Below are positions 1 to 63,767 of a stretch of DNA of 63,767 nt, piece by piece; position 1 is the first letter of the stretch, and each line of letters starts with the position of its first letter. This stretch comes from a virus (Duplodnaviria > Caudoviricetes). Below the pieces are notes generated by a model, which was given only the letters and a program-made list of their open reading frames with translations, made no database searches and was not told where the DNA came from. The position numbers and the translations under genes were made by a program. The stretch lies in the IMG/VR virus record IMGVR_UViG_3300046479_000008, positions 1 through 63,767 of that record. The stretch is one strand, 5' to 3'.

Positions 1-587
1 ATCTCTTCCCGCTGCTCCAGAGGTAGTGTATGAGATATCGAGGCTTGATACTTCCGGACATAGCCTCCTCCGTCCCCGACCTCCATGATCTCCAGGATCC
101 GGACCTCATAGTGCTCATCGCCGAAGCGTATATACCAATCTCCACCCATGTAACCCTTTCTTGCCTTCGGGTCCATGCTCTCTCGGATCCATGCACAACA
201 GGCGCTCAGGTCTGTGTCCATGCTTCCTGTGGCCAGCTTTGAGTTCTTCAGTGCCTCAGCATGGTAAATAAACGCATCCCCCTCAAGGGTGTAGCCGTTG
301 ACTAGCAACCAATCCTTGAGCTCCTCTAGGACTTCCTCGGAGGGAGAGTGTTTGAACTCAACTCGGACGTCGTTAGGGTTCCTGAAATCCCTATAGAAAT
401 CAATATACCCCCCATGGGTTTCCCTATAGTCTGAGACTTGTAGGGTCACTTCCCGGCCCTGACCAGCGATGCTCACTGAGAGTCTACGAGGGAAGGCATC
501 CATCAGAGCCACTCCGGCACGGCGAGCCTCACCAGCAGGGTCTGGGTATCTAGCTGCACGCTTGAGGAGTTTAGCAGTTATCTCCAT
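1..587 (-). CDS. LTAKLLKRA-leader family protein (3' end runs off window)
   Basis: Manual translation from ATG 587: MEITAKLLKRAARYPD...LKDWLLVNGY; open to the window edge. Confidence 0.8.
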   Translation of the reverse strand, partial: MEITAKLLKRAARYPDPAGEARRAGVALMDAFPRRLSVSIAGQGREVTLQVSDYRETHGGYIDFYRDFRNPNDVRVEFKHSPSEEVLEELKDWLLVNGYTLEGDAFIYHAEALKNSKLATGSMDTDLSACCAWIRESMDPKARKGYMGGDWYIRFGDEHYEVRILEIMEVGDGGGYVRKYQASISHTLPLEQREE

Positions 588-937
588 GGTCCTTCTAAGT
601 TCTCCATCACAGGCTTCAGTTGCTCTAGGATCTCATGAGCAGCATTGTTCTCTAATGCAACCCAAATACGCATCACCTGATCGTGTAGTGGGCTGTCCGG
701 GAAGATGTCCTGATCCAGGATCTTGTTGGCAGTGGTCCCGTTGTTGTATACAGAGATGTTGACGGTCACATAGGGAACGGTTGAGCCACAGGCCAAGCTG
801 CACACCACGTGATCTCCCTTGTAGAGCGCATGGTTGTTGTTCCACTGCCACTCGATCTCACGGGCTTCAGTGGCCACGGCTAGATCGGATAGGATCTCAA
901 CTAACAGATCCGACAGGGTTTCTTTGGGGTTGGTCAT
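578..937 (-). CDS. hypothetical protein
   Basis: 119-aa ORF tiled with neighbours, GGAG RBS. Confidence 0.7.
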   Translation of the reverse strand: MTNPKETLSDLLVEILSDLAVATEAREIEWQWNNNHALYKGDHVVCSLACGSTVPYVTVNISVYNNGTTANKILDQDIFPDSPLHDQVMRIWVALENNAAHEILEQLKPVMENLEGPWR

Positions 938-939
938 CG

Positions 940-1389
940 TTACTCCAGGTCACGTTGCACTTTGGGATTGCCCTTAGTGATAGCAAGATACAGCCGGTCG
1001 TCCTCGATCATATCTGGCTTCTTGGCCAATTGCTCATTGATAAATCCACGGAGATGATCATCCCAATTGGCTATCTCACCGGCAACTGATTCTTCTATTG
1101 TGTCTAGGAAATTAGGATCTCCTTTGATCTCAGCTTCCATCTCGGGTCTTGTACAACTTGTGGGATTCTCTACAGTTAGGCTGAACATGAAGTGAATCGT
1201 TGACGGTGTATTACCGGAGATCCGTAATCCCTTGAACAGGTCTTCTGTGTTGAAATATCCTCCGAATAGACAATCAGACTCCGTGTTTGGAATCAAGTTG
1301 AAAGATGTTGTGATATGAATGTTCTTACCAAACAACGGGAGGTCCATTGGTCCGGACCAGATGAGCTTCGGATATATGAAGTCAGGCAT
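940..1389 (-). CDS. hypothetical protein
   Basis: 149-aa ORF in tiled operon. Confidence 0.7.
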   Translation of the reverse strand: MPDFIYPKLIWSGPMDLPLFGKNIHITTSFNLIPNTESDCLFGGYFNTEDLFKGLRISGNTPSTIHFMFSLTVENPTSCTRPEMEAEIKGDPNFLDTIEESVAGEIANWDDHLRGFINEQLAKKPDMIEDDRLYLAITKGNPKVQRDLE

Positions 1390-1750
1390 GTTGATCCTTT
1401 ATCGTCTTGATGAGCTGTTCACTCCCCTCGATCTGTCGGAACCCTTGGGTCATAGCCCAATCGATTATCGCCTCTTTTACATCAATCTGATCATTGATGT
1501 CCATGATCAAGGTGTCTTCAGTCTCATATTGATAATAGCTGAAAGTGACGCTCAGATCCCAGCTGACCTTGTAGCCTGTGTCATTACGCTGCTCAGCACA
1601 TACAACTTTGTATACTGGTTGATCAATCTCTAACCCAGACTCCAGCTCAAGCTCTACATCCAGGAACTCCATTAGAGAGTCTACCTCTTTGCGGATGGCC
1701 ATCTCGATCTCACGATTGCCGGCTCTCTTGAGCAGCTTGGCGGTAAGCAT
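1382..1750 (-). CDS. LTAKLLKRA-leader family protein
   Basis: Start moved to ATG 1750 (MLTAKLLKRAG), just after the upstream stop; C-terminal IIDWAMTQGF. Confidence 0.8.
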   Translation of the reverse strand: MLTAKLLKRAGNREIEMAIRKEVDSLMEFLDVELELESGLEIDQPVYKVVCAEQRNDTGYKVSWDLSVTFSYYQYETEDTLIMDINDQIDVKEAIIDWAMTQGFRQIEGSEQLIKTIKDQHA

Positions 1751-1751
1751 G

Positions 1752-2120
1752 TTAAGCCTCTCCCTTGCTCTTGAACCAGATCTCAGAGGACTTGAATCCC
1801 CACATAGGGATACCATCTTGTTTCTTGTGGAAGCCATTGGCCAACAACCAATCCACCATGTATTTATCCATCAGATCTGGTTTACCGTTCATCTTGATAT
1901 TGGTCCCATTGTCCCTGGTGTCATGGAATTCCACGGTCAACTCCCAGTAGTCTTCTAAATTGTTCTTAGTTTCGTCTGCATTGAGGTACGGAGCAGATGT
2001 ATTGGGGGTGGCCTCAACCTTTAACCCTTCCCCTTTGAGGAATTCCTCCAAGGAAAGACATAGACGAGTCATCTCCGAAGGGACATACTCAGCGGCCTTC
2101 TTGAGCAGCCTAGCCTTCAT
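1752..2120 (-). CDS. LTAKLLKRA-leader family protein (variant MKARLLKKAA)
   Basis: AAGGAGG RBS before ATG 2120; C-terminal MVDWLLANGF. Confidence 0.8.
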   Translation of the reverse strand: MKARLLKKAAEYVPSEMTRLCLSLEEFLKGEGLKVEATPNTSAPYLNADETKNNLEDYWELTVEFHDTRDNGTNIKMNGKPDLMDKYMVDWLLANGFHKKQDGIPMWGFKSSEIWFKSKGEA

Positions 2121-2541
2121 TTGTGGCCTCCTTAGTGACCTTGATGAACTCTTTGTCCCCTGCACCACGCCAATCCTTCTCTCGGTAACCGTTGGCGATG
2201 GCCCAGTCCCCTACATTTTCCATAAATTCCTTGTCGGACTCTTCATGGTTATAGTGGAAGCTCAACATCAACCCGGTCCAGAGATCATTGTCTACTGTGA
2301 GCCCATCATGATGATAGTTCTCTGGATCATGGCTACATAGAGAGACAGTCCACTCCTGGTCTTCAAACCATTTAGCCCCTTGTCTACGGGCGCGGACCAT
2401 CCCATATCCAGAACATACCTGAGGGTACACCGTGAGCCCTGATTCCTTCAGGAACTCTGCAACGGAGGTAAGGTCTCTCACCATGAGATCTTGTAGATCC
2501 CCATAGGTATCGGCTCTCTTCAATAGCTTGGCAGTTAGCAT
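2110..2541 (-). CDS. LTAKLLKRA-leader family protein
   Basis: MLTAKLLKRAD at 2541; C-terminal VGDWAIANGY. Confidence 0.8.
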   Translation of the reverse strand: MLTAKLLKRADTYGDLQDLMVRDLTSVAEFLKESGLTVYPQVCSGYGMVRARRQGAKWFEDQEWTVSLCSHDPENYHHDGLTVDNDLWTGLMLSFHYNHEESDKEFMENVGDWAIANGYREKDWRGAGDKEFIKVTKEATNEG

Positions 2542-2551
2542 GGTGTCCATT

Positions 2552-2578
2552 AAAAAGGGGAACCACGGCGGTTCCCCT
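2552..2578 (-). terminator. intrinsic terminator
   Basis: GGGGAAC-7nt-GTTCCCC hairpin followed by TTTTT on the minus strand. Confidence 0.7.
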
Positions 2579-2602
2579 GGTGGTCTACTTAGAGACCTAC
2601 AT

Positions 2603-2884
2603 CTACTGTATGCGATCCAATTGTGCTCTAATTGCACGAGAGACTTCTCGAGCTATATCTGTTTTGCTCCGGAGCACTTCAAACTCATATGCCACTGCGC
2701 AACAGATCACAGAGAAGGTCCTTGGGTGTCTGGCTGTGAACTCGATTATCGGTGTAGGATCCCCGACGTATTCAAAGTTCTTTATCTCCACTGAGAGAAC
2801 CATCTCAGGGATCAAGGCCTGAACTCTCCCCCTGAGGGATTCTGCAACCTCAGGGAGAGCAATGGCTTCAGTTAGTAGATCCAT
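2603..2884 (-). CDS. hypothetical protein
   Basis: ORF in operon; likely start MDLLTEA. Confidence 0.6.
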   Translation of the reverse strand: MDLLTEAIALPEVAESLRGRVQALIPEMVLSVEIKNFEYVGDPTPIIEFTARHPRTFSVICCAVAYEFEVLRSKTDIAREVSRAIRAQLDRIQ

Positions 2885-4007
2885 CCTGGGGTCTCCGATA
2901 GACCACACCACCAATGACGGCCATGTGATCGGTGAAGATGATCTGCTCGGGAATCACTTCACGGAGACAAGGATCTACGTGGAGCAGCGCGAAACCCTGA
3001 TTGTAGGGGTTGAGGCCAGCCACATACTCCACATCCGTCTTGGCGATACAGCCGAGCACGAGGTTGAAGTAACTACCCATAAGCTCTGAAACTTTGGCCT
3101 TAAACTCAGGCTTGTGGGTGTGGCCTGACACTGAGCACATCCCATAGTCCTGTGGCTCGTGGCCAATGCAAATGGTATTGAAGTACTTCTTGTAGTTCTT
3201 CCGGGCTTCCTCTCTGGCCTCCTTGGGCTGGTAGGCAGAGAAATCCCCCTTGGAGACCAGGTTGATCTTGAAGGCATCCAGACCGAAGATCTGGTTCAGT
3301 GACACGCCCATGAGATCAAGCAGGGGAGCAAGGTAAGGCGTTCTATCGGCCATGTGGCGAAGTAGACGCAGGTCGTGATTGCCAAGTATGAAATCGATTT
3401 GAGCATTGGGGCAGTTCTCCCGAAGCGGCCTGAAGATCTTATCCTTGACAAACTCAAACCGCTCCTTGAGGTTCATCAAGCGAGGATCGTGATCGAATCT
3501 AGAGAACTCATAGAGGTCGAACACATCCCCGGCGAGGACGATGATACTGGGCTGGATTCGCTTGGCAGTCTCGAGGAACACGGAGAGCACGAAAGGATCG
3601 GCGTCAATGTCATGGAAGTCTGAGCCTACCAAGATGGTCTGCAGAGCCTTGCTAGGCTTCTTCTCATACTTACCCACCCAAGGGAGGATCTCTACTTCGA
3701 AGAATCCGCGATAGCGATCACGGGCACTGTGAGTGGCGATGGCCTTCTCGATCCGCTGAGCACCCCGGTTGAGTTCCAGGCCAGCTGTGCGCCGATATTC
3801 CTTGAAGGTCCCGAACCGTGAGCCCCACTGGTAGTCATTGAAGGCTCCATGTTTGCGGTATAACTCACGGGTCAGAAACTTGTCAGGAAACTCCTCCTGG
3901 ACACGCAGCAGATCCTGGAGCATTTCTTCTGTGTGGGCATCAAGAGGGTGCTCGGCATTGGTCTTGCTCTCAGCCTCAGCGATGCGTTGTCCGAGTGGCT
4001 TCCCCAT
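2868..4007 (-). CDS. calcineurin-like metallophosphoesterase with N-terminal helical (homing-endonuclease-associated-repeat-like) domain
   Basis: Motifs SDFH, AGDVFD, GNHD, GHTH; N-terminal RFGTFKEYRRTAGL. Confidence 0.85.
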   Translation of the reverse strand: MGKPLGQRIAEAESKTNAEHPLDAHTEEMLQDLLRVQEEFPDKFLTRELYRKHGAFNDYQWGSRFGTFKEYRRTAGLELNRGAQRIEKAIATHSARDRYRGFFEVEILPWVGKYEKKPSKALQTILVGSDFHDIDADPFVLSVFLETAKRIQPSIIVLAGDVFDLYEFSRFDHDPRLMNLKERFEFVKDKIFRPLRENCPNAQIDFILGNHDLRLLRHMADRTPYLAPLLDLMGVSLNQIFGLDAFKINLVSKGDFSAYQPKEAREEARKNYKKYFNTICIGHEPQDYGMCSVSGHTHKPEFKAKVSELMGSYFNLVLGCIAKTDVEYVAGLNPYNQGFALLHVDPCLREVIPEQIIFTDHMAVIGGVVYRRPQDGSTN

Positions 4008-4195
4008 TACCGAAGCACTCCAGTTCTACGACTCGCTCGGCCATGCTCTTCCAGCAACTCGCTGAGGAGGATTCCATTGACGGTAGTCTTGGTGGGGTCT
4101 ACGATCTCCACCCATCTCTTCACGTCATGGTTGGTCGGATCTTCGATTGTGATTGTGACGCTCTCAACCTCAACTTCTTCGTTTGGGTTACTCAT
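4007..4195 (-). CDS. hypothetical protein
   Basis: 62 aa, start and stop coupled to both neighbours. Confidence 0.6.
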   Translation of the reverse strand: MSNPNEEVEVESVTITIEDPTNHDVKRWVEIVDPTKTTVNGILLSELLEEHGRASRRTGVLR

Positions 4196-4863
4196 TCTTT
4201 TACCTCGAAATTAATAGGAATGATTAGGTCAGCTTCATCCCTGAGCTGTTGTAGTTCGTGTCGCACCTTGAAGGACTCATTGAATTCTAGAGCTCTGGCT
4301 CGCCTGTTGCGCATGGACACTTGACCTTCCTTGATGGCCTCACATAGATCATCAAAGACTCCGGGCTCAGAAGGGTATCGAACCATCTCATCGCCGTGGA
4401 AATGCACATACATTTCCTCCTTGTAGATCCGCCACATCCAGCCCTGACGGATGTCAAAGATGACCACAAAGGGTTCCATCTTGTTGTCCATGGAGCGGAT
4501 ATACTGGAGCACCTGAGCCTTCTTGAATTCAGAGAAGTCCTCGGGGAAGATGATATCTTCCTCGTCTCCCTTGTAGTCATCCCCAACCTCTACCAGCTTG
4601 GCAGAGATCTCACCAGCAGCGATCATAGCCAGCAAGGGCTGGATGCTCATAGGAGCTACCAGGGTGACCAGGTGATCTCGCAGAGTAGCCATAAGGGCTG
4701 CAGACTCCTGAGACATCTCAGAGAGCATCACATCCACATTGCGGCTTTGCAGGAAGCCGGGGTTGCCGGCCTGACTAGAATTCTCGCTGATTCCGGTCTG
4801 GAACCAACTCAAACATTCCCTGATTCTCTGCAGATCTTTCATCATACGATTCGCTCCTGACAA
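4192..4863 (-). CDS. hypothetical protein
   Basis: 223-aa ORF in operon. Confidence 0.7.
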   Translation of the reverse strand: MSGANRMMKDLQRIRECLSWFQTGISENSSQAGNPGFLQSRNVDVMLSEMSQESAALMATLRDHLVTLVAPMSIQPLLAMIAAGEISAKLVEVGDDYKGDEEDIIFPEDFSEFKKAQVLQYIRSMDNKMEPFVVIFDIRQGWMWRIYKEEMYVHFHGDEMVRYPSEPGVFDDLCEAIKEGQVSMRNRRARALEFNESFKVRHELQQLRDEADLIIPINFEVKE

Positions 4864-6107
4864 ACTTCAGGATCGCTGGTGGCCTCGTCGGTCAGATCCT
4901 GGATCTTCTCGCATATAGTCTTGAACTCATCGTCGGGGATGGGTTCGGCCTTGTCCAGCAGGGGAGTACAGATGTCCACCACAGCCTGCATCTTGGGGTA
5001 TTCAGTGACCAGGGCCTCGGCCTGGGTGAGAATGTAGAACATCGTCACCAGGTTCTCATCGTGCCGGATCAGGGAGAATCGCTTGGCCTCGTCGTCTGAC
5101 TGGCCGGTGTTGCCATCAAGGAGATCCAGCGCCTTGATCTCTCCAGAGCGCAGACGAGCGACATGCTGTTTGCTGAGCTTAGTGGCCAACCCTAGCTGTT
5201 CAGCCTCACGCTGCTCATAGGGGACCATCTTGGCGTGACCCACTGTGTAGAGGACCACGTTGAGGGCCTTATAGAGCTCATCGAAGGGGTAGCTGAACAC
5301 TTCTTGGAGGATGACATCCTTCTCGAACTCCGTGAGCTGGACCCCATCGATCATCTCTTTCAGCTGATTGCCACCGATCTTACTCACCACCTTGATCGCG
5401 TTGGCCCGAAGGACAGCCCGATACATCAGCGCACGGTCAAGGTATTCGATCTCAGCCTGAGCAATGGGACTCTGCTCAGCAGCAGCGATGGAGGTATCGT
5501 GGGCCACATCACCGGTCTCCACGAAGACCCACTGGTCCAGGTTTGAGACCTCAGCGTAGTCCAGAATCAAACCAAGCCAATCAGCCTTGAACATCTCAAC
5601 CAGGACCAGGGCGAGATCATTAGCCTTACCTTCCTTGGTGAAGTAGTTGGGACATTCACGCTTGACCAGCTCCAGCAGACGAGCATCCTCCCAGGTGTTG
5701 ACCTGACGGATCTGCTCCTCGGTGGTGTTGGTGTAGTCCTGAAACTGCTTGAGGAAGTGTCGTCCCTCACCGAGCATCTCGGCATACTGTTCAATGCTGA
5801 TCAGGCGGGAAGATGTAAGGGTGCCATCATCGGCCACCACCATGATCCCCTGCTCCTGATAGCCGTGTTCTGAGCCGGTGACCTTCATCTTCTTATACCA
5901 AGCCATTTCGCACTTGGCAAAGCGAGGATCCATGACCATATTCCAGGCCGGTCCAAGAGACTCAACCAGACCCTTCTCACCCCAGATTATCTGGGAGATA
6001 GTCTGACACAGCTCATGCTGAACCGAATCGTATTCACTCTGGGTGAGGCGGATCTCTCGGGTCCCGGTTTCCCCGAGTAGACCCCTTACTTGCTGATCGA
6101 AGCTCAT
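4842..6107 (-). CDS. hypothetical protein (helical, acidic)
   Basis: 421-aa ORF with strong codon bias. Confidence 0.8.
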   Translation of the reverse strand: MSFDQQVRGLLGETGTREIRLTQSEYDSVQHELCQTISQIIWGEKGLVESLGPAWNMVMDPRFAKCEMAWYKKMKVTGSEHGYQEQGIMVVADDGTLTSSRLISIEQYAEMLGEGRHFLKQFQDYTNTTEEQIRQVNTWEDARLLELVKRECPNYFTKEGKANDLALVLVEMFKADWLGLILDYAEVSNLDQWVFVETGDVAHDTSIAAAEQSPIAQAEIEYLDRALMYRAVLRANAIKVVSKIGGNQLKEMIDGVQLTEFEKDVILQEVFSYPFDELYKALNVVLYTVGHAKMVPYEQREAEQLGLATKLSKQHVARLRSGEIKALDLLDGNTGQSDDEAKRFSLIRHDENLVTMFYILTQAEALVTEYPKMQAVVDICTPLLDKAEPIPDDEFKTICEKIQDLTDEATSDPEVCQERIV

Positions 6108-6387
6108 CTGCTATATCCTTGTTTGATTGGTGATCAAGCGTAGGATACTCACTTGGTGTTAGAGCTTGGTTAACTCCACGTATCATGTCAACTATATTCT
6201 CAGCCAAACCCATATAGTCCCGCCAACGGAAGTGGCCTCGACCGAAATGTGCATCCACACCATCAAAGGACATATCATCCTCTGGGTCAACGCAACCAGG
6301 GACCAGACGCCAAGCATCCAGTCCCTGATCCAGGTGGTTCGCTATCATTGTTGCTATCGTTACTCGCCAAACGGATTCGATGTCCAT
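6034..6387 (-). CDS. hypothetical protein
   Basis: 117-aa ORF in operon. Confidence 0.55.
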   Translation of the reverse strand: MDIESVWRVTIATMIANHLDQGLDAWRLVPGCVDPEDDMSFDGVDAHFGRGHFRWRDYMGLAENIVDMIRGVNQALTPSEYPTLDHQSNKDIADELRSASKGSTRGNRDPRDPPHPE

Positions 6388-6389
6388 GC

Positions 6390-6758
6390 CTACCTGATGA
6401 ATGTTAACCTGCGAGCCAGATCATCCGCATACATGGCCAGATAGCCATTAGTGAACTCCCATCGCTCGCCTTGATGATCGACAGAGTTGCGGACCAGCTC
6501 CTCTACTTTACCGGGAGGAAGATGATCCCGCATGAGTTCATAGAGGAACGCCACGAGGTCACTCTTGTTTCCCACCTGGCCGCTACGCTCACGGAGAAGC
6601 TCATTGGCGGTCTTGGGTCTCCATTTGCCGGCTGACTTGTTCACCTCACCCAAAGGATTACCGGAGGTATCCAGGATCATCCCACACAGGGCACATTGCT
6701 TGCTCTCACCGATGAGCTTCTCCGTGTGTTCTCCATTGGGCCCATAGGGACAACGCAT
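6390..6758 (-). CDS. hypothetical protein with N-terminal Cys/His cluster
   Basis: CPxxxxxxH...CxxC; coupled to nadE stop. Confidence 0.7.
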   Translation of the reverse strand: MRCPYGPNGEHTEKLIGESKQCALCGMILDTSGNPLGEVNKSAGKWRPKTANELLRERSGQVGNKSDLVAFLYELMRDHLPPGKVEELVRNSVDHQGERWEFTNGYLAMYADDLARRLTFIR

Positions 6759-7627
6759 CAGCGCACCTTGATCACAGGAGGAGCCATGTGCTTGTGCTTG
6801 TTGGCCAGGTGCCGGTTCCAGACGAACAGGACCTTGTCGTGCAGATCGTCGTCCATGATCCGCTTGATATGCAGGGGCATCTCTTCATCCGTCAGGGCGG
6901 CATACTTCCGGAGATCCCGGATCCATTCGATCGCCGGAGCCATGTCGTTGTAGGACATTCCCAGTTCGCTCTCGTCGGTCTGGTTGTCCCAGAGGCCCGC
7001 AGAGGGAACCCGGTCGATGTGTGAGTCCAGGATCACGCCGTTGGCGGCCAGGTAGTCCAACAGGTCGTATACTTCCTGCTTGTAGAGCTCACCGATGGGG
7101 AAGATGTCGGCCAGAGCGTCACCACCCTTGGTGTCGTAGCCGATGTAGTCCTCACTGAGGTTGCCGGTCCCCATGACCCGATGACGCTTGCCCGGATTGT
7201 TCTCACCCAGCTGACCACACACGGCATAGAGGTAGACCATACGCATACGACTGCGCATGTTCCCCTGGGCCAGCTGCTGCAGGACCACTTCCTGGCCGGT
7301 GGAGAAGCAGATGGTCTTCTCGGCGAAGCTGCAGGGATCCTGGATGCTCAACGTGTAGTCCTTGATCCCCAGGTGGGAGGCCAGCTGCTTGCTGCGGCTG
7401 TTGAAGAACGAGAAGTCCCGGCTGCTATAGGGCATGTGCAGACCGACGACGTTGCCCTTTCCCAGGGCATGGACGCACAGGGTAGTGACCAGGGTGGAGT
7501 CAGCACCGCCGGACATACCCACCACGGCCACATCTACGGCCTCCTTGATGCCTTCACAGATCCTCTGGATCAGGTTGCTGCAGAGCTTGTAATCCAGCTC
7601 GTTCTCAGTGTGAGTCAGATAGGACAT
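6758..7627 (-). CDS. nadE: NH3-dependent NAD+ synthetase
   Basis: VVGMSGGADS P-loop, GNMRSRMRM, GTGNLSE, GYDTKGGD, PSAGLW..QTDESELG. Confidence 0.95.
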   Translation of the reverse strand: MSYLTHTENELDYKLCSNLIQRICEGIKEAVDVAVVGMSGGADSTLVTTLCVHALGKGNVVGLHMPYSSRDFSFFNSRSKQLASHLGIKDYTLSIQDPCSFAEKTICFSTGQEVVLQQLAQGNMRSRMRMVYLYAVCGQLGENNPGKRHRVMGTGNLSEDYIGYDTKGGDALADIFPIGELYKQEVYDLLDYLAANGVILDSHIDRVPSAGLWDNQTDESELGMSYNDMAPAIEWIRDLRKYAALTDEEMPLHIKRIMDDDLHDKVLFVWNRHLANKHKHMAPPVIKVR

Positions 7628-8403
7628 GGTACCCCCAGGATGTCTTTGAGAAATTCGTAGGGCTCCATCTTCGCCACATGCGGGTGTAGAGCCTTGACCA
7701 TGGTTCGGAGAACTGGACCCTCGGGCCGATGAGCCTTGGGGATGCGTGCCAACTCGTCCAGAGTCAGGATACGCTCCACGGTCTCACGCCGCAAATACGT
7801 TCCTCGTTTGAATGCGGGTTCCTCGTCATTCCAATTGACTTCAACAGAGTGGAGGAGATCATGCTGGTCCTTGCCCTTCTTCCCATGAAGCTGCTTGTGG
7901 GAGAAGTGGGCCTGAGCTAGCATGGACAATGAGTTCTTGCTGGCGTCTAGCTCACGCCACTTGAAGACGTTGTAGACTTCATTGAGATCCGGCACGGCCC
8001 AGACCCTGCAGTCAAAGTGGGGATACAGATCTGCCTTACTGGGCAGCATGGAGAGCAGGTGACGGGAGAAGAACCCAGAGGCTCTCCCGGCCAGGATGGA
8101 CTCCAGCTTCTGGATGCGCCCACCGAAAGGCCTCTCATCCTTAGGAAGCCACACCAGGGTGATCTCGTCGCTCTGGGTGTAGCCAAGGTCAGCGTGCTCC
8201 ATCTCGACCAAATGGCTGGCAGTCTTGACCATTAAGCCCATGAAGTCTTTGTCGTAGGGTCGCGCCAGACCCTTGGTGAAGGTATGGAAGGCTCTGCCGT
8301 CCAGACGGGCCAGGATCGGTAGGCCCAACATGAGCTTTCGACCGGCCTCAGCCATCTCAAACTCTTTGCATCGATTTCCTAGATCATCCATTGCCAATGT
8401 CAT
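7615..8403 (-). CDS. tRNA(His) guanylyltransferase Thg1-like protein (3'-5' polymerase)
   Basis: RLDGRAFHTFT, YTQSDEI, FGGRIQK, FDCR, KNS motifs. Confidence 0.93.
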   Translation of the reverse strand: MTLAMDDLGNRCKEFEMAEAGRKLMLGLPILARLDGRAFHTFTKGLARPYDKDFMGLMVKTASHLVEMEHADLGYTQSDEITLVWLPKDERPFGGRIQKLESILAGRASGFFSRHLLSMLPSKADLYPHFDCRVWAVPDLNEVYNVFKWRELDASKNSLSMLAQAHFSHKQLHGKKGKDQHDLLHSVEVNWNDEEPAFKRGTYLRRETVERILTLDELARIPKAHRPEGPVLRTMVKALHPHVAKMEPYEFLKDILGVPCPI

Positions 8404-8414
8404 GAAAGGTCCTC

Positions 8415-8549
8415 CTAAGGAACTGGATCAGCTTGGATCCTTCCCTCCTTGGCCTTCTCGTCCTTCTCCCAAAAGCAGAAGGGGCAATGGGCGTTGCACC
8501 CGCCTGGGAGAACCAAGGACAGGTTAGGATTGTCGTTGAGGAACTTCAT
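8415..8549 (-). pseudogene. 44-aa ORF: truncated radical-SAM N-terminus
   Basis: Manual translation MKFLNDNPNLSLVLPGGCNAHCPFCFWEKDEK...* with CxxxCxxC; GGAG RBS. Confidence 0.65.
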
Positions 8550-8559
8550 CGTTACTCTC

Positions 8560-8751
8560 CTAGGCATCCGGGCCGAGGTTCAAGATACCTGCCAGCTCTA
8601 GGGCCTTGATGGCCAGGGTATTGTACGCATTCTTCCATTTGGTGTGGTCTGTTTCCAAACGTTCAAGCTCGATGGCCATGCACTCAACGCATCTTCCCTT
8701 ATGCCTCGCAGGGTTCTCATGATTACAAAACATCGGTCTGAAGATGCTCAT
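8560..8751 (-). CDS. small Cys/His-containing hypothetical protein
   Basis: 63 aa, ATGA-coupled. Confidence 0.6.
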   Translation of the reverse strand: MSIFRPMFCNHENPARHKGRCVECMAIELERLETDHTKWKNAYNTLAIKALELAGILNLGPDA

Positions 8752-9740
8752 TGGGATTCCTTCTCCAAGGTTGCGTCCAAGAGCGCCTTGAGCTCACCAT
8801 GAGCCGCCAGGAGATCCCCTTGGAGTTTGATCTGAAACCGGCCTTCAAGGACACTCTGAGTGTCCGTGGCCAGGTAGGCATGGGTCTCATCATCCCACAC
8901 GTTGGAATGGTAGATGCCCCACTTGCTGAGCTTCTTGCGGATCGCCGAGACATCATACTTGAACAGGATGGTGTCCACGGCCTTCTTGTAGTTGCTGTTG
9001 ATGTAGTAGAGGGCCTGAGCAAGCTCATGCTTGAGGGCCTCTTGGGAGGGTTGCTGGGCCTGGGAGTCAGCGGAAGCAATAACATAGAACTCAGGATGCA
9101 CCAGACCCAGGGTCAGGGAGTCTAGGAGATCCGCGATGGCCTCTTCCTTGTCCGTCAGCCGGAACCCTTCACCTCTCCGGCTAGCCTCACCCAGGATAGC
9201 CCATGAGGGAATGTTGAAGCCAGCGAAAGACTTCTTGGTGCGCCGACCATAGAATGCCTTCAGCCTGGACCAGGAGAACACCTGGTTGTAGAACTTAGGA
9301 CTCTCCGCGTGCTCCTGGAACCGTAACAGATAGCTACACATGTCCTCCACACGACGGAAGTTGAAATGCAGCACATCAGGGAGGACCATGGTGACGTCAA
9401 ATCCCTTGCTGGCGGCCATTACCTTAACGTTATAGGCTCTGTCTTCATGCATCTCTTTGATCCTTTGCTTCCGAACAATCGGCAGTCCCAAGATGACAAA
9501 ATCTAATATGTTATCCAGGGCCTCTGGACTCATGATGGGATTGAGTTCTGGTCGCTTACGCTCACAATCCAAGAGGTTCTTCAGATCATACTCTTCCCAG
9601 TTGGTGTTCCGGTCTCGACTATACTGACCACAAACCCTTTTACTAATGCTCTCCAAGACTGCATTGTAATGCTTGAGGGAGAGATCTAACTCTCGGCCTA
9701 GATCACGGATCTCCGGGAAGTCTAATGCTCCTTCGGTCAT
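8748..9740 (-). CDS. hypothetical protein with possible degenerate HExxH
   Basis: 330-aa ORF; LKHELAQALYY. Confidence 0.7.
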   Translation of the reverse strand: MTEGALDFPEIRDLGRELDLSLKHYNAVLESISKRVCGQYSRDRNTNWEEYDLKNLLDCERKRPELNPIMSPEALDNILDFVILGLPIVRKQRIKEMHEDRAYNVKVMAASKGFDVTMVLPDVLHFNFRRVEDMCSYLLRFQEHAESPKFYNQVFSWSRLKAFYGRRTKKSFAGFNIPSWAILGEASRRGEGFRLTDKEEAIADLLDSLTLGLVHPEFYVIASADSQAQQPSQEALKHELAQALYYINSNYKKAVDTILFKYDVSAIRKKLSKWGIYHSNVWDDETHAYLATDTQSVLEGRFQIKLQGDLLAAHGELKALLDATLEKESQ

Positions 9741-10207
9741 ACCATCATGTCCGTGTTGACTACCCGCATGTTGATCAAAGCGGCAGGGTTGAAGGCGAAT
9801 GCGCCAAGGGTCTCGTGGATCCTCCAGCCGATCTCTGAGAAGGCCTGGATGAGCTCATGATGCTTTCTCAGGCGGCTATTCGAGAAGGCCTGGATGAGCT
9901 CATGATGCTTTCTCAGGCGGCTATTCTCGGGGAGTTGAGGAGCTTGATTGTGTTCCAGATAGAGGATATAGTAGCGATCCAAGGCCTCCTGGGTCATCCC
10001 GTCATAGAGTCCGGTCTCCTTGAGAAGCCATTCCATGAGCTCCACGGTCTTGGTGGCAGTCAAGGCAATCGAAGAATCTTGGGATTGAAGATGGATCCTC
10101 CCACCCATGCGGATGAAGGCCTCCATGACCCCATCGATTCCACATTCGATGTAGATCTGCTTGAGTTGTTCTACCTTATAGGGCTTCTTGTATTGTTCAA
10201 TGCTCAT
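9737..10207 (-). CDS. hypothetical protein with internal 15-aa duplication
   Basis: NSRLRKHHELIQAFS twice. Confidence 0.7.
   Translation of the reverse strand: MSIEQYKKPYKVEQLKQIYIECGIDGVMEAFIRMGGRIHLQSQDSSIALTATKTVELMEWLLKETGLYDGMTQEALDRYYILYLEHNQAPQLPENSRLRKHHELIQAFSNSRLRKHHELIQAFSEIGWRIHETLGAFAFNPAALINMRVVNTDMMV
9837..9926. repeat. perfect 45-bp tandem duplication
   Basis: gagaaggcctggatgagctcatgatgctttctcaggcggctattc x2. Confidence 0.95.
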
Positions 10208-10317
10208 AGGGGAAGCTCCGGGAAGGGGCCAGTGAGATTCACTTGGAGATTGGATTCTGCTTCAGTGAAGTTACGATGAACTACCTCAACGTCCATTGCA
10301 GCATAAGGAGCAACATG

Positions 10318-10869
10318 CTAAACTCTGCGTACATAATGAACATAAGGAGGAAGATGAATCCCATCAGCCAGCGGAGTCATGAGACGGAACCTGGGAGGAT
10401 CCGGTCGTCCAGCACCAATGTAGGCCGGTTGATCTATAAACGAGAACTCTTGGGGCCACTGATCCATGGCCATCCGAGCACTCCTTCGGAAATGACCACC
10501 ATCTAGGTAGCGCTGCACTGGCTCAGGACGGTCACGGGGGAGCATACCCAAGAGGTTCCCCACGGCCCAAGCTGGTGGGTTACGCTCCCGAAGGAAATGT
10601 AGGAAGTAGCCTTCCACGAACTCCTCCACTGTGGGTAGGCCCCAGAAGTCCTGTAGGGAATGCTCCATGAGTTCAGCAGATTCCAGAGCGCATTCGGTGT
10701 GCTCGAACTTGGAGAACCCTTCGGAGATCAACCTGTGATAAGACCAGCGCATGAATTCCCGTATGCCCACCGTGTAGAGCACCATGTCCAAACCCTCCTC
10801 CTGGAAGATCTGGATCAAGAGATCTTTATGATTCGCTGTGAATTCGCTGGAAAGCCTTGACGGGTTCAT
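10318..10869 (-). CDS. hypothetical protein
   Basis: ORF downstream of rnhB; start uncertain. Confidence 0.55.
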   Translation of the reverse strand: MNPSRLSSEFTANHKDLLIQIFQEEGLDMVLYTVGIREFMRWSYHRLISEGFSKFEHTECALESAELMEHSLQDFWGLPTVEEFVEGYFLHFLRERNPPAWAVGNLLGMLPRDRPEPVQRYLDGGHFRRSARMAMDQWPQEFSFIDQPAYIGAGRPDPPRFRLMTPLADGIHLPPYVHYVRRV

Positions 10870-11473
10870 AGGTGACTCGATGTTGGATGCAGGGTCCAAG
10901 ACGGGCAAGAGCCTCTTGATGCACTGGAGTCCCATAGCCCTTGTGCCCACCGAAATCGTATCCGGGGATCAACTGGTCTAAGTTACCCATCCAGCGGTCT
11001 CGCCAAACCTTGGCCAAAATTGAGGCACAGGCAATAGCACAGCTATGGGCATCACCTTTGACCACCGTCCGGACCTTGGTAGCCTTATTGGCCTTTCCTT
11101 GCCACTGGTTGCCATCTACGAGCGCCAAGGGGATAAGACCCACCTGATCCTGGCATTCACTCAGTGCTTGGGTCATCGCCAGCATGGTCGCCTGAAGCAC
11201 GTTGACCTCATCAACTAGCTTAGAATCCGCAGCTACGATTGAGTATGCCCAAACATTAGCTTTGATGGCGTCAAAGAGTTCCTCTCGACGCTTCTCCGAG
11301 AGCTTCTTGGAGTCGTTTACGGTTTTGAACACAGGCTCGTTCAAACACCCCGGTGTGAGCACGACACAGGCAGCAGAGACCGGTCCAGCCCAAGCGCCTC
11401 GACCAGCCTCATCCAACCCAGCCCACATAGGCATACGTAGGGCTAGGTCGAAATCAACGAGGCATGTAGACAT
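10826..11473 (-). CDS. rnhB: ribonuclease HII
   Basis: GLDEAGRGAWAGPV, DSKKLSEKRRE, LVDG, VKGD, ASILAKVWRD, HKGYGT. Confidence 0.96.
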   Translation of the reverse strand: MSTCLVDFDLALRMPMWAGLDEAGRGAWAGPVSAACVVLTPGCLNEPVFKTVNDSKKLSEKRREELFDAIKANVWAYSIVAADSKLVDEVNVLQATMLAMTQALSECQDQVGLIPLALVDGNQWQGKANKATKVRTVVKGDAHSCAIACASILAKVWRDRWMGNLDQLIPGYDFGGHKGYGTPVHQEALARLGPCIQHRVTYEPVKAFQRIHSES

Positions 11474-11879
11474 TCTTCATCTCCGATGGTCTAGGCAGAA
11501 TGGTCTTGAGCTCTGCTCGCTTCTTTGAATCCCAGGGGCGACAAGTGAAAAAGAATATGATCGCCGTGTCGATGTTCCGCTTAGTCGGGGGTTTCCCAAC
11601 TCGGAAGGCCATAACACATCCGTCCATGTCATAGAGTGGGAAGACATCCATCACATCCTCAATGGCATATACGATCCCATAGGGATTGAGAATTGCCCAG
11701 AGCCATGGTTCGTTCCAGGACCACTCCTTATCTACGATAAGCCCATAGTGAAGGAACTCTTGCTCTAGGTCCCGCAGGTCTGTGTATACCTTCCGGGTGT
11801 CTAGGATCAATAAGCCATCATCGTCCACAGGGAAGCAGCTGGACTCCTTGGCAAACCAGAGATCATCGTCGTTCATCAT
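11454..11879 (-). CDS. hypothetical protein
   Basis: 141-aa ORF in operon. Confidence 0.65.
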   Translation of the reverse strand: MMNDDDLWFAKESSCFPVDDDGLLILDTRKVYTDLRDLEQEFLHYGLIVDKEWSWNEPWLWAILNPYGIVYAIEDVMDVFPLYDMDGCVMAFRVGKPPTKRNIDTAIIFFFTCRPWDSKKRAELKTILPRPSEMKNVYMPR

Positions 11880-12382
11880 GGCTCCGGATTGGCCTTGGGG
11901 ATGTCACAGACATCTCCGGTCCAGCGAATGACCTTGTGGTTACGGTTCCGGGGATAGTCCTTCTCGTAGTGATGTGCATGGAGAAATTCCTGAACCGCAT
12001 GCCAATTCTCGTGATTAGTCTCTGGTTCACGGAGGATCTCGTAATCATACTCTTCCCGGCCCACAAAGACTTCCCATTGGTTCCGATGGCCACACTTGGG
12101 GCACACCATACCATAGCTTGGAGCAACGTTGTCGGTCTTGTTGTTCTTGAGTTCTTGGCCGGTCTGACCACAATGGCACTGCTCGATCATGCGCCAAGCG
12201 GTCTTGATTGCTCTCCACTCCCGGACCAAATCGATCTTCTCGGCTGGCTTTGCCGGCTCTGGTTCAGGATCCAAGGGTGAAGTGAAATGCTCCTTGACTA
12301 CATCATTGTGACAGACAGCGATGATCAAGCCGATCATCGCAATGGCAACAATACATATAAGAACCCATACTCCAGCACTCAT
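11876..12382 (-). CDS. membrane-anchored protein with Zn ribbon
   Basis: N-terminal hydrophobic helix; CHC...CPKCGH. Confidence 0.7.
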   Translation of the reverse strand: MSAGVWVLICIVAIAMIGLIIAVCHNDVVKEHFTSPLDPEPEPAKPAEKIDLVREWRAIKTAWRMIEQCHCGQTGQELKNNKTDNVAPSYGMVCPKCGHRNQWEVFVGREEYDYEILREPETNHENWHAVQEFLHAHHYEKDYPRNRNHKVIRWTGDVCDIPKANPEP

Positions 12383-13311
12383 TAGATCTCCACATCTGTA
12401 TCAAAGTCCCCATCAGCGGGGATCTTCACGCCATTGGATTCCAGCGTGTTCTTGAGCCACTTGGTGTCCAGGACCAGAATCCCTAGCTCTCTAGCCTTCT
12501 GGAGCTTGCTTGGCCCTGCACCCATTCCTGCCACAACATGGGTCACCTTCTTGGTGACTCCCGACTTGATATCCGCACCCAGGGCCTTCAGATGAGCCTG
12601 GATCACTTCACGGTCCATACCAAGATGTTCACCCGTGACACAGATGGCCATACCCGCCAGGGGTTGCTGACCATTGGAGACCGTGACAACGACCTTACTC
12701 ACCTGAGCCTTGGGCCGGACACCTGCCTCGTGGAGCCTCTGACACAACTCATCGTTCTCCGTGGCCCAACGGACAACATTGTCCAGCTTCTTATCTCCGA
12801 ACCCTTCCAACCCGAAGTCCCCGATGGTCTTGAGTTTGGTGCAGAGGGTGCCCAGGGTGTCGAGCTTGAGCGCCATGGCCAGCTGCTTCCCTAACACTTT
12901 ACCGATGCCCTCAACGTTCAGGGCCACTAGCCAACGATCCCAATCACGGGTGCGAGCTTGGGAGATTCCCTCCAACATCTTGTTGACGCCGACAATGGAG
13001 AACCCACTCTTCTTCAGCCTGAGCTCATACTTATCTACGTCCTTGGCCCGAGCGGCCTGGCAATCCAAGGCGAACTCAAAGAGATCCGCGAGGTCCAGGG
13101 CGTAGCCACCAGAGGCCAGGAGGGTTGCCATCTCAGGCCCCAGGGCCTCGATCTCCAGCACGTCACGGTTAGCGATGGCCACCAGGTCCTCACGGACCCG
13201 GCCAGGACATTGCCGGTTGGTGCAATAGAGGGACTCGATCTTGCTCTTAGGATCCTGAGTCCTCGTGATAGGCCCTTGACATTCAGGGCACTGAGTTGGA
13301 ATTTCGATCAT
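12382..13311 (-). CDS. ligA: NAD-dependent DNA ligase, C-terminal part (Zn finger, HhH, BRCT)
   Basis: PTQCPEC...YCTNRQCP; IEALGP, VEGIGK, LEGFGD HhH motifs; BRCT ICVTG..SGVTKKVTHVVAG..AGPSKLQKARELG. Confidence 0.92.
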   Translation of the reverse strand: MIEIPTQCPECQGPITRTQDPKSKIESLYCTNRQCPGRVREDLVAIANRDVLEIEALGPEMATLLASGGYALDLADLFEFALDCQAARAKDVDKYELRLKKSGFSIVGVNKMLEGISQARTRDWDRWLVALNVEGIGKVLGKQLAMALKLDTLGTLCTKLKTIGDFGLEGFGDKKLDNVVRWATENDELCQRLHEAGVRPKAQVSKVVVTVSNGQQPLAGMAICVTGEHLGMDREVIQAHLKALGADIKSGVTKKVTHVVAGMGAGPSKLQKARELGILVLDTKWLKNTLESNGVKIPADGDFDTDVEI

Positions 13312-13314
13312 TGT

Positions 13315-14199
13315 TTATTCCTGGTTGAGGGTGACCATCAGTTCGAGAACATCGTCATAGGAGAACCGTTCCCCACAGGCCGTGGTGAGTAACTGATCCA
13401 ACTCCTGCTGACGGGGAGACAAGGGGATATGCTTGTAGGCCAAGGGCTGAGGCTCATCCACAATGACATCACATTTTACTTCCTGATCAAAGAACCCAGG
13501 TTCCTTCAGGAGTTTCTCCATCCTAGGCATGGGCCTGTAGCAGTCCCCACAGTCACTGCAGGTGTAGCCCTGCTGCTCACACTCCAGTTCCCGCTTGGGC
13601 TTCTTAGCCAACTCCTGGAGAAGTTCATTGAGGTCAAGCTTCTTCTCCTTGTTCTCCTTGGTCCCATAGGCTTCATCATAGGCCTTCTCGAACTGCAGGT
13701 CCTGCTTCTCCTCCTTGTCCAGGATGTCATAGCAGGGGCAGTCACACTCAGGGCAGTCGTTGTTGCACTGCTTGAGCATGGACGCATGGGGATCCTTCTC
13801 CTCGATGATATCGAAGCCACCACAGGTGATGTCTGTGTTGACTCCGACCATGATCCCCGTGAGGAGGATGCTGGTGATCTTGGTAGGGTCGGAGGCACTA
13901 CCACGCTTGACGTCACCCAGGACCTGAGCCATGGAGCACAGACCCAACAGTGGGGTTACCTCTCGGGCATGCTTGAGCTTTACCGTGTAGTCCTCATTGA
14001 TACGAATGTTGGCCCACACACCATCATCATGGAACTCAATGTTCTCAACACGGCCCACATTGATCCGGGTGTTCATGGCAAGCACCACAGGAAGATCACG
14101 AATGTCTCCCTGGATCTTGACCTTACAGTCCTGGCTGAAGAACTCATTGTCGTGATCGGGCTTTCCGCCCAGACGAAGAATACGACCATATACGCGCAT
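13315..14199 (-). CDS. hypothetical protein between the ligA halves; prohead-protease-like N-terminus, Cys-rich C-terminus
   Basis: LPVVLAMN...VGRVENIEFHDDGVWANIRI; CNNDCPECDCPC and CSDCGDC. Confidence 0.7.
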   Translation of the reverse strand: MRVYGRILRLGGKPDHDNEFFSQDCKVKIQGDIRDLPVVLAMNTRINVGRVENIEFHDDGVWANIRINEDYTVKLKHAREVTPLLGLCSMAQVLGDVKRGSASDPTKITSILLTGIMVGVNTDITCGGFDIIEEKDPHASMLKQCNNDCPECDCPCYDILDKEEKQDLQFEKAYDEAYGTKENKEKKLDLNELLQELAKKPKRELECEQQGYTCSDCGDCYRPMPRMEKLLKEPGFFDQEVKCDVIVDEPQPLAYKHIPLSPRQQELDQLLTTACGERFSYDDVLELMVTLNQE

Positions 14200-14200
14200 G

Positions 14201-15412
14201 TTACTCCTTGATGACCTTGGTGATGATAGGGATCACATCCCCACTGCGACACACTTCAACCTTACAGGGTACCTCCTCGATACCTAGCTCGGCTATGAAT
14301 GTTAAGTTGTTGAGATTTACGCGAGCAATGGTGGCCCCGTTGAGGACGATCGGTTCGAGCACGCCTACAGGGGTAAGCTTACCATTGCGGCTTACATACC
14401 ATTCGAAGCCCAAGAGCATGGTGTCCCCAATGCTATCCTGGAACTTGTAGGCCCTGGCCCAATTCGGGGACTTGACGTTGATACCCATCTGGTCACGCAC
14501 ATCCGGGGTATCCACCTTGAACACCAGACCATCTGTGAGCATACCGATGCCCTTACCGTGCCACACAACCTCACGCTCCTGCTGCATCTCCGTGAGGTGC
14601 ATCTGCAGGTTCTTGAGCATCTCAACAGCCGGGAAGGTACGCAGCTTGGGCTGATTGAAGTGGGCGGTCTGGTTGAGATAGTCCAGCACATGAGAGCGCC
14701 AATGGCTGCTCCGGCTACGCTTGCTTAACCAGGTGTCATCGACACCGAAACAATCCCAGGGCTGGAAGGAGAGTCCACGACGCTTGACCTCAGCGAGGTC
14801 CTTGAGCTTCATAGTCCCGGAGGCCAGGTTCCGTTGGCTCGTGTAGAGCTTCTTCCCGGCCTTCTCCAGCTCGGCATTGAGTGCATCCATACGGCCCTTG
14901 GAGATCCATACCTCCCCACGAACCTCTACGAGGCTGGTAGGGTAGAACTCCTTGGGCAACGTGAGCGGGATGGCTCCGCTGGCTGCCATCACTGACGTGA
15001 CATCCTCACCCGCCTCACCATCGCCTCTGGTGACAGCCTTGAGGAGCTTGTGGTCCACGTAGTGACAGGAGAGTGAGTTGCCGTCCACCTTGGGCTCGAT
15101 GTCAATCCAGGCGTCTGGGTATTGCTCCACCACATCCCGGACCCACTGCTCAAGCTCTTTGATATCATAGCAATTGTCGATGCTGAGCATCATTTGGATA
15201 TGACGAACACGACCACCTGCATCGGTGAGGTCAGAGCCAACGCTTGTGAGCACAGGAGCCAGATGCTTGCACTGAGGGTTCTGCTTTACAAGTTCCTTCA
15301 GCTCACGCTCGACCGTGTCGTATTCCTTATCATCCATGATAGGTTCAGCGAGCACGTAGTAGGCGTGACGAGCGTCAGCCAGGAGGCTATTGAGCTCTAC
15401 GATACGATCCAC
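14201..15412 (-). CDS. ligA: NAD-dependent DNA ligase, N-terminal part (Ia, adenylation, OB)
   Basis: AYY..PIMDDKEYD, MLSIDN, EPKVDG, TRGDG, EVRGE, RNLASGT, DGLVFK, AYKF, RSGDVIP; start moved to GTG 15412 behind GGAGG. Confidence 0.95.
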   Translation of the reverse strand: MDRIVELNSLLADARHAYYVLAEPIMDDKEYDTVERELKELVKQNPQCKHLAPVLTSVGSDLTDAGGRVRHIQMMLSIDNCYDIKELEQWVRDVVEQYPDAWIDIEPKVDGNSLSCHYVDHKLLKAVTRGDGEAGEDVTSVMAASGAIPLTLPKEFYPTSLVEVRGEVWISKGRMDALNAELEKAGKKLYTSQRNLASGTMKLKDLAEVKRRGLSFQPWDCFGVDDTWLSKRSRSSHWRSHVLDYLNQTAHFNQPKLRTFPAVEMLKNLQMHLTEMQQEREVVWHGKGIGMLTDGLVFKVDTPDVRDQMGINVKSPNWARAYKFQDSIGDTMLLGFEWYVSRNGKLTPVGVLEPIVLNGATIARVNLNNLTFIAELGIEEVPCKVEVCRSGDVIPIITKVIKE

Positions 15413-15483
15413 TAGAACCTCCAGCCATTGAGGAGCCACCAGAGCTTTACGTTGAGGATCAGGTTCTGGAACCACTTCTTCAT
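15412..15483 (-). CDS. 23-aa Trp-rich micro-ORF
   Basis: MKKWFQNLILNVKLWWLLNGWRF; GGAG RBS; its TAG overlaps the ligA GTG. Confidence 0.5.
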   Translation of the reverse strand: MKKWFQNLILNVKLWWLLNGWRF

Positions 15484-15485
15484 AT

Positions 15486-15959
15486 CTATCTCCCGGTTGA
15501 GCCGAATCCACCTTCACCACGGATGCTCTCAGGTAGGGTATCTGAGTCTTCAATAGTGGGAGCTACGAAGGGAAGGAACACCACCTGGCCGATACGATCA
15601 CCGCAGGAGAACACCCGCTTGGTGTCACCGGTATTGATCATGAGCATCATCAGCTCACCACGATAGTCAGCGTCGATGATCCCAGGGGCATTGTGGACCA
15701 AGACACCTGATTTGAATGCCAATCCACTTCGAGAGGTAGCGATATAGAACATCGAAGAAGGACAGGCCATGGACAGGCCGGTGTGAACACTACGGCGCTC
15801 TCCTGGCTCCAAAGAGAAATCCTCATCACAGCAGATGTCATATCCAGCAGCATGCTCTGAGCCTCTACGGGGCAGCTGGGCTGTGGGGGTAAGACGCTTT
15901 ACAGTAACCGTCCCTGCAAGAGGGTGAGTCAACTCCATAGGCTGGAGAACTTTAGTCAT
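15486..15959 (-). CDS. dut: trimeric dUTPase
   Basis: AAGYDI, SRSGLA, GIIDADYRGEL, DRIGQ, RGEGGFGSTG. Confidence 0.97.
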   Translation of the reverse strand: MTKVLQPMELTHPLAGTVTVKRLTPTAQLPRRGSEHAAGYDICCDEDFSLEPGERRSVHTGLSMACPSSMFYIATSRSGLAFKSGVLVHNAPGIIDADYRGELMMLMINTGDTKRVFSCGDRIGQVVFLPFVAPTIEDSDTLPESIRGEGGFGSTGR

Positions 15960-16006
15960 AATTTATCCTCGTTGAATGCCCTAGGGTACTCAACGAGGAT
16001 ATAGGG

Positions 16007-18280
16007 TTAGATGCCTTGTGTGCTGCTTGGGTTCTGATAGAACGAACGGTCTTCGTTGGCATGAGGCTCATCCAGACCGGGCTCATGAGAGGCTCCTTCC
16101 AGATCAGGTTCCTTGCTCTCACCAGCGATGTCACTCTCGGGGTTCTCACCATCGGGAATATCTGATAGGCCCAGGACCACGTAGAGCTTGTCCATCACAG
16201 CGTCAAAGTCTTCATCGGTGAAGCCCTTGGAGTAGAACCCAGCGGACTCCAGAAGGTCATGATTGTTGAGCTTCTCACGTAGTTCCTGCTTGAGAGCTTC
16301 AATGTCCTCGTGGCCATCATAACTACCCGCAGCGTCTTCAAACTCTTTGACCACATTGTCTACCAGATCACTGGTGGCCAGTTCCTCAGCGATGTCCGAG
16401 ATGTAGTCTTCACCAGAGGGTTCATCGGTGCCAGTGATCTCCATACCACCATCGGCGAACTTAACCTCACCATCGTCTTCACTAGAGGCCTTGCCGAAGC
16501 TGCTACGATAGCTGGTCAGGATGTTGAGGACCTGAGTGCAATTCTTGATTGCCGGCTGAATCGCCTGAAGCTGTTCTGGATACTCACCAACCATATCCAT
16601 CAGGATGTCAACTATGCTCTGGAGGTTCTGGATCGTGGACTCCTCGGGCACCTTGGCAGCCGGGAGATGGGCCAGGGTCTCAAGCATTGAGTCCAAGGCT
16701 TCCATGTGAGCGTCACCACCAGGATCACCAACCAAGGCGTCCTTGTTGGCGCCGATTAGGTTGCTGGCCTCCTGAAGCATGCTCTGGGCTTTGGTGAGCT
16801 GATTCTCTTCGGCAGCAGCGCCAGTCCACTGGGTATCAGATTCCTTCTCAGGATCCATACGAGGTCCACCAACCATTGAAGACTCGGTGGTCTCAGCACT
16901 ACCCGGCTCACCGTAGTCCATCTGAGCTCTAAGACCTTCACCAGCGGCTACATGGCCAGTGTCAGGGTTGTTCTGATCAGGGTTAGTGTTGCAAGCACAG
17001 GGAGCACCAGGAGTGATGGGCTGACCACAGGAGGGACAGTTGCCCTGCTGAGCCTGAGCACCTGAAGGAGCATTGGTGTTAGCGTTCATGTCAGCGGTCT
17101 TGTCTTCCTCTTCACCACCGAACATATCCTTAGCGGTTTCCGGATCAGCAGTGCCAGAGAAGTCAACCAGGTCTTCATCTTCAGGAGCATCATCTAGGCT
17201 CATACCCTGTTCCTGAAGGACCTTGTCGCAGACATCATCTACCTGATCTTCAGGGACGCCAACGGCGCTGCAAGCCTCAAGCAGCTGCTCAAGCAATTCC
17301 TTATTGTCCTCTTCGGCCTTGTAGTCCAGGACCTTCTGGACCCAGTCACCACCGGTAGATTCCTTTTCAGGAGCCTGAGCGGAGGTATCGTTGATGTCCC
17401 CAGTGGGCTCCTCAACCTCGTTTCCCTCGATGCCATCAGCCTTCTTGCGGCGAGCGGCCAGACGAGAACGGAAGGAGGCCTGTACCTTCTTGGGCTCTTC
17501 AAGCTTGTCCTGCACTTCACGCTTAGTCTCATACACAGGCTGCTTGGTGGGATAGTTCTTCTGGAACTTGTCATCCACATGATCGGTCTCTGCATTACGA
17601 TTATCGGCAGGGAGTTCAGACTGGAAGCGACGGCGCATCCCCCCCATTTCAACGTCAACGGGGACGAGGTTAGCGGTGTGGCGCGATGCCATTCTTGATC
17701 TGAATTTCATTTGTTTACCTTCCTTGTTAGAATTCTTAGGGCTTAATAGGTTGAGAAAATCTTCATCCGTATCTACGTTTTGAGCTAGAGAACCGGAGCT
17801 CAGATCATAGCCAATATCCTGAATCGCAGAGAAGAATTCTTTAGCAGCAGTCTTCCGGGAAATCTTGATGAAGTTCCAATCCTGGGGGTTCTGCCCATAC
17901 TTGGTGTAAAACTCTTGCACAGCGTTCTTGTCGGTCTCTTCCAGGAGGCCATTCAACAGACTCCGATACTGGAAATATGCTCTCTTGACTTCCATATCAG
18001 TGCTGGAGGCCAGACCCTGTAGGCCTTTTCCAAGCTGATGGGCCCACTCATAGAGATTGGACCCTTTGACCTTAATGTTCTTGAGGACCTGGACGGTCTT
18101 GGCTTGGATCTCATTCGCAAGCTTATCAGCCAGGGCTTCCTTCTGGTAACGCTGTGAGGGCAGCTGACCTTGTTGTTGCCTGTTACGATAGTTGTCCTCT
18201 CGATAATTCACCTTATCAAGAGGGCCAGTCCAATCAACAGCTTGCTTTCTGCGGGAACAAATCACGGATTTGAATGCCAT
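16007..18280 (-). CDS. large acidic low-complexity protein (possible head-internal or scaffold protein); probable internal start at 17710
   Basis: 757 aa, D/E-rich; basic motifs SRRKQA, SRKTA, RSRMASRHTA, RSRLAARRKKA; CPSC..CAC. Confidence 0.8.
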   Translation of the reverse strand: MAFKSVICSRRKQAVDWTGPLDKVNYREDNYRNRQQQGQLPSQRYQKEALADKLANEIQAKTVQVLKNIKVKGSNLYEWAHQLGKGLQGLASSTDMEVKRAYFQYRSLLNGLLEETDKNAVQEFYTKYGQNPQDWNFIKISRKTAAKEFFSAIQDIGYDLSSGSLAQNVDTDEDFLNLLSPKNSNKEGKQMKFRSRMASRHTANLVPVDVEMGGMRRRFQSELPADNRNAETDHVDDKFQKNYPTKQPVYETKREVQDKLEEPKKVQASFRSRLAARRKKADGIEGNEVEEPTGDINDTSAQAPEKESTGGDWVQKVLDYKAEEDNKELLEQLLEACSAVGVPEDQVDDVCDKVLQEQGMSLDDAPEDEDLVDFSGTADPETAKDMFGGEEEDKTADMNANTNAPSGAQAQQGNCPSCGQPITPGAPCACNTNPDQNNPDTGHVAAGEGLRAQMDYGEPGSAETTESSMVGGPRMDPEKESDTQWTGAAAEENQLTKAQSMLQEASNLIGANKDALVGDPGGDAHMEALDSMLETLAHLPAAKVPEESTIQNLQSIVDILMDMVGEYPEQLQAIQPAIKNCTQVLNILTSYRSSFGKASSEDDGEVKFADGGMEITGTDEPSGEDYISDIAEELATSDLVDNVVKEFEDAAGSYDGHEDIEALKQELREKLNNHDLLESAGFYSKGFTDEDFDAVMDKLYVVLGLSDIPDGENPESDIAGESKEPDLEGASHEPGLDEPHANEDRSFYQNPSSTQGI

Positions 18281-18283
18281 AGT

Positions 18284-19033
18284 TTACCTTCGAATAGAGA
18301 TCTCAAAGGAAGATCTAGGAAGGTCTATGACCCTACCGAACACCCATCCCTTTTCAACATACTCTTGGATCTGAGCCTCGGGGATAATGGAGGTTTTGAC
18401 CCCATTATTCATCCAACGACTCTTTCCCATTGTCTTAGCACGTTTTTCAATTGCTTCTGGGTGAATCTCTATACCCTTTCTGGCCTCAGACAAACGTCTC
18501 TTAGCTTGCTCAGACTTAGGTCTCCCTGAATGGGTTTTAGACATCTTCTCTTTGGTAATCTCAGAGTGTAATGTACCTACACCCCAAACCCCTTTACGAG
18601 CATCGGAAGCCGCTCTGCGTTGCTCATCTGTCCATTTCCTTCCAGGCTTACCCTTGTGACTCTCTGCTATTCTGAATTTAGTTTCATTGCTCAATCTACC
18701 CGGACCCTTAGATGATATTTCAATGTTGTATCCGATTTCCCGTTTCCAAGAATGAAATGTAAGGATTAGGCATTGTTCCCAACGATCACATTGGTCTTGA
18801 GGGCATAGAAGAAGAGATTCAAACTTAAAGGCCCTTGGACCATATTTGTCCCAAGAGGCCTGAAGATGTCTGGAATCCTTCCCACTACGTAGCCTTTCTA
18901 TATGAGACTTGCATCGTTGATAGATTCCCAGTTTGCCTTGAGCTTGACCAATGTAAACTTTACCATTGACTTGGTTTGTTATAATATAGATTCCAACCTC
19001 AGTTGGGAGATGCCTGATCAGGTCCCGCAGCAT
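18284..19033 (-). CDS. GIY-YIG homing endonuclease with NUMOD-type C-terminal repeats
   Basis: GIYIITNQVNGKVYIGQA, LQASWDKYG, GYN, HSEITKEKMS. Confidence 0.92.
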   Translation of the reverse strand: MLRDLIRHLPTEVGIYIITNQVNGKVYIGQAQGKLGIYQRCKSHIERLRSGKDSRHLQASWDKYGPRAFKFESLLLCPQDQCDRWEQCLILTFHSWKREIGYNIEISSKGPGRLSNETKFRIAESHKGKPGRKWTDEQRRAASDARKGVWGVGTLHSEITKEKMSKTHSGRPKSEQAKRRLSEARKGIEIHPEAIEKRAKTMGKSRWMNNGVKTSIIPEAQIQEYVEKGWVFGRVIDLPRSSFEISIRR

Positions 19034-19388
19034 TTACCTTTTCCTTAACGGGGAAGATCCTTCCCCTTACTTCTCCTTCAGAAGTAAAGAAATTGGCATT
19101 AGTGTCGATCTCTTCAAGGATCGCTGAGTAGACAGCCAGGTCCCGTAGAGAGTCCTGATGGCTCTCTCCCCGCTCGACAGACACAGCCCACCTAGTTAGC
19201 TTTACTACGGCCAACTCAAGGATGTGCCATCTCTGGAAGGCCTCATCGGAGTCCAACTTGACCCCGTTGGGGAACAAGGCTTGCATGACCCCACCCACAC
19301 GCTTGAAGTTGTCACCGTATACAGCATTGCGTTCGTTATATGTCTTGGCAGCTTCCGCTAGGATCGCTCCAGCTTTGATCTCAGTCAT
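18999..19388 (-). CDS. all-alpha nucleotide-pyrophosphohydrolase-like protein (DUF6378/Nmad1-like)
   Basis: ERNAVYGDNF...VKLTR...HQDSLRDLAVYSAIL; paralogous to the C-terminus of 24376..25437. Confidence 0.7.
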   Translation of the reverse strand: MTEIKAGAILAEAAKTYNERNAVYGDNFKRVGGVMQALFPNGVKLDSDEAFQRWHILELAVVKLTRWAVSVERGESHQDSLRDLAVYSAILEEIDTNANFFTSEGEVRGRIFPVKEKVNAAGPDQASPN

Positions 19389-19401
19389 GGTTCACCTTGT
19401 G

Positions 19402-20121
19402 TTAGGATACTGGTGTGAAGGATAGCACCTTGACAGCCGGAGGAGGCACCATACCATCCGCTTCGGCTTCTTCCACACCCGCTAGCATTGCACTATTTAG
19501 CTCATCAATTGCTTGCTTCTCTGTGAAAGGACTCTCTGAGTAAGCAATATAGATCTGATCATCCGAATTGTCAACTTCCATAACGAATGGATAGCCCAAG
19601 AGATCCTCTAGGATTGCCATGAAAGTGCTCTTCGCGCAGTCATCATCGAATAAGGCTAGAGTTGTAAACCCTTCTGGGACCTCATTGGGATCCTCATCGA
19701 CTAGCTCAAGCTCCTCTGGAGTCATGGCTCTAGGGCCAGCCCAAGCAAAACCATTCGCGGGATCTCCACTGATCACAAACTTACCCTGAGTTTGCATCTC
19801 CGCAAGCTTCTCTTGCACTTCATCGGCTATACCACGCCAGTCAAAGATATCAAAGTTGATGCTCAACTGGGTTTCCTTCACAGAGTAGCCAGATACAATG
19901 CCAAGGTCCTCGAAATCCTCACGCAAGCTAGGGCTATTGGCGGCCAAGAATACGGTGGAGGAGGCAACTTGAAACTGATCCCCACCCAAGGGTTTTCCAC
20001 CCAAGACCTTCACGGCTCTGGCGATCTCTTTCTTACACTGAGCCGGGTCGTTGTCTGGAAGGTAGATGGAGAAGGGTTTCCGCTTAGGAGCAGCAGTGAG
20101 GAGTTTGGAGGTTAGTCTCAT
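19402..20121 (-). CDS. leader-family protein (MRLTSKLLTAA)
   Basis: 239 aa, acidic. Confidence 0.75.
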   Translation of the reverse strand: MRLTSKLLTAAPKRKPFSIYLPDNDPAQCKKEIARAVKVLGGKPLGGDQFQVASSTVFLAANSPSLREDFEDLGIVSGYSVKETQLSINFDIFDWRGIADEVQEKLAEMQTQGKFVISGDPANGFAWAGPRAMTPEELELVDEDPNEVPEGFTTLALFDDDCAKSTFMAILEDLLGYPFVMEVDNSDDQIYIAYSESPFTEKQAIDELNSAMLAGVEEAEADGMVPPPAVKVLSFTPVS

Positions 20122-21089
20122 AGAGTCTTCTCAAATAGATATCGATCGCCCATCTCATCCACCTTCTTGAAGCCTATGCTGAGCAGGATGTCCCATAGGT
20201 AATCAAGAAGCTCATGTGTGTTCTCGAAGTCATAGAACTCTTCCTTGAAGACCAGAGAGGAGCAAATGAACCTTGCATCACTCTCCTTATACATAGTGAA
20301 TGTGGTAAGGGTTTCATCATTATAGCTGACGCAGAACCCATGGGAGGTTCCTGAGGTCTGTCTCTGAGAGACTTGGAATCCGGCCTCACGGAGCATATTG
20401 GTGGTCTTATACATAAGCTTACAGGTGGTGTCCCACGCCTGAGATTCAGATGTAGCATGCTTACGAAGCAGTTTGGCCGTGAACCGCTTAGAGGTCTTGG
20501 TGCCCTCACTGAGGGATCCCCAGATGATCTGTGCCATCATCCTGTAATCCCGCTCACCCAGGGCCTGGGAGATCTCCATCCCATACTCCCAATCGGGATC
20601 GTCATCCTTGCTCACCCCTAGGTCGATCAGACCTTCTTGGATAGCCCTGGTGGCAACATGCTCAAAGTCATCACCATGGATCAATGCCTCATAGACATCG
20701 TTCTCTGACTTACAAGAGCGGAACACCGGCTCGTCCAGGAGCATATCCGCCAGGAGCACATAGTCACTCTCCTTGAGGGACAACTTACTAGTTGGCTCAT
20801 GGAAGTTCCGGATGTTGTCCAAGGCTTCCAGGCAGAGGACCTCGTGATCATAAGGGCAATCACTCAAGTCATCACCATCCTCACCCATACCAGGGTGGTA
20901 GAAGGATCTAGGATCCTCCTCCCAAGCGGGGAGCGAATGGTTCATGACAATGTCTTTGAGCTTCTTCCAGCCCTGATCAGATACAGCGTCCCAGTTACCA
21001 AACTCTCGGCTCTGGACCTGTTCAAACAGATGCCTGATGCATCCCTCAAACATCTCCACCCATTCTTCTCTGGTATAGCGTCTTGGCAT
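20118..21089 (-). CDS. hypothetical protein with internal TAKLLRKHA motif
   Basis: Start moved to MPRRY behind GAGG; C-terminal module KRFTAKLLRKHA...LWDILLSIGF. Confidence 0.75.
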   Translation of the reverse strand: MPRRYTREEWVEMFEGCIRHLFEQVQSREFGNWDAVSDQGWKKLKDIVMNHSLPAWEEDPRSFYHPGMGEDGDDLSDCPYDHEVLCLEALDNIRNFHEPTSKLSLKESDYVLLADMLLDEPVFRSCKSENDVYEALIHGDDFEHVATRAIQEGLIDLGVSKDDDPDWEYGMEISQALGERDYRMMAQIIWGSLSEGTKTSKRFTAKLLRKHATSESQAWDTTCKLMYKTTNMLREAGFQVSQRQTSGTSHGFCVSYNDETLTTFTMYKESDARFICSSLVFKEEFYDFENTHELLDYLWDILLSIGFKKVDEMGDRYLFEKTL

Positions 21090-21116
21090 GTATGTCCTCA
21101 ATAGAGTACGTGAAGG

Positions 21117-22016
21117 TTAATCTACCAGGATCTTTCTCTTTCCACCCATCTCAGCACGGAGGGATGAACGAGCATTATTTCCTGGATCGACGTAAGGCAA
21201 GGGCTCAATTGGGGTTTCGGCTTCCTGAACGGGCTCAACTGTGGGTTCAGGGTCTGGTTCTTTGGTCATAGGTTGGGTTGGAACAGGTTCTGGGGCCGGT
21301 TTAGGCTCCTGGGGATGGCTGTGGGGTGACGTGACAAAGATCCCAATCTCAATGGATATGGCAAAGATCGCCAAGACCCAGAAGGCTACCCACCGGGGTG
21401 ACATGGCCAGGGTATCCCCGATGACCTCATACATGGTGCGCTTCTGAGTAGACAGATTGGTCTTGTCTTGGGTCTGCAGCGTGTTGATCCGCGTCTGGGA
21501 CTCCATACGCTTGCTCATGTAGTCCTGGATGCTCTGCTGGTCGGCCACGATGAGCTTCTGTAGCTCGATCTTCCTGGTGATCTTATCGTCATCTAAGGAG
21601 GCAATGGCCGATCTCTTGTCTGCTATGGCCTTCTGGGTGGTGCTGATAGACTCTTCGTATAGTTGCTGGTTCTTCCGCTCCAGATTGATGTCATCCACCT
21701 TAGACACCACCCCCACTCGGGCACCCACCTGATCCACCGTGGAGATCGCGTAGCCGAAGGAAGCTAGCAGCGAGTAGAGAGCCACGAACCCATAGGCCCC
21801 GTAGAGACCTACCATCCGCATCATCTTGCCCTTATGCTCACGGACCATGTTGGCGGCCACTAGGCAATAGAGCTTCAAGGCCTCAATGGCCAAGGAGCCT
21901 CCGATGAGTGCCACCTTCTCCAATGGGCTGGTGCCAAGCTCGATGGCTAGGTTGTAGGTAAAGAACGAGCTTACCAGTGCCAGGAACAAGAAGCTTATCC
22001 ACTGAAAGTATTCCAT
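21117..22016 (-). CDS. membrane protein with coiled coil
   Basis: Three N-terminal TM helices, coiled coil, fourth TM, Pro/Glu tail. Confidence 0.8.
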   Translation of the reverse strand: MEYFQWISFLFLALVSSFFTYNLAIELGTSPLEKVALIGGSLAIEALKLYCLVAANMVREHKGKMMRMVGLYGAYGFVALYSLLASFGYAISTVDQVGARVGVVSKVDDINLERKNQQLYEESISTTQKAIADKRSAIASLDDDKITRKIELQKLIVADQQSIQDYMSKRMESQTRINTLQTQDKTNLSTQKRTMYEVIGDTLAMSPRWVAFWVLAIFAISIEIGIFVTSPHSHPQEPKPAPEPVPTQPMTKEPDPEPTVEPVQEAETPIEPLPYVDPGNNARSSLRAEMGGKRKILVD

Positions 22017-22079
22017 TCGAGGTCCCTTAGATTCATTAGGCTACTGAGGCTTTCAATCACGAGTTGATCCAGGAGTCTT

Positions 22080-22496
22080 ATGCTCACCGCCAAACTACTC
22101 AAGAGGGCCGTCAAGAGACTAGGTAAGACTGTCATTCAGGAGTTGGGGCAAGAGCTTCTAGCATTCCTGCAAGAGACCTTCCCGGCTAACGAGTTCAAGC
22201 TACAAGTCTCTGATTGGGGTGCGCAGAAGGGTGATGCAGACATTTTGGTCAAATACGGCTGGCAGTTCATCAACATAGCCTCCTTTGGTAAGATCAAGGG
22301 CGCTGTGATCATGGGGCTTATGAATAAGGAGAAGCATTTCCAAGGCCTCAAATGCACACCAGAGGAAGTGGCTATGTTCTTAGAGATCCAGGAGGCCATT
22401 GGGGATTTCATAGTGACCAAAGGATTCCAACAGAAAAGCGTCAACGGGGATGACTTTCATACTTGGTATAAGCAACCAGAGGCTTCTCAATCCTAA
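22080..22496 (+). CDS. LTAKLLKRA-leader family protein
   Basis: AGGAG RBS; MLTAKLLKRAV; C-terminal IGDFIVTKGF. Confidence 0.85.
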   Translation: MLTAKLLKRAVKRLGKTVIQELGQELLAFLQETFPANEFKLQVSDWGAQKGDADILVKYGWQFINIASFGKIKGAVIMGLMNKEKHFQGLKCTPEEVAMFLEIQEAIGDFIVTKGFQQKSVNGDDFHTWYKQPEASQS

Positions 22497-22514
22497 TTTG
22501 ATTCCGGAGAATCC

Positions 22515-22823
22515 ATGTCCGCGCAATACTACACCTTCACTCAGACTGTCTACCTCCCCAATGGGATCACTATGGGCAACGGAGACTTCATGGCCTTCGA
22601 CGCAACATCCTTCGTAGCCCTAGTCTACCCTGGTATGGTTGATAAGCAGGTGTTGCGGTTCAACCTTGGTGAGATCAATGCAATGCTCGCTAAGGGGTTC
22701 ATTGTCTCCACTGCTGTAGTCCCTGCAGGGTTGCCCGGTGATCTCAACTTCGATGACTCCGCTGTGATCGTTGAGCCCATCGTTCGCCCTGTGGATCCCA
22801 ACGTTCCTGCCCCAGGGGCCTAA
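22515..22823 (+). CDS. hypothetical protein
   Basis: GGAG RBS, 102 aa, followed by a hairpin. Confidence 0.75.
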   Translation: MSAQYYTFTQTVYLPNGITMGNGDFMAFDATSFVALVYPGMVDKQVLRFNLGEINAMLAKGFIVSTAVVPAGLPGDLNFDDSAVIVEPIVRPVDPNVPAPGA

Positions 22824-22891
22824 TGATATGGATATGAATTCCCCTTTCCTTCAAAAGGGTTGATTTCACGTTTTGATTTCAGACACAAGTC

Positions 22892-22915
22892 AGGCCCCAT
22901 TGCTGGGGCCTTTCT
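22892..22915. terminator. hairpin between convergent genes
   Basis: AGGCCCCA-TTGC-TGGGGCCT followed by TTCTC. Confidence 0.7.
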
Positions 22916-22932
22916 CATGTAATGAAGGGAAG

Positions 22933-23547
22933 TTACTGAATGCGCTGGATGAACTTGAGGTCGTAGCCCAGGATGGCTTCGGTGTCCAGGATCAGGTAGT
23001 GATACTTGCGGCCCTCAGCGACCAGGAACGGGTTGGTGTGGCTCTCGGTGAGGACTTCCTGAGCGATAACCAACCCACCCTCGGTGACCAGGTGCTGCTT
23101 GACCAGCTCCACATTGGGCACATGGAAGCCCAGGTGAGAGAGCTTGCAGGGCGGCAGGGGCACCCCAGTAGCAGCGGCTCTGGCGGAGTGCCAGTCGGTG
23201 TTGGTCTGGGTGGGAGCGTCGTAAGTGAGCAGCTCGAACTCAACGCCCTTGGAGGTCATACCCGGCTTGACGTTGACGTAGCTGTAGGAGAAGTTCAGCA
23301 CTCCCTGGACCTGAGTCTGCTGCCCGAACACGGTGCCCTGAGCGACATTGCGATCAGTGGCCCAGTCGGAATGGCCCAGACCACCCATGAACAACTGCAC
23401 GTTGGGCAGGGCATCAGCGGAGACCAGGAAGGCGATCTGGTCGACCACCATGGGGAAGGGGAACTTGAGGGTCTTGGCGAACCCAGCGAGCTTCGCGAGG
23501 GCGGCCAGGATATCAGGATTGCTCTGGGGTTCAGTGATTGGTGACAT
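22933..23547 (-). CDS. VOC/glyoxalase-fold protein
   Basis: VDQIAF...EFELLTY...LSHLGFHV...LKFIQR pattern; start moved to MSPITE behind GGAG. Confidence 0.75.
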   Translation of the reverse strand: MSPITEPQSNPDILAALAKLAGFAKTLKFPFPMVVDQIAFLVSADALPNVQLFMGGLGHSDWATDRNVAQGTVFGQQTQVQGVLNFSYSYVNVKPGMTSKGVEFELLTYDAPTQTNTDWHSARAAATGVPLPPCKLSHLGFHVPNVELVKQHLVTEGGLVIAQEVLTESHTNPFLVAEGRKYHYLILDTEAILGYDLKFIQRIQ

Positions 23548-23576
23548 TGATTGTGCTCCGTAGAAGAGAGGATACC

Positions 23577-24347
23577 TTAGGCCCCGTAGGGCATGACGGT
23601 CTTGTTGAAGAACTCGTGACGGCTCTTGTGGCCGAGGATGAAGCCGATATACTCCGCCAGGGCATGCACGGAGGTCTCCTTCCCGCTGGGGAGAGAAGTG
23701 AGCTGATACTTGGTGGTCTGCTCCGGAGTCCAACCATTGGCCTCACTGACCGCATTGAGGATGTAGGTGCTCATCCCAGACTCATCGGGCTGCTTGTGCT
23801 CCGGATCCTTGGGGCCTTCGAGCTTGTTGGGACTGATGCCAAACACTGTCACACCCCAACCCTTGCGCCAGGATTCGTGACCAAGCTGCAGGGTGATCAT
23901 CTTCTGTGCAGCCTTGGACGAGTTGTAGAGACTGCTGTTCGTGAAGGGCACCTCAGAGGCATTGGAGATGATGTTCAGGATGGTGCCCTTGGAGGTCTTC
24001 AGGGAGGGCAGGAACCCCTGAGCGAGGAACAGGGTGGCCTTGGCATTCAAGGCATAGATCTGGTCAAACTCCTCGCTGGTGATGTCCTCGAAGGGGACGA
24101 TCTTGTTGACCCCAAGGTTGTTGACCAACACATCAACCTGTCCACCACAATGACCTAATACCTCCTGGATGGCATCATGGGTCTGGTCGATGTCCGAGAG
24201 GTCAGCGACAATGGTGGGGAACTCAATGCAGGGTTTGCAGTCAATGTTGAAGCACTCGAAGCCCTGGTGATGCAGCTCGCGCAGGATCTGTAGACCCAGA
24301 CCACTGGACCCGCCGGAGACTACCGCTACGCGTTTCTGTTTAATCAT
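23577..24347 (-). CDS. short-chain dehydrogenase/reductase (SDR)
   Basis: VSGGSSGLG, VDVLVNNLG, catalytic S, YNSSK, ISP. Confidence 0.93.
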   Translation of the reverse strand: MIKQKRVAVVSGGSSGLGLQILRELHHQGFECFNIDCKPCIEFPTIVADLSDIDQTHDAIQEVLGHCGGQVDVLVNNLGVNKIVPFEDITSEEFDQIYALNAKATLFLAQGFLPSLKTSKGTILNIISNASEVPFTNSSLYNSSKAAQKMITLQLGHESWRKGWGVTVFGISPNKLEGPKDPEHKQPDESGMSTYILNAVSEANGWTPEQTTKYQLTSLPSGKETSVHALAEYIGFILGHKSRHEFFNKTVMPYGA

Positions 24348-24375
24348 ATTACTCCTCGATGATGGATGTTCTAGG

Positions 24376-25437
24376 TTACCGGCTAGCCTTATCCCGGATC
24401 ACAAGCTCTTCCCATATCGCAGCATAGACAGCCGCATCATGGATTGAGTCTTGATGGTCCAGCTGAGAGATCCGGACAGGGGATAGGCCCTTGGGGTTGA
24501 GCGCACGACAGAGCTTGTGGACAATGATCCCAAGGGTGGCCATGATCGCATAGTCGGATTCAGTCTCAACCACTACCCCATCGGGGATCAACGCCTTGAG
24601 GACTTTGCCGGCTCTGACGTATGAGCTACCATATACCCGGCCACGCTCGGCGAACGTCTGCTGCATCTCCCCCAGGAGGGTGGACGCATTGGGCAGCTGC
24701 GGTTCATCAACCACAGGACGGGAACGCTCTAAGGCCTGGAACCCCTCACGGAGTTCCTCGGCCAGATTCCGCTGACCTTCAACGACCTGGCCTTCAAGCT
24801 TATTGGCCTGGATGTTCATGTCCCCAGATACCGTAAGGGTAATGGACTCCTGTTGACCATCGGCCTCCAGGGCATCCAAGGCCTCCTGGACCCAAGCAGG
24901 AGGAGCCGCAACGGGTTCCAGCAGAGCATCAAACCCCTCAACACCTTGGTCACCATTGTCCTCTACGTCCTTGTTGAGCGCCTCAAGGTATTCCTCACTA
25001 AGGGGATCCAGGGCCTGTAGACCCTCTTGCAGATCATCCTCCTCATCCCAGCCGATCTGGGACTGTGAGGCCAAGGAGGCATCCGTGAAGGAGAAGCTGG
25101 GATCCTCCTTGAGGATAGGTTCGATCTCTACCTGCACGATCTCCTCCTTGGGGCCTCTGAGCTTACGCCGGGTGGAGATCCCATAGGGATCCCGCTCATA
25201 ACCCTCGATGGGGATGATACGCCCATCACTGGGAGGACCATTGGGACGCACCGGGGGCACCTGAGGTACGAGGAGCTCAACGGGTTCAGGGGCAAAGCAC
25301 TCAGAGCGGATCTCCCCTGAGTTGAGTACAATCACCGGGCATACATCAGCTCGCTTCCCGTCGATGGTGATAGCAGTATGGTTCAAGCTCTTATCCACGA
25401 ACACCTTACCTGTACGATCAACGAACGTTCTCTCCAT
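24376..25437 (-). CDS. acidic N-terminal region fused to DUF6378/Nmad1-like domain
   Basis: ERGRVYGSSY...HKLCR...HQDSIHDAAVYAAIW. Confidence 0.75.
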   Translation of the reverse strand: MERTFVDRTGKVFVDKSLNHTAITIDGKRADVCPVIVLNSGEIRSECFAPEPVELLVPQVPPVRPNGPPSDGRIIPIEGYERDPYGISTRRKLRGPKEEIVQVEIEPILKEDPSFSFTDASLASQSQIGWDEEDDLQEGLQALDPLSEEYLEALNKDVEDNGDQGVEGFDALLEPVAAPPAWVQEALDALEADGQQESITLTVSGDMNIQANKLEGQVVEGQRNLAEELREGFQALERSRPVVDEPQLPNASTLLGEMQQTFAERGRVYGSSYVRAGKVLKALIPDGVVVETESDYAIMATLGIIVHKLCRALNPKGLSPVRISQLDHQDSIHDAAVYAAIWEELVIRDKASR

Positions 25438-25447
25438 CTATGACTCC

Positions 25448-26029
25448 TTATAGGTTAACATACTCTACTAGGCCATCAGCCCTGGAGAGTTCAAAACAGC
25501 GCATTGGAACCTCGACATCGAGTTCCACGGATTCCACTTGATGTAGGATATCCTGGACCAACCCCTTCCGGAGATACGCTAGGGTCATATGCGGTTTGTA
25601 TTCACCATGGGAGGAATGCTCAGCTAGAGCGGCATTCAAGCGCATTAGATCATCGGATTCCACACTCAGGTAGAGCACATCAAACCGGGGATCACTGGTG
25701 AAGCATCCGAACCCTGTGATGGTGAACCCCATAGGGGGTTGCACTTCATCGATGATCCTAGAGACCTTAGAGAGACAATCACTCTCACGGATCCCGTATA
25801 GGACGGTGACATGAGAGTCCAGGGTTCGACCATAGCTAGCGTATAACGCTGAGTCAGGGACCAATTGCTTAGAGATGAACTCAACATCACTCATTAGACT
25901 CTTAGGCGCAACGGCCATGACACAGGAGTAATCGTGCGTCGAGGGCTTAGACACATTGTTGACCGTCTCGGCTAACTGGTTAGCTAACCGATAACGCTTA
26001 GGTGATCTGAATAACAATGTGGATCTCAA
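25448..26029 (-). CDS. 2H phosphoesterase (T4 gp57B/Acb1-like)
   Basis: Two HxT motifs: SHVTVLYG and PHMTLAY. Confidence 0.85.
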   Translation of the reverse strand: MRSTLLFRSPKRYRLANQLAETVNNVSKPSTHDYSCVMAVAPKSLMSDVEFISKQLVPDSALYASYGRTLDSHVTVLYGIRESDCLSKVSRIIDEVQPPMGFTITGFGCFTSDPRFDVLYLSVESDDLMRLNAALAEHSSHGEYKPHMTLAYLRKGLVQDILHQVESVELDVEVPMRCFELSRADGLVEYVNL

Positions 26030-26405
26030 TGGATTCTCCTAGATAGGTAGTCATGGCCGTAGCGCAACCGGTATTCAACCAGAACACCAGGGAGGGCCAA
26101 CCATAACGATCGGGATTACGCAGGATACGCTTCATTTGTTTACGCGTGAGCTCCCATGGTGGACGATCACCGTCGATGTGCTTCATGACAGGACACCATG
26201 GGAGCCAACTCTGCCCGACTGGAGAACCTAACCATTGGATCACTGTGGCAGCAACGACTCGATCCCTATGGGTGACGTCATAGGCTCGCTCGTTGTTCTT
26301 ACCTAGGATGAACTCCAGGGTGTTGCACTTCATCGGTGAACCCCCCATAGGGGGGTTGCACTTGCTGTTGGTGTCCTTCCAGGCCTCATGGAGCTTCTTC
26401 TCCAA
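25998..26405 (-). CDS. hypothetical phage protein, 5' end ambiguous
   Basis: RDRVVAATVIQWLGSPVG. Confidence 0.6.
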   Translation of the reverse strand: MEKKLHEAWKDTNSKCNPPMGGSPMKCNTLEFILGKNNERAYDVTHRDRVVAATVIQWLGSPVGQSWLPWCPVMKHIDGDRPPWELTRKQMKRILRNPDRYGWPSLVFWLNTGCATAMTTYLGESIEIHIVIQIT

Positions 26406-26468
26406 TGGGTTGCCGGTTAGGGGATTCGAATAGGTTCATAGTGCACCCCTGGGATGATGAACCCCATA

Positions 26469-26579
26469 GGGATTGCAAGTCATAGACTTGATGCAAGTCA
26501 TAGACTTGGATTGCAAGTAAGCCAAGATACCCTACCAGGATTGCAAGTCATAGACTTGGATTGCAAGTCATAGACTTGA
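26469..26579. repeat. array of ~20-bp repeats carrying the palindrome CAAGTC-ATA-GACTTG
   Basis: Full copies at 26476, 26494, 26544 and 26564; half copy at 26514. Confidence 0.92.
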
Positions 26580-26785
26580 GCTGAGAGATCAGTGTTGACC
26601 AACCTTACCCACAGGTTTGCCGATGAGGAGCATTCTAGACCAGGGTTGGGGAACCTAGGAGTGAATGGGGATGGAAATTGAGAATTCATGGGCGCAGGAC
26701 AGATTCAAATCTCAATTAAACTTTCCCGCGCATATTCACGAAACATAATCCGAACATAACATGAGAATATTCCTCGCTATAGGTA

Positions 26786-26861
26786 TGGTGCACCCTACTG
26801 GGATTGAACCAGCGACTCTCCGGTTAAAAGGCCGGATGCTCTACCACTGAGCTAAGGGCAC
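26786..26861 (-). tRNA. tRNA-Lys(UUU)-like with 8-nt anticodon loop
   Basis: Cloverleaf: GTGCCCT/AGGGTGC acceptor, GCTC/GAGC D stem, TCCGG-CCTTTTAA-CCGGA, TTCAATC T loop, encoded CCA. Confidence 0.9.
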
Positions 26862-26942
26862 ATGGATTTGGATTATAGATTTATGTTTCACCAAGCATCA
26901 TACTAGGGGAACATATGGGGATCTTGAAGATCTTTCTGCAAT

Positions 26943-27018
26943 TGGAGCGGGTGAAGGGGATCGAACCCTCAACGAACAGCTTGGAAGGCTGACACTCTAG
27001 CCATTGAGTTACACCCGC
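26943..27018 (-). tRNA. tRNA-Gly(UCC)
   Basis: GCGGGTG/CACCCGC acceptor, loop CTTCCAA, TTCGATC, TCCA end. Confidence 0.95.
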
Positions 27019-27063
27019 TAGAAATCTAAGATACGCAATCGAGTTTAGATAAGGAGAAAAAGA

Positions 27064-27717
27064 TCAAACCATCATCCAGTCGTAGGATGTGTTGCCAGAT
27101 ACTCCAGGGAGAACATAACCCATATCCAATAAGATCTCACGGGCCTCAGCGTATGAGGGTTCATTGGTGGATACATCTGCACTTCTTATGAACCTCGCTG
27201 TCGGATTTCCCTTAGCGGAAACCCCGAGCTCATAGGTATATTCGCATTCTCCCTTAGTGAACTTTATCCCGATGGCCATGAAATGTTCTTCCTCATTGGA
27301 GATCGTGAACCCTTGAGCGATCAATCTAGCACAGACAGCGTCCACAATCCAATCGTTCCATGTCCGTTGGAGGAACACCTTGCTACCAGTGCTGGGTTCT
27401 TGTCTACAACCCATGGTGATGAACCAGTCGATGATAGTCTCGATCTCATTGAGGTCTTTGGTTTGCCCCTTACGTTCAATGATCACCCTGGAGCCTTTGA
27501 ACACGATCTCCAACGGGTAGGGCCTAGGAGCACCCATGGCTGTTTGAGCATCATAGGGACGAGGATCCGTGCCAGCCATGACCTCATCCTCAGACATTGA
27601 ATCCCGATAGTGTTTCATCTGACATGGGATGGATTCTCCCCTAAGGAACTCTATGAGTCCATTGGGATGAACATCTACGAAGTACTTAGTGGATGATCGC
27701 TTGAGGAGTGGATGCAT
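27064..27717 (-). CDS. leader-family protein (MHPLLKRSS)
   Basis: Start moved to ATG 27717; IIDWFITMGC and EILLDMGY motifs. Confidence 0.75.
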   Translation of the reverse strand: MHPLLKRSSTKYFVDVHPNGLIEFLRGESIPCQMKHYRDSMSEDEVMAGTDPRPYDAQTAMGAPRPYPLEIVFKGSRVIIERKGQTKDLNEIETIIDWFITMGCRQEPSTGSKVFLQRTWNDWIVDAVCARLIAQGFTISNEEEHFMAIGIKFTKGECEYTYELGVSAKGNPTARFIRSADVSTNEPSYAEAREILLDMGYVLPGVSGNTSYDWMMV

Positions 27718-27718
27718 G

Positions 27719-28129
27719 TTAACCCTTACGGCCCTTGATACCACAGCTCTGTAGGAAGTCACGGTCGTCGCGTCTCGAGTTGTCCTGAGCGTAGTTCCCG
27801 GTCTCGGATAACACCTTAGTGATAATCGAATCCAGGGTTCGCATATGAGCGGCCAATTGCCCTACAGGGAATGCCTGTGAGCTGACGACACGACCATTAG
27901 GGTTCTGGATATGAAACATACAGCTGCCGGTTCCCGTGACCGCCATGGTCATAGTGCAATCTCGACCTAGGAAGTACTTAGCGCAGACATTCGGCTCTCC
28001 GTAGTCCTGGCTAACATAATCGCTTAGGTGATCCAACTGCAGTTGAGCATCAATGGTAGCTTTAGCTGACTCGAACTGCACCATCAGCTCGGACAGAGCA
28101 CGCTTAAGGAGTTTGGCTGTTAGGCGCAT
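27719..28129 (-). CDS. LTAKLLKRA-leader family protein
   Basis: MRLTAKLLKRAL; GAGG RBS. Confidence 0.8.
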   Translation of the reverse strand: MRLTAKLLKRALSELMVQFESAKATIDAQLQLDHLSDYVSQDYGEPNVCAKYFLGRDCTMTMAVTGTGSCMFHIQNPNGRVVSSQAFPVGQLAAHMRTLDSIITKVLSETGNYAQDNSRRDDRDFLQSCGIKGRKG

Positions 28130-28163
28130 AGGATAGATTCCTCTATCCTAGAGAGGGAAAACC

Positions 28164-28565
28164 TTAGCAGGAGTGTTCACCCCAATGGAGTTTGATCTCT
28201 TGGATCATGGGCACCTTCTCGCGCATGATCCCGATGAGTTTGACCAGCTGATCCATGCTCAAGGACCCAGAGTCCATGTAGTCGGAGCCGTGGGCCAGCG
28301 GTAGACCGATGTAACCCTGGCCCTGGTCCATGTGGATGTAGGTCCACCGATGTCCTCCACGATCCTTACCATCGAAGACAGCCCCATCGACACTGGAGTA
28401 GAGAAGGTCATTGATCTCATCCATTGAGTCCTCCAGGGGCTTCCCTGTGATGGCCCGGATGATCTCCAGGACCCCCATGGGATCCTTGTGGTAGTTGACC
28501 TCGAACCCTAACAGCACGAACGAGGAGGATGATGAGTTGCTGACAAAGCCATTCCTGATTTTCAT
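28164..28565 (-). CDS. MKIRNGFVSNSSSSSF-family protein
   Basis: N-terminal motif seen directly. Confidence 0.85.
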   Translation of the reverse strand: MKIRNGFVSNSSSSSFVLLGFEVNYHKDPMGVLEIIRAITGKPLEDSMDEINDLLYSSVDGAVFDGKDRGGHRWTYIHMDQGQGYIGLPLAHGSDYMDSGSLSMDQLVKLIGIMREKVPMIQEIKLHWGEHSC

Positions 28566-28566
28566 A

Positions 28567-28824
28567 TTAGTCTCTCCATTGGATGTCCCGGTCTGGGATC
28601 AAGAGTTTTCCTTTAAGGTACTCTCGCATGTTGAAGTTGCCCATGAAGGTGCAACCACAGATGGTGTCGGCGGTCTCCGAGATGTCCCATGCCCACTCTG
28701 GGTCACAACCTGGATCCTCATAGTGAGTCCGGATGGCCTCTTTCTGCCATGGGGCCAATGCGTCCTTGGATATGACGAATGAGCTTGAGGAGCTATTGGA
28801 GACGAAACCTGATCTCGTTTTCAT
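28567..28824 (-). CDS. MKTRSGFVSNSSSSSF-family protein
   Basis: N-terminal motif seen directly. Confidence 0.85.
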   Translation of the reverse strand: MKTRSGFVSNSSSSSFVISKDALAPWQKEAIRTHYEDPGCDPEWAWDISETADTICGCTFMGNFNMREYLKGKLLIPDRDIQWRD

Positions 28825-28861
28825 ATAACACCTATGGATGACTTTGCGTAAGCAAAGCTAA

Positions 28862-28936
28862 TGGAGCCGCTAGAGGGAATCGAACCCCCGACCATCTGCT
28901 TACAAGGCAGGCGCTCTACCCCTGAGCTACAGCGGC
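28862..28936 (-). tRNA. tRNA-Thr(UGU)
   Basis: GCCGCTG/TAGCGGC acceptor, loop CTTGTAA, TTCGATT, CCA end. Confidence 0.95.
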
Positions 28937-28967
28937 AACCCTAGTCTATGACTAGCACAGTCCTAGA

Positions 28968-29414
28968 CTACTTGGACTTACGCTTCAACAGGTCAGACTG
29001 ATGAACCCTATTGCTAGGCTTAGAGATCACAAGGAGCTTCAAACCCAAGCAGTCCATGTCCTCCAACGGGTAGCCCAGTCGCTCTAGGATCTTACGATAC
29101 ACAGGCATCTTGCTGGGGTTGTTCCCGCCTACCCATAGCTCACCATACTGCTTGACCCATCGATCAATCACAGGGATCGCATCGAGCATGTTACCCTTGA
29201 TCGCACCGGGGATCTTAGTCATCTGCTGCTCTGGTGAGGAGAAGTCCTGACCCATGGCCTGTAGGGCTAGATGATAGCAGTTCAACAACGGGAAGTGAGT
29301 GAGCACGAGATCATACCCACCAACCTCAGCCTCATCGACTACTGTGTAGCCATAGTGTTCGATGTTGTCCTTGATATGTTCAGGTAGCTTACTTCTCTTC
29401 AACAGGGGATGCAT
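28968..29414 (-). CDS. leader-family protein (MHPLLKRSK)
   Basis: Same start as 27064..27717; YRKILERLGY; ends SDLLKRKSK. Confidence 0.8.
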   Translation of the reverse strand: MHPLLKRSKLPEHIKDNIEHYGYTVVDEAEVGGYDLVLTHFPLLNCYHLALQAMGQDFSSPEQQMTKIPGAIKGNMLDAIPVIDRWVKQYGELWVGGNNPSKMPVYRKILERLGYPLEDMDCLGLKLLVISKPSNRVHQSDLLKRKSK

Positions 29415-29886
29415 GTAGGATCTTCTCCAACTCTAACTTAGTCTGGAGAAGGTTCTCGTATAGGATTCCGTAACCCCCTTGTGCTCGCCACTGAGGTATG
29501 TTCAACCTAGAGTCATCGATGAGAACATAACCCGGCTGTGCATAGGCTTGCTTGTCTACTGCGTATGGGCCCACATGGAACTCCATAGGCCCCCAGTGGT
29601 CGGTGATCCATTGACGCTTGTCCTCCTCAGCATAGGGTATGTGCCGACGACGGGGCAACGCTGTTAGGATAGCCACAGGGACATTGAGCGAACATACATA
29701 GCTCATGAGCTCATAGGCCTCAGGCATAGGTTCCAGTAGGGAGAACCAGTGGGGGAAACTGAGCACGGCCTCCCACAGGGTTGAGTCCTGGAGCGCACGA
29801 GGGTCTACCTGACCTACCTCGGCAACCATCCGATCGAAGTCAGCGAGCACTCCGTCCATGTCAAGAAATATTTTCTTAATGTTAAT
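29389..29886 (-). CDS. HAD 5'(3')-deoxyribonucleotidase, probable ATT start
   Basis: IFLDMDGVLADF, ILTA, K..W, LIDD; TAAGGAGG RBS precedes in-frame ATT codons. Confidence 0.88.
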   Translation of the reverse strand: MNIKKIFLDMDGVLADFDRMVAEVGQVDPRALQDSTLWEAVLSFPHWFSLLEPMPEAYELMSYVCSLNVPVAILTALPRRRHIPYAEEDKRQWITDHWGPMEFHVGPYAVDKQAYAQPGYVLIDDSRLNIPQWRAQGGYGILYENLLQTKLELEKILHASPVEEK

Positions 29887-29889
29887 ATA

Positions 29890-30110
29890 TCCTCCTTATA
29901 GTCCCCACAGTATGATTAGTGGGGTTATGGGTAAAGGGCGGTTGGTGAACGTCCTAAAAATTAATTCAAAACCCAAATTTAAAATTGGCCACCTAGAGGG
30001 CCAAAATTAAATTTTGGAAACCGAATCTCGATTTCCAAACTCCAGGGCCGCTCTTTGGTCCACCAGTGTAATCCACCCTAGCCCGGTTGAGCATCTCTAC
30101 TAGGACATCA
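29890..30110. promoter_or_regulatory. AT-rich non-coding region with inverted repeats
   Basis: A/T tracts; TTGGCC-8nt-GGCCAA and TTGGAAA-11nt-TTTCCAA. Confidence 0.45.
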
Positions 30111-30117
30111 AGGTCAC

Positions 30118-30951
30118 TCATGCATTTGCCTTATAGTAATGCCGGAGCGTATGCAGGGTGTCAGAGTCCAGATCCTTCATGTTGTCCAGCGCCCAGCCCA
30201 GATACCCACGGGGGACCTCCGACCAGGGTTGTCCTTTGTGCTTGCCGAACTGACAGGTACGGAGCAGGATGGGCCGGTCGGCCCATAGCTGCAACGCCTC
30301 TAGCGTCGACAGCTTACCCTTGAACACTCCCTCGTTCTCAAGCTCCTGTAGCTCACGGATCAGTAGCTTGGTGGTCACTAGGGCGTCTGGCAGGGCACTA
30401 TGGGCTGGCATCCCTTCGGCCTCAGGGACCTCCAGGGGTAGATCATAGCGCAGGAATTGATTGGTGTAATGCTCCGAGACCCACAGGTGCTTTGCCAATC
30501 TCAGGGTGCACAACACTGGACGATCCATGGAGGGTAGGAACATGAAGTCGAAGGCAGCGTTATGGGCCGCGAAGGCATCCATAGGCCGATGAGCTAGCAT
30601 AGACGCAAAAGCATCCATGAACCGGGGTGCCCCCGCGACATGGGCGTCGGTGATGTGATGAATCGCTGAGGCATCGCTGGGGATATGTCTACCCGGATCC
30701 ACTAGGGTCTCATAGGTATCAATGATTCTCCCTTGGTGCATCCATACCCCGGCCAACTGACACACCTTATGCCCCTCTGAGATCTTCAACCCTGTGGTCT
30801 CGGTATCCACCACTAGGTAGATAGCATCCATAGGATTCATGGATTCGGGTTCCTTCACGCAATACTGGCCATACCATTTAACGAAATCATCGTTGAACCC
30901 CACCTGGCCCTTGAGGAGTGCTTCGGCTTTCCATGCTTGAAATTCTAACAT
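30118..30951 (-). CDS. DEDDh 3'-5' exonuclease (exonuclease X-like)
   Basis: VDTETTG, AHNAAFD, HSALPD; C-terminal FGKHKG..VP.GYL.W. Confidence 0.92.
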   Translation of the reverse strand: MLEFQAWKAEALLKGQVGFNDDFVKWYGQYCVKEPESMNPMDAIYLVVDTETTGLKISEGHKVCQLAGVWMHQGRIIDTYETLVDPGRHIPSDASAIHHITDAHVAGAPRFMDAFASMLAHRPMDAFAAHNAAFDFMFLPSMDRPVLCTLRLAKHLWVSEHYTNQFLRYDLPLEVPEAEGMPAHSALPDALVTTKLLIRELQELENEGVFKGKLSTLEALQLWADRPILLRTCQFGKHKGQPWSEVPRGYLGWALDNMKDLDSDTLHTLRHYYKANA

Positions 30952-31221
30952 CTAGGGTTCCGTCCAATAGTAGATGAAGTCCCCAACGGCCTGTTTGACC
31001 ATGGTCTCTTCACGGGGTAAGGTGTCCATAGGGTATATGGGATTACATGCTAGGCTTCGACCGCCAATTGCGGTAACGCGGATGTAGAGGTTGAGGTAGC
31101 GCTCATCCTCAACCTCATAGTCCACCACAACAGTCGCCAAGGGGATCATCTGGCCAAGGATCCTCTGGATGCGTTCTACGACCCAAGCGGGGTTGTAGTC
31201 CGTGACCATGGGATCCATCAC
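30952..31221 (-). CDS. hypothetical protein
   Basis: 89 aa, tiled. Confidence 0.65.
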   Translation of the reverse strand: MMDPMVTDYNPAWVVERIQRILGQMIPLATVVVDYEVEDERYLNLYIRVTAIGGRSLACNPIYPMDTLPREETMVKQAVGDFIYYWTEP

Positions 31222-31661
31222 AGGAGCACCTTGGAGATCAGCTTGGAGGCCAAGGCAGCATCGAAGCTGTTGCCGTAGCCGAACTTCAAGACGCGCATCA
31301 CCGCGCCCATGTCTTTCTTGGTCTCTGCGCCTGTGCGCTCGATGGCTGCATCAACTGCGGCCTGGAGCTCGTGCTCGGATAACATCTTCGGTAAGTAGGT
31401 CTCCAGGACCTTGATTTCGGCGGCTTCCAAGGCGCTCTTGTCCAAAGCTCCACCTCGGGTGAACTGCTCGATGGAGTCCTGACGTTGCTTGACCATGCGC
31501 TTGAGGACCACTTGGGATTCGTCGTCAGTCAGGGTATATCCATTGCCTTTAGCGATGGCCTCATTACCCAGCTGGGTGATCGCCATACGCAGGACGGTCA
31601 TCAGGGGTTTGTTCTGGTCCATCATGGCCAGCTTGAGATCGTTCTTGATCTTGTTTAACAT
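31218..31661 (-). CDS. GatB/YqeY domain protein
   Basis: DLKLAM, KQRQDSIEQF..GG, E..VLETYLP..LS, KDMGAVM. Confidence 0.92.
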   Translation of the reverse strand: MLNKIKNDLKLAMMDQNKPLMTVLRMAITQLGNEAIAKGNGYTLTDDESQVVLKRMVKQRQDSIEQFTRGGALDKSALEAAEIKVLETYLPKMLSEHELQAAVDAAIERTGAETKKDMGAVMRVLKFGYGNSFDAALASKLISKVLL

Positions 31662-31662
31662 A

Positions 31663-32112
31663 TCAATATGCTCCTGGTTGAACTTGGTAACATGCCAGTC
31701 CGGCACCGCGCCACATGGCGACCATCTTGTCGCGGTCTTCTAACACGAATAGAACGTCTTCGGGTTTGAAGTGGAAACGCTCCATGGCTAGCAGGAAGGC
31801 TTCCCATTTTACGATCGTGTCGGATCGAAAATCTTTTTTTGGTCTCATGAGCAGAGCTTCGCTCCCAAAGAACAATTCATGCTTAGTGAGCCACTCTTCG
31901 GTCTGGGGTCGCCACTGCTCATCACGACCAGTGACGTAGAGCACTAGATGTTCGGTTTCCATCATCCCACGGAGTAGGGCTTCCACCCCAGGGTAGATTG
32001 GATCATGAATACAATTGGAGTTGAACTCATCCCATTGCTTGCTCTTGGCGAAGTGCTCTCGGTGCTGAGCATCACAGAGGGTTCCATCTAGATCACATAT
32101 AATAATGCCCAT
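31663..32112 (-). CDS. HAD phosphatase (polynucleotide kinase 3'-phosphatase-like)
   Basis: CDLDGTL, VTGR, LLMR...DFRSDTIVK, EDR..MVAMWR..GL. Confidence 0.9.
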   Translation of the reverse strand: MGIIICDLDGTLCDAQHREHFAKSKQWDEFNSNCIHDPIYPGVEALLRGMMETEHLVLYVTGRDEQWRPQTEEWLTKHELFFGSEALLMRPKKDFRSDTIVKWEAFLLAMERFHFKPEDVLFVLEDRDKMVAMWRGAGLACYQVQPGAY

Positions 32113-32181
32113 GAATAGGTCTCCAAACTAGGATAGCGATTTCCTGGAAGAAAGGTAGGACTCACATGGGGAGATACTGAT

Positions 32182-32958
32182 ATGACTGGAAATTATGGTT
32201 GGCATCCTGACAAGCCTGACCACCGAGATTTGAAATATGCAATCCATCGTATGGGCGTTGAAGCTCCTGAGGATGCCAGCAAGCTGGTTACTCACGTAGA
32301 CCTCACTGCACAGATGCCTCCAGTGTATGACCAGGGTGAGTTGGGCTCTTGCACCGGCAACTCCATCGCTGCAGGATTCCAGTTCGAGCGTATGAAGCAG
32401 AAACTCGCCAACTGGGTTCCCTCTCGGCTGTTCATCTACTACTTCGAACGGCTCATGGAAGGGACCGTCAATGAGGATGCTGGTGCGCAGATCCGTGATG
32501 GTATCAAAGTCATTGCTACCAATGGTGTGCCCGAAGAGACCCTGTGGCCCTACAACCCCACTGAGTTCGCGATCAAGCCCACTACGGCAGCGATCCAGTT
32601 CGCTGAAGCCCATAAGGCCACCCAGTATATGCGCTTAGATGGCACCAAGCTCTCTGAGCTCAAGACCTGTCTCGCTGCTGGCTATCCGTTCGTATTCGGC
32701 TTCACCGTCTACCCGGCCTTCGAATCTGAGGAAGTCGCTAAGACCGGTGTGTGCCCCATGCCGGATCTCACCACTCAGCCTGTGGGCGGCCATGCTGTTC
32801 TGTGCGTTGGGTATGACGATGCCTCCCAGACCTTCCGGGTTCGCAACTCCTGGGGACCCGATTGGGGTCAAAAGGGCTACTTCACCATCCCCTATGCTTA
32901 CTTGACCAACCCTGACCTGGCCCAGGACTTCTGGACCATCCGCCTCGTCAACGCATAA
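32182..32958 (+). CDS. papain-family (C1A) cysteine peptidase
   Basis: DQGELGSCTGN, GGHAVLCVGY, RNSWGPDWGQKGY. Confidence 0.95.
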   Translation: MTGNYGWHPDKPDHRDLKYAIHRMGVEAPEDASKLVTHVDLTAQMPPVYDQGELGSCTGNSIAAGFQFERMKQKLANWVPSRLFIYYFERLMEGTVNEDAGAQIRDGIKVIATNGVPEETLWPYNPTEFAIKPTTAAIQFAEAHKATQYMRLDGTKLSELKTCLAAGYPFVFGFTVYPAFESEEVAKTGVCPMPDLTTQPVGGHAVLCVGYDDASQTFRVRNSWGPDWGQKGYFTIPYAYLTNPDLAQDFWTIRLVNA

Positions 32959-32979
32959 TCGACGCTTAAACGACCAATT

Positions 32980-33002
32980 AGGCCCCCTCCTTGGGGCCTT
33001 TT
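32980..33002 (+). terminator. intrinsic terminator
   Basis: AGGCCCC-6nt-GGGGCCT followed by TTT. Confidence 0.75.
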
Positions 33003-33006
33003 ACGT

Positions 33007-33270
33007 CTATGCCATCTTCATTCTGCTGCCTCTGGTCTTGAGGGTGAGACCTAGAGCGGCTGCGATCCGTTCTCGACCCTCTAGGGTGTGAAGTAGATGG
33101 GGCATATGCCGCTCAAAGACCTCATAATTGGGGTGTCTACGGAGATTCTTCTCAGAGATATCTAACTCTGGCTTGGGTTTTGGCAGGGGTTTTACGAATA
33201 GCCACCGGAATATTCCCCGGAAGATCCCCAATCCACAGCGTTTTATGAAGTCAAACAGAAGAAAGATCAT
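33007..33270 (-). CDS. hypothetical protein
   Basis: 87 aa, tiled. Confidence 0.6.
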   Translation of the reverse strand: MIFLLFDFIKRCGLGIFRGIFRWLFVKPLPKPKPELDISEKNLRRHPNYEVFERHMPHLLHTLEGRERIAAALGLTLKTRGSRMKMA

Positions 33271-34140
33271 CTAGAACTCCATGCTTTCGATAGCCTCAAC
33301 GATCTTACCCACGTTACAGGCGTAGAATCCTGAGGAATTCAGGTTGTTGACCTCGATCACCCTGGGGCCTTCATGGGTCTCAGCGATGTCAATCACGAAC
33401 CCTCGGGCGGGTTGCCATTGGTCGATCATCTTCTGAGCAAACTCAGCCACATACGGGGGAACGTATTCGTCATAGACCACCCGAAGTCCTAGCTTGTACA
33501 TGCTCTGGGTGACAATACGCTTGTCTACGACGAAGAACCGATACTCCGCAAGGATCTCCTGCCAAGGAGAAGCCATCACTTCCGTAGCTGGGCTCAACCA
33601 TCTGGGATCCCGACCCTGAGAGAGCAGAGTAGATCTCCAATCCTCGAACTCATCCCTGTCCAGGACTAGACCTGTAAAGGCCTTAGTGTCCTCACAAGGA
33701 CGAATGAACACCTTGTCCACAAAGGGGATCTGCAGCGTTCCCAATGGGCCCACGACAGCTACGGCGTTAAGGAGATTGTGACCCCAACCCTCCACCCATC
33801 TGGAATAATGGAAGTTGTCGTTCAGGAATGTCCCCGGAACCCATCCCCATTCCTTGGCTACGATGTTCATCAGGGTAGCCCCACAGACCATCGTATACAC
33901 CTTGGGAGATTCTTCCATCAGCGTCTGCGAGGGATGCATGCAAACTACTGGTCCGGTGATCTCTGGCATTTCGTCCACGTTGTCATAGAGCGAGAAGTCA
34001 AGATCGTAGGGAACCAGCTTGTGCGTGTGAGGAAGAAACTTGACCAGCGTGTAGGGGATCCCACCCCGGTCCAAAGCCTCCAAGAGGGCTTGATGACCGG
34101 CTTCGCTGAACACGTTGTCCTGAATAATCCAATGCATCAT
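33271..34140 (-). CDS. ATP-grasp domain protein (DUF4343-like)
   Basis: FIRP..DTKAFTG, EYRFFVV, FVIDIA, IEVN..NSSGFY. Confidence 0.85.
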   Translation of the reverse strand: MMHWIIQDNVFSEAGHQALLEALDRGGIPYTLVKFLPHTHKLVPYDLDFSLYDNVDEMPEITGPVVCMHPSQTLMEESPKVYTMVCGATLMNIVAKEWGWVPGTFLNDNFHYSRWVEGWGHNLLNAVAVVGPLGTLQIPFVDKVFIRPCEDTKAFTGLVLDRDEFEDWRSTLLSQGRDPRWLSPATEVMASPWQEILAEYRFFVVDKRIVTQSMYKLGLRVVYDEYVPPYVAEFAQKMIDQWQPARGFVIDIAETHEGPRVIEVNNLNSSGFYACNVGKIVEAIESMEF

Positions 34141-34141
34141 A

Positions 34142-34435
34142 TCACCAATAGAAGTTCTGCCACTCAGGATACTCATTTTGGAGAACCACCAGAGACACTG
34201 GCTTGGCCCAGACCTGCTTGTAGCTGGGCTCTTCCACTTCAATCAGAACCTCAATCTCCTGATTGCAGATCTGGAATCCTTTGATCTCCCCGAATTCCCC
34301 GATGTAGAGATTTCCTCCCATGGTGTATACGGGGGCAATGACCTGCGCATAGATCTTGGGCGGGAATTCATCGAAGTCCACCATCACATCTAGGTTGAAG
34401 AAATGCACACGATTCGCGTTCACTTGTTCTCCCAT
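34142..34435 (-). CDS. hypothetical protein
   Basis: 97 aa, tiled. Confidence 0.55.
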   Translation of the reverse strand: MGEQVNANRVHFFNLDVMVDFDEFPPKIYAQVIAPVYTMGGNLYIGEFGEIKGFQICNQEIEVLIEVEEPSYKQVWAKPVSLVVLQNEYPEWQNFYW

Positions 34436-35166
34436 AAGGCCTTGTAACCTGCTGACACATCAATCTCAATTGCATCCAGACCAAGCATCCGCGCTGCGAG
34501 CAAGGTTGTACCAGAGCCGGCAAACGGGTCCAAGACCATACCCTTGTTGGCTGCCAATTGTAGACACCACAGGGGAAGCTCTAAGGGGAATGAAGCAGGA
34601 TGCTCCTTAGGCCCGTGAGTGGTAGGGTAGGGGATGAACCACACATTGCCCCGGCACCGCTTGTCGGCCTTGATTCCCTTGAACCGAGCGATGTTGCTCT
34701 TGTCCTTATAGGGAACCCCGATGGCCACACGATCCAGGTCCACTTTGTTCTTGGTCAGGTGGAAGATATGCTCGTGGGTGGAGTTGAGGTAGCTGGGAGA
34801 GTTCACGGTCTTGAAGTGACCCTGTGTGTCCTCACCAATGCTGATGCTCTTGACCCATATGATGTCATTCTGCACTTGCCAGCCAGCATGAAGGAAATTT
34901 CCAAGCAGCTCATAGACTCGCATGGGCTGAGATGGTTTGGAACCCACCTGTAGGAAGAGACTCCCGTAATCGCTTGTGGCTCTCAATAACCCCTTAGCTA
35001 CATCCCACAGGAACATCCTATATTCTTCATCTCTTAGGTTGTCGTCCCAGACGTCATACTTGACCCCAATGTTATAGGGTGGGGATGTGACTGTGGTCTG
35101 GATGGACCCCTGGGGAATCAATGCCAGTTGCTCTCGGACATCCCCTACCCTATAGTCAATGGTCAT
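34420..35166 (-). CDS. N4-C/N6-A DNA methyltransferase (beta class)
   Basis: TSPPY precedes HPASFP and VLDPFAGSGTT. Confidence 0.93.
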   Translation of the reverse strand: MTIDYRVGDVREQLALIPQGSIQTTVTSPPYNIGVKYDVWDDNLRDEEYRMFLWDVAKGLLRATSDYGSLFLQVGSKPSQPMRVYELLGNFLHAGWQVQNDIIWVKSISIGEDTQGHFKTVNSPSYLNSTHEHIFHLTKNKVDLDRVAIGVPYKDKSNIARFKGIKADKRCRGNVWFIPYPTTHGPKEHPASFPLELPLWCLQLAANKGMVLDPFAGSGTTLLAARMLGLDAIEIDVSAGYKALWENK

Positions 35167-35167
35167 G

Positions 35168-36031
35168 CTACTTCCTCTGCATCTCGGGGATGGCCTCGTG
35201 GGTCGTGTGCTCCCAAACCTCTTGGATCTGATCCTTGGTCAGGGGATCGGTGCGGTAGAATTGCAGGGGTTTCTTGGGGTCAGCGGTTTTTTCGAAGCCG
35301 TTGAATCCCATACCTTGATTAGGATCATAGACCCCAGCTTGCTTGACCGGGCAATCGTGGTAGTTCTCGAAGGAGCAGATCCCTTTCTGAGCACACTCAA
35401 CACGGAGTACGGTCTCGAATTCAGGGAAGATCTCCAGGACGGCATTGCGCATGCTACGGGCCATGAGCTGAATCTCCCTCTGGGCTCTGCAGCACAGGCG
35501 ATGGGACAGGAACTCACTGAGGCTGCGCAGGTTGATGGTCATGAGCAGGTTGGTGCAGTTGGCGTGCGGTAGGGTCTGACGGGCATCCTGAGTGGGAACA
35601 CCCATCTCGATGAGCTTGAAGTAGCCCTCGTATTCACTCTTGAGCAGGTCTTCGTAGAAGGCGATCTGCTCACTATACTGCTCCTGGTGGTCTTCCCATT
35701 CCAGAGGCAGGCAATACTGCATATCTGAGATCACCACGGTGCGCTGGCTCTGCACGGAGAAGCTACAGGTCCTTGTGCGGGTGGCCTGAGCCATCAGCGA
35801 TCTGGATACGTCCTGGATCAAGAAGGAGAAGTTCACGTGCTCCCAGGCACTCCGGATGGTCCCGAGGGAGTATTTGAGCTCGGTGGCCTTCTTCTCAGGA
35901 CTCCAGGCCTTGATCTCGTCGAACATCGAGGGGCTCATGGACAGCCGGGTCATCTTCGCCAGCAAGAGCATGTCGATAGCGAAGGGGGTGTGGTTGATCA
36001 GGGTGACTTTAGGGTGTTTGAATTCAGTCAT
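35168..36031 (-). CDS. divergent ThyX-family flavoprotein
   Basis: EHVNFSFLIQDVSR, RTRTCSFSVQSQR (RHR changed to RTR), QDARQTLP, NLRSL..F..HRLC..AQREI. Confidence 0.88.
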   Translation of the reverse strand: MTEFKHPKVTLINHTPFAIDMLLLAKMTRLSMSPSMFDEIKAWSPEKKATELKYSLGTIRSAWEHVNFSFLIQDVSRSLMAQATRTRTCSFSVQSQRTVVISDMQYCLPLEWEDHQEQYSEQIAFYEDLLKSEYEGYFKLIEMGVPTQDARQTLPHANCTNLLMTINLRSLSEFLSHRLCCRAQREIQLMARSMRNAVLEIFPEFETVLRVECAQKGICSFENYHDCPVKQAGVYDPNQGMGFNGFEKTADPKKPLQFYRTDPLTKDQIQEVWEHTTHEAIPEMQRK

Positions 36032-36381
36032 GGATTCTCCTTCTCTAGGGATACTGCCTCGTTCAATAGCTGAAGGCCGTGGCGCAGAGCGTCATGGGCC
36101 TTCTTTACTGGGCCTTCCGGAGGGAACCGTCCTTCGGCTTCAGCGTTCCGGCGAATCAGCTCCATGGCCGCATAGAGATCCAGGAATTCCTCCTTTAGGC
36201 TCAGGAATTCCCGTCCTGCTGCATCTGGCTGAGCCTGTTCTAGGCTATGGATACGCTGCTGCAGGGCATCCAAGACCTCCAGGTTCTCTCGGCCACAAGG
36301 GCCTGACCCCATCTTCTCCCGGATCGAGGGGGCAACGTCCAGCCAAGGGATATGTGTGGAGAGGGTTTCAGCTGTGTTCAT
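36028..36381 (-). CDS. hypothetical protein
   Basis: 117 aa, ATGA-coupled to the thyX-like gene. Confidence 0.65.
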   Translation of the reverse strand: MNTAETLSTHIPWLDVAPSIREKMGSGPCGRENLEVLDALQQRIHSLEQAQPDAAGREFLSLKEEFLDLYAAMELIRRNAEAEGRFPPEGPVKKAHDALRHGLQLLNEAVSLEKENP

Positions 36382-36383
36382 GG

Positions 36384-36593
36384 TTAACCCTTGATGGCCG
36401 ACCGGACTCTACGCAGTTCCTTGGCCAAACGGACCAGTCCCTTGGTGCTGCGGATCCCTCGGCCCTGTGCTAGGGCCTCCAGGTGCGTCCGGTCCTCCTT
36501 GTGGCGAAGGCCCCAAAGGTCTGGGGGGATGTTCAACATGGGAATACAGTTGGCAACAATGAGATTGCGGATACGGATGTTGTTGGGTCTCAT
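36384..36593 (-). CDS. small basic hypothetical protein
   Basis: 69 aa, AGGAG RBS. Confidence 0.6.
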   Translation of the reverse strand: MRPNNIRIRNLIVANCIPMLNIPPDLWGLRHKEDRTHLEALAQGRGIRSTKGLVRLAKELRRVRSAIKG

Positions 36594-36652
36594 GGGCTTT
36601 CTTCTCCTATTTTGTTAAAGGGTTGGAGCATATCCGAGGTTAAGGACATCAG

Positions 36653-37030
36653 ATGTTACTAAAGTTACTGCGTATTGCTTGCTCTGTGCTCAGAGAGGGC
36701 AGCAAGGTTGTCACCCGTAGCTCTGGGTGGCCTACAGCTAGGAAGCATCATTTGAAGGCTCAACCTTATTGTGCTGCCTGTGGGGGAACCACTCTGCTGC
36801 AGGTGCATCATATGTTGCCATTTCACCTTGATCCCCAGCTTGAATTGGATCAAACCAATCTAATCACTCTATGCATGGGAACCAAGGAGTGTCATCTGGT
36901 CATCGGTCATGGTGGTGATTTCCATCACTACAATCCTAATGTCCTGGGGGATGCCCAGACGGTGTTGAATGATCCAAGCAAGTTCGCTGCTGTCAAGGCC
37001 AATGCTGAGGCCACTAGGAAGCCATTATGA
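36653..37030 (+). CDS. small HNH endonuclease
   Basis: CAACG...VHH...NLITLC....CHLVIGH. Confidence 0.88.
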   Translation: MLLKLLRIACSVLREGSKVVTRSSGWPTARKHHLKAQPYCAACGGTTLLQVHHMLPFHLDPQLELDQTNLITLCMGTKECHLVIGHGGDFHHYNPNVLGDAQTVLNDPSKFAAVKANAEATRKPL

Positions 37031-37494
37031 ACGATAGAGATATGTTTCCAGAGATCCAAGATGGTGATCTAATTGCCTTCCAATGCCGAAAGGGATTGGG
37101 AGACTGGCTGATCCGTTGGTGGACCAAGAGCCCATGGACCCATGTGGGAGTAGCGTGTTGGTGGCGAGACACACTGATGATCGTGGAATCCTATCCGGGC
37201 TATGGGGTGCGTTGTCGTCCGCTGTCCCAGGACCTACAAGATGCTTACTGGATTCCCACCGGGCTGTCTTGGACTCCAAGGCTACATGAGATGGCCACTG
37301 ATCTGTTTGACACCCCGTATTCTTGGATCAACGATTGGCAAGCCGCATGGGGAGAAAAGCTGTTGGGACATCATATGCAATGTGCTCAATATGCCTCTTA
37401 CATCTTTACGCAAGCAGGACTCAAAGGAATGCCCTTGAGCCCCACACCGGGTAATGTTGTAGCTTGCTTCAAGGCCCAACCACAGAAGCTATGA
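37027..37494 (+). CDS. permuted papain-like amidase (YiiX/YaeF-like)
   Basis: DGDLIAF, SPWTHVG, PYS, QCAQY, PTPG. Confidence 0.8.
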   Translation: MNDRDMFPEIQDGDLIAFQCRKGLGDWLIRWWTKSPWTHVGVACWWRDTLMIVESYPGYGVRCRPLSQDLQDAYWIPTGLSWTPRLHEMATDLFDTPYSWINDWQAAWGEKLLGHHMQCAQYASYIFTQAGLKGMPLSPTPGNVVACFKAQPQKL

Positions 37495-37737
37495 GTAGTC
37501 GTAGACCTTCTGCATGAGCCAGATCTGCCAGCAGATCCAGAAGGCATATCCGAAGATCAGACACACACCGGGAATCCAGTGGAGACTCAGACCCAGGACA
37601 ATGGCTTCAATTCGAGCCAAATTGATAAGCTCCTCGGTCCAGACTTCTCTGTTCCAAATCTGCTTGTGCCGCAGGGCGGTCAGGGTGTCTGTGGACAGCA
37701 GGGTCTTGAAGTAGCTCTTGAGGTTCTGGAGAATCAT
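37489..37737 (-). CDS. small membrane protein
   Basis: Hydrophobic C-terminal half; ATGA-coupled. Confidence 0.6.
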   Translation of the reverse strand: MILQNLKSYFKTLLSTDTLTALRHKQIWNREVWTEELINLARIEAIVLGLSLHWIPGVCLIFGYAFWICWQIWLMQKVYDYS

Positions 37738-38729
37738 AGCCGATCCCTATTCTTGAGCATGGCCAGCTGACGGCCATATTGGTCCTTATGGTCAATGAAC
37801 CCGGCGACGATGCCAGCGTCCTCAACTACATCATGCATGAGCAGGTTGGGCTTCCAGGTGGCAAAGCGGCCCAAGGAATAGATGCTATAGAGTTCACTCA
37901 GGGCCATGATGAACCCTCTGCGAGCAGTCTCGTCAATGGGGACCAGCTTACCGAACCGTTGCTCCTTCATCTTGATGTCTCCGATCACGGCGTGCTCGAT
38001 ACCGAAGTTATCCAAGACGCACATGGCAGTCCGGGCCAGCCAACCCAAGCCAACCATATCCAAACCGGAACTGAAGTCATCCATACGAGGACGAGGCTCG
38101 GTCTGGAACTCAATGATCAACTGGTTGCCCGTTATTGAGCAGCGATAGAAGGATTCGTCCCCAGGGTAGTAGAGGGTCTGATAGACGTCAACCTCCGGCT
38201 CAAGCAGCTGCACCGTCACGGCCCAGATGCTCTTGTAGTTGAACTGCGGTGGCTCCGGCCAGCCCACCATCTTCATCATCACCGGCATAGGGATGGTGCT
38301 CACGGCAGGACACATAGCTCCTTGAGCGATGATCAGATCGTCTGCAGTCAAGGGGGAGTTATAGATGATCTCCACCCCCTCGGAGAGACGAGCCACGAAA
38401 TCCTTTGGGGCGATCCAACGGTCGGTGGTGTCTAGGTTCATGATGCTCCGACCACGCACAGTTCCGTTGGTCTTCAGGGAATACATATTCCCCAACCGCA
38501 GAGTCGGCTGTGTGATGATCTCTCCCTCGTAGTGAATCCCCTTCAGGACCTTCACCTTCTTGAACGGGATCCCTGTGATCTCTGAGATCTGTTCATCCCG
38601 GAATCGCAGCAGAGCCTCATGGTTATGTGGCAGAGAGGGTTGAGCCTCGTGGATGACTGGACGATGCTTGCGGAGCACATGGGCAGCAATCAAGCCAGCC
38701 ATACCCCCGCCATAGATATCAATGCTCAT
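37734..38729 (-). CDS. FAD/NAD(P)-binding oxidoreductase (UDP-galactopyranose-mutase/amine-oxidase-like fold)
   Basis: IYGGGMAGLIAA...IHEAQ; STIP; C-terminal YSLGRFATW. Confidence 0.85.
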   Translation of the reverse strand: MSIDIYGGGMAGLIAAHVLRKHRPVIHEAQPSLPHNHEALLRFRDEQISEITGIPFKKVKVLKGIHYEGEIITQPTLRLGNMYSLKTNGTVRGRSIMNLDTTDRWIAPKDFVARLSEGVEIIYNSPLTADDLIIAQGAMCPAVSTIPMPVMMKMVGWPEPPQFNYKSIWAVTVQLLEPEVDVYQTLYYPGDESFYRCSITGNQLIIEFQTEPRPRMDDFSSGLDMVGLGWLARTAMCVLDNFGIEHAVIGDIKMKEQRFGKLVPIDETARRGFIMALSELYSIYSLGRFATWKPNLLMHDVVEDAGIVAGFIDHKDQYGRQLAMLKNRDRL

Positions 38730-39475
38730 AGATCTCTCCCACTATCATATTCAGCTTCAGCTTCTGGTTCTGATTCCTCTAGGTTACGAGGTTTCATTAT
38801 CTCAGCCATTTGATAGTCATACCATTTCTCGGAGGTCATCAAGGCCCTGGAGAGAAGGTTCTGCAGGATGAACGCATCCACCGGCTTGACCCAGATGCCA
38901 TTGATTGTGTTGTCACCACAGAACGCTGGATGGTTTGGGAACAGGCTGTGATAGACCATCCCAGGAGTGCCCCTCTTGTAGTGACGCACCTTGCGGATCA
39001 TCTCCCAGTAGGGTTCAGAGTATTCAGGATCCGCATCCGGCAGTCCCTTGAGGAACCATTTGCTGTAGCTCTTTATGGTGCGACGGTATTCGAGCTTGTC
39101 CAAGTTGTGCTTGGGGAGATCAGAAACATCACGCCCGAGGAGCTCAGAAATCATGGCGAGATACCAGAGCACATCACCCATCTCCTCCATGATGTGATCC
39201 TTCTCCTCTTCGTTGAGATCAGCGGGATCCGTCTTGTCCATGTAACGCCAGAGTTTGGTGACTTCTTTGACCACTTCTCCGGCCTCTTCTCCCAACCCTA
39301 GGGTGAAGCACTGCAACACACCCTCGTGATTGGTGACATGTTCTGCAGCTTTATTCTGGAATTCTCGGAGATCTAGCTCCGGTTTATTGAGATCTGCGTA
39401 TTTTACCCACCGGCCACCATTGACTTCGAACAAATCTACGTTGCCGTTATTGAATTTAAGCTCATAACGCTTCAT
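38726..39475 (-). CDS. MazG-like NTP pyrophosphohydrolase with extra domains
   Basis: GLGEEAGEV...EEMGDVLWYL...NLDKL. Confidence 0.9.
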   Translation of the reverse strand: MKRYELKFNNGNVDLFEVNGGRWVKYADLNKPELDLREFQNKAAEHVTNHEGVLQCFTLGLGEEAGEVVKEVTKLWRYMDKTDPADLNEEEKDHIMEEMGDVLWYLAMISELLGRDVSDLPKHNLDKLEYRRTIKSYSKWFLKGLPDADPEYSEPYWEMIRKVRHYKRGTPGMVYHSLFPNHPAFCGDNTINGIWVKPVDAFILQNLLSRALMTSEKWYDYQMAEIMKPRNLEESEPEAEAEYDSGRDL

Positions 39476-39483
39476 TTTATCCC

Positions 39484-40134
39484 CTAAGAAAACGTGTCAA
39501 TTGAGGTCTTATCCAGCCAATTTAGCTCTTTTTGGAGGTTTTCCTTGGCCTGTTTGTCGTATAAAGCCTTGAAATAGCGAGTGCTATACAGGGTTTCCAG
39601 CTCTAACATGGACTTAATCCATGCTTTACGGCCCTCATGGAAGGCCGTAACACCACAAATAGGGACGAATTCCTGAGCTACTTGACGGGCACGAGTGGTA
39701 TACCCCTCCCAATTAGGATCGCCTAGATGAGAAAGATCCAAATCCATCAACAATCCTGAGTGAGTATTCACGATCCCAGTCATAGGAACCGGGAGATGCT
39801 CCTTGGTGGACATAATCATGTCCTCAATTGGGCCATTCCAACCCAACTCATGGGCCTTCATCCAGAGCATAGCATGGTCAGCACTGCGCTCTTCATTGTC
39901 CTTGGCCCCAGGGGTGTAGACCCAATCGTGGAAGATGATCCCATAGGCCATCAGATCGCGATCAATCTTGAGATCCTCGAACCAGCGGTTCTGAGCCATG
40001 AATTCATTCATGCGCTCGAACATGTAGTGCAGGTGCTCCAGGGTGTGGAACTTCCGATGTGGCTGCTGATATTGAACTAGCACACCCACCTGAAGATCTA
40101 CGCCTCTGTAAAAAGGCATAATGGACTCGTACAT
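39484..40134 (-). CDS. HD-superfamily phosphohydrolase
   Basis: PHRKFHTLEH, FHDWVY, NEERSA, TKEH, DLDLSHLG. Confidence 0.9.
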   Translation of the reverse strand: MYESIMPFYRGVDLQVGVLVQYQQPHRKFHTLEHLHYMFERMNEFMAQNRWFEDLKIDRDLMAYGIIFHDWVYTPGAKDNEERSADHAMLWMKAHELGWNGPIEDMIMSTKEHLPVPMTGIVNTHSGLLMDLDLSHLGDPNWEGYTTRARQVAQEFVPICGVTAFHEGRKAWIKSMLELETLYSTRYFKALYDKQAKENLQKELNWLDKTSIDTFS

Positions 40135-40171
40135 GTGATTCCTTCAATCAATAGCTTAGGCTACTCGTTCG

Positions 40172-40285
40172 TTATTTACTGAAATCGATCAAGTCTTTTC
40201 CAGTGACCCACTTGTAGGGGATGGCAGCAATACACATGCCTACGAAGAGTAACGCTCCACCTAGCTGTTTGATTCGCCACATCAT
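40172..40285 (-). CDS. 37-aa membrane micro-protein
   Basis: Manual translation MMWRIKQLGGALLFVGMCIAAIPYKW...; TAATG overlap. Confidence 0.5.
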   Translation of the reverse strand: MMWRIKQLGGALLFVGMCIAAIPYKWVTGKDLIDFSK

Positions 40286-41181
40286 TAGGCCTCCAGTTCG
40301 TCGTCCGCCAAGGTCTCCAACAGCGCCTCAACGTCCTTACCAGACAGGACATTAACTGGTGGAGGGGCATCCAGGTCTTCCCGGAACATCAACATGCGTC
40401 CGGCAGCAGCCTTACCCTCGTTGGGATCGGTGGAGAAGAACAACCACTCACCACTGGCTGTCTCTGCGTGGAGGTAGGCTCCGTTGGGGTGATCCATTAC
40501 GAAGTCACTGACCTCGATGATCTCGGTGACCTTCAGATCCTTGACGGGCTTACCGGCGATGAGCACTTTGTCGATGCCCTTGCTGGATCCAGCCGCCTTG
40601 AGTTTGCTCTGCACACCCGGAGTTGGAACAGCTGGCTCACCCGGATCGGCTTTGAATTCAGCTTTGGCAGGGGCAGTGACTTCTTCAGTGCGCTCTACGG
40701 GTTTGTTCTCCGTGTTCTCTACGGGCTCACTTGGGCCATGGGAGAGCAGGAACTCATCCAGATAGGTATCATCATCAGAGACAGCCAGGGCTACGATCTG
40801 ATTCAGAGAGAGTTTTTCTCTTCCACCGGCGTAGGAGAAGTTGCAAGTGCGAGCGCCTTCTTCCCCGGAAGAATACGCAAACTCTTCCTGAGCATCTCCG
40901 ATGTAGAGACCTGAGCCTACGATGTAGTAGAGCTGATCAGAGCTCATTGGAACTGCCACGGCGATCATAGAAGGCTTAGGACTCTCTTGAGCCTGACCCT
41001 CGTCGTTGTCATAATCCCCAGCCTCATGGATGGCTTCACCGGCCAGGTCAAGCACTGCACCTTGGTTGATGAGCACATACAGCACAGGATGGAAATCATC
41101 ATGGTCATAGACCTCTCCGAAGATCTCCATAGCCTTATGGAGTCCCTCCAGGTCTTCCTTGGCAATCCCGACAAAACGCAT
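40285..41181 (-). CDS. acidic hypothetical protein
   Basis: 298-aa ORF. Confidence 0.75.
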   Translation of the reverse strand: MRFVGIAKEDLEGLHKAMEIFGEVYDHDDFHPVLYVLINQGAVLDLAGEAIHEAGDYDNDEGQAQESPKPSMIAVAVPMSSDQLYYIVGSGLYIGDAQEEFAYSSGEEGARTCNFSYAGGREKLSLNQIVALAVSDDDTYLDEFLLSHGPSEPVENTENKPVERTEEVTAPAKAEFKADPGEPAVPTPGVQSKLKAAGSSKGIDKVLIAGKPVKDLKVTEIIEVSDFVMDHPNGAYLHAETASGEWLFFSTDPNEGKAAAGRMLMFREDLDAPPPVNVLSGKDVEALLETLADDELEA

Positions 41182-41182
41182 A

Positions 41183-41737
41183 TCAGTTACCCTTCTTCAA
41201 CAGATGGTATTCCTCTTTGAAATACTCAACGTATGAATCTAATTCTTTGCAGGAAGCCGCCATTTCACTCCAATTCTCCGGGATGTGCATCCACTCCCCT
41301 TTGGAGGTTCTGGTGGTGAAGGCAGCGACATGGACCTCATGGGAGGCCCCGTATTTCTCTAGGATCTCTGAGTAGCGATGATTGTGGAAGCCAATGAGAA
41401 CCACCCTAGATCCGGCAGGGATCTCGTGAAAGATACGATGTAAGTATAAGGTGGGCTTGTAAAACTTCTTACCTTCTTCGACTCTTGAATCCACAGGATT
41501 CATTCTAATCACTTCAATACCATTCTTGGTCAGAGAACGGATGTAGCGTAGCGCCTGATCTTCTTTGGTAGAACCAAATAGCACGATGGTCTGACTGGGA
41601 CCTTCGAAGTGGTATACCTCACGGGACAGATACGAAGCGATGTCAACCACGAAGAACTGGGTTCCGAATTTCTCTCCAGCCCTAAACAGATGGGACGACT
41701 CAATGATTATATAGTTGTTGACTGATCTAGTATCCAT
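41183..41737 (-). CDS. hypothetical protein, possible degenerate NYN/PIN fold
   Basis: Alpha/beta pattern YIIIESS...VVLIG...VHVAAF. Confidence 0.6.
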   Translation of the reverse strand: MDTRSVNNYIIIESSHLFRAGEKFGTQFFVVDIASYLSREVYHFEGPSQTIVLFGSTKEDQALRYIRSLTKNGIEVIRMNPVDSRVEEGKKFYKPTLYLHRIFHEIPAGSRVVLIGFHNHRYSEILEKYGASHEVHVAAFTTRTSKGEWMHIPENWSEMAASCKELDSYVEYFKEEYHLLKKGN

Positions 41738-41784
41738 TTACCACCATGTTCCTAAAAGGGAACTAGGCAGTCAAGGGCAGCAGG

Positions 41785-42618
41785 TTAATCAATTATGGTG
41801 CATCCACTCCAACGGGGAATGAGTTGAATCTTCCCTTGAGCCTCGACGAACCGATCTCGCATAAACTCTCGGATGGTTAACGTGCGGGCGATGCCTCCGA
41901 TGTCTCCGCTCTTAGATACAAATACCCCACCAAAACCTTCAACTTCAATTCCAGCCTGGGTGGTATTGATGTTGACTGGATCCATGCCCTCGTAATACTC
42001 TATACGCCTGTTTCCCTTTGGATGTAGAATATACGGATCCCAGAACTTACTATTGATGTTCGAGATACCACAAGTGTCCGTAAACGCCGGAGTAGACCCA
42101 TAAGGGTAAAGCCTATACGAGGTTACACCAATGGCTCTCACGGCCTTGGCAGACTTCAACAGCGCCAGGGCTTCATTCCATTCTAGATTCTCAGGCTCGT
42201 CCTCGCGCATCTTTGCCTTGAGCATCCAGGGAGACTCATCGGCCCTGGCAAACTTCACCTGGAGGAGATCCATACGCTGGATCGCTGCGGCTAGATCGTA
42301 TAGCGGAGTGGTCCAGAGTTCACAATTGAGGTAGATCTGGCTCCAGATGTTTGCGTCAAGTAGCTCCGCCAATTGGAGAATGATCTGCAGAAGATCTTCC
42401 TTGGTCATGGAGATCTTGAAAGGGTTCTCTGCCTGAACCTCCTCCCAGCTTGAACGAATCAAGCGGTTAACCAGGGTTCGCTCGTGGCCCTGATGTTCAA
42501 TATAATTGAACTTCTCCTTGAAGAAATTTCCCATTGCTTCCTGAGAGTTCCAAATGGTATCTGCCTTCATGGCAATGATCTCAGCTACTTCTGGCTGCAT
42601 TCTAAACTCCCATGTCAC
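41785..42618 (-). CDS. hypothetical protein
   Basis: 277-aa ORF downstream of sbcD-like. Confidence 0.7.
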   Translation of the reverse strand: MTWEFRMQPEVAEIIAMKADTIWNSQEAMGNFFKEKFNYIEHQGHERTLVNRLIRSSWEEVQAENPFKISMTKEDLLQIILQLAELLDANIWSQIYLNCELWTTPLYDLAAAIQRMDLLQVKFARADESPWMLKAKMREDEPENLEWNEALALLKSAKAVRAIGVTSYRLYPYGSTPAFTDTCGISNINSKFWDPYILHPKGNRRIEYYEGMDPVNINTTQAGIEVEGFGGVFVSKSGDIGGIARTLTIREFMRDRFVEAQGKIQLIPRWSGCTIID

Positions 42619-43594
42619 ATACTTGCATGATTAAGTCAACAAGCTCTTGGTCATCGCCACAAAGTTCCTTGATGATCTCAATCGGATCGGACACATTGAT
42701 CTCTCCGATGTCCGTAGTCACCTGGGAGATGAACGCCTTATACTCGGTTCCCTTGTTGGCCTCCAGGACCTTCTTGTCTCCGGTTCGGAAAGCGATCTCA
42801 AGAGGTTCCACGGTGAGCTCACGCTCCTTGAAACCCCATCCCGCTTTGTCAAATTTGAGCCCTAAAGCCATGATTGGGCGCTCAACCTCGTCCTGGGCCA
42901 GAGCGGCACGAGCGAGGCTCCCTGGGTGAAAATGGGTGCATATTCCAACTTCAGTCGGCTCTACCCTGGAATGGTCATGACCCCAAAGGAAGACATCAAA
43001 GTCAATATCCTCCAGGAGGTCGTAGCCGATGATCGGGGAACCAAACATGTTCTGGGCTCCACCGGGTCTAGCCATGGCATGGGCAATGCCGATCCGGTAA
43101 TCCACCCCCTCAGAGCGAGGAGGATAGGCTAGGATCTCATCCAGCATGGTCATGTCATCAGCATAGTCGAACCCTACAACCTCAACCACCAGACCATCAC
43201 GGTCGGTGAAGAACTCAGAGGCGCGGATAGGTTCATAGACTCCGGCGTGACAGAGCACACCAAGGGGTTGGTTGTTCAATGTGTCGTGACGGTCGAACTC
43301 GATGTCATGGTTGCCCACTACACCCCAAACCTTACCGGTGTTGAAGCCCCCGAATAGATCGATGACCTCGGTGATCAATCCTTTGGGATTGGCCTTGCTC
43401 ATGGGCTTCTTGATATGGAACACATCCCCGCCACAGAGACAAACCCCGTTGAGTCGATTGGTCCACTCCTGGATGGTCTCGATCTTCTTCAGAATGGCTC
43501 CACGGTAATCCCCGGTACGACGACCTGGAGGGATGGCCGACAGATGCATGTCTGTCATATACGTGAAGAACAATCCTTCTGAATCGATTCTCAC
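42602..43594 (-). CDS. SbcD/Mre11-like nuclease
   Basis: TDMH, GGDVFH, GNHD, AH, GHDH, PGSLAR; adjacent to SbcC-like gene. Confidence 0.9.
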   Translation of the reverse strand: MRIDSEGLFFTYMTDMHLSAIPPGRRTGDYRGAILKKIETIQEWTNRLNGVCLCGGDVFHIKKPMSKANPKGLITEVIDLFGGFNTGKVWGVVGNHDIEFDRHDTLNNQPLGVLCHAGVYEPIRASEFFTDRDGLVVEVVGFDYADDMTMLDEILAYPPRSEGVDYRIGIAHAMARPGGAQNMFGSPIIGYDLLEDIDFDVFLWGHDHSRVEPTEVGICTHFHPGSLARAALAQDEVERPIMALGLKFDKAGWGFKERELTVEPLEIAFRTGDKKVLEANKGTEYKAFISQVTTDIGEINVSDPIEIIKELCGDDQELVDLIMQVCDMGV

Positions 43595-43872
43595 TACTTG
43601 CTCCTGAATGCTTCTAGAAGAGCCTCGCCGTGTTCCATCTCGGACTCAAGGGTCTCCAGCGTAGATTCCAATTCTTCCTTGGTATCATTACGCAGGGTCT
43701 TCAGCTCAGCCCCGGACAGCTCCTCAACGTCAACCCCAAGGGACTTCAGGGTCTTGACCAGAGTGTCATACTGGGAGTCCAGGACAGCCTTCTCACGGTC
43801 CAACTTGGTCCGCTCATCAGAGAGCTTCTTCGACCTCTTCTCCAAAGCTTTAATGCGATCTTCAATCTCCAT
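43594..43872 (-). CDS. short coiled-coil protein
   Basis: Heptad pattern MEIEDRIKALEKR... Confidence 0.75.
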   Translation of the reverse strand: MEIEDRIKALEKRSKKLSDERTKLDREKAVLDSQYDTLVKTLKSLGVDVEELSGAELKTLRNDTKEELESTLETLESEMEHGEALLEAFRSK

Positions 43873-44995
43873 TTTCTCTCCACTTATGGCCACATTCTGG
43901 GCATTCAATAACCGTCATGGCATTCAACTCAGCTTTAGCACGGTCTAACTGAGCACCAACATCGATGATGTCAGAATCTAACCCATCGATTTCATGCGAA
44001 TACTTGATTATTTCTCCCCTCAGGTTACTGTATTCCTCAAGAGCTAGGAATAGAGTGGGGTCAGGGACCTTATACTCCGGGAGATCTGGGAGTTTAGACA
44101 GTCGTTCCCGGACTCCAAGGAGCCCATCTAAGGCCCGAAGGACTGAGGGGTCCACGTGAATCTCAGGAGGAATGATCCCTTCCAGAGCATCTTCCAAGGT
44201 ATTGAGAGTCCTGGCGGTCTCGTTGAGCTCTTCTAGATTGTAAAGCAGCTCACGGATCTCAGCCAGCCGAATGAACGTGGGGATCTTGATCCCATCTAGG
44301 ACCTTCTGAATCCCATGACTCTCCTGGATATTCTCAATCAGCTGATCAAGTTGATCGGAGTGTTCACCTTTTAGGAGAATCTTGTTCTCAAGCTGCTCAA
44401 GAGTAGCAATTAGAGCTACAGCATCACGCTCAAAGAACTCCTTTATGTCCTTGATATCTCTGGCAATCTCCTTGAGTTCCCCGCCGATGACCTTGCTTTC
44501 GCTGTTGGTCTCGGTGATACGGCGGTTGACTTCTTTCTTCCCAGACTCAAGTTTCTCCGTGGACGCGAAGGCCCCTAGGAGTTGGTTAAGTTGTGTGGGT
44601 TTGAGGGTTATCCCAAACTGAGGATCAAACTGACCAGCGAAGATAGGATCCAGTTCAAGATCACCAAGAACAATGGAACCGAAACCAAGGCTAGTGATAT
44701 CTTCAGGCACAGAACCCGAGAGTTTCTTGTAGTCATTTCCGTTAACCAGGTATGTCGGAGCGCCTTTAGACGTTCTAGAAATGGTAGCTTCAAGTAAGTC
44801 CTCCTGGAGAGTCACTACAGACTCATTGGTTCCATTCTTGATGAACCCATCCGGGAACTCATTCCTGGTCACCGCCTTGAGAGCACGGTATACAGCACTC
44901 TTACCAAGGTCAGAGGGTCCCACCAAAGCAGCGAGACCCTCTATGTTGACCTCAAATTTGTCCCAGGACTGAAAGTTACGTCCTGTGAGTTTCAT
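43862..44995 (-). CDS. SbcC/Rad50-like ATPase, N-terminal half ending at the Zn hook
   Basis: NFQSW, GPSDLGKSA Walker A, Q-loop GQFD, coiled coil, terminal CPECG; no signature motif or Walker B. Confidence 0.85.
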   Translation of the reverse strand: MKLTGRNFQSWDKFEVNIEGLAALVGPSDLGKSAVYRALKAVTRNEFPDGFIKNGTNESVVTLQEDLLEATISRTSKGAPTYLVNGNDYKKLSGSVPEDITSLGFGSIVLGDLELDPIFAGQFDPQFGITLKPTQLNQLLGAFASTEKLESGKKEVNRRITETNSESKVIGGELKEIARDIKDIKEFFERDAVALIATLEQLENKILLKGEHSDQLDQLIENIQESHGIQKVLDGIKIPTFIRLAEIRELLYNLEELNETARTLNTLEDALEGIIPPEIHVDPSVLRALDGLLGVRERLSKLPDLPEYKVPDPTLFLALEEYSNLRGEIIKYSHEIDGLDSDIIDVGAQLDRAKAELNAMTVIECPECGHKWRENGD

Positions 44996-44997
44996 CC

Positions 44998-45225
44998 TTA
45001 GCTTCTCCCGACAAAGTTCCCCTTGAACTCTTCATTGGAAACCTCTTCGATCGCGTCGAGGAGCTTCTCCGTGTCCGGGAGGATGTAGCCGAAGCCACCC
45101 AGGAGGGTGAAGAACTGATCGGTGAGTTCCACCCAGGTGAGATCCGCGCTGGGAAGGGTGGCGGCCATGGTGGCATTTGAACCATCGTCACGGGATGAGG
45201 ATACGGTAATTGAAGTGCAGTCCAT
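44998..45225 (-). CDS. hypothetical protein
   Basis: AAGGAG RBS; LTWVELTDQFFTLLGGFGY. Confidence 0.7.
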   Translation of the reverse strand: MDCTSITVSSSRDDGSNATMAATLPSADLTWVELTDQFFTLLGGFGYILPDTEKLLDAIEEVSNEEFKGNFVGRS

Positions 45226-45238
45226 TGGGTATGTCTCC

Positions 45239-46483
45239 TTACAAGGATACGTCATCGTCGTTAAGATTGAACTTCTCAAGCTTGGGGAAATCCGGCATTT
45301 CGTCGGTGTCACCAGAGACGTAACGGTCCTGAGCAGTCAGGGAAGTGGTGAAGCCCTGCTTGTCAGCGCGGATGGCTAGAGCCACCATCTCACGGAGCTT
45401 GTTGAGCACTGTAGCATCCGGCTCTTCCACCAACTCACGGATGGCCTGGGCCTTGTTCTCGTAGGTAGCGATGGGGTTCTCTGCATCTCCCACGATCCAC
45501 TTCTTACCTGAGTTCTTGATCAGGTCGTAGTGACGAGCCAGTTCACGGACGGAGATGAAGTCGTCCACACCCCGACCAGGACGAATCCATAGCACACCCT
45601 CACGGTAACCACCAGCGGTGGACTTGTTCTTGAGCACCCGGACCTTGACCTTGTTGACGATGAAATCGCCCTTGTCGTCATCGGTTCCTTCGAACAGGAA
45701 CTCATCGTCCGCACCACCAGCCCGGAAGGCCTTGGCCACATTGACCTCCAAGGTGATTGAAGGGACGTAGCGGATCTGGTTGCCACCAGGGAGCACGTAG
45801 GGGAGGTTGGTCATTGAGGGGTACTTCTGAGCCATCGCAGCTTCCTGAGAAGCATCGATACGAGCACGGATCTGGTTGACCATGATCAGGCAAGCATCAT
45901 ACTTGGCGGCGTAGGGAAGGATCGCATCGAAGAAGCTTGAGATGTCCTTGGCGTGTCGGCCGATTGAAGCCTTGAACGCAGTGCCGTCCATGATCTCCTT
46001 CTCTTCGAAGGAATTCTTCATACGAGGCACGGAGTCAAACACGAACAGACGTACACCGGCCTTCATGAAGATCAGGGCTTCCTTGACGCAACGGTCAATG
46101 GATCCAGGCTGACGCACGGTGATCATATCCTCAGAGGTATCCACACCGATTCCCTCAAGGTATTCAAGGGAGCAGGTGTTCTCGAAGTCGAAGATCACGG
46201 CGGGTTCGCCGGTATGCCGTTGATGGGAAGCAATGAGTCCATAGGCCAGAGTGGACTTACCACCGTGCTCTTTACCGTGAATGGTGATCACCCGGCCACG
46301 GTGGGGAATGCCCTTGAGACGGAGAACCTCATCCCACACAATGGAACCAGATGGGGTGAACTGCTCCACCACACCCTTCTTGAGGACCTGGTAGTCCTCG
46401 GAGGGGACCTGATTCAGGGCCTCCAGGAACCGAGATTTGACGTCAGTTCCGGTGAATTCTTTAGCTTTCAGTCTTGGTGCCAT
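45239..46483 (-). CDS. recA: RecA/UvsX recombinase
   Basis: PSGS..WD..L...GIP.GR, GKEHGGKST, DFE, VFDSV, NQIR, PGG, KNK. Confidence 0.93.
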   Translation of the reverse strand: MAPRLKAKEFTGTDVKSRFLEALNQVPSEDYQVLKKGVVEQFTPSGSIVWDEVLRLKGIPHRGRVITIHGKEHGGKSTLAYGLIASHQRHTGEPAVIFDFENTCSLEYLEGIGVDTSEDMITVRQPGSIDRCVKEALIFMKAGVRLFVFDSVPRMKNSFEEKEIMDGTAFKASIGRHAKDISSFFDAILPYAAKYDACLIMVNQIRARIDASQEAAMAQKYPSMTNLPYVLPGGNQIRYVPSITLEVNVAKAFRAGGADDEFLFEGTDDDKGDFIVNKVKVRVLKNKSTAGGYREGVLWIRPGRGVDDFISVRELARHYDLIKNSGKKWIVGDAENPIATYENKAQAIRELVEEPDATVLNKLREMVALAIRADKQGFTTSLTAQDRYVSGDTDEMPDFPKLEKFNLNDDDVSL

Positions 46484-46495
46484 TGTCGTCCTTGA

Positions 46496-47311
46496 TTAGA
46501 TAGTGAAGGATACTTTCTCGAGTCGTTTGCGAGGAGGTATTCGAGCGTCTTTGATGGTTAGCTGACGGGGAGATTTAACGTGCTGTGACCAATACTCTTC
46601 ATTTAGAAGAACTCCCCTCGGAACAACATAAGCATTCTTTCCTTTTCCTTTTGTAACCGGAGTCGAGTCTAGAAAACGGGCCTTGAAGTTCTCTGGAACT
46701 TCCTCGCCAGAGAACAGTTTTAGAGTCCATGATGCCATCACAGCGAACAGGGCAGCGTCACAAGCATCTGTATCCAAACCCGGAAACTCTTTCTCATCAA
46801 AGAAAGTCCAAGCGAGGTCCTGGTTTTCTTTCTTGTTATCACTTCCTTTTTGGACCAATCCTAGGATATTTCGCATGGTCGCAGCGTTGATTCGAAGATT
46901 CCAAATTTCTTTGAAATTTTCACTTTCCTCAGCCCAGGGGAGAAGAGAAGAATTTACGATAGAATGAATGGCTCCTAAATAATCATTGCCTGGGGTAGGA
47001 ACCTCAGAAACAATCAATAATCCGAGATCTTTTTCAGGGGGGTTCAGCAGAATGCTATTCAATTTCTCCTTGAGAAACCAAGAAGAACTATAACATCTAA
47101 CCCATTGTGGGTCGGAAGACTCCGATTTAACCGAACCTATGAACTCGGCCTTGAGCTCCCCGTTTATAAATGTTCCAACCCACACACCTGATCTAGACAG
47201 ACTCAGGTCTGTAGACAAGAGGATCCAATCTTTCACATTGGGTCTATGTTGCGGTAAAGTCAACACCGGCAAAGGTTTAACTCTACGTTGCTTTTTAGGA
47301 GATACAGTCAT
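46496..47311 (-). CDS. RuvC-like Holliday junction resolvase
   Basis: LLSTDLSLSRSG, VSE, NKK, TDACDAAL; adjacent to recA. Confidence 0.7.
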   Translation of the reverse strand: MTVSPKKQRRVKPLPVLTLPQHRPNVKDWILLSTDLSLSRSGVWVGTFINGELKAEFIGSVKSESSDPQWVRCYSSSWFLKEKLNSILLNPPEKDLGLLIVSEVPTPGNDYLGAIHSIVNSSLLPWAEESENFKEIWNLRINAATMRNILGLVQKGSDNKKENQDLAWTFFDEKEFPGLDTDACDAALFAVMASWTLKLFSGEEVPENFKARFLDSTPVTKGKGKNAYVVPRGVLLNEEYWSQHVKSPRQLTIKDARIPPRKRLEKVSFTI

Positions 47312-48062
47312 GGAGACCTTTCAAAGAACCGCGCCTCTCAGAATGAAATGCGGAATATACTTCCTTCGTAATAAGGTTACAGGGCAGATGTATGTTGGCC
47401 AATCGGTCAATATGGGTGCCAGAGTGGCCTCGCATTTAAATGAGCTTCATCAAGGCATTCACACAAATCAACCCATGCAAAACTCTTGGAACAAATATGG
47501 AAGATCTGAGTTTGAATTCGGTTTGATAGAACTGTGTAAGAAAGAGGATCTCACTCGAATGGAGAACCATTTAATGAGTAAGTTTCAAACCAGAGACAGA
47601 GCCTTTGGATTCAACATCCTCAAAGCAGAGGAGATTGGACCAAGAATATCCCCCAATAAAGGGAAAACCATGACCCAAGAACAGAAGGATAAGATCTCCC
47701 AGACCTTGTCGGGAAGGAAATTGGATCCCCAACATATTGAGAATGCTCGGAAGGGTCATACAGGAATCTCAACCACTTTGAAAGGTAGAAAACAATCTGA
47801 TGAACACAGAAAGAAATGCTCCCAAGCCAAGAAGGGGAAACCTAAACCTGATGGATTCGGAGAAACCATCTCTGCCAAGCTGAAAGGGAAACCTAAAAGT
47901 CCAGAAGCAATTTCCAAGCGACTTGAAACCATAAGACTCCGAGAGCAAGATCCGGAGTATGTCCAGGCCAGGTATGAGAAATACTCCCAGGCTCACAAAG
48001 GAAAGATCCCTTGGAACAAGAAGAAAGACGAGGATCCTGTTGAGGAGTCCTCGTCTAACTAG
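47310..48062 (+). CDS. GIY-YIG homing endonuclease (opposite strand)
   Basis: CGIYFLRNKVTGQMYVGQS, MQNSWNKYG, GFN, NUMOD3-like repeats; start 47310 or 47343. Confidence 0.92.
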   Translation: METFQRTAPLRMKCGIYFLRNKVTGQMYVGQSVNMGARVASHLNELHQGIHTNQPMQNSWNKYGRSEFEFGLIELCKKEDLTRMENHLMSKFQTRDRAFGFNILKAEEIGPRISPNKGKTMTQEQKDKISQTLSGRKLDPQHIENARKGHTGISTTLKGRKQSDEHRKKCSQAKKGKPKPDGFGETISAKLKGKPKSPEAISKRLETIRLREQDPEYVQARYEKYSQAHKGKIPWNKKKDEDPVEESSSN

Positions 48063-48069
48063 ATCCAGA

Positions 48070-48999
48070 TTAAATCTCTTCTTCCTCACCCTGACGGGGA
48101 GCAGCCGCCTGTTTGCGGATGATGGCCTTGTACTCCAGCTCGTCGATCTTGCGACCGAGTCCGCGAGAGAGGTCCTTGCCGTCACGGAACTCTTCAGCGG
48201 CGGCCAGGATCTCGGCCTCCAGCTCAGGGTCCTGACGCCACCATGCCTTGTTGGAGATCTTGGTGAACTTGAAGCCGATCTTGGTCTCAGCGTTCTCCAT
48301 CATGGAGATGTCGAAGTCATACACAGACTCGTCTTCGGTCTTGAGAGCGAAGATGTCGTTGTAGTTCTTGCGGCTCATGCGGAGATACTTCACTTCCCAC
48401 TCGATGTCCACGGATCCGTCACGGTCCTTCTGGAGAGTGCCGTCCTTCTTGGCGTTGGTGTACTGGACCACCAAGGCGAGGGCACGCAGGTTCTGACGGG
48501 ACTTCTGATTCTCGTTCAGCTTCTGGCAGCACAGGGCGTTGGGGTTCTTCTCGTCAGAGAGACAGATGAAGGTTCCCTGCCCATCCACGTAGTGGGTGTT
48601 GGCAGCCTTCACACGGAAGCCAGGGATCAGCGCGAACCGGAGCACCTTGGCACCGTCGAGCTTCAGACGAGGCAGACGAGCCTTCTTGTAGGCGATACGC
48701 TCATCACCGAAGTCAACGTCCATACCTTCCGGGAGATCTTCGTCTCCGGACTTCTTGGAGGATTCCTTGACGTCTTCATCGTCCTTGAGGGAGGAACGGC
48801 GCTTCTTGGGCTCTTCCTCTTCTTCATCTTCCTCAATCACACGCTTCTTCTTGACTGGGGGTTCGTCATCTTCCTCGGCGACACGCTTGGTGACCTTGCG
48901 AGGGGTTTCTTCTTCGTCGTCTTCGATCACACGCTTCTTCTTCTTGATCGGGGTCTCGACATCTTCGTCATCGACAAAACGCTGGCGTTTCTCTACCAT
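48070..48999 (-). CDS. putative single-stranded DNA-binding protein
   Basis: Located in recombination block; LRFALI..THYV..FIC..CC OB/Zn-like core; acidic C-terminus; strong codon bias. Confidence 0.6.
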   Translation of the reverse strand: MVEKRQRFVDDEDVETPIKKKKRVIEDDEEETPRKVTKRVAEEDDEPPVKKKRVIEEDEEEEEPKKRRSSLKDDEDVKESSKKSGDEDLPEGMDVDFGDERIAYKKARLPRLKLDGAKVLRFALIPGFRVKAANTHYVDGQGTFICLSDEKNPNALCCQKLNENQKSRQNLRALALVVQYTNAKKDGTLQKDRDGSVDIEWEVKYLRMSRKNYNDIFALKTEDESVYDFDISMMENAETKIGFKFTKISNKAWWRQDPELEAEILAAAEEFRDGKDLSRGLGRKIDELEYKAIIRKQAAAPRQGEEEEI

Positions 49000-49086
49000 A
49001 TGTTGCTCCTTGAGTTAAGTGGCGCGGTGCTTGTTTTGCTTGCGCACTGGGGTGTTGAAAGTTATTCTAAGTTACAGATGAGTTGT

Positions 49087-50214
49087 TTAGTCGTCGAAAA
49101 CTATTCTACGTTTCTTGAGGGTTGGAGTTGTGAGTTGAGTTGAACTCTCGGGTTCACTATCTTTCTTACAGTCCTGGATTTCCTCTTCATCGTCGAACAT
49201 TGTCTTTCGCTTGCTATGTCTTCCCACTGTGAGGATAGTGACTTCCTCTTCCACCTGAGCCGGAACCTCAACGGAGGCCTCGACCTGTGCTTCAAGTTCT
49301 TCAGTCTGTTCCGGTTCAAAGATCATTCCCGGCTCAGGTTCTTCTTCAAGATTGATTACAGTCTCCTCGGGAGCTTGAGCCATTTCGGCTTCAAGCTTCT
49401 CCATCTCGGTTTCCATGTCAATTGTAGCAAAGGAGAAACCCTCCTCTACAATCTTCACAGGGGCCGGATCGGAGTTCTTGAACATGGATCTCTTGGAGGC
49501 AATACGCATCCCCTCTGGAGGATCATCCATGACTAGACTGCCCCGTTCCCCAAGGCCATACTTGTCCCTTAAAAGCTCTTCCCCGGTCTTGCCATCCAGA
49601 TACCCAGCCTGACCCAACAGGGGCAACAGCGAGGCGTTAGCCTGGTCCTTACCGATGTTATACTTCTCCTGGGAGAGCTTCTTACGGGACTTGAGCCGGT
49701 CGGCCAGGAGGACCAGAGCCATATCCAAGGCCTCCAGATCTGATCCGGACTCCCCGAGCATCCGAGTGAACTCACTATCACTCAGAGCCTCCAGGGATTT
49801 ATTGGACAACTTGATCTCCATCCGCTTCAGATCCTCTTGAAGACCAATGAGATACCAAGCCTTGAAGGTGTCCCGGAGGTTCTTGATTGCACTGGTAGCG
49901 GACTTGACCTTGCTGTGGAAGAACAACACTTTGTTCAGAGAGACTTCAATGTGATCAAGGACGTTCTCTAACCCACTGGTCAAATCGATCAGGTAGGCTC
50001 GTGAGGTTCCCGGAGCGATAACTGGCTGGAGACTCAATGAGGGAAGGTCGTTGACCTCATTCAAGAGCTGATTGTAGAAGGTCTTGTAGGAGACAACCTC
50101 GTCACCATCGGCGTAGGTGATTCCACTGGAGAATCGCTTGATCTCATCTAAGAGCCAGCTCCCATGGAGGACCGTCTCCGCTTTAAGTTGATTGATGATG
50201 GATTCGGTTGACAC
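49087..50214 (-). CDS. hypothetical protein (helical, acidic tail)
   Basis: 375 aa, AGGAG RBS. Confidence 0.75.
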   Translation of the reverse strand: MSTESIINQLKAETVLHGSWLLDEIKRFSSGITYADGDEVVSYKTFYNQLLNEVNDLPSLSLQPVIAPGTSRAYLIDLTSGLENVLDHIEVSLNKVLFFHSKVKSATSAIKNLRDTFKAWYLIGLQEDLKRMEIKLSNKSLEALSDSEFTRMLGESGSDLEALDMALVLLADRLKSRKKLSQEKYNIGKDQANASLLPLLGQAGYLDGKTGEELLRDKYGLGERGSLVMDDPPEGMRIASKRSMFKNSDPAPVKIVEEGFSFATIDMETEMEKLEAEMAQAPEETVINLEEEPEPGMIFEPEQTEELEAQVEASVEVPAQVEEEVTILTVGRHSKRKTMFDDEEEIQDCKKDSEPESSTQLTTPTLKKRRIVFDD

Positions 50215-50222
50215 TTGATCTC

Positions 50223-50666
50223 CTATTTATACTGAACCGTGATTGGCGCGAACTTATGAAGGTCAGGATCTAGACACAGACTGAGCAGCCACATTGCATT
50301 GCTGACCATTCGGCCAAGCTGACTCTCCCTCCACAGGTGATCCATACCCAGTACAACCACCTTCTCGTCTGTCATTGTGCGGACTTCAGATAGGTTACAC
50401 CCGATAGCCATGAACACATAGACAATGAAGTTATCACCAGAAAGCCGGGTCACTAGATCCCAACCTTCCTCAGAGATCTCTACACCAGTCTCTTCCTTGA
50501 ACTCACGGCTCATAGCCTGTCGAGGAGTTTCTCCCTCTTCAATATGGCCACCGATGCCATTGAGTAGGCCCTTCTGCCAGTCCGGGCGTTCCTTACGGAT
50601 CATCGCAACATGAGACTGGGTGGCATCAAAACCGAAACCCAATACGTAGGGGATTTGTTCTGTCAT
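50223..50666 (-). CDS. NUDIX hydrolase
   Basis: GGHIEEGETPRQAMSREFKEETG Nudix box. Confidence 0.95.
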   Translation of the reverse strand: MTEQIPYVLGFGFDATQSHVAMIRKERPDWQKGLLNGIGGHIEEGETPRQAMSREFKEETGVEISEEGWDLVTRLSGDNFIVYVFMAIGCNLSEVRTMTDEKVVVLGMDHLWRESQLGRMVSNAMWLLSLCLDPDLHKFAPITVQYK

Positions 50667-50758
50667 ATGCTTGGTCCTGTCACCTTATGAAATCTTGCCC
50701 ATCCCCAAAGGAAGATGAGATCTGCAGCTGCCCAAATTGCTATAATCTTCCAGATCAT
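50663..50758 (-). CDS. 31-aa membrane micro-protein
   Basis: Manual translation MIWKIIAIWAAADLIFLWGWARF...; ATGA overlaps at both ends. Confidence 0.6.
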   Translation of the reverse strand: MIWKIIAIWAAADLIFLWGWARFHKVTGPSI

Positions 50759-51057
50759 TCTTCCTCCAGGAAGGCATGCTTGATCTTTTTGGTTCTGGTC
50801 TCCGCTCGGGTCACCATCTTGTCCAGGGTAGCATAGTCGATCTCACCAGCCACACATCTTGCTGCATGGACACCCTTGAATGCTTCCAGGAACATGTCCA
50901 GCAGCTGGCCGGTGGCGACCTCGATCTTCTCCATCTCAAGTCCCTCACCAATTGGTGACTCCGCAGAGAGATGGACCGATCGGGCGTCGCCGTTCCCGTA
51001 ATGTTTATCTGAAACATCCAGCGTCACAGTAACCTTGTTGATCCTGAAAAGGCTCAT
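50755..51057 (-). CDS. hypothetical protein
   Basis: 100 aa, AAGGA RBS. Confidence 0.7.
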   Translation of the reverse strand: MSLFRINKVTVTLDVSDKHYGNGDARSVHLSAESPIGEGLEMEKIEVATGQLLDMFLEAFKGVHAARCVAGEIDYATLDKMVTRAETRTKKIKHAFLEEE

Positions 51058-51066
51058 TGGGGTTCC

Positions 51067-51288
51067 TTATGCTTCCGTGGCCAGGATTGCAGCCATAGGG
51101 GGAATCTGTTCATCGAAGTCCTGCTTGGCATAGCGGAGGACAACCTCATTGTGATCATCGACGACCACAGCACCTACACAGGCAGTGATATTGATCTCAC
51201 ACCAGAGGTTGTTGGCGTCGTGTCCGTGTCTGGTAGTAGAAACGAGCGCACCGGCCTCGTCTACGTTATAAGTAATCAACGTATGCAT
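51067..51288 (-). CDS. hypothetical protein
   Basis: 73 aa, AAGGAG RBS. Confidence 0.7.
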   Translation of the reverse strand: MHTLITYNVDEAGALVSTTRHGHDANNLWCEINITACVGAVVVDDHNEVVLRYAKQDFDEQIPPMAAILATEA

Positions 51289-51317
51289 AAATCTCCTTGA
51301 AGGGTTGATCTAGATTA

Positions 51318-53267
51318 CTAGATCTCTTCCCCGAAATCTAGTTTGTTTAGTGGCGTCTTTAATGGGGATTTGCCACGAGCCTTCTTATCACTCCGCTTCT
51401 CGTAAGAGGTTTTATAATTCACCTTCTCCCGAGAATCCTTGAGTAGATCCCCGCTTAGATATTTTCCCATTGGGACATCTCTTGTATGCGCCTTGAGCAT
51501 TGTTATGAATTCTGCATCACTCAGATCCCGATCGATCCCAGATTCAAGATCAATCTCTTTGAGTTCAGACTCAAGCAAACCGGCACTATGAGACTCTCCT
51601 AGGATAGATTCAAAGACCCCCTTCTTTCCAAGCAAGGTTGTGACAACATACTCGTCCACCGTGCCTCGCATGACCATCGCGTGAAGGGTGCAAGCACTGT
51701 GAGGGGAGGCCAAGCGTAGCATACGACCAACTAGCTGGATCAAATCACCCCAGGACCAAGGGAGGTCCAGACAGACCATATGAGCGGCTTGCTGGAGATT
51801 GACTCCTTCCATGGCGGCAGTGTTGATGACAATGAGGTTGTAATCGTTGGAACCCTGGAACTTATCCATGGCCGCTTCACGTTGAGCCTCATTCTCGTCC
51901 CCGGTGATCCGTAGGAATCTACGTCCACTCAGGCCTTTCTTCTTAATCAACCATTCAAGACGATTGATCCAGGTCTTATACTTGGTGAATACGATGACTT
52001 TCTCACCATCTAGGTCACCTTCCAGAAGGTCCAACAGGGCTTCCTCTTTGGGACTTAGGGTCTTGGTGTGGAGCTTTTCCTCATCGAAAGCCTCTAGGAG
52101 ACAGGGATGATTAGCAACCAGCTGATACACGGACAACATGGTCATCATGTTGCTTGGATCACGGTCCACTAGGGCAAGCTCACCAGCGATCTTACGGATC
52201 CCAGGTGGTAGAGTGTAGCGACCTTCTGGAATGTCTTTGGTGAGAAGCTTGTATTGCTTGTCGTCCAGATCCAATTCGTGGAATCTAGTGGTCAGCCGAG
52301 GCAACGGCTCCTTGACTTGTCGTTGACTTCTACCATATACAAATGGGCGAATGGAGGACTTGAACTCCTTCATGTTCTTGTAGCCGATCAGCTTGAAGAC
52401 TCGCTTGTAGCCAAACTGCTGCATCTCGTATACGCAGAACTTCTCCTTGAAGGCGTCCAAGGATTGATGCGGTCGGATACCCATTGCCGAGATCACGGCG
52501 TAGAGTTCATCCGCACCATTCTTAATCAAGCTCGCACTGAGACCCCATACCCGCAGGGCACAACGTTGAATCTGCATCATGGAGATCCGGGTCTGAGCCT
52601 CTGGGTTCTTGAGCTTATGACATTCGTCGAAAATCACCAACAGATGTTCCCGATGAGGCCAGAGCATAGCAACCAGATCTTGGATCTCCTGAGAGATCAA
52701 TTCTTTGCCATTCTTACCAACTGGATCTCCATTGTCATCCACCGGCCCATCATAGGTCTTACGGCGTCCAATGAGTGAGGAATACTTGGTTACAAGCACA
52801 CTGGGCCCATCATCCTCAAGCCACATCTTCACCTGAAGCATCCGACCCTCATGGGAGGTCTTCTTCTCCCAACGTTCCTTCATGGTATGACAGGAGAGGG
52901 TGGAGAACCGGGTGACCTCCTTGGCGAACTGACGAGCCACGGACTTGGTTGTGATCACTAGGGTCTTTAACTTGGGATCCTTGTTGGTATGATAGGCAAT
53001 ACCCGCAATGGCGGTCATAGTCTTACCTAACCCTACAGCGTCCCCAATGACCATACGAGGGATGAGCATCAGATGGGCTACCGCTTGGGTCTGATAGTTC
53101 TTGAGCGGCCAATCGGTCTTCAGCAGAGGCCCCACGTTGATTGCAATGGGACCATCTGCTGGATCGTGTTGACGGACACGCCAGAGCTTCTCTAGGGTCT
53201 TATCCTGCAACCCGATTGATCTGGTATAATCCGTAATTATAGGACAAGCTTCAGTTTCCGTTTCCAT
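51318..53267 (-). CDS. SNF2-family DExH helicase
   Basis: GDAVGLGKT, FDECHKLKN, GLSAS, KVIVF, EGVNLQ, QLVGRMLR. Confidence 0.93.
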   Translation of the reverse strand: METETEACPIITDYTRSIGLQDKTLEKLWRVRQHDPADGPIAINVGPLLKTDWPLKNYQTQAVAHLMLIPRMVIGDAVGLGKTMTAIAGIAYHTNKDPKLKTLVITTKSVARQFAKEVTRFSTLSCHTMKERWEKKTSHEGRMLQVKMWLEDDGPSVLVTKYSSLIGRRKTYDGPVDDNGDPVGKNGKELISQEIQDLVAMLWPHREHLLVIFDECHKLKNPEAQTRISMMQIQRCALRVWGLSASLIKNGADELYAVISAMGIRPHQSLDAFKEKFCVYEMQQFGYKRVFKLIGYKNMKEFKSSIRPFVYGRSQRQVKEPLPRLTTRFHELDLDDKQYKLLTKDIPEGRYTLPPGIRKIAGELALVDRDPSNMMTMLSVYQLVANHPCLLEAFDEEKLHTKTLSPKEEALLDLLEGDLDGEKVIVFTKYKTWINRLEWLIKKKGLSGRRFLRITGDENEAQREAAMDKFQGSNDYNLIVINTAAMEGVNLQQAAHMVCLDLPWSWGDLIQLVGRMLRLASPHSACTLHAMVMRGTVDEYVVTTLLGKKGVFESILGESHSAGLLESELKEIDLESGIDRDLSDAEFITMLKAHTRDVPMGKYLSGDLLKDSREKVNYKTSYEKRSDKKARGKSPLKTPLNKLDFGEEI

Positions 53268-53286
53268 CTACCTTCAATCAGCCCTA

Positions 53287-53499
53287 CTACGCAGGGGCCA
53301 TCAACAACGCCAGGAGCTCATGCTCTGTGACTTCAACCCAGGAACCGAACTCAGGAAGGATCTCTAGCTTGAGGCCTCCTACAGGGTACCGGCCCTCCTT
53401 GGGGTCTAAGACCTGAAGATTAAACCCATTCTTAGAGTCACCTTCTATTCTTATATTGTTTACCTGAGTCCCTTGAACTCGGACTTTTATTCTGGACAA
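53287..53499 (-). CDS. hypothetical protein
   Basis: 70 aa. Confidence 0.55.
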   Translation of the reverse strand: MSRIKVRVQGTQVNNIRIEGDSKNGFNLQVLDPKEGRYPVGGLKLEILPEFGSWVEVTEHELLALLMAPA

Positions 53500-53508
53500 G
53501 GCCTACTC

Positions 53509-53733
53509 CTATGCGTTCCCGATGGTACCGAGATGCTTGATGACGTGGTCCTTCCCTTTCGGGGTCACGATCATTCTCCCTGGTCCAAACTTTATGTAAC
53601 CATTAGACAAAAGCCGGTAAGCAACTAACTCGTCCCAAAATACCTTGGCAGATCCGGGAACGCCCTCTGGATGTAAGTCCAGAATATATGATAAAGCCTT
53701 CAACGCCTTCAATTCAGTATCTGATTGGATCAT
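53509..53733 (-). CDS. small winged-helix-like protein
   Basis: LLSNGYI...VTPKG; GGAGG RBS. Confidence 0.6.
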   Translation of the reverse strand: MIQSDTELKALKALSYILDLHPEGVPGSAKVFWDELVAYRLLSNGYIKFGPGRMIVTPKGKDHVIKHLGTIGNA

Positions 53734-53754
53734 GATATCCTCCAGGCATAGAAG

Positions 53755-53784
53755 GGGCTCCCCTATGATAGTCTTGGGGAGCCC
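53755..53784 (-). terminator. hairpin downstream of clpP-like gene
   Basis: GGGCTCCCC-12nt-GGGGAGCCC. Confidence 0.55.
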
Positions 53785-53800
53785 ACGAATGTTTGGTGCT

Positions 53801-54652
53801 CTATTTCTTTGAAGAGGGCTTCTTTACTGGCTTCTTCTTGGGCTTGGGAATAGGCTCTTCCAAAACCTCTTCCTCTTCCTCCTGGGGTTTAGCTTTCTTG
53901 GCGGGAGTCTTCTTCCGGACCGGCTTCTTCTCTTCTACCTTTGGGGTCTCTTCCTCATCGGTGATGATCTCCAACTGGTAGGCCTTGGCCTGGATCAGAC
54001 TCACATAGGCAACCTCATCCACGAGGCCCAGTTTCTTGGCCTCTTCTGGGCCCAGGAACAGATCAGTGAACCCGGTGGCAGAGATGGCGTCCTGAATCTG
54101 CTTGACCGTCTTACCACAGTTCTTGGCGATCTCGGTGATGAACAGAGTATTCATACGCTCGAAGTTATTCAGATCCACCCGCATCTCTTCCAGGTGGCCA
54201 CCCGTCCCAGCGGAAAGCTGATGCACCATGGCATTGCTCAGGGGAGCCATGAATCGCTTGCCGTGAGATCCTGCAGAGAGGATACAAGCAGCAGCACTGT
54301 AGGCGTAGGAGACGCAGTAGGTCATGAACTCGATCTTGCTGGCACGCATTGTGTTCAGGATTTCAAAACACGCCAGTAGTGACCCACCAGGGGAATCGAT
54401 GACGATCAGAGCGATGTCAGCCTTGCGGATGTATTCCAGTTCCTTGACAGCCTCACGAAAGCTCTTGGCTAGCTTGGAGTCTACTTCTCCGCTGAGATAG
54501 ATCGTGGGGGTATGGGGATCAATAATCTTCTTATTGGTCTCGAGAAGCATCTCCTCTATCTCATCGTCCTCATCCACATTTCCATGGCGCTTCCTTTTCA
54601 AATCCGGGGAAAGGGGTTCGTCTTTCCCACCACAAGCCATAACTCGTCTCAT
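53801..54652 (-). CDS. clpP: ClpP-like serine protease with K/E-rich tail
   Basis: IYLSGEV, IDSPGGS, AYSAA..ILSAG..GKRF, MVHQ, EAKKLGLVD. Confidence 0.9.
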   Translation of the reverse strand: MRRVMACGGKDEPLSPDLKRKRHGNVDEDDEIEEMLLETNKKIIDPHTPTIYLSGEVDSKLAKSFREAVKELEYIRKADIALIVIDSPGGSLLACFEILNTMRASKIEFMTYCVSYAYSAAACILSAGSHGKRFMAPLSNAMVHQLSAGTGGHLEEMRVDLNNFERMNTLFITEIAKNCGKTVKQIQDAISATGFTDLFLGPEEAKKLGLVDEVAYVSLIQAKAYQLEIITDEEETPKVEEKKPVRKKTPAKKAKPQEEEEEVLEEPIPKPKKKPVKKPSSKK

Positions 54653-55287
54653 TAATTCTCCTCTTCTGTAATGGAACCATCAAGATGCTCGACACACAGG
54701 TTCATGAACAGGTTACCAACTTCCCCAATAGCAGAGAAAAGGCAGTTATCCCCGGAGCCGGTCATCTGGAAACTATCAGTAAAAGCTGGGACATCCTTGA
54801 TTTTCAAGCCCATGATTGCATTGGCGCTGCCCTGAAATTCTAGAACAGGCTTGCCGGAGTATACGAAAGTGGCCTCGCTGAGATCTAAGACAGCCATATC
54901 ACAGAGAACCTGTACAGGAACGTTAACCTTGTACTCCCCTTTGGCCAGCTTCACAGCCTTAGCCTGGGACATGGAGGGTGACCCTAGGATGCTACGGAAA
55001 CCTTCCAGAGTGTCTGTTTCGATGGGATTCTCTGTGGCGTGATCCCACACCTGACAGTTGACCTTCAAGAGGCGATGGATCTGTCTACGCTGCAGGTATT
55101 CCTTGAAATACATCCAAGGAACCCCGATAGCTGAACTGGAGCAGACGTCAAACTTCTGCCACAGACTTAGCTCATCCCAGAGAGGGTGAATGCGGCCCTT
55201 GAAGTAGGTATACAGGGTCATGAAAAGCCACCAGAGGAACAGCACACCGCCGAAGGCTAGAAATGCTGGATGATGGATATGCATCAC
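54652..55287 (-). CDS. membrane-anchored hypothetical protein
   Basis: N-terminal TM helix. Confidence 0.7.
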   Translation of the reverse strand: MMHIHHPAFLAFGGVLFLWWLFMTLYTYFKGRIHPLWDELSLWQKFDVCSSSAIGVPWMYFKEYLQRRQIHRLLKVNCQVWDHATENPIETDTLEGFRSILGSPSMSQAKAVKLAKGEYKVNVPVQVLCDMAVLDLSEATFVYSGKPVLEFQGSANAIMGLKIKDVPAFTDSFQMTGSGDNCLFSAIGEVGNLFMNLCVEHLDGSITEEEN

Positions 55288-55688
55288 AGATCCTCCCCGA
55301 ATTTGAACACAGGATCTTTGGTGGGATTCTCAGGCAGAGGAACGTTGGCCTCAACCATGCTGCTGAGGGCCTGGAACCTGGACATGTCATCCTCCAGGGC
55401 CTTCATGCCAGGGAAGCGAGCCAGGATCAAACTCCACCAATCCTCTGACTGATTCTTACGAACGGAGACCAGGCCAGATAGGGACTTGGCGGCGTCTACG
55501 GAGAGTTCCTGAGCCGAAGTCTTGAGCGCCTCAAGGCCTTCAGCGGAGATCTCGGCAGCTTCCAGGAGGCCCGCAATGTTCTTGATGGCACGAATATCTG
55601 CCACATAAGAATCCGCAAGGATCAGAACGATCATCGTCAGGAGATCATCGGGAAGGTTTACAGTTTTAATGGGGGTTTCATTACTCAC
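55284..55688 (-). CDS. hypothetical protein
   Basis: 134 aa, GGAG RBS. Confidence 0.7.
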   Translation of the reverse strand: MSNETPIKTVNLPDDLLTMIVLILADSYVADIRAIKNIAGLLEAAEISAEGLEALKTSAQELSVDAAKSLSGLVSVRKNQSEDWWSLILARFPGMKALEDDMSRFQALSSMVEANVPLPENPTKDPVFKFGEDL

Positions 55689-55741
55689 GATATTAACTCC
55701 GTAGATGTGTATAATAGGCTACGGGGTAATGGTATAACGAA

Positions 55742-55767
55742 ATTAGCCCCCCGTGAGGAGGGCTAAT
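55742..55767 (-). terminator. hairpin/terminator
   Basis: ATTAGCCC...GGGCTAAT inverted repeat. Confidence 0.6.
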
Positions 55768-55786
55768 GGTTTGCCTTCAAAGCCGG

Positions 55787-56410
55787 TTAGAGCTTCTTGG
55801 CCTTCTGGAGCACCTTGAGAACCGAGTTAGGGATGAGCACATCCTTGACCTTCGGGATGACCGTGGTGCAGGCAGCGAGATCCTGCAAGCTGGGGATGTT
55901 GCCGTGGAAAGGACAGCCCAGGTTGTAGGTCCTCCGGTTCTGGAGTAGCGGGTTGGTGGGTTCACAGAGACACCCCTTGATCCGACACCAGTGAGTCCGA
56001 CGAGCCTGATCCTCGGGGAAACCCCAGAGGCGCTGGAGGATGCGGTCCAGGACGTCCACGAAATCCGCAGCCTGACGGGCCGGGATATATTCCTTCAGCT
56101 CCATGAGCCGTGCAGAGGCCTCCTGGGTCATGTAGAGCAGCTTGTGGATCTCCACGATCCGGGCCAGGGCCTCGGGCCGGGTGTTTCCGTTCCAGACCTG
56201 CTTGAAGAACAGTTCCGGATTCAGGTAGTTGACCTTGCCGTCGTGGTAGCGGATTTCGAAATCCGCGAACTTGATGCCGGAGTTGATGTCCACTTCCGCG
56301 CAGGGGTTCTTCAGGGCGTCGTTCACTTCCTGCTCACGCTCCAGGGAAGGAGGAAGACAACCCGGACGACTGCAATAGGGGGTGCGGATGTTGGGGGTGC
56401 ACCTACACAT
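55787..56410 (-). CDS. Cys-rich hypothetical phage protein
   Basis: Start moved to MCRCTPNIRTPYC; LQRLWGF, GCLC, CPFHG. Confidence 0.75.
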   Translation of the reverse strand: MCRCTPNIRTPYCSRPGCLPPSLEREQEVNDALKNPCAEVDINSGIKFADFEIRYHDGKVNYLNPELFFKQVWNGNTRPEALARIVEIHKLLYMTQEASARLMELKEYIPARQAADFVDVLDRILQRLWGFPEDQARRTHWCRIKGCLCEPTNPLLQNRRTYNLGCPFHGNIPSLQDLAACTTVIPKVKDVLIPNSVLKVLQKAKKL

Positions 56411-56672
56411 GGATCTCCTCCTTCTGCTTCTTGGCAGCCTTGCCCTTGGGGTTGCCCTTGGGCTTCTTGGGCTTCTCCTCGGTCCCTTCGACGACGACCT
56501 CGGCCTTGGGCTCCTCGATGACGGGCTTGGCGTCCCGGACCATCTTCTTCCAGATCTGCTTGCCGCAGTAGGCCCAGAGGCCCTTGGCGACGAGTTCGGC
56601 GGCGACCTGGTCGGACACCTTGCGATAGGGTTCGTTGACGTGATGGCCACCGATGTGTTTGATGCACTTCAT
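56403..56672 (-). CDS. small basic protein with K-rich tail
   Basis: GGAGG RBS; MKCIK...WAYCGKQIWK. Confidence 0.75.
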   Translation of the reverse strand: MKCIKHIGGHHVNEPYRKVSDQVAAELVAKGLWAYCGKQIWKKMVRDAKPVIEEPKAEVVVEGTEEKPKKPKGNPKGKAAKKQKEEIHV

Positions 56673-56730
56673 TGGAAACTCCTCCATGCAGGGGCAACGT
56701 TGCCCACTGAAGAAGGATACGCATATGACA

Positions 56731-56750
56731 AGGCCCCCATTTGGGGGCCT
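56731..56750 (-). terminator. hairpin downstream of dCMP deaminase
   Basis: AGGCCCCCA-TT-TGGGGGCCT. Confidence 0.65.
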
Positions 56751-56770
56751 ATTGGTGTGATTGAATTGAA

Positions 56771-57226
56771 TTACAGTTCGACCAGTTCCACTCCGGACTC
56801 TGCACAGTATTTCCGGGTCTTGTTGAATGCCTCTGCCCACCGGGTGAGTTGTTCCTCGGTTGGCCGGGGAGCCACCATACGAGTGATCCCCGCCTGGATC
56901 ATCTGCACGCAGCAGCGGTCACAGGAGATGAAAGGCCAGGTGTAGAGCGTGTAGCCCTTGAGCGAAGGATCCCTGGAGAAGATCTGAGCATTGACTTCAC
57001 AATGCACAATCCTGGAATACTTCTCCACACGATCCAGGTAGAGCTCAGGGTCATCGGGCATGCTGCTCGGGAAACCATTGAAGCCAACAGAGGCCACAGT
57101 GCGATCCGGACGGACAATCACTGCTCCGGCCTGAGTGCTTGGATCCTTGCTCCAGGAGGCGACCAACTTGGCCATTTCAAGGAACCGTTGATCCCATTTG
57201 GAAACACTCATTTGCTCTTGGGCCAT
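56771..57226 (-). CDS. dCMP deaminase
   Basis: SKDPSTQAGAVI, GFNG, HCEVNA, SCDRC, IQAGI. Confidence 0.95.
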   Translation of the reverse strand: MAQEQMSVSKWDQRFLEMAKLVASWSKDPSTQAGAVIVRPDRTVASVGFNGFPSSMPDDPELYLDRVEKYSRIVHCEVNAQIFSRDPSLKGYTLYTWPFISCDRCCVQMIQAGITRMVAPRPTEEQLTRWAEAFNKTRKYCAESGVELVEL

Positions 57227-57229
57227 AGA

Positions 57230-57415
57230 TCAGACCTCATCGATCTTGATGGAGCACTCTTTCCAGAGCGTCACGGACTGAGTATCTCCGACGTTGATGA
57301 CCCCGATTTCTTCCACATGAGCCGGAGGTTGGGTGGGGTCAGTGATATCCTTGGTGATCCGCTGGACCTTGACGGGATAGGCCCCCGTGTTTTCGATCTT
57401 GAGAATGACGGTCAT
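57230..57415 (-). CDS. hypothetical protein
   Basis: 61 aa, AGGAG RBS. Confidence 0.7.
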   Translation of the reverse strand: MTVILKIENTGAYPVKVQRITKDITDPTQPPAHVEEIGVINVGDTQSVTLWKECSIKIDEV

Positions 57416-57423
57416 GGTTGCTC

Positions 57424-57999
57424 CTACTTCTTGAAGGGGTCAATGCGCTGCTTGATTCCGGTCTTCCACGTTTTGGCGGTGTCCTCAGAGACGATCACAC
57501 GCTCCAACTCATCCCAGGACTTGCGCGGGAAGCCGCTGGTGACAATGGAACCCCAGATGGGAACCTGCTGCTCCTGCTCGACGGACTTTCGGTAGACCCT
57601 GGCCAGGTCAATCTTCTTCCGCTGGGCCGCAGCGAACTTGGCGTAGCCGGACTCGGCGGCGACCATGATCTTCTTGAAGATGTCGGAGTCGATGGTGGGG
57701 TTCTGCTCTTTGATCCACTGCATCATGGCCTTGGATCCATCAGCGCCGTAACGACCGGAGTTGGCGACCTTGATGGCGTTGACCACGAGGTCCTTGTATT
57801 CCCCGACCGCGAGGCCCTGGGTCTGGAGGCTGTTGGTGACTTCCGTGTCGACGTTCTGCATCTCTTTGTCCTGGGCGTTGATGTCCGTCTCGAAGCCCAC
57901 GTAGGTCTGCCGAGTGGACACGTAGGAGCCCATGCAGCTGCCGCCGAGCAGGAGCACTCCGAGGGCCACGACGCCACTGATGATAAGTCCTTTGTTCAT
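57424..57999 (-). CDS. LemA-like membrane-anchored protein
   Basis: N-terminal TM, helical body, GRYG..GS...MQWIKEQNP. Confidence 0.75.
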   Translation of the reverse strand: MNKGLIISGVVALGVLLLGGSCMGSYVSTRQTYVGFETDINAQDKEMQNVDTEVTNSLQTQGLAVGEYKDLVVNAIKVANSGRYGADGSKAMMQWIKEQNPTIDSDIFKKIMVAAESGYAKFAAAQRKKIDLARVYRKSVEQEQQVPIWGSIVTSGFPRKSWDELERVIVSEDTAKTWKTGIKQRIDPFKK

Positions 58000-59211
58000 T
58001 TAGAATCTCCTCTTGGGATAGGACTCTTTGGTCCTGGTTGGGGATAGACGGTAGGGGAAACTAGAAGATTCACTCTCTGGAATGAAGAACACCACCACAG
58101 CACCGGCGATCATGTAGAGCAGAGAGACATAGTAGATCCAGAAGGGGATCTTGATCTCGTTCTTGAGATACTCGAACTCAGCCATACGCTTACGCTCGAA
58201 GTGGCCGAATATCCCTTCTCTGAATGCGGACATGATCTTGGCACGATCGTCAATCCGAGTCCCAACCAGCTTTTCCTTCAGGAAGGGTTCCAAGGTTTCA
58301 TTCTTGGTCCAGGAGACCACCTGAGCCCAATTGATGTTGTCAGAGGAATCTTGGCCCACACCAAGGACCAGGATCACATCGTTCTTCTTCCCGTTGATCC
58401 ACTTGTCCTTCAGAGCCTGGACGTAGCCGATATCAGAACTGGTGATAACGATCAGGGGGTTGCACTGCTTGGAGGCCCCCACGGCGTCAGCCAGGACATC
58501 CATGTCCCACTCCATGAGGTTCTTCCAGGACCCATCCAGGATCACACCAGGGTTGAGGATGCGTGGTTGCTTGGGCCCATGGGGGGTCATCACCAGACCT
58601 GGATAGTCCGGGACTTTGTAACCATCCTCACCCTTAGCTCGATAGACCGTGCCGTAGCTGGCCTTGACCCAGTTGACGATTTCCTTGGAGGAACTATAGG
58701 GGACAATATCCCGCACATCCCCATCCCAGCGGGTCACGTAGGTCTTACCGTCCCCGAAGGAGCATTGACCGGGGTGACTGTGGCTGACGCAAGGTTCGTT
58801 CTGAAAGTTGCGCACGTAGCCGATGTATTGAGCTTGTTCAATCCCATCATTGCCCACGGTAGTGAACACGTTCCATTGGGGACTATGCCTCGTTTCATGG
58901 CGAACGGTCCGGTAGCCCGTGACGTTGCCTTTGGAATCTCGGATGGCCTCCTGAGTGTAATATTCTTCGGTCCAGGGTTCCTCATACTGGGCTGCAGTGA
59001 CATGGCCGTTGAGGATGCAGAAATCATCCACCCCTGTGCCATATCGAATACCCATGGAGAAGGTTCCGATCACCAGGATCGTGTAGATCAAGGAGATCCC
59101 GCCAGCGATGATTGGCTCTTTGTCCTTCCAGAGCGTGAAGGCCCAGATGAGGACCAGACCGAAGACTACCATGGCCCACATGGACCATTGTGAACAGATC
59201 AGACCGAACAT
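58000..59211 (-). CDS. membrane protein with extracytoplasmic domain (partner of LemA-like gene)
   Basis: Two N-terminal and one C-terminal TM; WINGKKNDVILVLG. Confidence 0.8.
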   Translation of the reverse strand: MFGLICSQWSMWAMVVFGLVLIWAFTLWKDKEPIIAGGISLIYTILVIGTFSMGIRYGTGVDDFCILNGHVTAAQYEEPWTEEYYTQEAIRDSKGNVTGYRTVRHETRHSPQWNVFTTVGNDGIEQAQYIGYVRNFQNEPCVSHSHPGQCSFGDGKTYVTRWDGDVRDIVPYSSSKEIVNWVKASYGTVYRAKGEDGYKVPDYPGLVMTPHGPKQPRILNPGVILDGSWKNLMEWDMDVLADAVGASKQCNPLIVITSSDIGYVQALKDKWINGKKNDVILVLGVGQDSSDNINWAQVVSWTKNETLEPFLKEKLVGTRIDDRAKIMSAFREGIFGHFERKRMAEFEYLKNEIKIPFWIYYVSLLYMIAGAVVVFFIPESESSSFPYRLSPTRTKESYPKRRF

Positions 59212-59285
59212 GGCTCCTCCATCAGAGAACCAGGCTACTCATAAAGATTGAACCCGGAATCTGGGACCAAAAGTTTGGATTGAAT

Positions 59286-59411
59286 TTAACGAACCAGATG
59301 ACCTATACCTAGCATTCCAGCCCATTTATAGAGAACCATGCAAAGCCCAGCGAGGGCAGCTAGACACTCAATAGTGATCCAAGCGGCTTCAAGCCATGCC
59401 GATTCAATCAA
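59286..59411 (-). CDS. small membrane protein
   Basis: TTG start just after the upstream stop; hydrophobic. Confidence 0.45.
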   Translation of the reverse strand: MIESAWLEAAWITIECLAALAGLCMVLYKWAGMLGIGHLVR

Positions 59412-59412
59412 C

Positions 59413-59910
59413 CTACGCCAGAAGCTTGTCGAGGTGTTCCCACATTGGCTCAAACTCACCCTCCTTGTAGAGAATTGCTCTGAAGAGCGGATACTTCTTG
59501 CGATACTTAGCGGTCTTCCCACCAGCTTCTACATTAGCTATGCGATCACACAGCTTGAGGAATACGGCACCAACACACTGTCGGATCTTCTTAAGGGTTT
59601 CCTCATCGGTAAGCTCGTCGGAGACATGCCAGATGATATCCCCGACCTCTTGGCCGTAACGTTCAGCCAATTCCTCACGGGACATCCCTGTGTCCTCAAT
59701 GAGATCATGACCCCATGAACCTAGGACCACCACCTCAATGGAGACCCCATAGGGGAGGAAGGGCATGAACCGATAGACCACATCCCGGACTGCACGGAGA
59801 TGGAACGTGTAAGGCTTATCTCCGCCGTAGGTCTGATGCTTGTGCCGATCAGACGCCAGGTTGATCATATCATGTTCAAGTGCTCTGAATGCCGCTTCCG
59901 TGTATTTCAT
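59413..59910 (-). CDS. HD-domain protein (RelA/SpoT hydrolase, Mesh1-like)
   Basis: HKHQTY..KPYTFHL, HDLIEDT, LKLCDRIAN. Confidence 0.88.
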   Translation of the reverse strand: MKYTEAAFRALEHDMINLASDRHKHQTYGGDKPYTFHLRAVRDVVYRFMPFLPYGVSIEVVVLGSWGHDLIEDTGMSREELAERYGQEVGDIIWHVSDELTDEETLKKIRQCVGAVFLKLCDRIANVEAGGKTAKYRKKYPLFRAILYKEGEFEPMWEHLDKLLA

Positions 59911-60046
59911 TGGGGACCTTCTCCTTCTTGTCTTGTTCTAGGATACGGTCCCGTAGGCTCACCCAGCGACGATTCCCAGCCTCCCATTCATCTGCCCAGA
60001 TCGCGGGGATATCCCTAAGATCCTTTGAGGGCTCAGGAAGTAACAT
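59876..60046 (-). CDS. hypothetical protein
   Basis: GGAG RBS before MLLPEP. Confidence 0.5.
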   Translation of the reverse strand: MLLPEPSKDLRDIPAIWADEWEAGNRRWVSLRDRILEQDKKEKVPNEIHGSGIQST

Positions 60047-60050
60047 ACGT

Positions 60051-60404
60051 TTATCTCCCTGTGAACTCAACCATGGCCATTGGAGGATCATAGTTCTTAA
60101 TCTCGAAGACATAATCGCATTTGAGCCGATTGTCCAACCAGATCCTCTGGGCTATGACATCCCCAACGGTGCCCTTTGTGAGAAATTCATCCAGAATCTC
60201 TCGACGTATAGAACATTCCTGGACATCCCCCTCGAAGGTCACTCGCTCCATAGCTTCTCGGAAAGATTTGAGAGCTTCATGGGCGAAGTCAGCGGAGCGC
60301 CCGAAGGTGAGATTCTTGGAGCGGAGTTCAATGGGTTCCCCTTTGGATTTCCAAACGACGTCACAGACGGAACTCCCGTAGACCGTAAGAATATACTTAG
60401 TCAT
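60051..60404 (-). CDS. hypothetical protein
   Basis: Start moved to MTKYIL. Confidence 0.65.
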   Translation of the reverse strand: MTKYILTVYGSSVCDVVWKSKGEPIELRSKNLTFGRSADFAHEALKSFREAMERVTFEGDVQECSIRREILDEFLTKGTVGDVIAQRIWLDNRLKCDYVFEIKNYDPPMAMVEFTGR

Positions 60405-60816
60405 TGTTGTCCTTCCGGAGATCCTTCTCCTTGATTGCTTCACGCTTGTCGTGCTTCTTCATAGCTTTTCCGACGAGCAGACGGAGTTTGAGCCAGCCTC
60501 TGAAATCGAAGTAGGCGTGCTCCACCAGGACCCGCATACCATCTCTGGTATGTTTTTCTAGTCGATTGATTTCTTTGCGATTGAGAAGCAGCTTGATCTT
60601 GCGCGGCTCATCATAGAGATCAGAGTGAACCCATGCCTCCCCGTTCTCCACCCGGACCAAGGCGCTGCTAAGATCAAACCCTTGATGGCTCCGGATACGC
60701 TGAATGTCTTTCCTCTCCAAGAGGATCCCGGCCAAGAAGGAATCCTCAATACGATAATCGTAATGGATTCGCTTATTACGATATACCGTAGCATTGTTCT
60801 CAACGTGTTGCCACAT
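60397..60816 (-). CDS. smpB: SsrA-binding protein (divergent)
   Basis: NKRIHYDYRIEDSFLAGILL, GEAW, RKIKLLLNRKEI, GWLK, KKHDKREAIKEKD. Confidence 0.88.
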   Translation of the reverse strand: MWQHVENNATVYRNKRIHYDYRIEDSFLAGILLERKDIQRIRSHQGFDLSSALVRVENGEAWVHSDLYDEPRKIKLLLNRKEINRLEKHTRDGMRVLVEHAYFDFRGWLKLRLLVGKAMKKHDKREAIKEKDLRKDNND

Positions 60817-60824
60817 CTTGGCTC

Positions 60825-61361
60825 CTAGTGCTGGCTGTAGGTGATATGTCCAGCGTAATACCAGTGATCTCCATGCTCCAAATCAGCATCTAGGCGACCA
60901 TCGTTACCCGAATAGGTCAGCTCATAGAGATATTTCCCCTTGTTCTCCTTGAGGAACTCCTCGATCACCTTCACATGAAGAGCATCACTGCGCTGCTTCT
61001 GGATGATCCGATAGGGCTTGAGGGCCTTACGATAGGCGTGCCGCTCTTCCTCACTGGAGCCCCAGGGGATTGCTTCTGCAGCTTCGGTGGCCGCTTTGTA
61101 TTCAGGATCATTGTTGAGCTCCCAGCGGTTGGGGTGCTCATATTCAGTGAGGAGCCGAGCGATGAGCTCATAGTCCTCGGGGTCAATCACTTTGGGTGAG
61201 CAAGTCTTCAGATCCCCGGTGAGCCTGGTGATCTGTTCCTGGTAGAACAGCTTGAAGGTCTCCTTGACCCAATCCTCTGTCAACTCCCCAGGAGCACATG
61301 CCAGGGCCACAACAAAGCTGCTGCTTGAACTGTTAGAGACGAAACCATTGCGGATCTTCAT
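60825..61361 (-). CDS. MKIRNGFVSNSSSSSF-family protein
   Basis: N-terminal motif; GGAGG RBS; ends LEHGDHW...HITYSQH. Confidence 0.85.
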   Translation of the reverse strand: MKIRNGFVSNSSSSSFVVALACAPGELTEDWVKETFKLFYQEQITRLTGDLKTCSPKVIDPEDYELIARLLTEYEHPNRWELNNDPEYKAATEAAEAIPWGSSEEERHAYRKALKPYRIIQKQRSDALHVKVIEEFLKENKGKYLYELTYSGNDGRLDADLEHGDHWYYAGHITYSQH

Positions 61362-61386
61362 ACAATCCTCCACCCTAAAATACCTC

Positions 61387-61404
61387 GGCCCTCCGAAGAG
61401 GGCC
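61387..61404 (-). terminator. cUUCGg hairpin
   Basis: GGCCCTC-TTCG-GAGGGCC on the minus strand. Confidence 0.6.
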
Positions 61405-61431
61405 TTTGGTGGGTGTGAATTGAATCCAGAG

Positions 61432-61905
61432 CTAGAGCAAATCCTTGGGGACGCTACGGATGGCTTCGATTTCTCTGATGGTAGATGAGCTGATATGCCC
61501 TAGGCTCCGATCTGTTATGAAGAACACAATGGGCACCAGCAGTCCAAGGTCCTCGTTCCAGTATTGGAAGTTCATCTCATACTGTAGGTCGTAGCCATTA
61601 CGTAGCCCACGGATCACCGCTCCAATCTGTGGGATGTCCTTGCCTGTAGCTAGGATCTTGTCGTTGTAGTTCCGGACAGCGTCACTCAGGAGGCCATCGT
61701 AGGTCAGGAGCCCAACCTTGAGCCCATAGCCCTCTCGGAGCTCATAGAACCACCCAGGGGTCCCCGGCTTGGGTTTGGGCTTGGAGGCATTGTGACCAAT
61801 GGCGATGACCACGCGATCAAAGACCTTCAAGGCCTTTTCTAACACATCGGCGTGGCCAGCGTGCCAGGGGTTAAACGAGCCGGGGTAGATTGCTGTGGTC
61901 ACCAT
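61432..61905 (-). CDS. coaD: phosphopantetheine adenylyltransferase
   Basis: IYPGSFNPWHAGH, IRGLR..YDLQYE, HISSSTIRE; AGGAGG RBS. Confidence 0.88.
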   Translation of the reverse strand: MVTTAIYPGSFNPWHAGHADVLEKALKVFDRVVIAIGHNASKPKPKPGTPGWFYELREGYGLKVGLLTYDGLLSDAVRNYNDKILATGKDIPQIGAVIRGLRNGYDLQYEMNFQYWNEDLGLLVPIVFFITDRSLGHISSSTIREIEAIRSVPKDLL

Positions 61906-62137
61906 GAACCTCCTGTAATGCATGTTTCAATTCAACGAGCATCTTGAACCCAGGACCCTGTGCAATATAGTAGTCCACCGTTGGACGCCATCGCTTCAGA
62001 GCCTTCCGGATACCCAAGCGCAAATGTCCTTTGCTCTTATATCTTCCAACGAACATACGCTCAGCATGATGATTGAAATATGTTACGGACCATGGATGAG
62101 TTTTGGCAGTTCGAATGCCCATTGGATAGTAGGTCAT
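61871..62137 (-). CDS. basic hypothetical protein
   Basis: 88 aa, ATGA-coupled. Confidence 0.6.
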   Translation of the reverse strand: MTYYPMGIRTAKTHPWSVTYFNHHAERMFVGRYKSKGHLRLGIRKALKRWRPTVDYYIAQGPGFKMLVELKHALQEVHGDHSNLPRLV

Positions 62138-63015
62138 CTGGAACCAGGAAGCAGCACGGAAAGGATGAGCCGGTCCAAAGCCACTTGGATCTGCGTGGCC
62201 TGTTCATCCGTGACCCCCTTGTGGGAGATTGTGGCGGTGAAGTCCCGGATGATTCCGGCCTTGATCGGGGTGAGATGTGTGAGCAGAGGGATGTCCTTGA
62301 TACGGTCCTTGGTGGGGATGAACGCAGAAGGCTCAGCCGCTCTGGTCTCCATGGGGGCCTTGGTCCGGGATTCTTTCTTCTTGGCCTGGACGCCATGGAC
62401 CTTGTTCCGGTAGGCCAGTTCCTTCTCATTGAGCACCGGGATCGAGGTATCCTCCGGCTGCTTGATGGTCTGGAAGAACAGGGTCTTCTCCGCCGGGGAG
62501 AACTTACGGGTCTCCAATTCGACGCCACTGACGATGTTGTAGGAGTAGCCCAGCCGATGGGACATTTCGTCCTGGGACAAGTGGGCCTCGTTCCGGAGCT
62601 TCTTCACCTTCTTCCCCCAACCTTCTAGGGTGGGTTTGATGTTGGGCATAGCAGCCTCCTTGGGCTTGGGTTTACGAATATCCCCTAGTCGTTCTTTCGG
62701 CAGGGGTGGATCCAGGTGGTATTGCTTCTTGCTGTCGCCGCTGTCCAAGGGCCTTCCCAAGGACAACTCAGCGCGTTCAGTATGGGAGAATCCCCGTTTC
62801 TCCAGGAAACTCAAAACCTCTGCGGGCTGATCCCCCGCAAATTCCTGACTCACCCTGGTCCGAAAGGGGTTGAGGAAGATCGTAGTAGTGAGGAACAGGG
62901 GTGTCCAAGACTTGTCCGGCCTCTTGTTGCGGGTCTTGGACCAGGGCACGAAAGGTGTGACATCCTTGCGCAAAGGATGGTCAATAGGGAGGAAGTCAAT
63001 CAGTCTGGTCATCAC
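62134..63015 (-). CDS. XRE-family HTH protein (strong internal RBS/ATG at 62649)
   Basis: KVKKLRNEAHLSQDEMSHRLGYS..IVSGVE. Confidence 0.8.
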   Translation of the reverse strand: MMTRLIDFLPIDHPLRKDVTPFVPWSKTRNKRPDKSWTPLFLTTTIFLNPFRTRVSQEFAGDQPAEVLSFLEKRGFSHTERAELSLGRPLDSGDSKKQYHLDPPLPKERLGDIRKPKPKEAAMPNIKPTLEGWGKKVKKLRNEAHLSQDEMSHRLGYSYNIVSGVELETRKFSPAEKTLFFQTIKQPEDTSIPVLNEKELAYRNKVHGVQAKKKESRTKAPMETRAAEPSAFIPTKDRIKDIPLLTHLTPIKAGIIRDFTATISHKGVTDEQATQIQVALDRLILSVLLPGSR

Positions 63016-63416
63016 TTCTGCCTCCAGCCAGCCAACTCGGTTATAGGGATACGGAGCACCTTAATCCCCTCTCCCTGCAATATGCTCTCCATGACCTCCG
63101 CACCCTTGGGGTTCATGGAATGAATGACCACCAAAGCCGGTTTCCACGGCAGACCCACGATGCACTTGGCGAGATCCCGGCCCGTGATCTCCCTGGGGTA
63201 TGGCTCGTAGACATATGTCTCCAAGTCGTGATCCAAGAAGATCACATCGAACTCATTCATCTCCAGCTGATCAAGAGCATGAAGGGCGTTGCTGGAATAG
63301 GTGCATGCGGTCTTCAGAACCCCAGAAGCATAGAGGGCATCCTTGCGGCAGGGGAAGTCATCAACGACCAGGACCCTAGCCGGGGACTCGATTACTACTG
63401 GGGGCTTGTGAGCCAT
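63012..63416 (-). CDS. stand-alone receiver domain (cyclic-phosphate-processing type)
   Basis: VLVVDD, IFLDHDL, TG.DLA, IHSMNP.GA..M. Confidence 0.82.
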   Translation of the reverse strand: MAHKPPVVIESPARVLVVDDFPCRKDALYASGVLKTACTYSSNALHALDQLEMNEFDVIFLDHDLETYVYEPYPREITGRDLAKCIVGLPWKPALVVIHSMNPKGAEVMESILQGEGIKVLRIPITELAGWRQK

Positions 63417-63425
63417 CAGGACTCC

Positions 63426-63767
63426 TTAACGGTGAGAATAGGTAATGTGTTCCACGTTCTTCCAGTGATCCCCTTGCTCCAAGACACAACGGGAGCAATC
63501 CCATTCTGAGCAATGATATGCATAATGGAGGAGCCACTGCCCTTTATGGGCTTCCAGCCAGGGCTGGAGGAAGTCCTTGTGGACCGCCTGAGTGAGCTCT
63601 TCGAACTTGGCGTACCAGGCCCGGTAGGCATCAGCTTGGTTGCTGGGTGGTCGCTTCTTGTAGTGGGCCTGAACCCGCTTGCTCTTGGCAAGGAGATCAA
63701 AAGGGCAACCCTCGTCGGTGATGATCTTGGAGATGATCTGGGGGATCAGCTCATCGGAGATCTTGAG
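63426..63767 (-). CDS. partial paralogue of 60825..61361 (5' end outside window)
   Basis: Manual translation ends LEQGDHWKNVEHITYSHR*. Confidence 0.75.
   Translation of the reverse strand, partial: LKISDELIPQIISKIITDEGCPFDLLAKSKRVQAHYKKRPPSNQADAYRAWYAKFEELTQAVHKDFLQPWLEAHKGQWLLHYAYHCSEWDCSRCVLEQGDHWKNVEHITYSHR

Follow-up and report, generated by a model that had tools for sequence, protein, structure and literature searches.

The window, by which we mean the whole 63,767-nucleotide stretch of IMG/VR record IMGVR_UViG_3300046479_000008, is a fragment of an uncultured giant phage and represents approximately 22% of its genome. The genes that a first-pass annotation had read from its letters are all located where they were placed, and these, like every other gene whose coordinates are given below, lie on the minus strand. 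Six kinds of window gene correspond to a set known by synteny: a core of flavoprotein, ThyX-like enzyme, HAD phosphatase and DUF6378 protein, with an optional SDR and VOC-fold protein. In the window its members are spread across 20 kb, and DUF6378 is present twice.

The first core gene (37734-38729) encodes an FAD flavoprotein of family phrog_4828 (3e-67), whose GxGxxG motif occupies residues 7-12 and whose sequence has no match in Pfam (GLF included) or the PDB. Its AF2 model (pLDDT 85) has UDP-galactopyranose mutase, a reduced-flavin enzyme acting on sugars, as the best-scoring solved fold in a Foldseek search of the PDB (3hdq, E 5.9e-10). The TM is only 0.52 and the identity 12%, however, and the scores of amine oxidases and flavin monooxygenases are on a par with it (comparable folds include L-amino-acid oxidase, tetracycline destructase, protoporphyrinogen oxidase and LSD2). 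The stop of a MazG-type NTP pyrophosphohydrolase gene (38726-39475; Pfam MazG 8.7e-09) overlaps the flavoprotein start by 4 nt, and the two are predicted to be translationally coupled. The pairing of flavoprotein and MazG had been singled out earlier; motif and overlap stand, but MazG is found in 0/80 related loci (best 80 of 557, with a profile from a single sequence) and appears specific to this phage, outside the conserved set. The second core gene (35168-36031) encodes the ThyX-like flavin enzyme (Pfam Thy1 4.1e-38, 131 bits), which also matches PolB (PDB 4p5a, E 1.8e-4).

The third core gene (31663-32112) is a PNKP-type HAD phosphatase (HAD_PNKP 6.4e-27; cassette HAD profile 1.2e-62) that is 37% identical to the N-terminal part of Pbunavirus LS1 gp74; HAD and DUF6378 form a single fused protein in Pbunavirus, Carpasina and WFC. 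The other of the two HAD phosphatases recognized in the first pass is a peripheral NT5C-type 5'(3')-deoxyribonucleotidase (29389-29859; NT5C 1.8e-06), and the two share no sequence relation. The fourth core gene, DUF6378, exists as a stand-alone copy a (18999-19388; phrog_4889 2.9e-19), overlapped by a GIY-YIG homing endonuclease gene, and as copy b at the C-terminus of a 353-aa protein (24376-25437; phrog_4889 2.1e-11 over residues 253-346; profile 4.2e-39) whose acidic N-terminal part has no assigned kind. Copy a shares 48-53% identity with the C-terminal ends of Carpasina gp48 and WFC gp67, the same two proteins that the product of 24376-25437 matches by tblastn. The copies had been described as paralogous domains with an ER..YG..HQDS..D..VY signature, which their 36% identity over 96 aa (E 3e-16) and the alignment of both with the phrog_4889 C-terminus confirm. 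The label "pyrophosphohydrolase-like" is not supported, a relation to MazG or other NTP pyrophosphohydrolases being undetectable. The AF2 model of copy a is a four-helix fold (pLDDT 84) with no PDB fold match at E <= 0.001.

The gene with copy b lies directly upstream of the SDR and VOC genes, and this DUF6378-SDR-VOC order is the one seen in Carpasina and WFC. The SDR (23577-24347; Pfam adh_short 5.9e-32) shows glycine-rich and YxxxK motifs in its translation and, over some 250 aa, shares 36-38% identity with Carpasina gp47 and WFC gp66. The VOC (glyoxalase)-fold protein (22933-23547) has no sequence match in Pfam, PHROG or PDB, and its fold assignment is supported by ESM Atlas structure matches to Glyoxalase_4/VOC clusters at TM 0.62-0.68; it is 34-37% identical to Carpasina gp46 and WFC gp65. 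A start at 23733 is unlikely, and 23547 is the likely one (204 aa).

The dUTPase (15486-15959; Pfam dUTPase 1.3e-26), dCMP deaminase domain (56873-57199; PF00383 1.7e-15, within a 152-aa open frame) and NUDIX protein (50223-50666) of the first-pass annotation are likewise present, the first two as peripheral potential sources of dUMP. Just upstream of MazG lies a peripheral HD-type phosphohydrolase (39484-40134; phrog_19425 "phosphohydrolase" 1.9e-30) with no Pfam or PDB match. A DnaQ-like 3'-5' exonuclease (30118-30951; RNase_T 7.3e-19; cassette exonuclease profile 6.4e-57) is homologous by tblastn to the exonucleases that follow the cassette in Carpasina, LS1 and VA-RY-3. A profile search found no DnaE in the window, PF00303 (ThyA type) has no match there, and P-loop DNA kinase, aGPT-Pplase, PLP and radical-SAM families have no Pfam match among the 70 window ORFs scanned. 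The cassette genes are interrupted by at least ten unrelated ones; the 20-kb span holds the homing endonuclease, three tRNAs, a 2H phosphoesterase (weak match to Acb1, 0.0014), YqeY, an ATP-grasp protein and a DNA methylase, and the region also encodes a Thg1-like enzyme. Given this dispersal, the unrelated genes between and the missing DnaE, co-regulation would be a step beyond what the gene positions say.

The gene set in other phages

The flavoprotein family comprises 1203 clusters at 50% identity, with members in 362 phage records. A survey of genomes (one per species, 185,579 species) gave only nine flavoprotein loci, each on a contig of <=59 kb from a metagenome-assembled genome (MAG), and the family is phage-only. 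One relative carries a fused YfbR-like 5'-deoxynucleotidase, which places the family in deoxynucleotide metabolism.

A flavoprotein relative is encoded by 557 IMG/VR stretches, of which the best 80 were scored with profiles. Among these, the ThyX clade stands beside the flavoprotein in 78/80, and the two loci without it measure only 2.3 and 2.0 kb. Counts of downstream genes were restricted to the 57 of these 80 loci with >=5 kb downstream of ThyX: HAD occurs in 53/57 and DUF6378 likewise in 53/57, the exonuclease in 55/57, DnaE in 57/57, SDR in 20/57 and VOC in 13/57. Gene order is identical in 50/50 ordered loci among the same best 80, and a methyltransferase and a glycosylase-like gene occur as further variable additions. 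The recurrence of these families in a fixed order elsewhere among phages puts the grouping in the window far beyond chance. A co-occurrence of five families, proposed in the first pass as a check, is thus seen for the core, but SDR and VOC prove only optional.

Every VOC in the 57 loci is accompanied by an SDR, and the two are best described, from their distribution, as an optional pair of the cassette. VOC relatives occur in 55 phage records. The SDR/VOC matches in phage isolates (Escherichia 27, Serratia 9, Xanthomonas 6, Pantoea 3) fall almost entirely within genera that also carry the flavoprotein.

Among the closest relatives of the window set are those of Carpasinavirus, Wifcevirus and MyoSmar-like phages, which have all six families at 31-53% identity to the window proteins. 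There they form a contiguous flavoprotein-ThyX-HAD/DUF6378-SDR-VOC-exonuclease-DnaE block, as in Xanthomonas phage Carpasina (gp50-gp46) and Escherichia phage WFC (gp70-gp65), whereas the window genes are dispersed. The core is also found in Rhizobium phage RHph_Y65, a Vibrio podovirus and Pbunavirus (PB1-like; F8, 14-1, LS1); in Pbunavirus it is again contiguous beside the DnaQ exonuclease and DnaE polymerase. The Pbunavirus flavoprotein and ThyX-like enzyme are 36% and 34% identical to those of the window, and HAD and DUF6378 homologues are present. In contrast to the window, Pbunavirus lacks SDR and VOC (0 Pseudomonas phages among the 55 VOC records) and has a fused HAD-DUF6378, while the window has a duplicated DUF6378 and a MazG-coupled flavoprotein.

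Active-site changes in the ThyX-like clade

The first-pass reading of a ThyX homologue with an altered active site was correct: the window motif is R-T-R-x-x-S-x-x-x-x-S-x-R-T, compared with the canonical RHR...SxRY. Residues were read from an alignment to T. maritima ThyX (PDB 1o26) and five canonical phage ThyX, with a census of 65 distinct cassette ThyX. The window enzyme has in common with canonical ThyX its Thy1 fold and the arginines that bind dUMP and FAD, but His53, His79 and Tyr91 are replaced, a 4-Cys C-terminal extension is added, and the flavoprotein is a near-obligate neighbor. Gln75, Arg78, Arg80 and Arg90 are invariant in 65/65 cassette enzymes, and Arg147 and Arg174 are kept in 64/65; by this alignment the clade keeps the arginines that bind nucleotide and flavin. 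His53 gives way to Ile in 64/65 and to Val in 1/65, Tyr91 is present in 0/65 and His79 in only 9/65, whereas canonical phage ThyX keep His79, Ser88 and Tyr91 in 5/5. Pbunavirus has the same residue changes as the window.

Available parts of the ThyX literature describe Tyr91 and Ser88 as strictly conserved and critical, His53 as stacking on the folate, mutation of Tyr91 as slowing flavin oxidation about 1000-fold, and the canonical enzyme as reduced directly by NADPH (PMC11940539), so that it would need no partner flavoprotein. ThyX is also described as accepting an aldehyde (formaldehyde) directly via a flavin N5 carbinolamine (PMC8316439), which makes a non-folate carbon donor chemically plausible.

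A candidate route to a decorated thymine

We read the window genes as a dispersed copy of a nucleotide-tailoring cassette, restricted to phages, that would make a C5-substituted, sugar-like hypermodified thymine for phage DNA, and we give this reading a probability of roughly one half. We infer the catalytic roles as follows. dUMP, supplied by the phage dUTPase and dCMP deaminase, would be converted to a C5-substituted thymidine-type deoxynucleotide. The ThyX-like enzyme would bind dUMP and FAD, lack the canonical hold on folate and form the new C5 bond, with the flavoprotein as its partner supplying or processing a non-folate carbon unit or serving a redox role. The substrate of HAD phosphatase and DUF6378 may be a phosphorylated intermediate or competing dTMP; SDR and VOC may reduce or isomerize the side chain, only in phages that carry them; and MazG, the HD hydrolase and NT5C may adjust the nucleotide pool. 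Once built into phage DNA, the product would be a hypermodified thymine whose side chain is hydroxylated and sugar-like.

The cassette is the best but unproven candidate for a sugar-decorated thymine like that of related Pseudomonas phages. The available portion of a preprint (Yee et al. 2025, bioRxiv 10.1101/2025.03.31.646159) reports that DNA from the Pbunavirus phages F8 and 14-1 has thymidine derivatives of 362 and 390 Da, interpreted as a tetrose sugar-alcohol and an aldopentose derivative, which replace about a quarter of T and leave approximately three quarters of thymidines canonical; in that portion, known modification genes are given as absent from both phages and no genes are assigned to the base. 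Both phages carry the cassette core, which is the nucleotide-enzyme set common to them and the window. The sugar-derived C5 side chain suggested in the first pass thus has an experimental parallel, although our literature search found no genetic or biochemical work linking the cassette genes to the Pbunavirus base. It also found no DNA chemistry for Carpasinavirus, Wifcevirus or MyoSmar-like phages (the BASEL paper, PMC11990801, has 0 occurrences of "thymidylate" and of "hypermodif"). The F8 and 14-1 adducts differ despite the core common to Pbunavirus records, which counts against the link. So does the TG context given for the modification (same preprint): it suggests a sequence-specific step on the DNA itself, and no cassette protein has an evident DNA-recognition domain.

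The accessible accounts of the 5-hydroxymethyl-dU route (Lee et al. 2018, 2021; PMC5889632, PMC8989533) describe a ThyA-type dUMP hydroxymethylase, a 5-hmdU DNA kinase, aGPT-Pplase transferases and tailoring enzymes. The shared logic would be a thymidylate-synthase relative at the nucleotide stage and variable tailoring toward partial T replacement, with a ThyA type there and a ThyX type in the window. Bacillus phage SP-15, with 5-(4',5'-dihydroxypentyl)uracil (Walker and Mandel 1978, as listed in PMC8989533), resembles the proposed product in chemistry only, through a polyhydroxylated chain at uracil C5 that is put together at the nucleotide stage.

Alternative readings

The strongest competitor, possible but distinctly less probable than nucleotide tailoring, is ordinary thymidylate supply: a divergent yet genuine dTMP synthase with the flavoprotein as reductase or helper, HAD and DUF6378 as housekeeping and SDR and VOC as unrelated travelers. 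In 5/5 complete carrier genomes no other ThyA- or ThyX-type gene accompanies the ThyX-like one, which could simply make dTMP. It sits in the replication module, beside exonuclease and DnaE in the 50/50 ordered loci, where a plain dTMP synthase would also sit; this and the retention of Ser88 within an otherwise canonical-looking "SVQSQR" stretch in the window enzyme count against modification. The conserved arginines, the 131-bit Thy1 score and the canonical majority of Pbunavirus thymidines reported in the preprint point the same way. Against plain dTMP synthesis stand the universal replacement of His53 (65/65) and absence of Tyr91, with the reported cost of losing the latter; the near-obligate pairing with a flavoprotein that an NADPH-reduced ThyX would not need; and the variable tailoring-type additions (SDR and VOC, methyltransferase, glycosylase-like gene).

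It is improbable that the cassette produces or degrades some small nucleotide-derived compound that stays out of DNA, such as an anti-defense-signaling nucleoside or nucleotide, or serves tRNA or RNA modification. PolB, which we take to be a ThyX homologue that methylates a nucleotide in an antibiotic pathway, would be a precedent, and the tRNAs, Acb1-like 2H phosphoesterase, PNKP-type HAD and Thg1-like enzyme of the region would suit such a role. Elsewhere, however, the cassette is tied to DnaE and exonuclease rather than to RNA genes, so the RNA genes of the window are probably neighbors by insertion; the deoxynucleotidase fusion and the reported presence of the unusual base in Pbunavirus DNA itself also favor a DNA product. 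A reading in which auxiliary genes of a giant phage, unrelated and without a common pathway, lie together by chance would fit the spread and the interleaved genes of the window, but is very improbable given co-occurrence and fixed order across hundreds of phage lineages, whose identities of 28-53% to the window proteins argue against one recent clone.

The cassette in the window and in other phages

At 63,767 bases, the window comprises an entire IMG/VR virus record. The record is classified as linear, with an estimated completeness of ~22% of its genome, and is therefore a fragment of a giant phage with a full genome of roughly 290 kb. The minus strand carries nearly all genes. Megablast of positions 19000-39475 against 50,697 phage records returned just two short, tRNA-sized matches; this 20-kb region therefore has no close sequenced relative. 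A Pfam scan of 70 larger ORFs reveals a replication, repair and nucleotide region, which also encodes RNase HII, a split NAD-dependent ligase, dUTPase, SbcCD-like proteins, a RecA-like protein, an SNF2 helicase, ClpP, NAD synthase, a Thg1-like enzyme, SmpB and NUDIX. The dCMP deaminase emerged from a family search. Every gene named in the first-pass annotation is found, its dUTPase, dCMP deaminase and NUDIX included. Its interpretation of a nucleotide-modification pathway is partly supported: a core set recurs in phages, but the pyrophosphohydrolase label for the twin domains and the membership of MazG find no support.

The cassette is spread over 18999-38729, with unrelated genes interspersed. 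Read along the minus strand, the order begins with an HD hydrolase (39484), MazG (38726-39475; Pfam MazG, 8.7e-09), the flavoprotein (37734-38729; phrog_4828, 3e-67), three small ORFs and the ThyX-like gene (35168-36031; Pfam Thy1, 4.1e-38). It continues with a DNA methylase, an ATP-grasp protein, small ORFs, the PNKP-type HAD phosphatase (31663 onward), YqeY, an exonuclease homologue (30118 onward) and an NT5C-type nucleotidase (29389 onward), the latter being the second of the two HAD phosphatases noticed earlier. Three tRNAs and a 2H phosphoesterase precede the DUF6378 copy at the C-terminus of 24376-25437, the SDR (23577-24347; adh_short, 5.9e-32) and the VOC-fold protein (22933 to a probable start at 23547). 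Next come ~3.5 kb of unknown genes, including two plus-strand genes, and then the stand-alone DUF6378 copy (18999-19388) and a GIY-YIG endonuclease. The flavoprotein had been described as a GxGxxG protein coupled to MazG; the motif is present at its N-terminus, and there is a 4-nt overlap between its start and the MazG stop. The N6/N4 DNA methyltransferase (2.9e-38) and the R2K-clade ATP-grasp protein (R2K_3, 1.5e-21) occupy 33271-35166 on the minus strand, directly downstream of the ThyX-like gene, with the methylase starting 1 nt past its stop.

Flavoprotein relatives occur in 362 phage records and ThyX relatives in 641 by tblastn, with equal counts for the two in Pseudomonas (292) and Escherichia (27). 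The two genes adjoin in every phage locus inspected. The Xanthomonas phage Carpasina has the flavoprotein (gp50), ThyX (gp49), gp48, a FabG-like SDR (gp47), gp46, a DnaQ-like exonuclease and a DnaE-type polymerase; gp48, annotated 'polynucleotide kinase/phosphorylase', is a HAD-DUF6378 fusion. Gene order in the Escherichia phage WFC (Wifcevirus) is identical. The Pbunavirus LS1 presents flavoprotein, ThyX and the HAD-DUF6378 fusion, then exonuclease and polymerase, without SDR and VOC. The window's flavoprotein, ThyX, HAD, SDR, VOC, exonuclease and both DUF6378 copies match these loci in tblastn at 28-53% identity, the partners of VOC being Carpasina gp46 and WFC gp65. Relatives of VOC are present in 55 isolate records (Escherichia 27, Serratia 9, Xanthomonas 6, Microbacterium 4, Pantoea 3 and others), none of them from Pseudomonas, and these genera also hold the top SDR matches. 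Wifcevirus, Carpasina, MyoSmar and Kyle are carriers of both genes.

A profile-guided search of IMG/VR identified flavoprotein relatives in 557 stretches, of which the best 80 loci were surveyed with small local profiles, each built from 1-7 sequences, at E <= 1e-5. These 80 contain some redundancy, with 65 distinct ThyX sequences. ThyX is detected in 78, and the two loci without it measure 2,285 and 1,974 bases. In 57 loci the sequence continues for 5 kb or more downstream of ThyX; of these, 53 have HAD, 53 DUF6378, 55 the exonuclease, 57 DnaE, 20 SDR and 13 VOC, each VOC accompanied by SDR. The order ThyX, HAD, DUF6378, exonuclease, DnaE is kept on one strand in all 50 loci that have the five genes. 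Co-occurrence, which the first-pass annotation had proposed as its check, thus holds for the core and, in a subset of loci, for SDR and VOC, but fails for MazG: the single-sequence MazG profile matches 0/57 of these loci and 0/80 overall, and MazG is rejected as a conserved pathway member. Together with the 1,203 clusters at 50% identity that form the flavoprotein family, the 362 isolate records and 557 IMG/VR stretches place the cassette in hundreds of phage lineages.

The window carries the phrog_4828 flavoprotein, a ThyX without His53 and Tyr91, the PNKP-type HAD and, twice, DUF6378. Its HAD and DUF6378 are separate genes, as in 50/50 of the IMG/VR loci, and are fused in the isolates. A contiguous cassette directly upstream of the DnaQ exonuclease and DnaE is not seen, and DnaE has no match in the 63.8-kb window at E <= 0.001. 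The window hence adds a giant phage to the carriers, with the cassette detached from DnaE, a duplicated DUF6378 domain, and a MazG and HD hydrolase pair coupled to the flavoprotein.

The variable slot of the related loci holds mainly Dda-type helicases and split DnaE pieces, which are not tailoring enzymes. One methyltransferase and a Pyr_excise-like gene depart from this, and both are absent from the window. Pyr_excise is the family of T4 endonuclease V-type pyrimidine-dimer DNA glycosylases. The matching ORF (~165 aa, 1e-5 to 1e-6) is found in 31/80 related loci, mostly between ThyX and HAD (for example at L055:6350-6850 and L059:10984-11541), and is also absent from the isolate loci examined. 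It could be the DNA-level enzyme of some cassette variants.

Proteins of the cassette

The window ThyX scores 131.5-132.5 bits against Thy1 (PF02511), for which the curated cut-off is 24.8. We aligned it to Thermotoga maritima ThyX, whose numbering is used here, and to five canonical phage ThyX proteins (Carmen17, phiC31, Campylobacter F361, HF2 and CPQ4). Where ThyX has RHRxxSxxxxSxR followed by Tyr91, the window has RTRxxSxxxxSxRT, so that His79 and Tyr91 are both replaced by threonine; His79, Ser88 and Tyr91 are present in 5/5 of the canonical phage proteins. The His53 position is Ile59 in the window protein. The altered active site noticed earlier is therefore real, with His53, His79 and Tyr91 all replaced. 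Gln75, Arg78, Arg80, Ser83, Ser88, Arg90, Arg147 and Arg174 are retained.

The same pattern extends to the 65 distinct ThyX-like proteins of the cassette clade. The His53 position is Ile in 64 and Val in one, and that of Tyr91 is Thr in 40, Val in 16, Met in five, Ala in two, and Leu and Gly in one each, with Tyr in none. Position 79 varies more (Thr 52, His 9, Asn 3, Ser 1), as does position 88 (Ser 48, Ala 9, Thr 8). Gln75, Arg78, Arg80, Arg90, Arg147 and Arg174, which we take to be the dUMP- and FAD-binding residues, are each found in 64-65 of the 65 members, the arginines being invariant or present in 64/65. Judged by these residues, the ThyX of the window and of the entire clade is non-canonical. 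PMC11940539 describes Tyr91 and Ser88 as strictly conserved and critical, reports that flavin oxidation is ~1000-fold slower upon Tyr91 mutation, and has His53 stacking on the folate pterin.

The C-terminal part of the ThyX-like protein (35168-35530, minus strand) carries an extension with four conserved cysteines that is missing from canonical ThyX; three of the cysteines are in the C-terminal tail, the other in an R-L-C stretch that follows Arg174. The extension is common to the window, Carpasina, LS1, WFC, mycobacteriophage Gumball and 17/65 IMG/VR relatives, and it may be a metal or iron-sulfur site. In the 'ThyX-like' gp70 of Gumball (L014), which has the extension, R-Q-R replaces RHR, and both His53 and Tyr91 are missing. 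Complex prediction for the ThyX-like protein with the flavoprotein scored 0.00 against a mark of 0.32, a result that weighs neither way on binding.

The flavoprotein has no match in Pfam and no sequence match in the PDB. Its AF2 model (pLDDT 85) is that of a two-domain FAD enzyme, and the top solved match in Foldseek is UDP-galactopyranose mutase (E 5.9e-10). This resemblance is limited by a TM of 0.52 and by the lack of a Pfam match, and it is level with unrelated flavoenzymes: L-amino-acid oxidase, tetracycline destructases, protoporphyrinogen oxidase and LSD2 match the model equally well. For this reason the modeled 'mutase-like' label is a lead rather than a classification. In sequence searches the family is essentially phage-only: among one genome each of 185,579 prokaryotic species just nine loci were found, all on MAG contigs of <=59 kb. 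The 120 homologues listed have no Pfam domain and no name besides 'hypothetical protein'. A metagenomic relative of 506 aa (P0152) carries a fused N-terminal YfbR-like HD 5'-deoxynucleotidase, and this fusion ties the flavoprotein family to deoxynucleotides. The window HD hydrolase is dissimilar to that HD domain (E 1.7). PDB sequence searches with the HD hydrolase and with MazG gave no useful match.

The twin ER..YG..HQDS..D..VY domains are paralogous, as first proposed (36% identity, E 3e-16), and both are members of DUF6378, which forms the C-terminal domain in phrog_4889. Invariant residues are Tyr-Gly, Lys..Arg and His-x-Asp-Ser..Asp..Tyr, and the model is a four-helix unit (pLDDT 84). 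The label of pyrophosphohydrolase-like given to them earlier finds no relation behind it in Pfam, PDB or fold searches. At E <= 5 in Pfam, six of eight members match DUF6378 itself and none matches a MazG-type family; the remaining matches, ApbA_C (0.027) and INCENP_N (0.2), are single-member and at chance level. The PDB profile search returned nothing below E 0.13. Foldseek against the PDB, in which small helical folds match poorly and a distant relation could be missed, gave 0 matches at E <= 0.001, and its 50 best rows include no pyrophosphohydrolase. In BFVD, significant fold matches are confined to the HAD-DUF6378 fusions found in Kyle, EC150 and MTx; non-significant rows include 'Nucleotide modification associated domain 1' (E 1.2) and 'SaV-like' (E 2.6). 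A search of literature listings for DUF6378 found nothing.

The two accessory enzymes are as first described. The translated SDR displays the glycine-rich NAD(P) motif and the catalytic YxxxK. The VOC-fold protein has no sequence-family match, including in Pfam and the PDB; its assignment comes from an ESM Atlas model, which aligns at TM 0.62-0.68 with nine Glyoxalase-family (Glyoxalase_4/VOC) clusters and so predicts the paired beta-alpha-beta-beta-beta fold of the VOC superfamily.

A candidate pathway for a modified thymidine

Pbunaviruses rank among the most widely used phages in Pseudomonas therapy. Hypermodification of their DNA has been reported only recently. F8 DNA resists restriction enzymes with TG-containing sites, about one thymidine in four is replaced in F8 and 14-1 DNA by new nucleosides, of 362 and 390 Da, and the preprint describes Pbunaviruses as without known modification genes (Yee et al., bioRxiv 10.1101/2025.03.31.646159). 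Our literature search, which included the main text of the preprint, found no gene assigned to this base. The cassette is the nucleotide-enzyme set common to Pbunaviruses and the window, and we regard it as the best available candidate for the Pbunavirus base, by elimination and because of the altered ThyX chemistry rather than by experiment. As such it offers a concrete, testable gene set for this chemistry.

We estimate a probability of about one half that the cassette is a thymidine-type hypermodification pathway. Such a pathway would differ from 5-hmdU hypermodification (Lee et al.), which uses a ThyA-type dUMP hydroxymethylase, whereas the window, ~22% of its genome, has no PF00303 match at E <= 0.1. 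The 5-hmdU DNA kinase and aGPT-Pplase transferase families have no match among the 70 ORFs of the general Pfam scan. Against hypermodification, the TG context points to a step in which DNA sequence is read, and no cassette protein obviously does this; the adducts of F8 and 14-1 differ although the core is shared; and the window phage is known from sequence alone, with about three quarters of its genome missing.

Two further observations count against hypermodification and favour a plain supply of dTMP by the ThyX-like enzyme. It is the sole ThyA- or ThyX-type gene in 5/5 complete carrier genomes, and the cassette sits in the replication module, the expected site of a plain dTMP synthase. If this were its role, a large ThyX subfamily would work without residues held to be essential, and we consider it a doubtful explanation, though one to be reckoned with. 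That the cassette makes a nucleotide product destined elsewhere than DNA is quite improbable.

Within the hypermodification pathway, one specific chemistry can be set out, which we hold to be unlikely in this precise form: the ThyX-like enzyme would use its flavin N5 to join an aldose straight to C5 of dUMP, with the sugar in place of folate. UDP-galactopyranose mutase forms a comparable flavin N5 adduct with galactose. The reduced flavin would condense with the aldehyde carbon of an aldose, free or phosphorylated, to an N5 carbinolamine or iminium, and the sugar carbon would pass to C5 of dUMP and be reduced, so that the product would be a 5-(polyhydroxyalkyl)-dUMP linked through carbon. In this scheme, delivery or opening of the sugar would fall to the mutase-like flavoprotein, removal of the terminal phosphate to the HAD phosphatase, and reduction or epimerisation of the chain to SDR and VOC. 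Direct use of formaldehyde by ThyX, via a flavin N5 carbinolamine, is shown in PMC8316439. By arithmetic, replacement of H5 in dU (228) by 1-deoxypentitol-1-yl (C5H11O4) gives 362 Da, the reported mass of the F8 nucleoside; the formula of this pentitol-dU equals 'thymidine plus a tetrose'. If true, the scheme would represent a new C-C bond-forming nucleotide glycoalkylation and would explain SP-15-type pentyl-uracils, and any non-folate carbon donor for the ThyX-like enzyme would be new flavin enzymology, as well as a new route to modified DNA that evades restriction enzymes and is sensed by END nucleases.

Other features of the window

The NAD-dependent DNA ligase (12382-15553, minus strand) is split: adenylation and OB domains are encoded in 14201-15553, and the zinc-finger, HhH and BRCT part in 12382-13311 on the same strand, with a 294-aa ORF without assignment (13315-14199) separating the two. 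An SmpB homologue is phage-encoded at 60397-60816 (minus strand; Pfam SmpB, 1.7e-21), and ARAGORN finds no tmRNA in the window. The tRNA at 26786-26861 (minus strand) is given no identity by ARAGORN and a two-base 'anticodon (tt)'; it adjoins tRNA-Gly(tcc), with tRNA-Thr(tgt) nearby. Of the region, only the tRNA-Gly stretch matches the DNA of other giant phages (Tunturi_5 and Xoo-sp13). Minus-strand genes at 6758-8403 and 61432-61923 encode NAD synthase, a Thg1-like tRNA-His guanylyltransferase and a cytidylyltransferase-like protein. Considered alongside the tRNAs, the PNKP-type HAD and the 2H phosphoesterase (25448), these predicted enzymes suggest an RNA-repair and NAD-salvage repertoire.

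Follow-up and report, generated by a model that had tools for sequence, protein, structure and literature searches.

ThyX Enzymes and Related Phage Systems

Enzymes of the ThyX family, the flavin-dependent thymidylate synthases, carry the signature RHR-x7-S. They are homotetramers whose active sites lie where subunits meet, and with bound FAD they form dTMP in a reaction dependent on NADPH and CH2THF, which allows them to complement thyA. Two further residues stand out in the available portion of PMC11940539: His53, in stacking contact with the folate pterin and the reduced flavin and hydrogen-bonded to Tyr91, and Tyr91 itself, which is strictly conserved and critical, its mutation slowing flavin oxidation about 1000-fold. 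PolB, a ThyX paralogue, accepts both UMP and dUMP for methylation (PMC5954106, excerpt), while the ThyA homologues RB69 gp48 and DLP3 gp80 bind flavin and make 5-hydroxy-dCMP (PMC13326640, excerpt).

Sugar-like thymidine derivatives, 362 U and 390 U, were described in virion DNA of the Pbunavirus phages F8 and 14-1 in a 2025 preprint; according to its available text, the two phages carry different adducts, the derivatives replace about a quarter of T, leaving some three quarters canonical, the modification is placed in a TG motif, and the family, according to the authors, is without the known modification genes (PMC12191111).

A Remodelled ThyX Relative

The window, that is, the whole viral stretch of 63,767 nucleotides analysed here, contains a genuine but remodelled ThyX relative from a virus-only branch of the family (Table 1). 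Its product matches the Pfam Thy1 profile (PF02511) over positions 2-191 of 191 (E 4.1e-38) and, with 105.8 bits, exceeds the cut-off of 87.9 set for the TIGR02170 (thyX) equivalog model; the AF2 model has a pLDDT of 95.5 and a pTM of 0.92, and its top Foldseek matches are all ThyX, with 1o27_A at E 1.6e-13. Domain and fold both place the protein in the ThyX family, and the structural comparison with T. maritima ThyX, which had been suggested as a check, returned the ThyX fold with a Foldseek TM of 0.77 by target. Its seven nearest relatives, at 72-86% identity, keep all motif residues; thus the unusual motif is due neither to a sequencing error nor to decay, and its retention indicates purifying selection. 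ThyA (PF00303) was found neither in the window, so that the ORF is the sole thymidylate-synthase-like gene seen there, nor in five phage records of the class B described below, two of which are rated 100% complete by CheckV.

Table 1. Position and main characteristics of the genes discussed in the window.
Feature	Position	Strand	Characteristics
DnaQ-like 3'-5' exonuclease	30118..30951	-	conserved replication module, 77/93 sources
HAD_PNKP-type phosphatase	31663..32112	-	149 aa; ranks third in conservation within the module, 84/93 sources
N6/N4 DNA methyltransferase	34420..35166	-	1 nt downstream of ThyX; local neighbour, absent from 93-source clusters
Class-B ThyX homologue	35168..36031	-	287 aa; I59, H65, R85-T86-R87, S95, R97, T98, Q148; C180, C213, C219, C227
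117-aa ORF, no known family	36028..36381	-	stop overlaps ThyX start by 4 nt
HNH endonuclease	36653..37030	+	first of opposite-strand pair 36653..37494
C92-like amidase	37027..37494	+	second of opposite-strand pair 36653..37494
Rossmann flavoprotein-like partner	37734..38729	-	331 aa; N-terminal GGGMAGL; phrog_4828; amine-oxidase/PPO/renalase/UGM-type fold; virus-only clusters
MazG-like NTP pyrophosphohydrolase	38726..39475	-	stop overlaps flavoprotein start by 4 nt
HD-type phosphohydrolase	39484..40134	-	phrog_19425, no Pfam match; 8 nt upstream of MazG gene

Residues Kept and Residues Lost

The two altered motifs are GTIRSAWEH, residues 57-65, and RTRTCSFSVQSQRT, residues 85-98. In the HMMER alignment, whose numbering we take to be the T. 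maritima chain numbering minus 12 (the tag), T. maritima R78, H79, R80, S88, R90 and Y91 pair with window R85, T86, R87, S95, R97 and T98, respectively, and further pairs are E58-H59 with E64-H65, R147 with R151 and R174 with R178. The ThyX signature is therefore found as R85-T86-R87...S95, with both arginines and the serine in place and Thr instead of His, and the His53 and Tyr91 pair as Ile59 and Thr98. The sequence-only reading, which had recognised a ThyX homologue without its signature histidines, was right in this respect, Thr86 standing for His79 and Ile59 for His53; the alignment column of the latter, however, is Ile59 and not Thr58. Two additional changes, from Tyr91 to T98 and from E144 to Gln148, had escaped that reading. 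Among the 134 aligned sequences, the His53 column contains H in 69, I in 57, V in 4, L in 2, N in 1 and A in 1, and the His79 column H in 77, T in 44, S in 7 and other residues in 6.

On the nucleotide side, Q75 (window Q82) and the paired R78, R80, S88, R90, R147 and R174, which bind dUMP, are all unchanged. Indeed, 86% or more of the sequences in each of the two classes distinguished below share Q82, R85, R87, R97, R151, N167, R169 and R178, and at the S95 column 115 of the 134 sequences have S and 11 have T. The motifs NLR (167-169) and HRLCCRAQREI (177-187), listed earlier with the dUMP-side Arg and Ser residues as remaining, are likewise present. Conservation of the dUMP-side residues across both classes supports the proposal that nucleotide binding has probably been kept. 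The cysteine-containing C-terminal extension was also correctly noticed: C213, C219 and C227 lie in it and form, with C180, a four-Cys pattern found in 96-97 of the 134 relatives, which may bind a metal.

A Virus-Only Class of ThyX

The label class B was coined in this analysis for a monophyletic group of relatives in which I, V or L replaces His53, Tyr91 is missing and His79 is mostly Thr; the loss of His53 and Tyr91 is its defining trait. A FastTree tree of 130 rows and 246 columns, the four trait columns still included, exhibited a single split between 63 class-B and 67 class-A rows, with support 99. The window protein, with I59 and T98, is on the class-B side, where its own clade of 7 rows branches as the sister group of the remaining 56 class-B rows; Phe at the His59 column, a trait of 86% of class B, is missing from this clade, which, like class A, retains His65 and Ser92. 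Thus, the histidines reported as missing are lost here, but their loss extends over a large virus-only clade and is not peculiar to the gene; similarly, the loss of the RHR histidine is real but does not define the class, as class B has Thr in 67% and retains His in 11 of 64 sequences. At the Tyr91 position class B has T, V, I or A, a variation indicating that no function is kept there, and the Glu144 column has E in 96% of class A and Q in only 61% of class B. Members of class B are 28-41% identical to the window protein and share conserved residues of their own, namely K26 (95%), R29 (98%), T58 (95%) and W63 (81%).

Class B is carried by Pbunavirus, Carpasinavirus and some coliphages. Patterns built from a 15-row class-B alignment recovered relatives on 542 viral contigs versus 12 MAG contigs, the latter of at most 52 kb and from 185,579 species genomes. 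For the window's own clade, the matches among viral contigs were all canonical-class ThyX and at most 41% identical; in metagenomes a first scan found no member and a second found one, on a 2,010-nt contig without upstream DNA. A literature search outside subscription journals and supplementary files found no description of class B or of its flavoprotein partner, and no assay of class-B proteins, including those of Pbunavirus and Carpasinavirus.

The Flavoprotein Partner and the Gene Neighbourhood

In 90 of 95 class-B loci ThyX has a flavoprotein gene upstream in the same orientation, versus none of 109 canonical-class viral loci (0/80 and 0/29). The window fits this arrangement, with the flavoprotein 1.7 kb upstream, separated from ThyX by the HNH/amidase pair and the 117-aa ORF; the gap is at most 150 nt in 63 of the 90 other class-B loci. 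The protein starts with a GxGxxG sequence, whose G7, G9 and G12 are invariant or nearly so among 49 sequences, and has a two-domain FAD fold. Its fold matches reach Foldseek E values of about 1e-9 to 1e-10 with TM 0.5-0.6, and its Atlas structure has a TM of 0.71-0.75 to Amino_oxidase clusters. No Pfam match was found at E 0.01 (PF01593, PF13450 and the UGM families), and the profile search of the PDB gave no significant match, the best having E 0.063; the C-terminal YSLGRFATWR aligns to YSRGRFGAWR of UGM without significance (E 0.19). Prediction of a complex between ThyX and the flavoprotein scored 0.00 in both runs, a value that speaks neither for nor against binding.

Several nucleotide hydrolases are encoded in the window (MazG, HD-type phosphohydrolase, NT5C and NUDIX), while no sugar-nucleotide gene, glycosyltransferase or dNMP kinase was found among the subset of window ORFs scanned. 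A short-chain dehydrogenase follows the ThyX and flavoprotein pair in 39 of 93 sources. The methyltransferase downstream of ThyX has weak tblastn matches (22-24% identity) upstream of class-A ThyX in 6 of 29 loci.

Class-B Genes and the Thymidine Derivatives of Pbunavirus

Phages F8 and 14-1 both encode a class-B ThyX, with RTRTGAYQQETSRA, and the flavoprotein, which is gp065 in F8 and gp66 in 14-1. Between the two phages, identity is 93.8% for ThyX, 97.3% for the flavoprotein, 80.8% for the PNK-like gene and 78-82% for small ORFs. By hand arithmetic, 362.3 corresponds to dU + pentose - H2O + 2H and 390.3 to dU + hexose - H2O, a match that repeats the 'thymidine plus tetrose/pentose' reading of the authors and lends it no independent support (PMC12191111, excerpt). 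Both formulas are those of a ThyX-type condensation in which an aldose replaces formaldehyde.

Possible Functions of the Class-B Enzyme

On the basis of these comparisons, the window protein may be regarded as an active flavin-dependent C5-modifier of dUMP, whose likeliest single product would still be dTMP, a reading to which a probability of roughly 0.4 is assigned. The one-carbon unit would still come from methylene-tetrahydrofolate via the reduced flavin, with the class-B-specific K26, R29, Y54, T58 and W63 presumably replacing the lost His53-Tyr91 pair; the partner flavoprotein might act in the redox half-reaction, or in some step unconnected with it, and the operon of HD-phosphohydrolase, MazG and flavoprotein upstream of ThyX could supply dUMP. 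Canonical T is still needed, as it makes up about three quarters of the T of F8 and 14-1 (PMC12191111, excerpt). The ThyX scores and fold speak for dTMP synthesis, together with the retention of the dUMP- and flavin-N1-side residues R85, R87, S95, R97, R151, R178 and Q82; the lack of a ThyA competitor and the purifying selection on the motif point in the same direction. Against it, the Glu144 position, E in 96% of class A, is Q in only 61% of class B, the near-absence of the class from cells is odd for a plain thymidylate synthase, and the partner has an amine oxidase/PPO/UGM/renalase fold, which differs from that of the usual flavin reductases. Moreover, class B lacks both His53 and Tyr91, described as critical (PMC11940539, excerpt), and Pbunaviruses bearing the gene pair have thymidine derivatives whose genes are unassigned (PMC12191111, excerpt). 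The earlier suggestion that donor or chemistry has changed is plausible, since three folate/NADPH-side residues are replaced, the class is virus-only, its flavoprotein partner is constant and related phages have thymidine derivatives with unassigned genes; it does not, however, displace plain dTMP synthesis as the single most likely outcome.

A tentative alternative, to be taken seriously although the odds are against it, is that the class-B ThyX and the flavoprotein attach a sugar-derived carbon chain, rather than a methyl group, to C5 of dUMP and so start thymidine hypermodification. In one version, the UGM-like partner or the ThyX flavin would bind the C1 of an aldose as a flavin-N5 iminium, in the manner of UGM and galactose, and C5 of dUMP would attack this C1 instead of the folate-derived methylene; in another, a carbon nucleophile would capture the folate-derived exocyclic methylene intermediate, and no reduction would occur. 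The residues lost are indeed the folate-stacking and general-acid ones in a class confined to viruses, and the partner, of amine-oxidase/PPO/UGM-type fold, accompanies class B and not class A in viral loci; its non-significant alignment with UGM, the frequent short-chain dehydrogenase and the several nucleotide hydrolases of the window are consistent with sugar attachment. Likewise, F8 and 14-1 have both class-B genes and the 362 U and 390 U derivatives, and the masses fit the pentose and hexose formulas, although this match restates the authors' interpretation (PMC12191111, excerpt). However, sequence-specific chemistry acting after replication would account better than an incorporated modified nucleotide for a TG-motif modification that affects about a quarter of T (PMC12191111, excerpt), while all residues gripping the 5'-phosphate of a mononucleotide are kept, which makes a DNA substrate unlikely. 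The adducts of F8 and 14-1 also differ in spite of nearly identical ThyX and flavoproteins, and the scanned subset of window ORFs contained none of the sugar-nucleotide, glycosyltransferase and dNMP kinase genes looked for.

In its boldest form, which is rather doubtful, class-B ThyX and its UGM-like partner would be a new nucleotide C-alkylating system, the C-C-linked pentitol- and hexosyl-deoxyuridines would be the 362 U and 390 U of Pbunavirus, and the window phage, being basal, would make a related base. Here, reduced flavin would carry onto C5 of dUMP either the aldose C1 or a folate-derived methylene caught by a sugar carbanion.

A different chemistry or substrate, for instance a flavin-dependent pyrimidine-nucleotide hydroxylase or oxidase, or a methylase of dCMP or UMP, is improbable. 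The ThyA homologues of RB69 and DLP3, with their changed cofactor and product (PMC13326640, excerpt), and PolB, which accepts UMP too (PMC5954106, excerpt), give it some plausibility, as does the loss of folate-side residues with flavin-side Arg85 and Ser95 kept; the contacts to uracil and deoxyribose phosphate known from T. maritima ThyX are nevertheless preserved, with no sign of cytosine or ribose recognition, and the PolB structure 4p5a (E 1.8e-4) matches far less well than T. maritima ThyX (E about 2e-8). Finally, although three to four residues essential according to the literature are missing (PMC11940539, excerpt), a non-catalytic remnant or nucleotide-binding regulator is very hard to reconcile with an old, large class under selection, set apart by one well-supported split, whose divergent members share K26, R29, T58 and W63, whose fold model is very confident and whose gene recurs in 292 Pseudomonas phage records.

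Taken together, the comparisons suggest that the class-B gene would provide either an unusual route to thymidylate or the precursor of a modified thymine. Continued dTMP synthesis by class B would show that ThyX can do without His53 and Tyr91 and that its chemistry can be solved in a second way; if class B is not a dTMP synthase, it becomes the leading candidate for the enzyme that initiates Pbunavirus thymidine hypermodification, which matters for phage escape from nucleases. The 'FAD-dependent thymidylate synthase' label in hundreds of phage genomes, including those of therapeutic Pseudomonas phages, rests on a family score.

Comparison with Known Systems

The window protein has the fold and the dUMP and flavin contacts in common with canonical ThyX/FDTS (T. 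maritima TM0449, 1O26/1O27/8REO; M. tuberculosis 2AF6), and differs from it by Ile for His53, Thr for His79, Thr for Tyr91 and Gln for Glu144, as well as by a C-terminal extension of about 70 residues, with the four-Cys pattern, that is covered by no solved ThyX structure. Unlike the canonical enzymes, class B is virus-only, with a flavoprotein neighbour that looks obligate. This neighbour shares with UGM and with amine-oxidase, protoporphyrinogen-oxidase and renalase enzymes the GxGxxG Rossmann FAD domain and the same two-domain fold; however, it falls some 100 residues short of their length, and the clusters nearest to it are confined to viruses.

PolB of polyoxin biosynthesis (4P5A) also belongs to the ThyX family and was recruited for a C5-modified nucleotide that is not a DNA precursor (PMC5954106, excerpt); it differs from class B in being cellular and matches the window protein more weakly. 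RB69 gp48 and DLP3 gp80 show that a thymidylate-synthase homologue of phages can change cofactor and product and start a sugar-bearing base (PMC13326640, excerpt), a precedent by analogy only, as they have the unrelated ThyA fold and a cytosine substrate.

Known class-B counterparts are in Pbunavirus (PB1, F8 gp059, 14-1 gp60), Carpasinavirus (FoX7 gp53) and related coliphages, which also encode a class-B ThyX, annotated as 'FAD-dependent thymidylate synthase'. Their proteins are only 32-36% identical to that of the window, whose RTR motif is shared with F8, 14-1, FoX7 and PCCM_PaP001. The loci resemble each other in the flavoprotein gene upstream and in the HAD_PNKP, exonuclease and polymerase genes downstream, whereas the gene pair of the window, unlike that of the Pbunavirus-type loci, is interrupted by 1.7 kb of DNA, part of which is a gene pair on the opposite strand.

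Family identity and active-site residues

The ThyX gene of the window, an IMG/VR virus record of 63,767 bases with a CheckV completeness of 22%, is a genuine member of its family, and any pipeline would call it ThyX. Its product covers the whole Pfam Thy1 profile (E 4.1e-38), matches PHROG thymidylate-synthase families and scores 105.8 bits with the NCBI thyX equivalog model, above the cut-off of 87.9. The AlphaFold2 model, built on 134 relatives (mean pLDDT 95.5, pTM 0.92), found in Foldseek only ThyX structures as best PDB matches, including 1o27_A (E 1.6e-13, TM 0.77 by target, 24% identity).

Residue equivalences were derived from HMMER alignments to Thermotoga maritima ThyX chains and from the 134-row alignment of relatives. 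The motif strings quoted by the sequence-only reading are correct for the window protein; its placing of the upstream signature histidine at Thr58 has to be amended, since in these alignments the His53 equivalent is Ile59. The dUMP-side residues, which it described as kept, are indeed intact and are conserved in both classes of relatives defined below, while the additional loss of Tyr91 had not been remarked. His79 reportedly binds the FAD phosphates, according to the 2003 ThyX structure paper, and Glu144 mutants were used in folate-binding work, as indicated by PDB titles.

Residue equivalences between T. maritima ThyX and the window protein
T. maritima	Window protein
H53	I59
E58-H59	E64-H65
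Q75	Q82
R78-H79-R80	R85-T86-R87
S88	S95
R90	R97
Y91	T98
E144	Q148
R147	R151
R174	R178

Published work counts Tyr91 and Ser88 among the strictly conserved, critical residues; Tyr91 is the proposed general acid in methylene transfer, its mutation slowing flavin oxidation about 1000-fold, and His53 makes a hydrogen bond to Tyr91 and stacks against both the folate pterin and the reduced flavin (PMC11940539). This interacting pair has been lost together in the class to which the window protein belongs. Four cysteines (C180, C213, C219 and C227; RLC-x-R-AQ ... C-x5-C-x7-C), present in 96-97 of the 134 relatives and in both classes, probably form a metal site; since the alignments of all 23 PDB ThyX matches end before this region, by profile position 201 of 234, no solved ThyX appears to show it.

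A virus-only class of ThyX

The closest proteins are metagenomic, 72-86% identical, and all carry RTRT[AC]SFSVQSQRT. Among 1.84 billion cluster representatives searched, 3,864 relatives have an E-value of 0.001 or below. The aligned set, 134 of the best 158 relatives (190-320 residues), falls into the canonical class A (70 rows) and a class B (64 rows) that includes the window protein. At the positions aligned with residues 59, 65, 86 and 98 of the window protein, class A has His, His, His and Tyr, whereas class B has Ile (89%), Phe (86%), Thr (67%, with His in 11 of the 64 rows) and variable residues other than Tyr. Class B has conserved residues of its own, namely K26 (95%), R29 (98%; in 83% of the class-A rows this column is Cys), Y54 (88%), T58 (95%) and W63 (81%), and at residue 148 Gln is found in 61% of its rows versus Glu in 96% of class A. 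In a FastTree phylogeny of 130 rows, with four shorter than 205 residues dropped and the trait columns left in, one branch parts the classes (63 versus 67 rows, support 99); the window protein belongs to a seven-row clade that is sister to the remaining 56 class-B rows and, like class A, retains His65 and Ser92. The alignment indicates that absence of the motif residues is a clade trait.

Peptide patterns drawn from 15 class-B sequences identified relatives on 542 viral contigs and, among 185,579 prokaryotic species with one genome each, on only 12 contigs, all from MAGs, 2.6-52 kb long and of scattered phyla, 11 of which bear a phage replication module. Class B is viral. Among isolated phages, 641 records match the window protein by tblastn, each below 60% identity, including 292 of Pseudomonas (PB1-like Pbunavirus), Xanthomonas Carpasinavirus and 27 Escherichia phage records. 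In FoX7 ThyX and in that of one PB1-like phage the motif reads RTRTGAYQQETSRA; in Aeromonas phage Gekk3-15 it is RHRHGSFAERTMRA, yet the His53 column holds Ile. ThyA was found neither in the window nor in any of the five class-B phage records searched.

The flavoprotein-like partner

Upstream of ThyX, and on the same strand, a homologue of a flavoprotein-like protein of the window is encoded in 90 of the 95 class-B loci fetched (3/3 phage records, 11/12 MAG contigs, 76/80 viral contigs), within 150 nt in 63 of the 90. Three of the five remaining loci have no DNA upstream, so that viral contigs L049 and L095, with 4.5 and 2.5 kb of upstream DNA and no homologue detected by seven diverse queries, are the only real exceptions among 92 evaluable loci. 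The partner was found in none of 80 canonical-class viral loci used as control, nor in 29 further control loci, 28 with the RHR...RY motif and one unclear. Its tblastn homologues occur in 362 phage records, with the same counts as ThyX for Pseudomonas (292) and Escherichia (27).

The partner has no Pfam match; its AF2 model (pLDDT 91.5) resembles L-amino-acid oxidase, protoporphyrinogen oxidase (PPO), renalase and UDP-galactopyranose mutase (Foldseek, E about 1e-9 to 1e-10, TM 0.5-0.6), and its Atlas neighbours are virus-only clusters, the nearest named families being Amino_oxidase/PPO. Shared ancestry explains part of the synteny, because many of these loci have one whole replication module in common: among 93 sources, HAD_PNKP phosphatase occurs in 84, DnaQ-like exonuclease in 77, Pol III alpha-like polymerase in 50, short-chain dehydrogenase in 39 and a 159-aa protein without Pfam match in 33. 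The pair is nevertheless kept despite an identity of ThyX to the window protein of only 28-41% and a spacing of 0-3.5 kb.

Gene neighbourhood

In the window the pair is kept apart by a 117-aa ORF and by HNH endonuclease and C92-like amidase genes; the latter two look like mobile DNA inserted into this operon, because partner and ThyX genes adjoin in most relatives.

Features of the window around the ThyX gene and related genes
Feature	Position	Strand	Remarks
2H phosphoesterase	25448-26029	-	2_5_RNA_ligase2, E 4.7e-11
NT5C deoxynucleotidase	29389-29859	-	
HAD_PNKP phosphatase	31663-32112	-	
R2K-clade ATP-grasp protein	33271-34242	-	PF14243, E 1.5e-21; phrog_7313 (unknown function); two genes downstream of ThyX
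N6/N4 DNA methyltransferase			downstream of ThyX, 1 nt gap
ThyX homologue	35168-36031	-	287 residues; Pfam Thy1, thyX equivalog, fold
117-aa ORF	36028-36381	-	stop overlaps ThyX start; between partner and ThyX
HNH endonuclease and C92-like papain-fold amidase	36653-37494	+	amidase phrog_1128; opposite strand, between partner and ThyX
Flavoprotein-like partner	37734-38729	-	331 aa; N-terminal GxGxxG; phrog_4828 (unknown function)
MazG-like pyrophosphohydrolase	38726-39475	-	4-nt overlap with partner gene
HD-type phosphohydrolase	39484-40134	-	upstream of MazG-like gene
Calcineurin-like phosphoesterase	42602-43594	-	
NUDIX protein	50223-50666	-	

Nucleotide hydrolases are unusually dense in the window, comprising the NT5C, MazG and HD-type (together 38726-40134), calcineurin-like and NUDIX proteins. 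The 2H phosphoesterase has a weak, sub-threshold match to anti-CBASS Acb1 (18.8 bits, cut-off 27). Between the Pbunaviruses 14-1 and F8, a PNK-like HAD protein (2940-3956 of 14-1 locus L207, 2772-3836 of F8 locus L208) is only 80.8% identical and differs in length (338 versus 354 aa), against 94-99% identity for ThyX, the flavoprotein, the exonuclease and the helicase on its flanks.

Possible function and comparison with known systems

Plain dTMP synthesis is the reading given most weight, with a probability of roughly two in five for the window enzyme: the family scores exceed the model cut-offs, an intact dUMP site is kept, no second thymidylate synthase was found in these phages, and T in F8 and 14-1 is mostly canonical (PMC12191111). 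Both phages carry class-B ThyX and the flavoprotein. The preprint describes, in virion DNA of these two phages, previously unseen nucleosides (362 U and 390 U), read by its authors as thymidine derivatives with a tetrose sugar alcohol (F8) and a cyclised aldopentose (14-1); they replace about a quarter of T, within a TG motif, and known modification genes are, by the authors' account, absent from the family (PMC12191111).

These Pbunavirus bases without explanation argue for a changed chemistry, as do the joint loss of catalytic and folate-side residues, the confinement of the class to viruses and a partner fold unlike the usual flavin reductases; a sugar-derived or otherwise non-methyl C5 substituent ranks second, not far behind dTMP. 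Against a sugar route at the nucleotide level stand the TG motif and the only partial replacement of T (PMC12191111), and the different adducts of F8 and 14-1, whose enzymes are near-identical; moreover, the window ORFs that were scanned include neither a kinase nor a gene for sugar activation. Another chemistry or substrate is improbable, and a non-catalytic role very much so.

No account of a distinct virus-only ThyX class, of its missing residues or of a near-constant flavoprotein partner was found in the literature. By hand arithmetic, 362.3 corresponds to dU + pentose - H2O + 2H and 390.3 to dU + hexose - H2O; these are the formulas of a ThyX reaction in which an aldose replaces formaldehyde; the match restates the reading of the preprint's authors and is not independent proof of it. 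UDP-galactopyranose mutase, one of the enzymes that the partner model resembles, forms an iminium between N5 of its flavin and C1 of the sugar.
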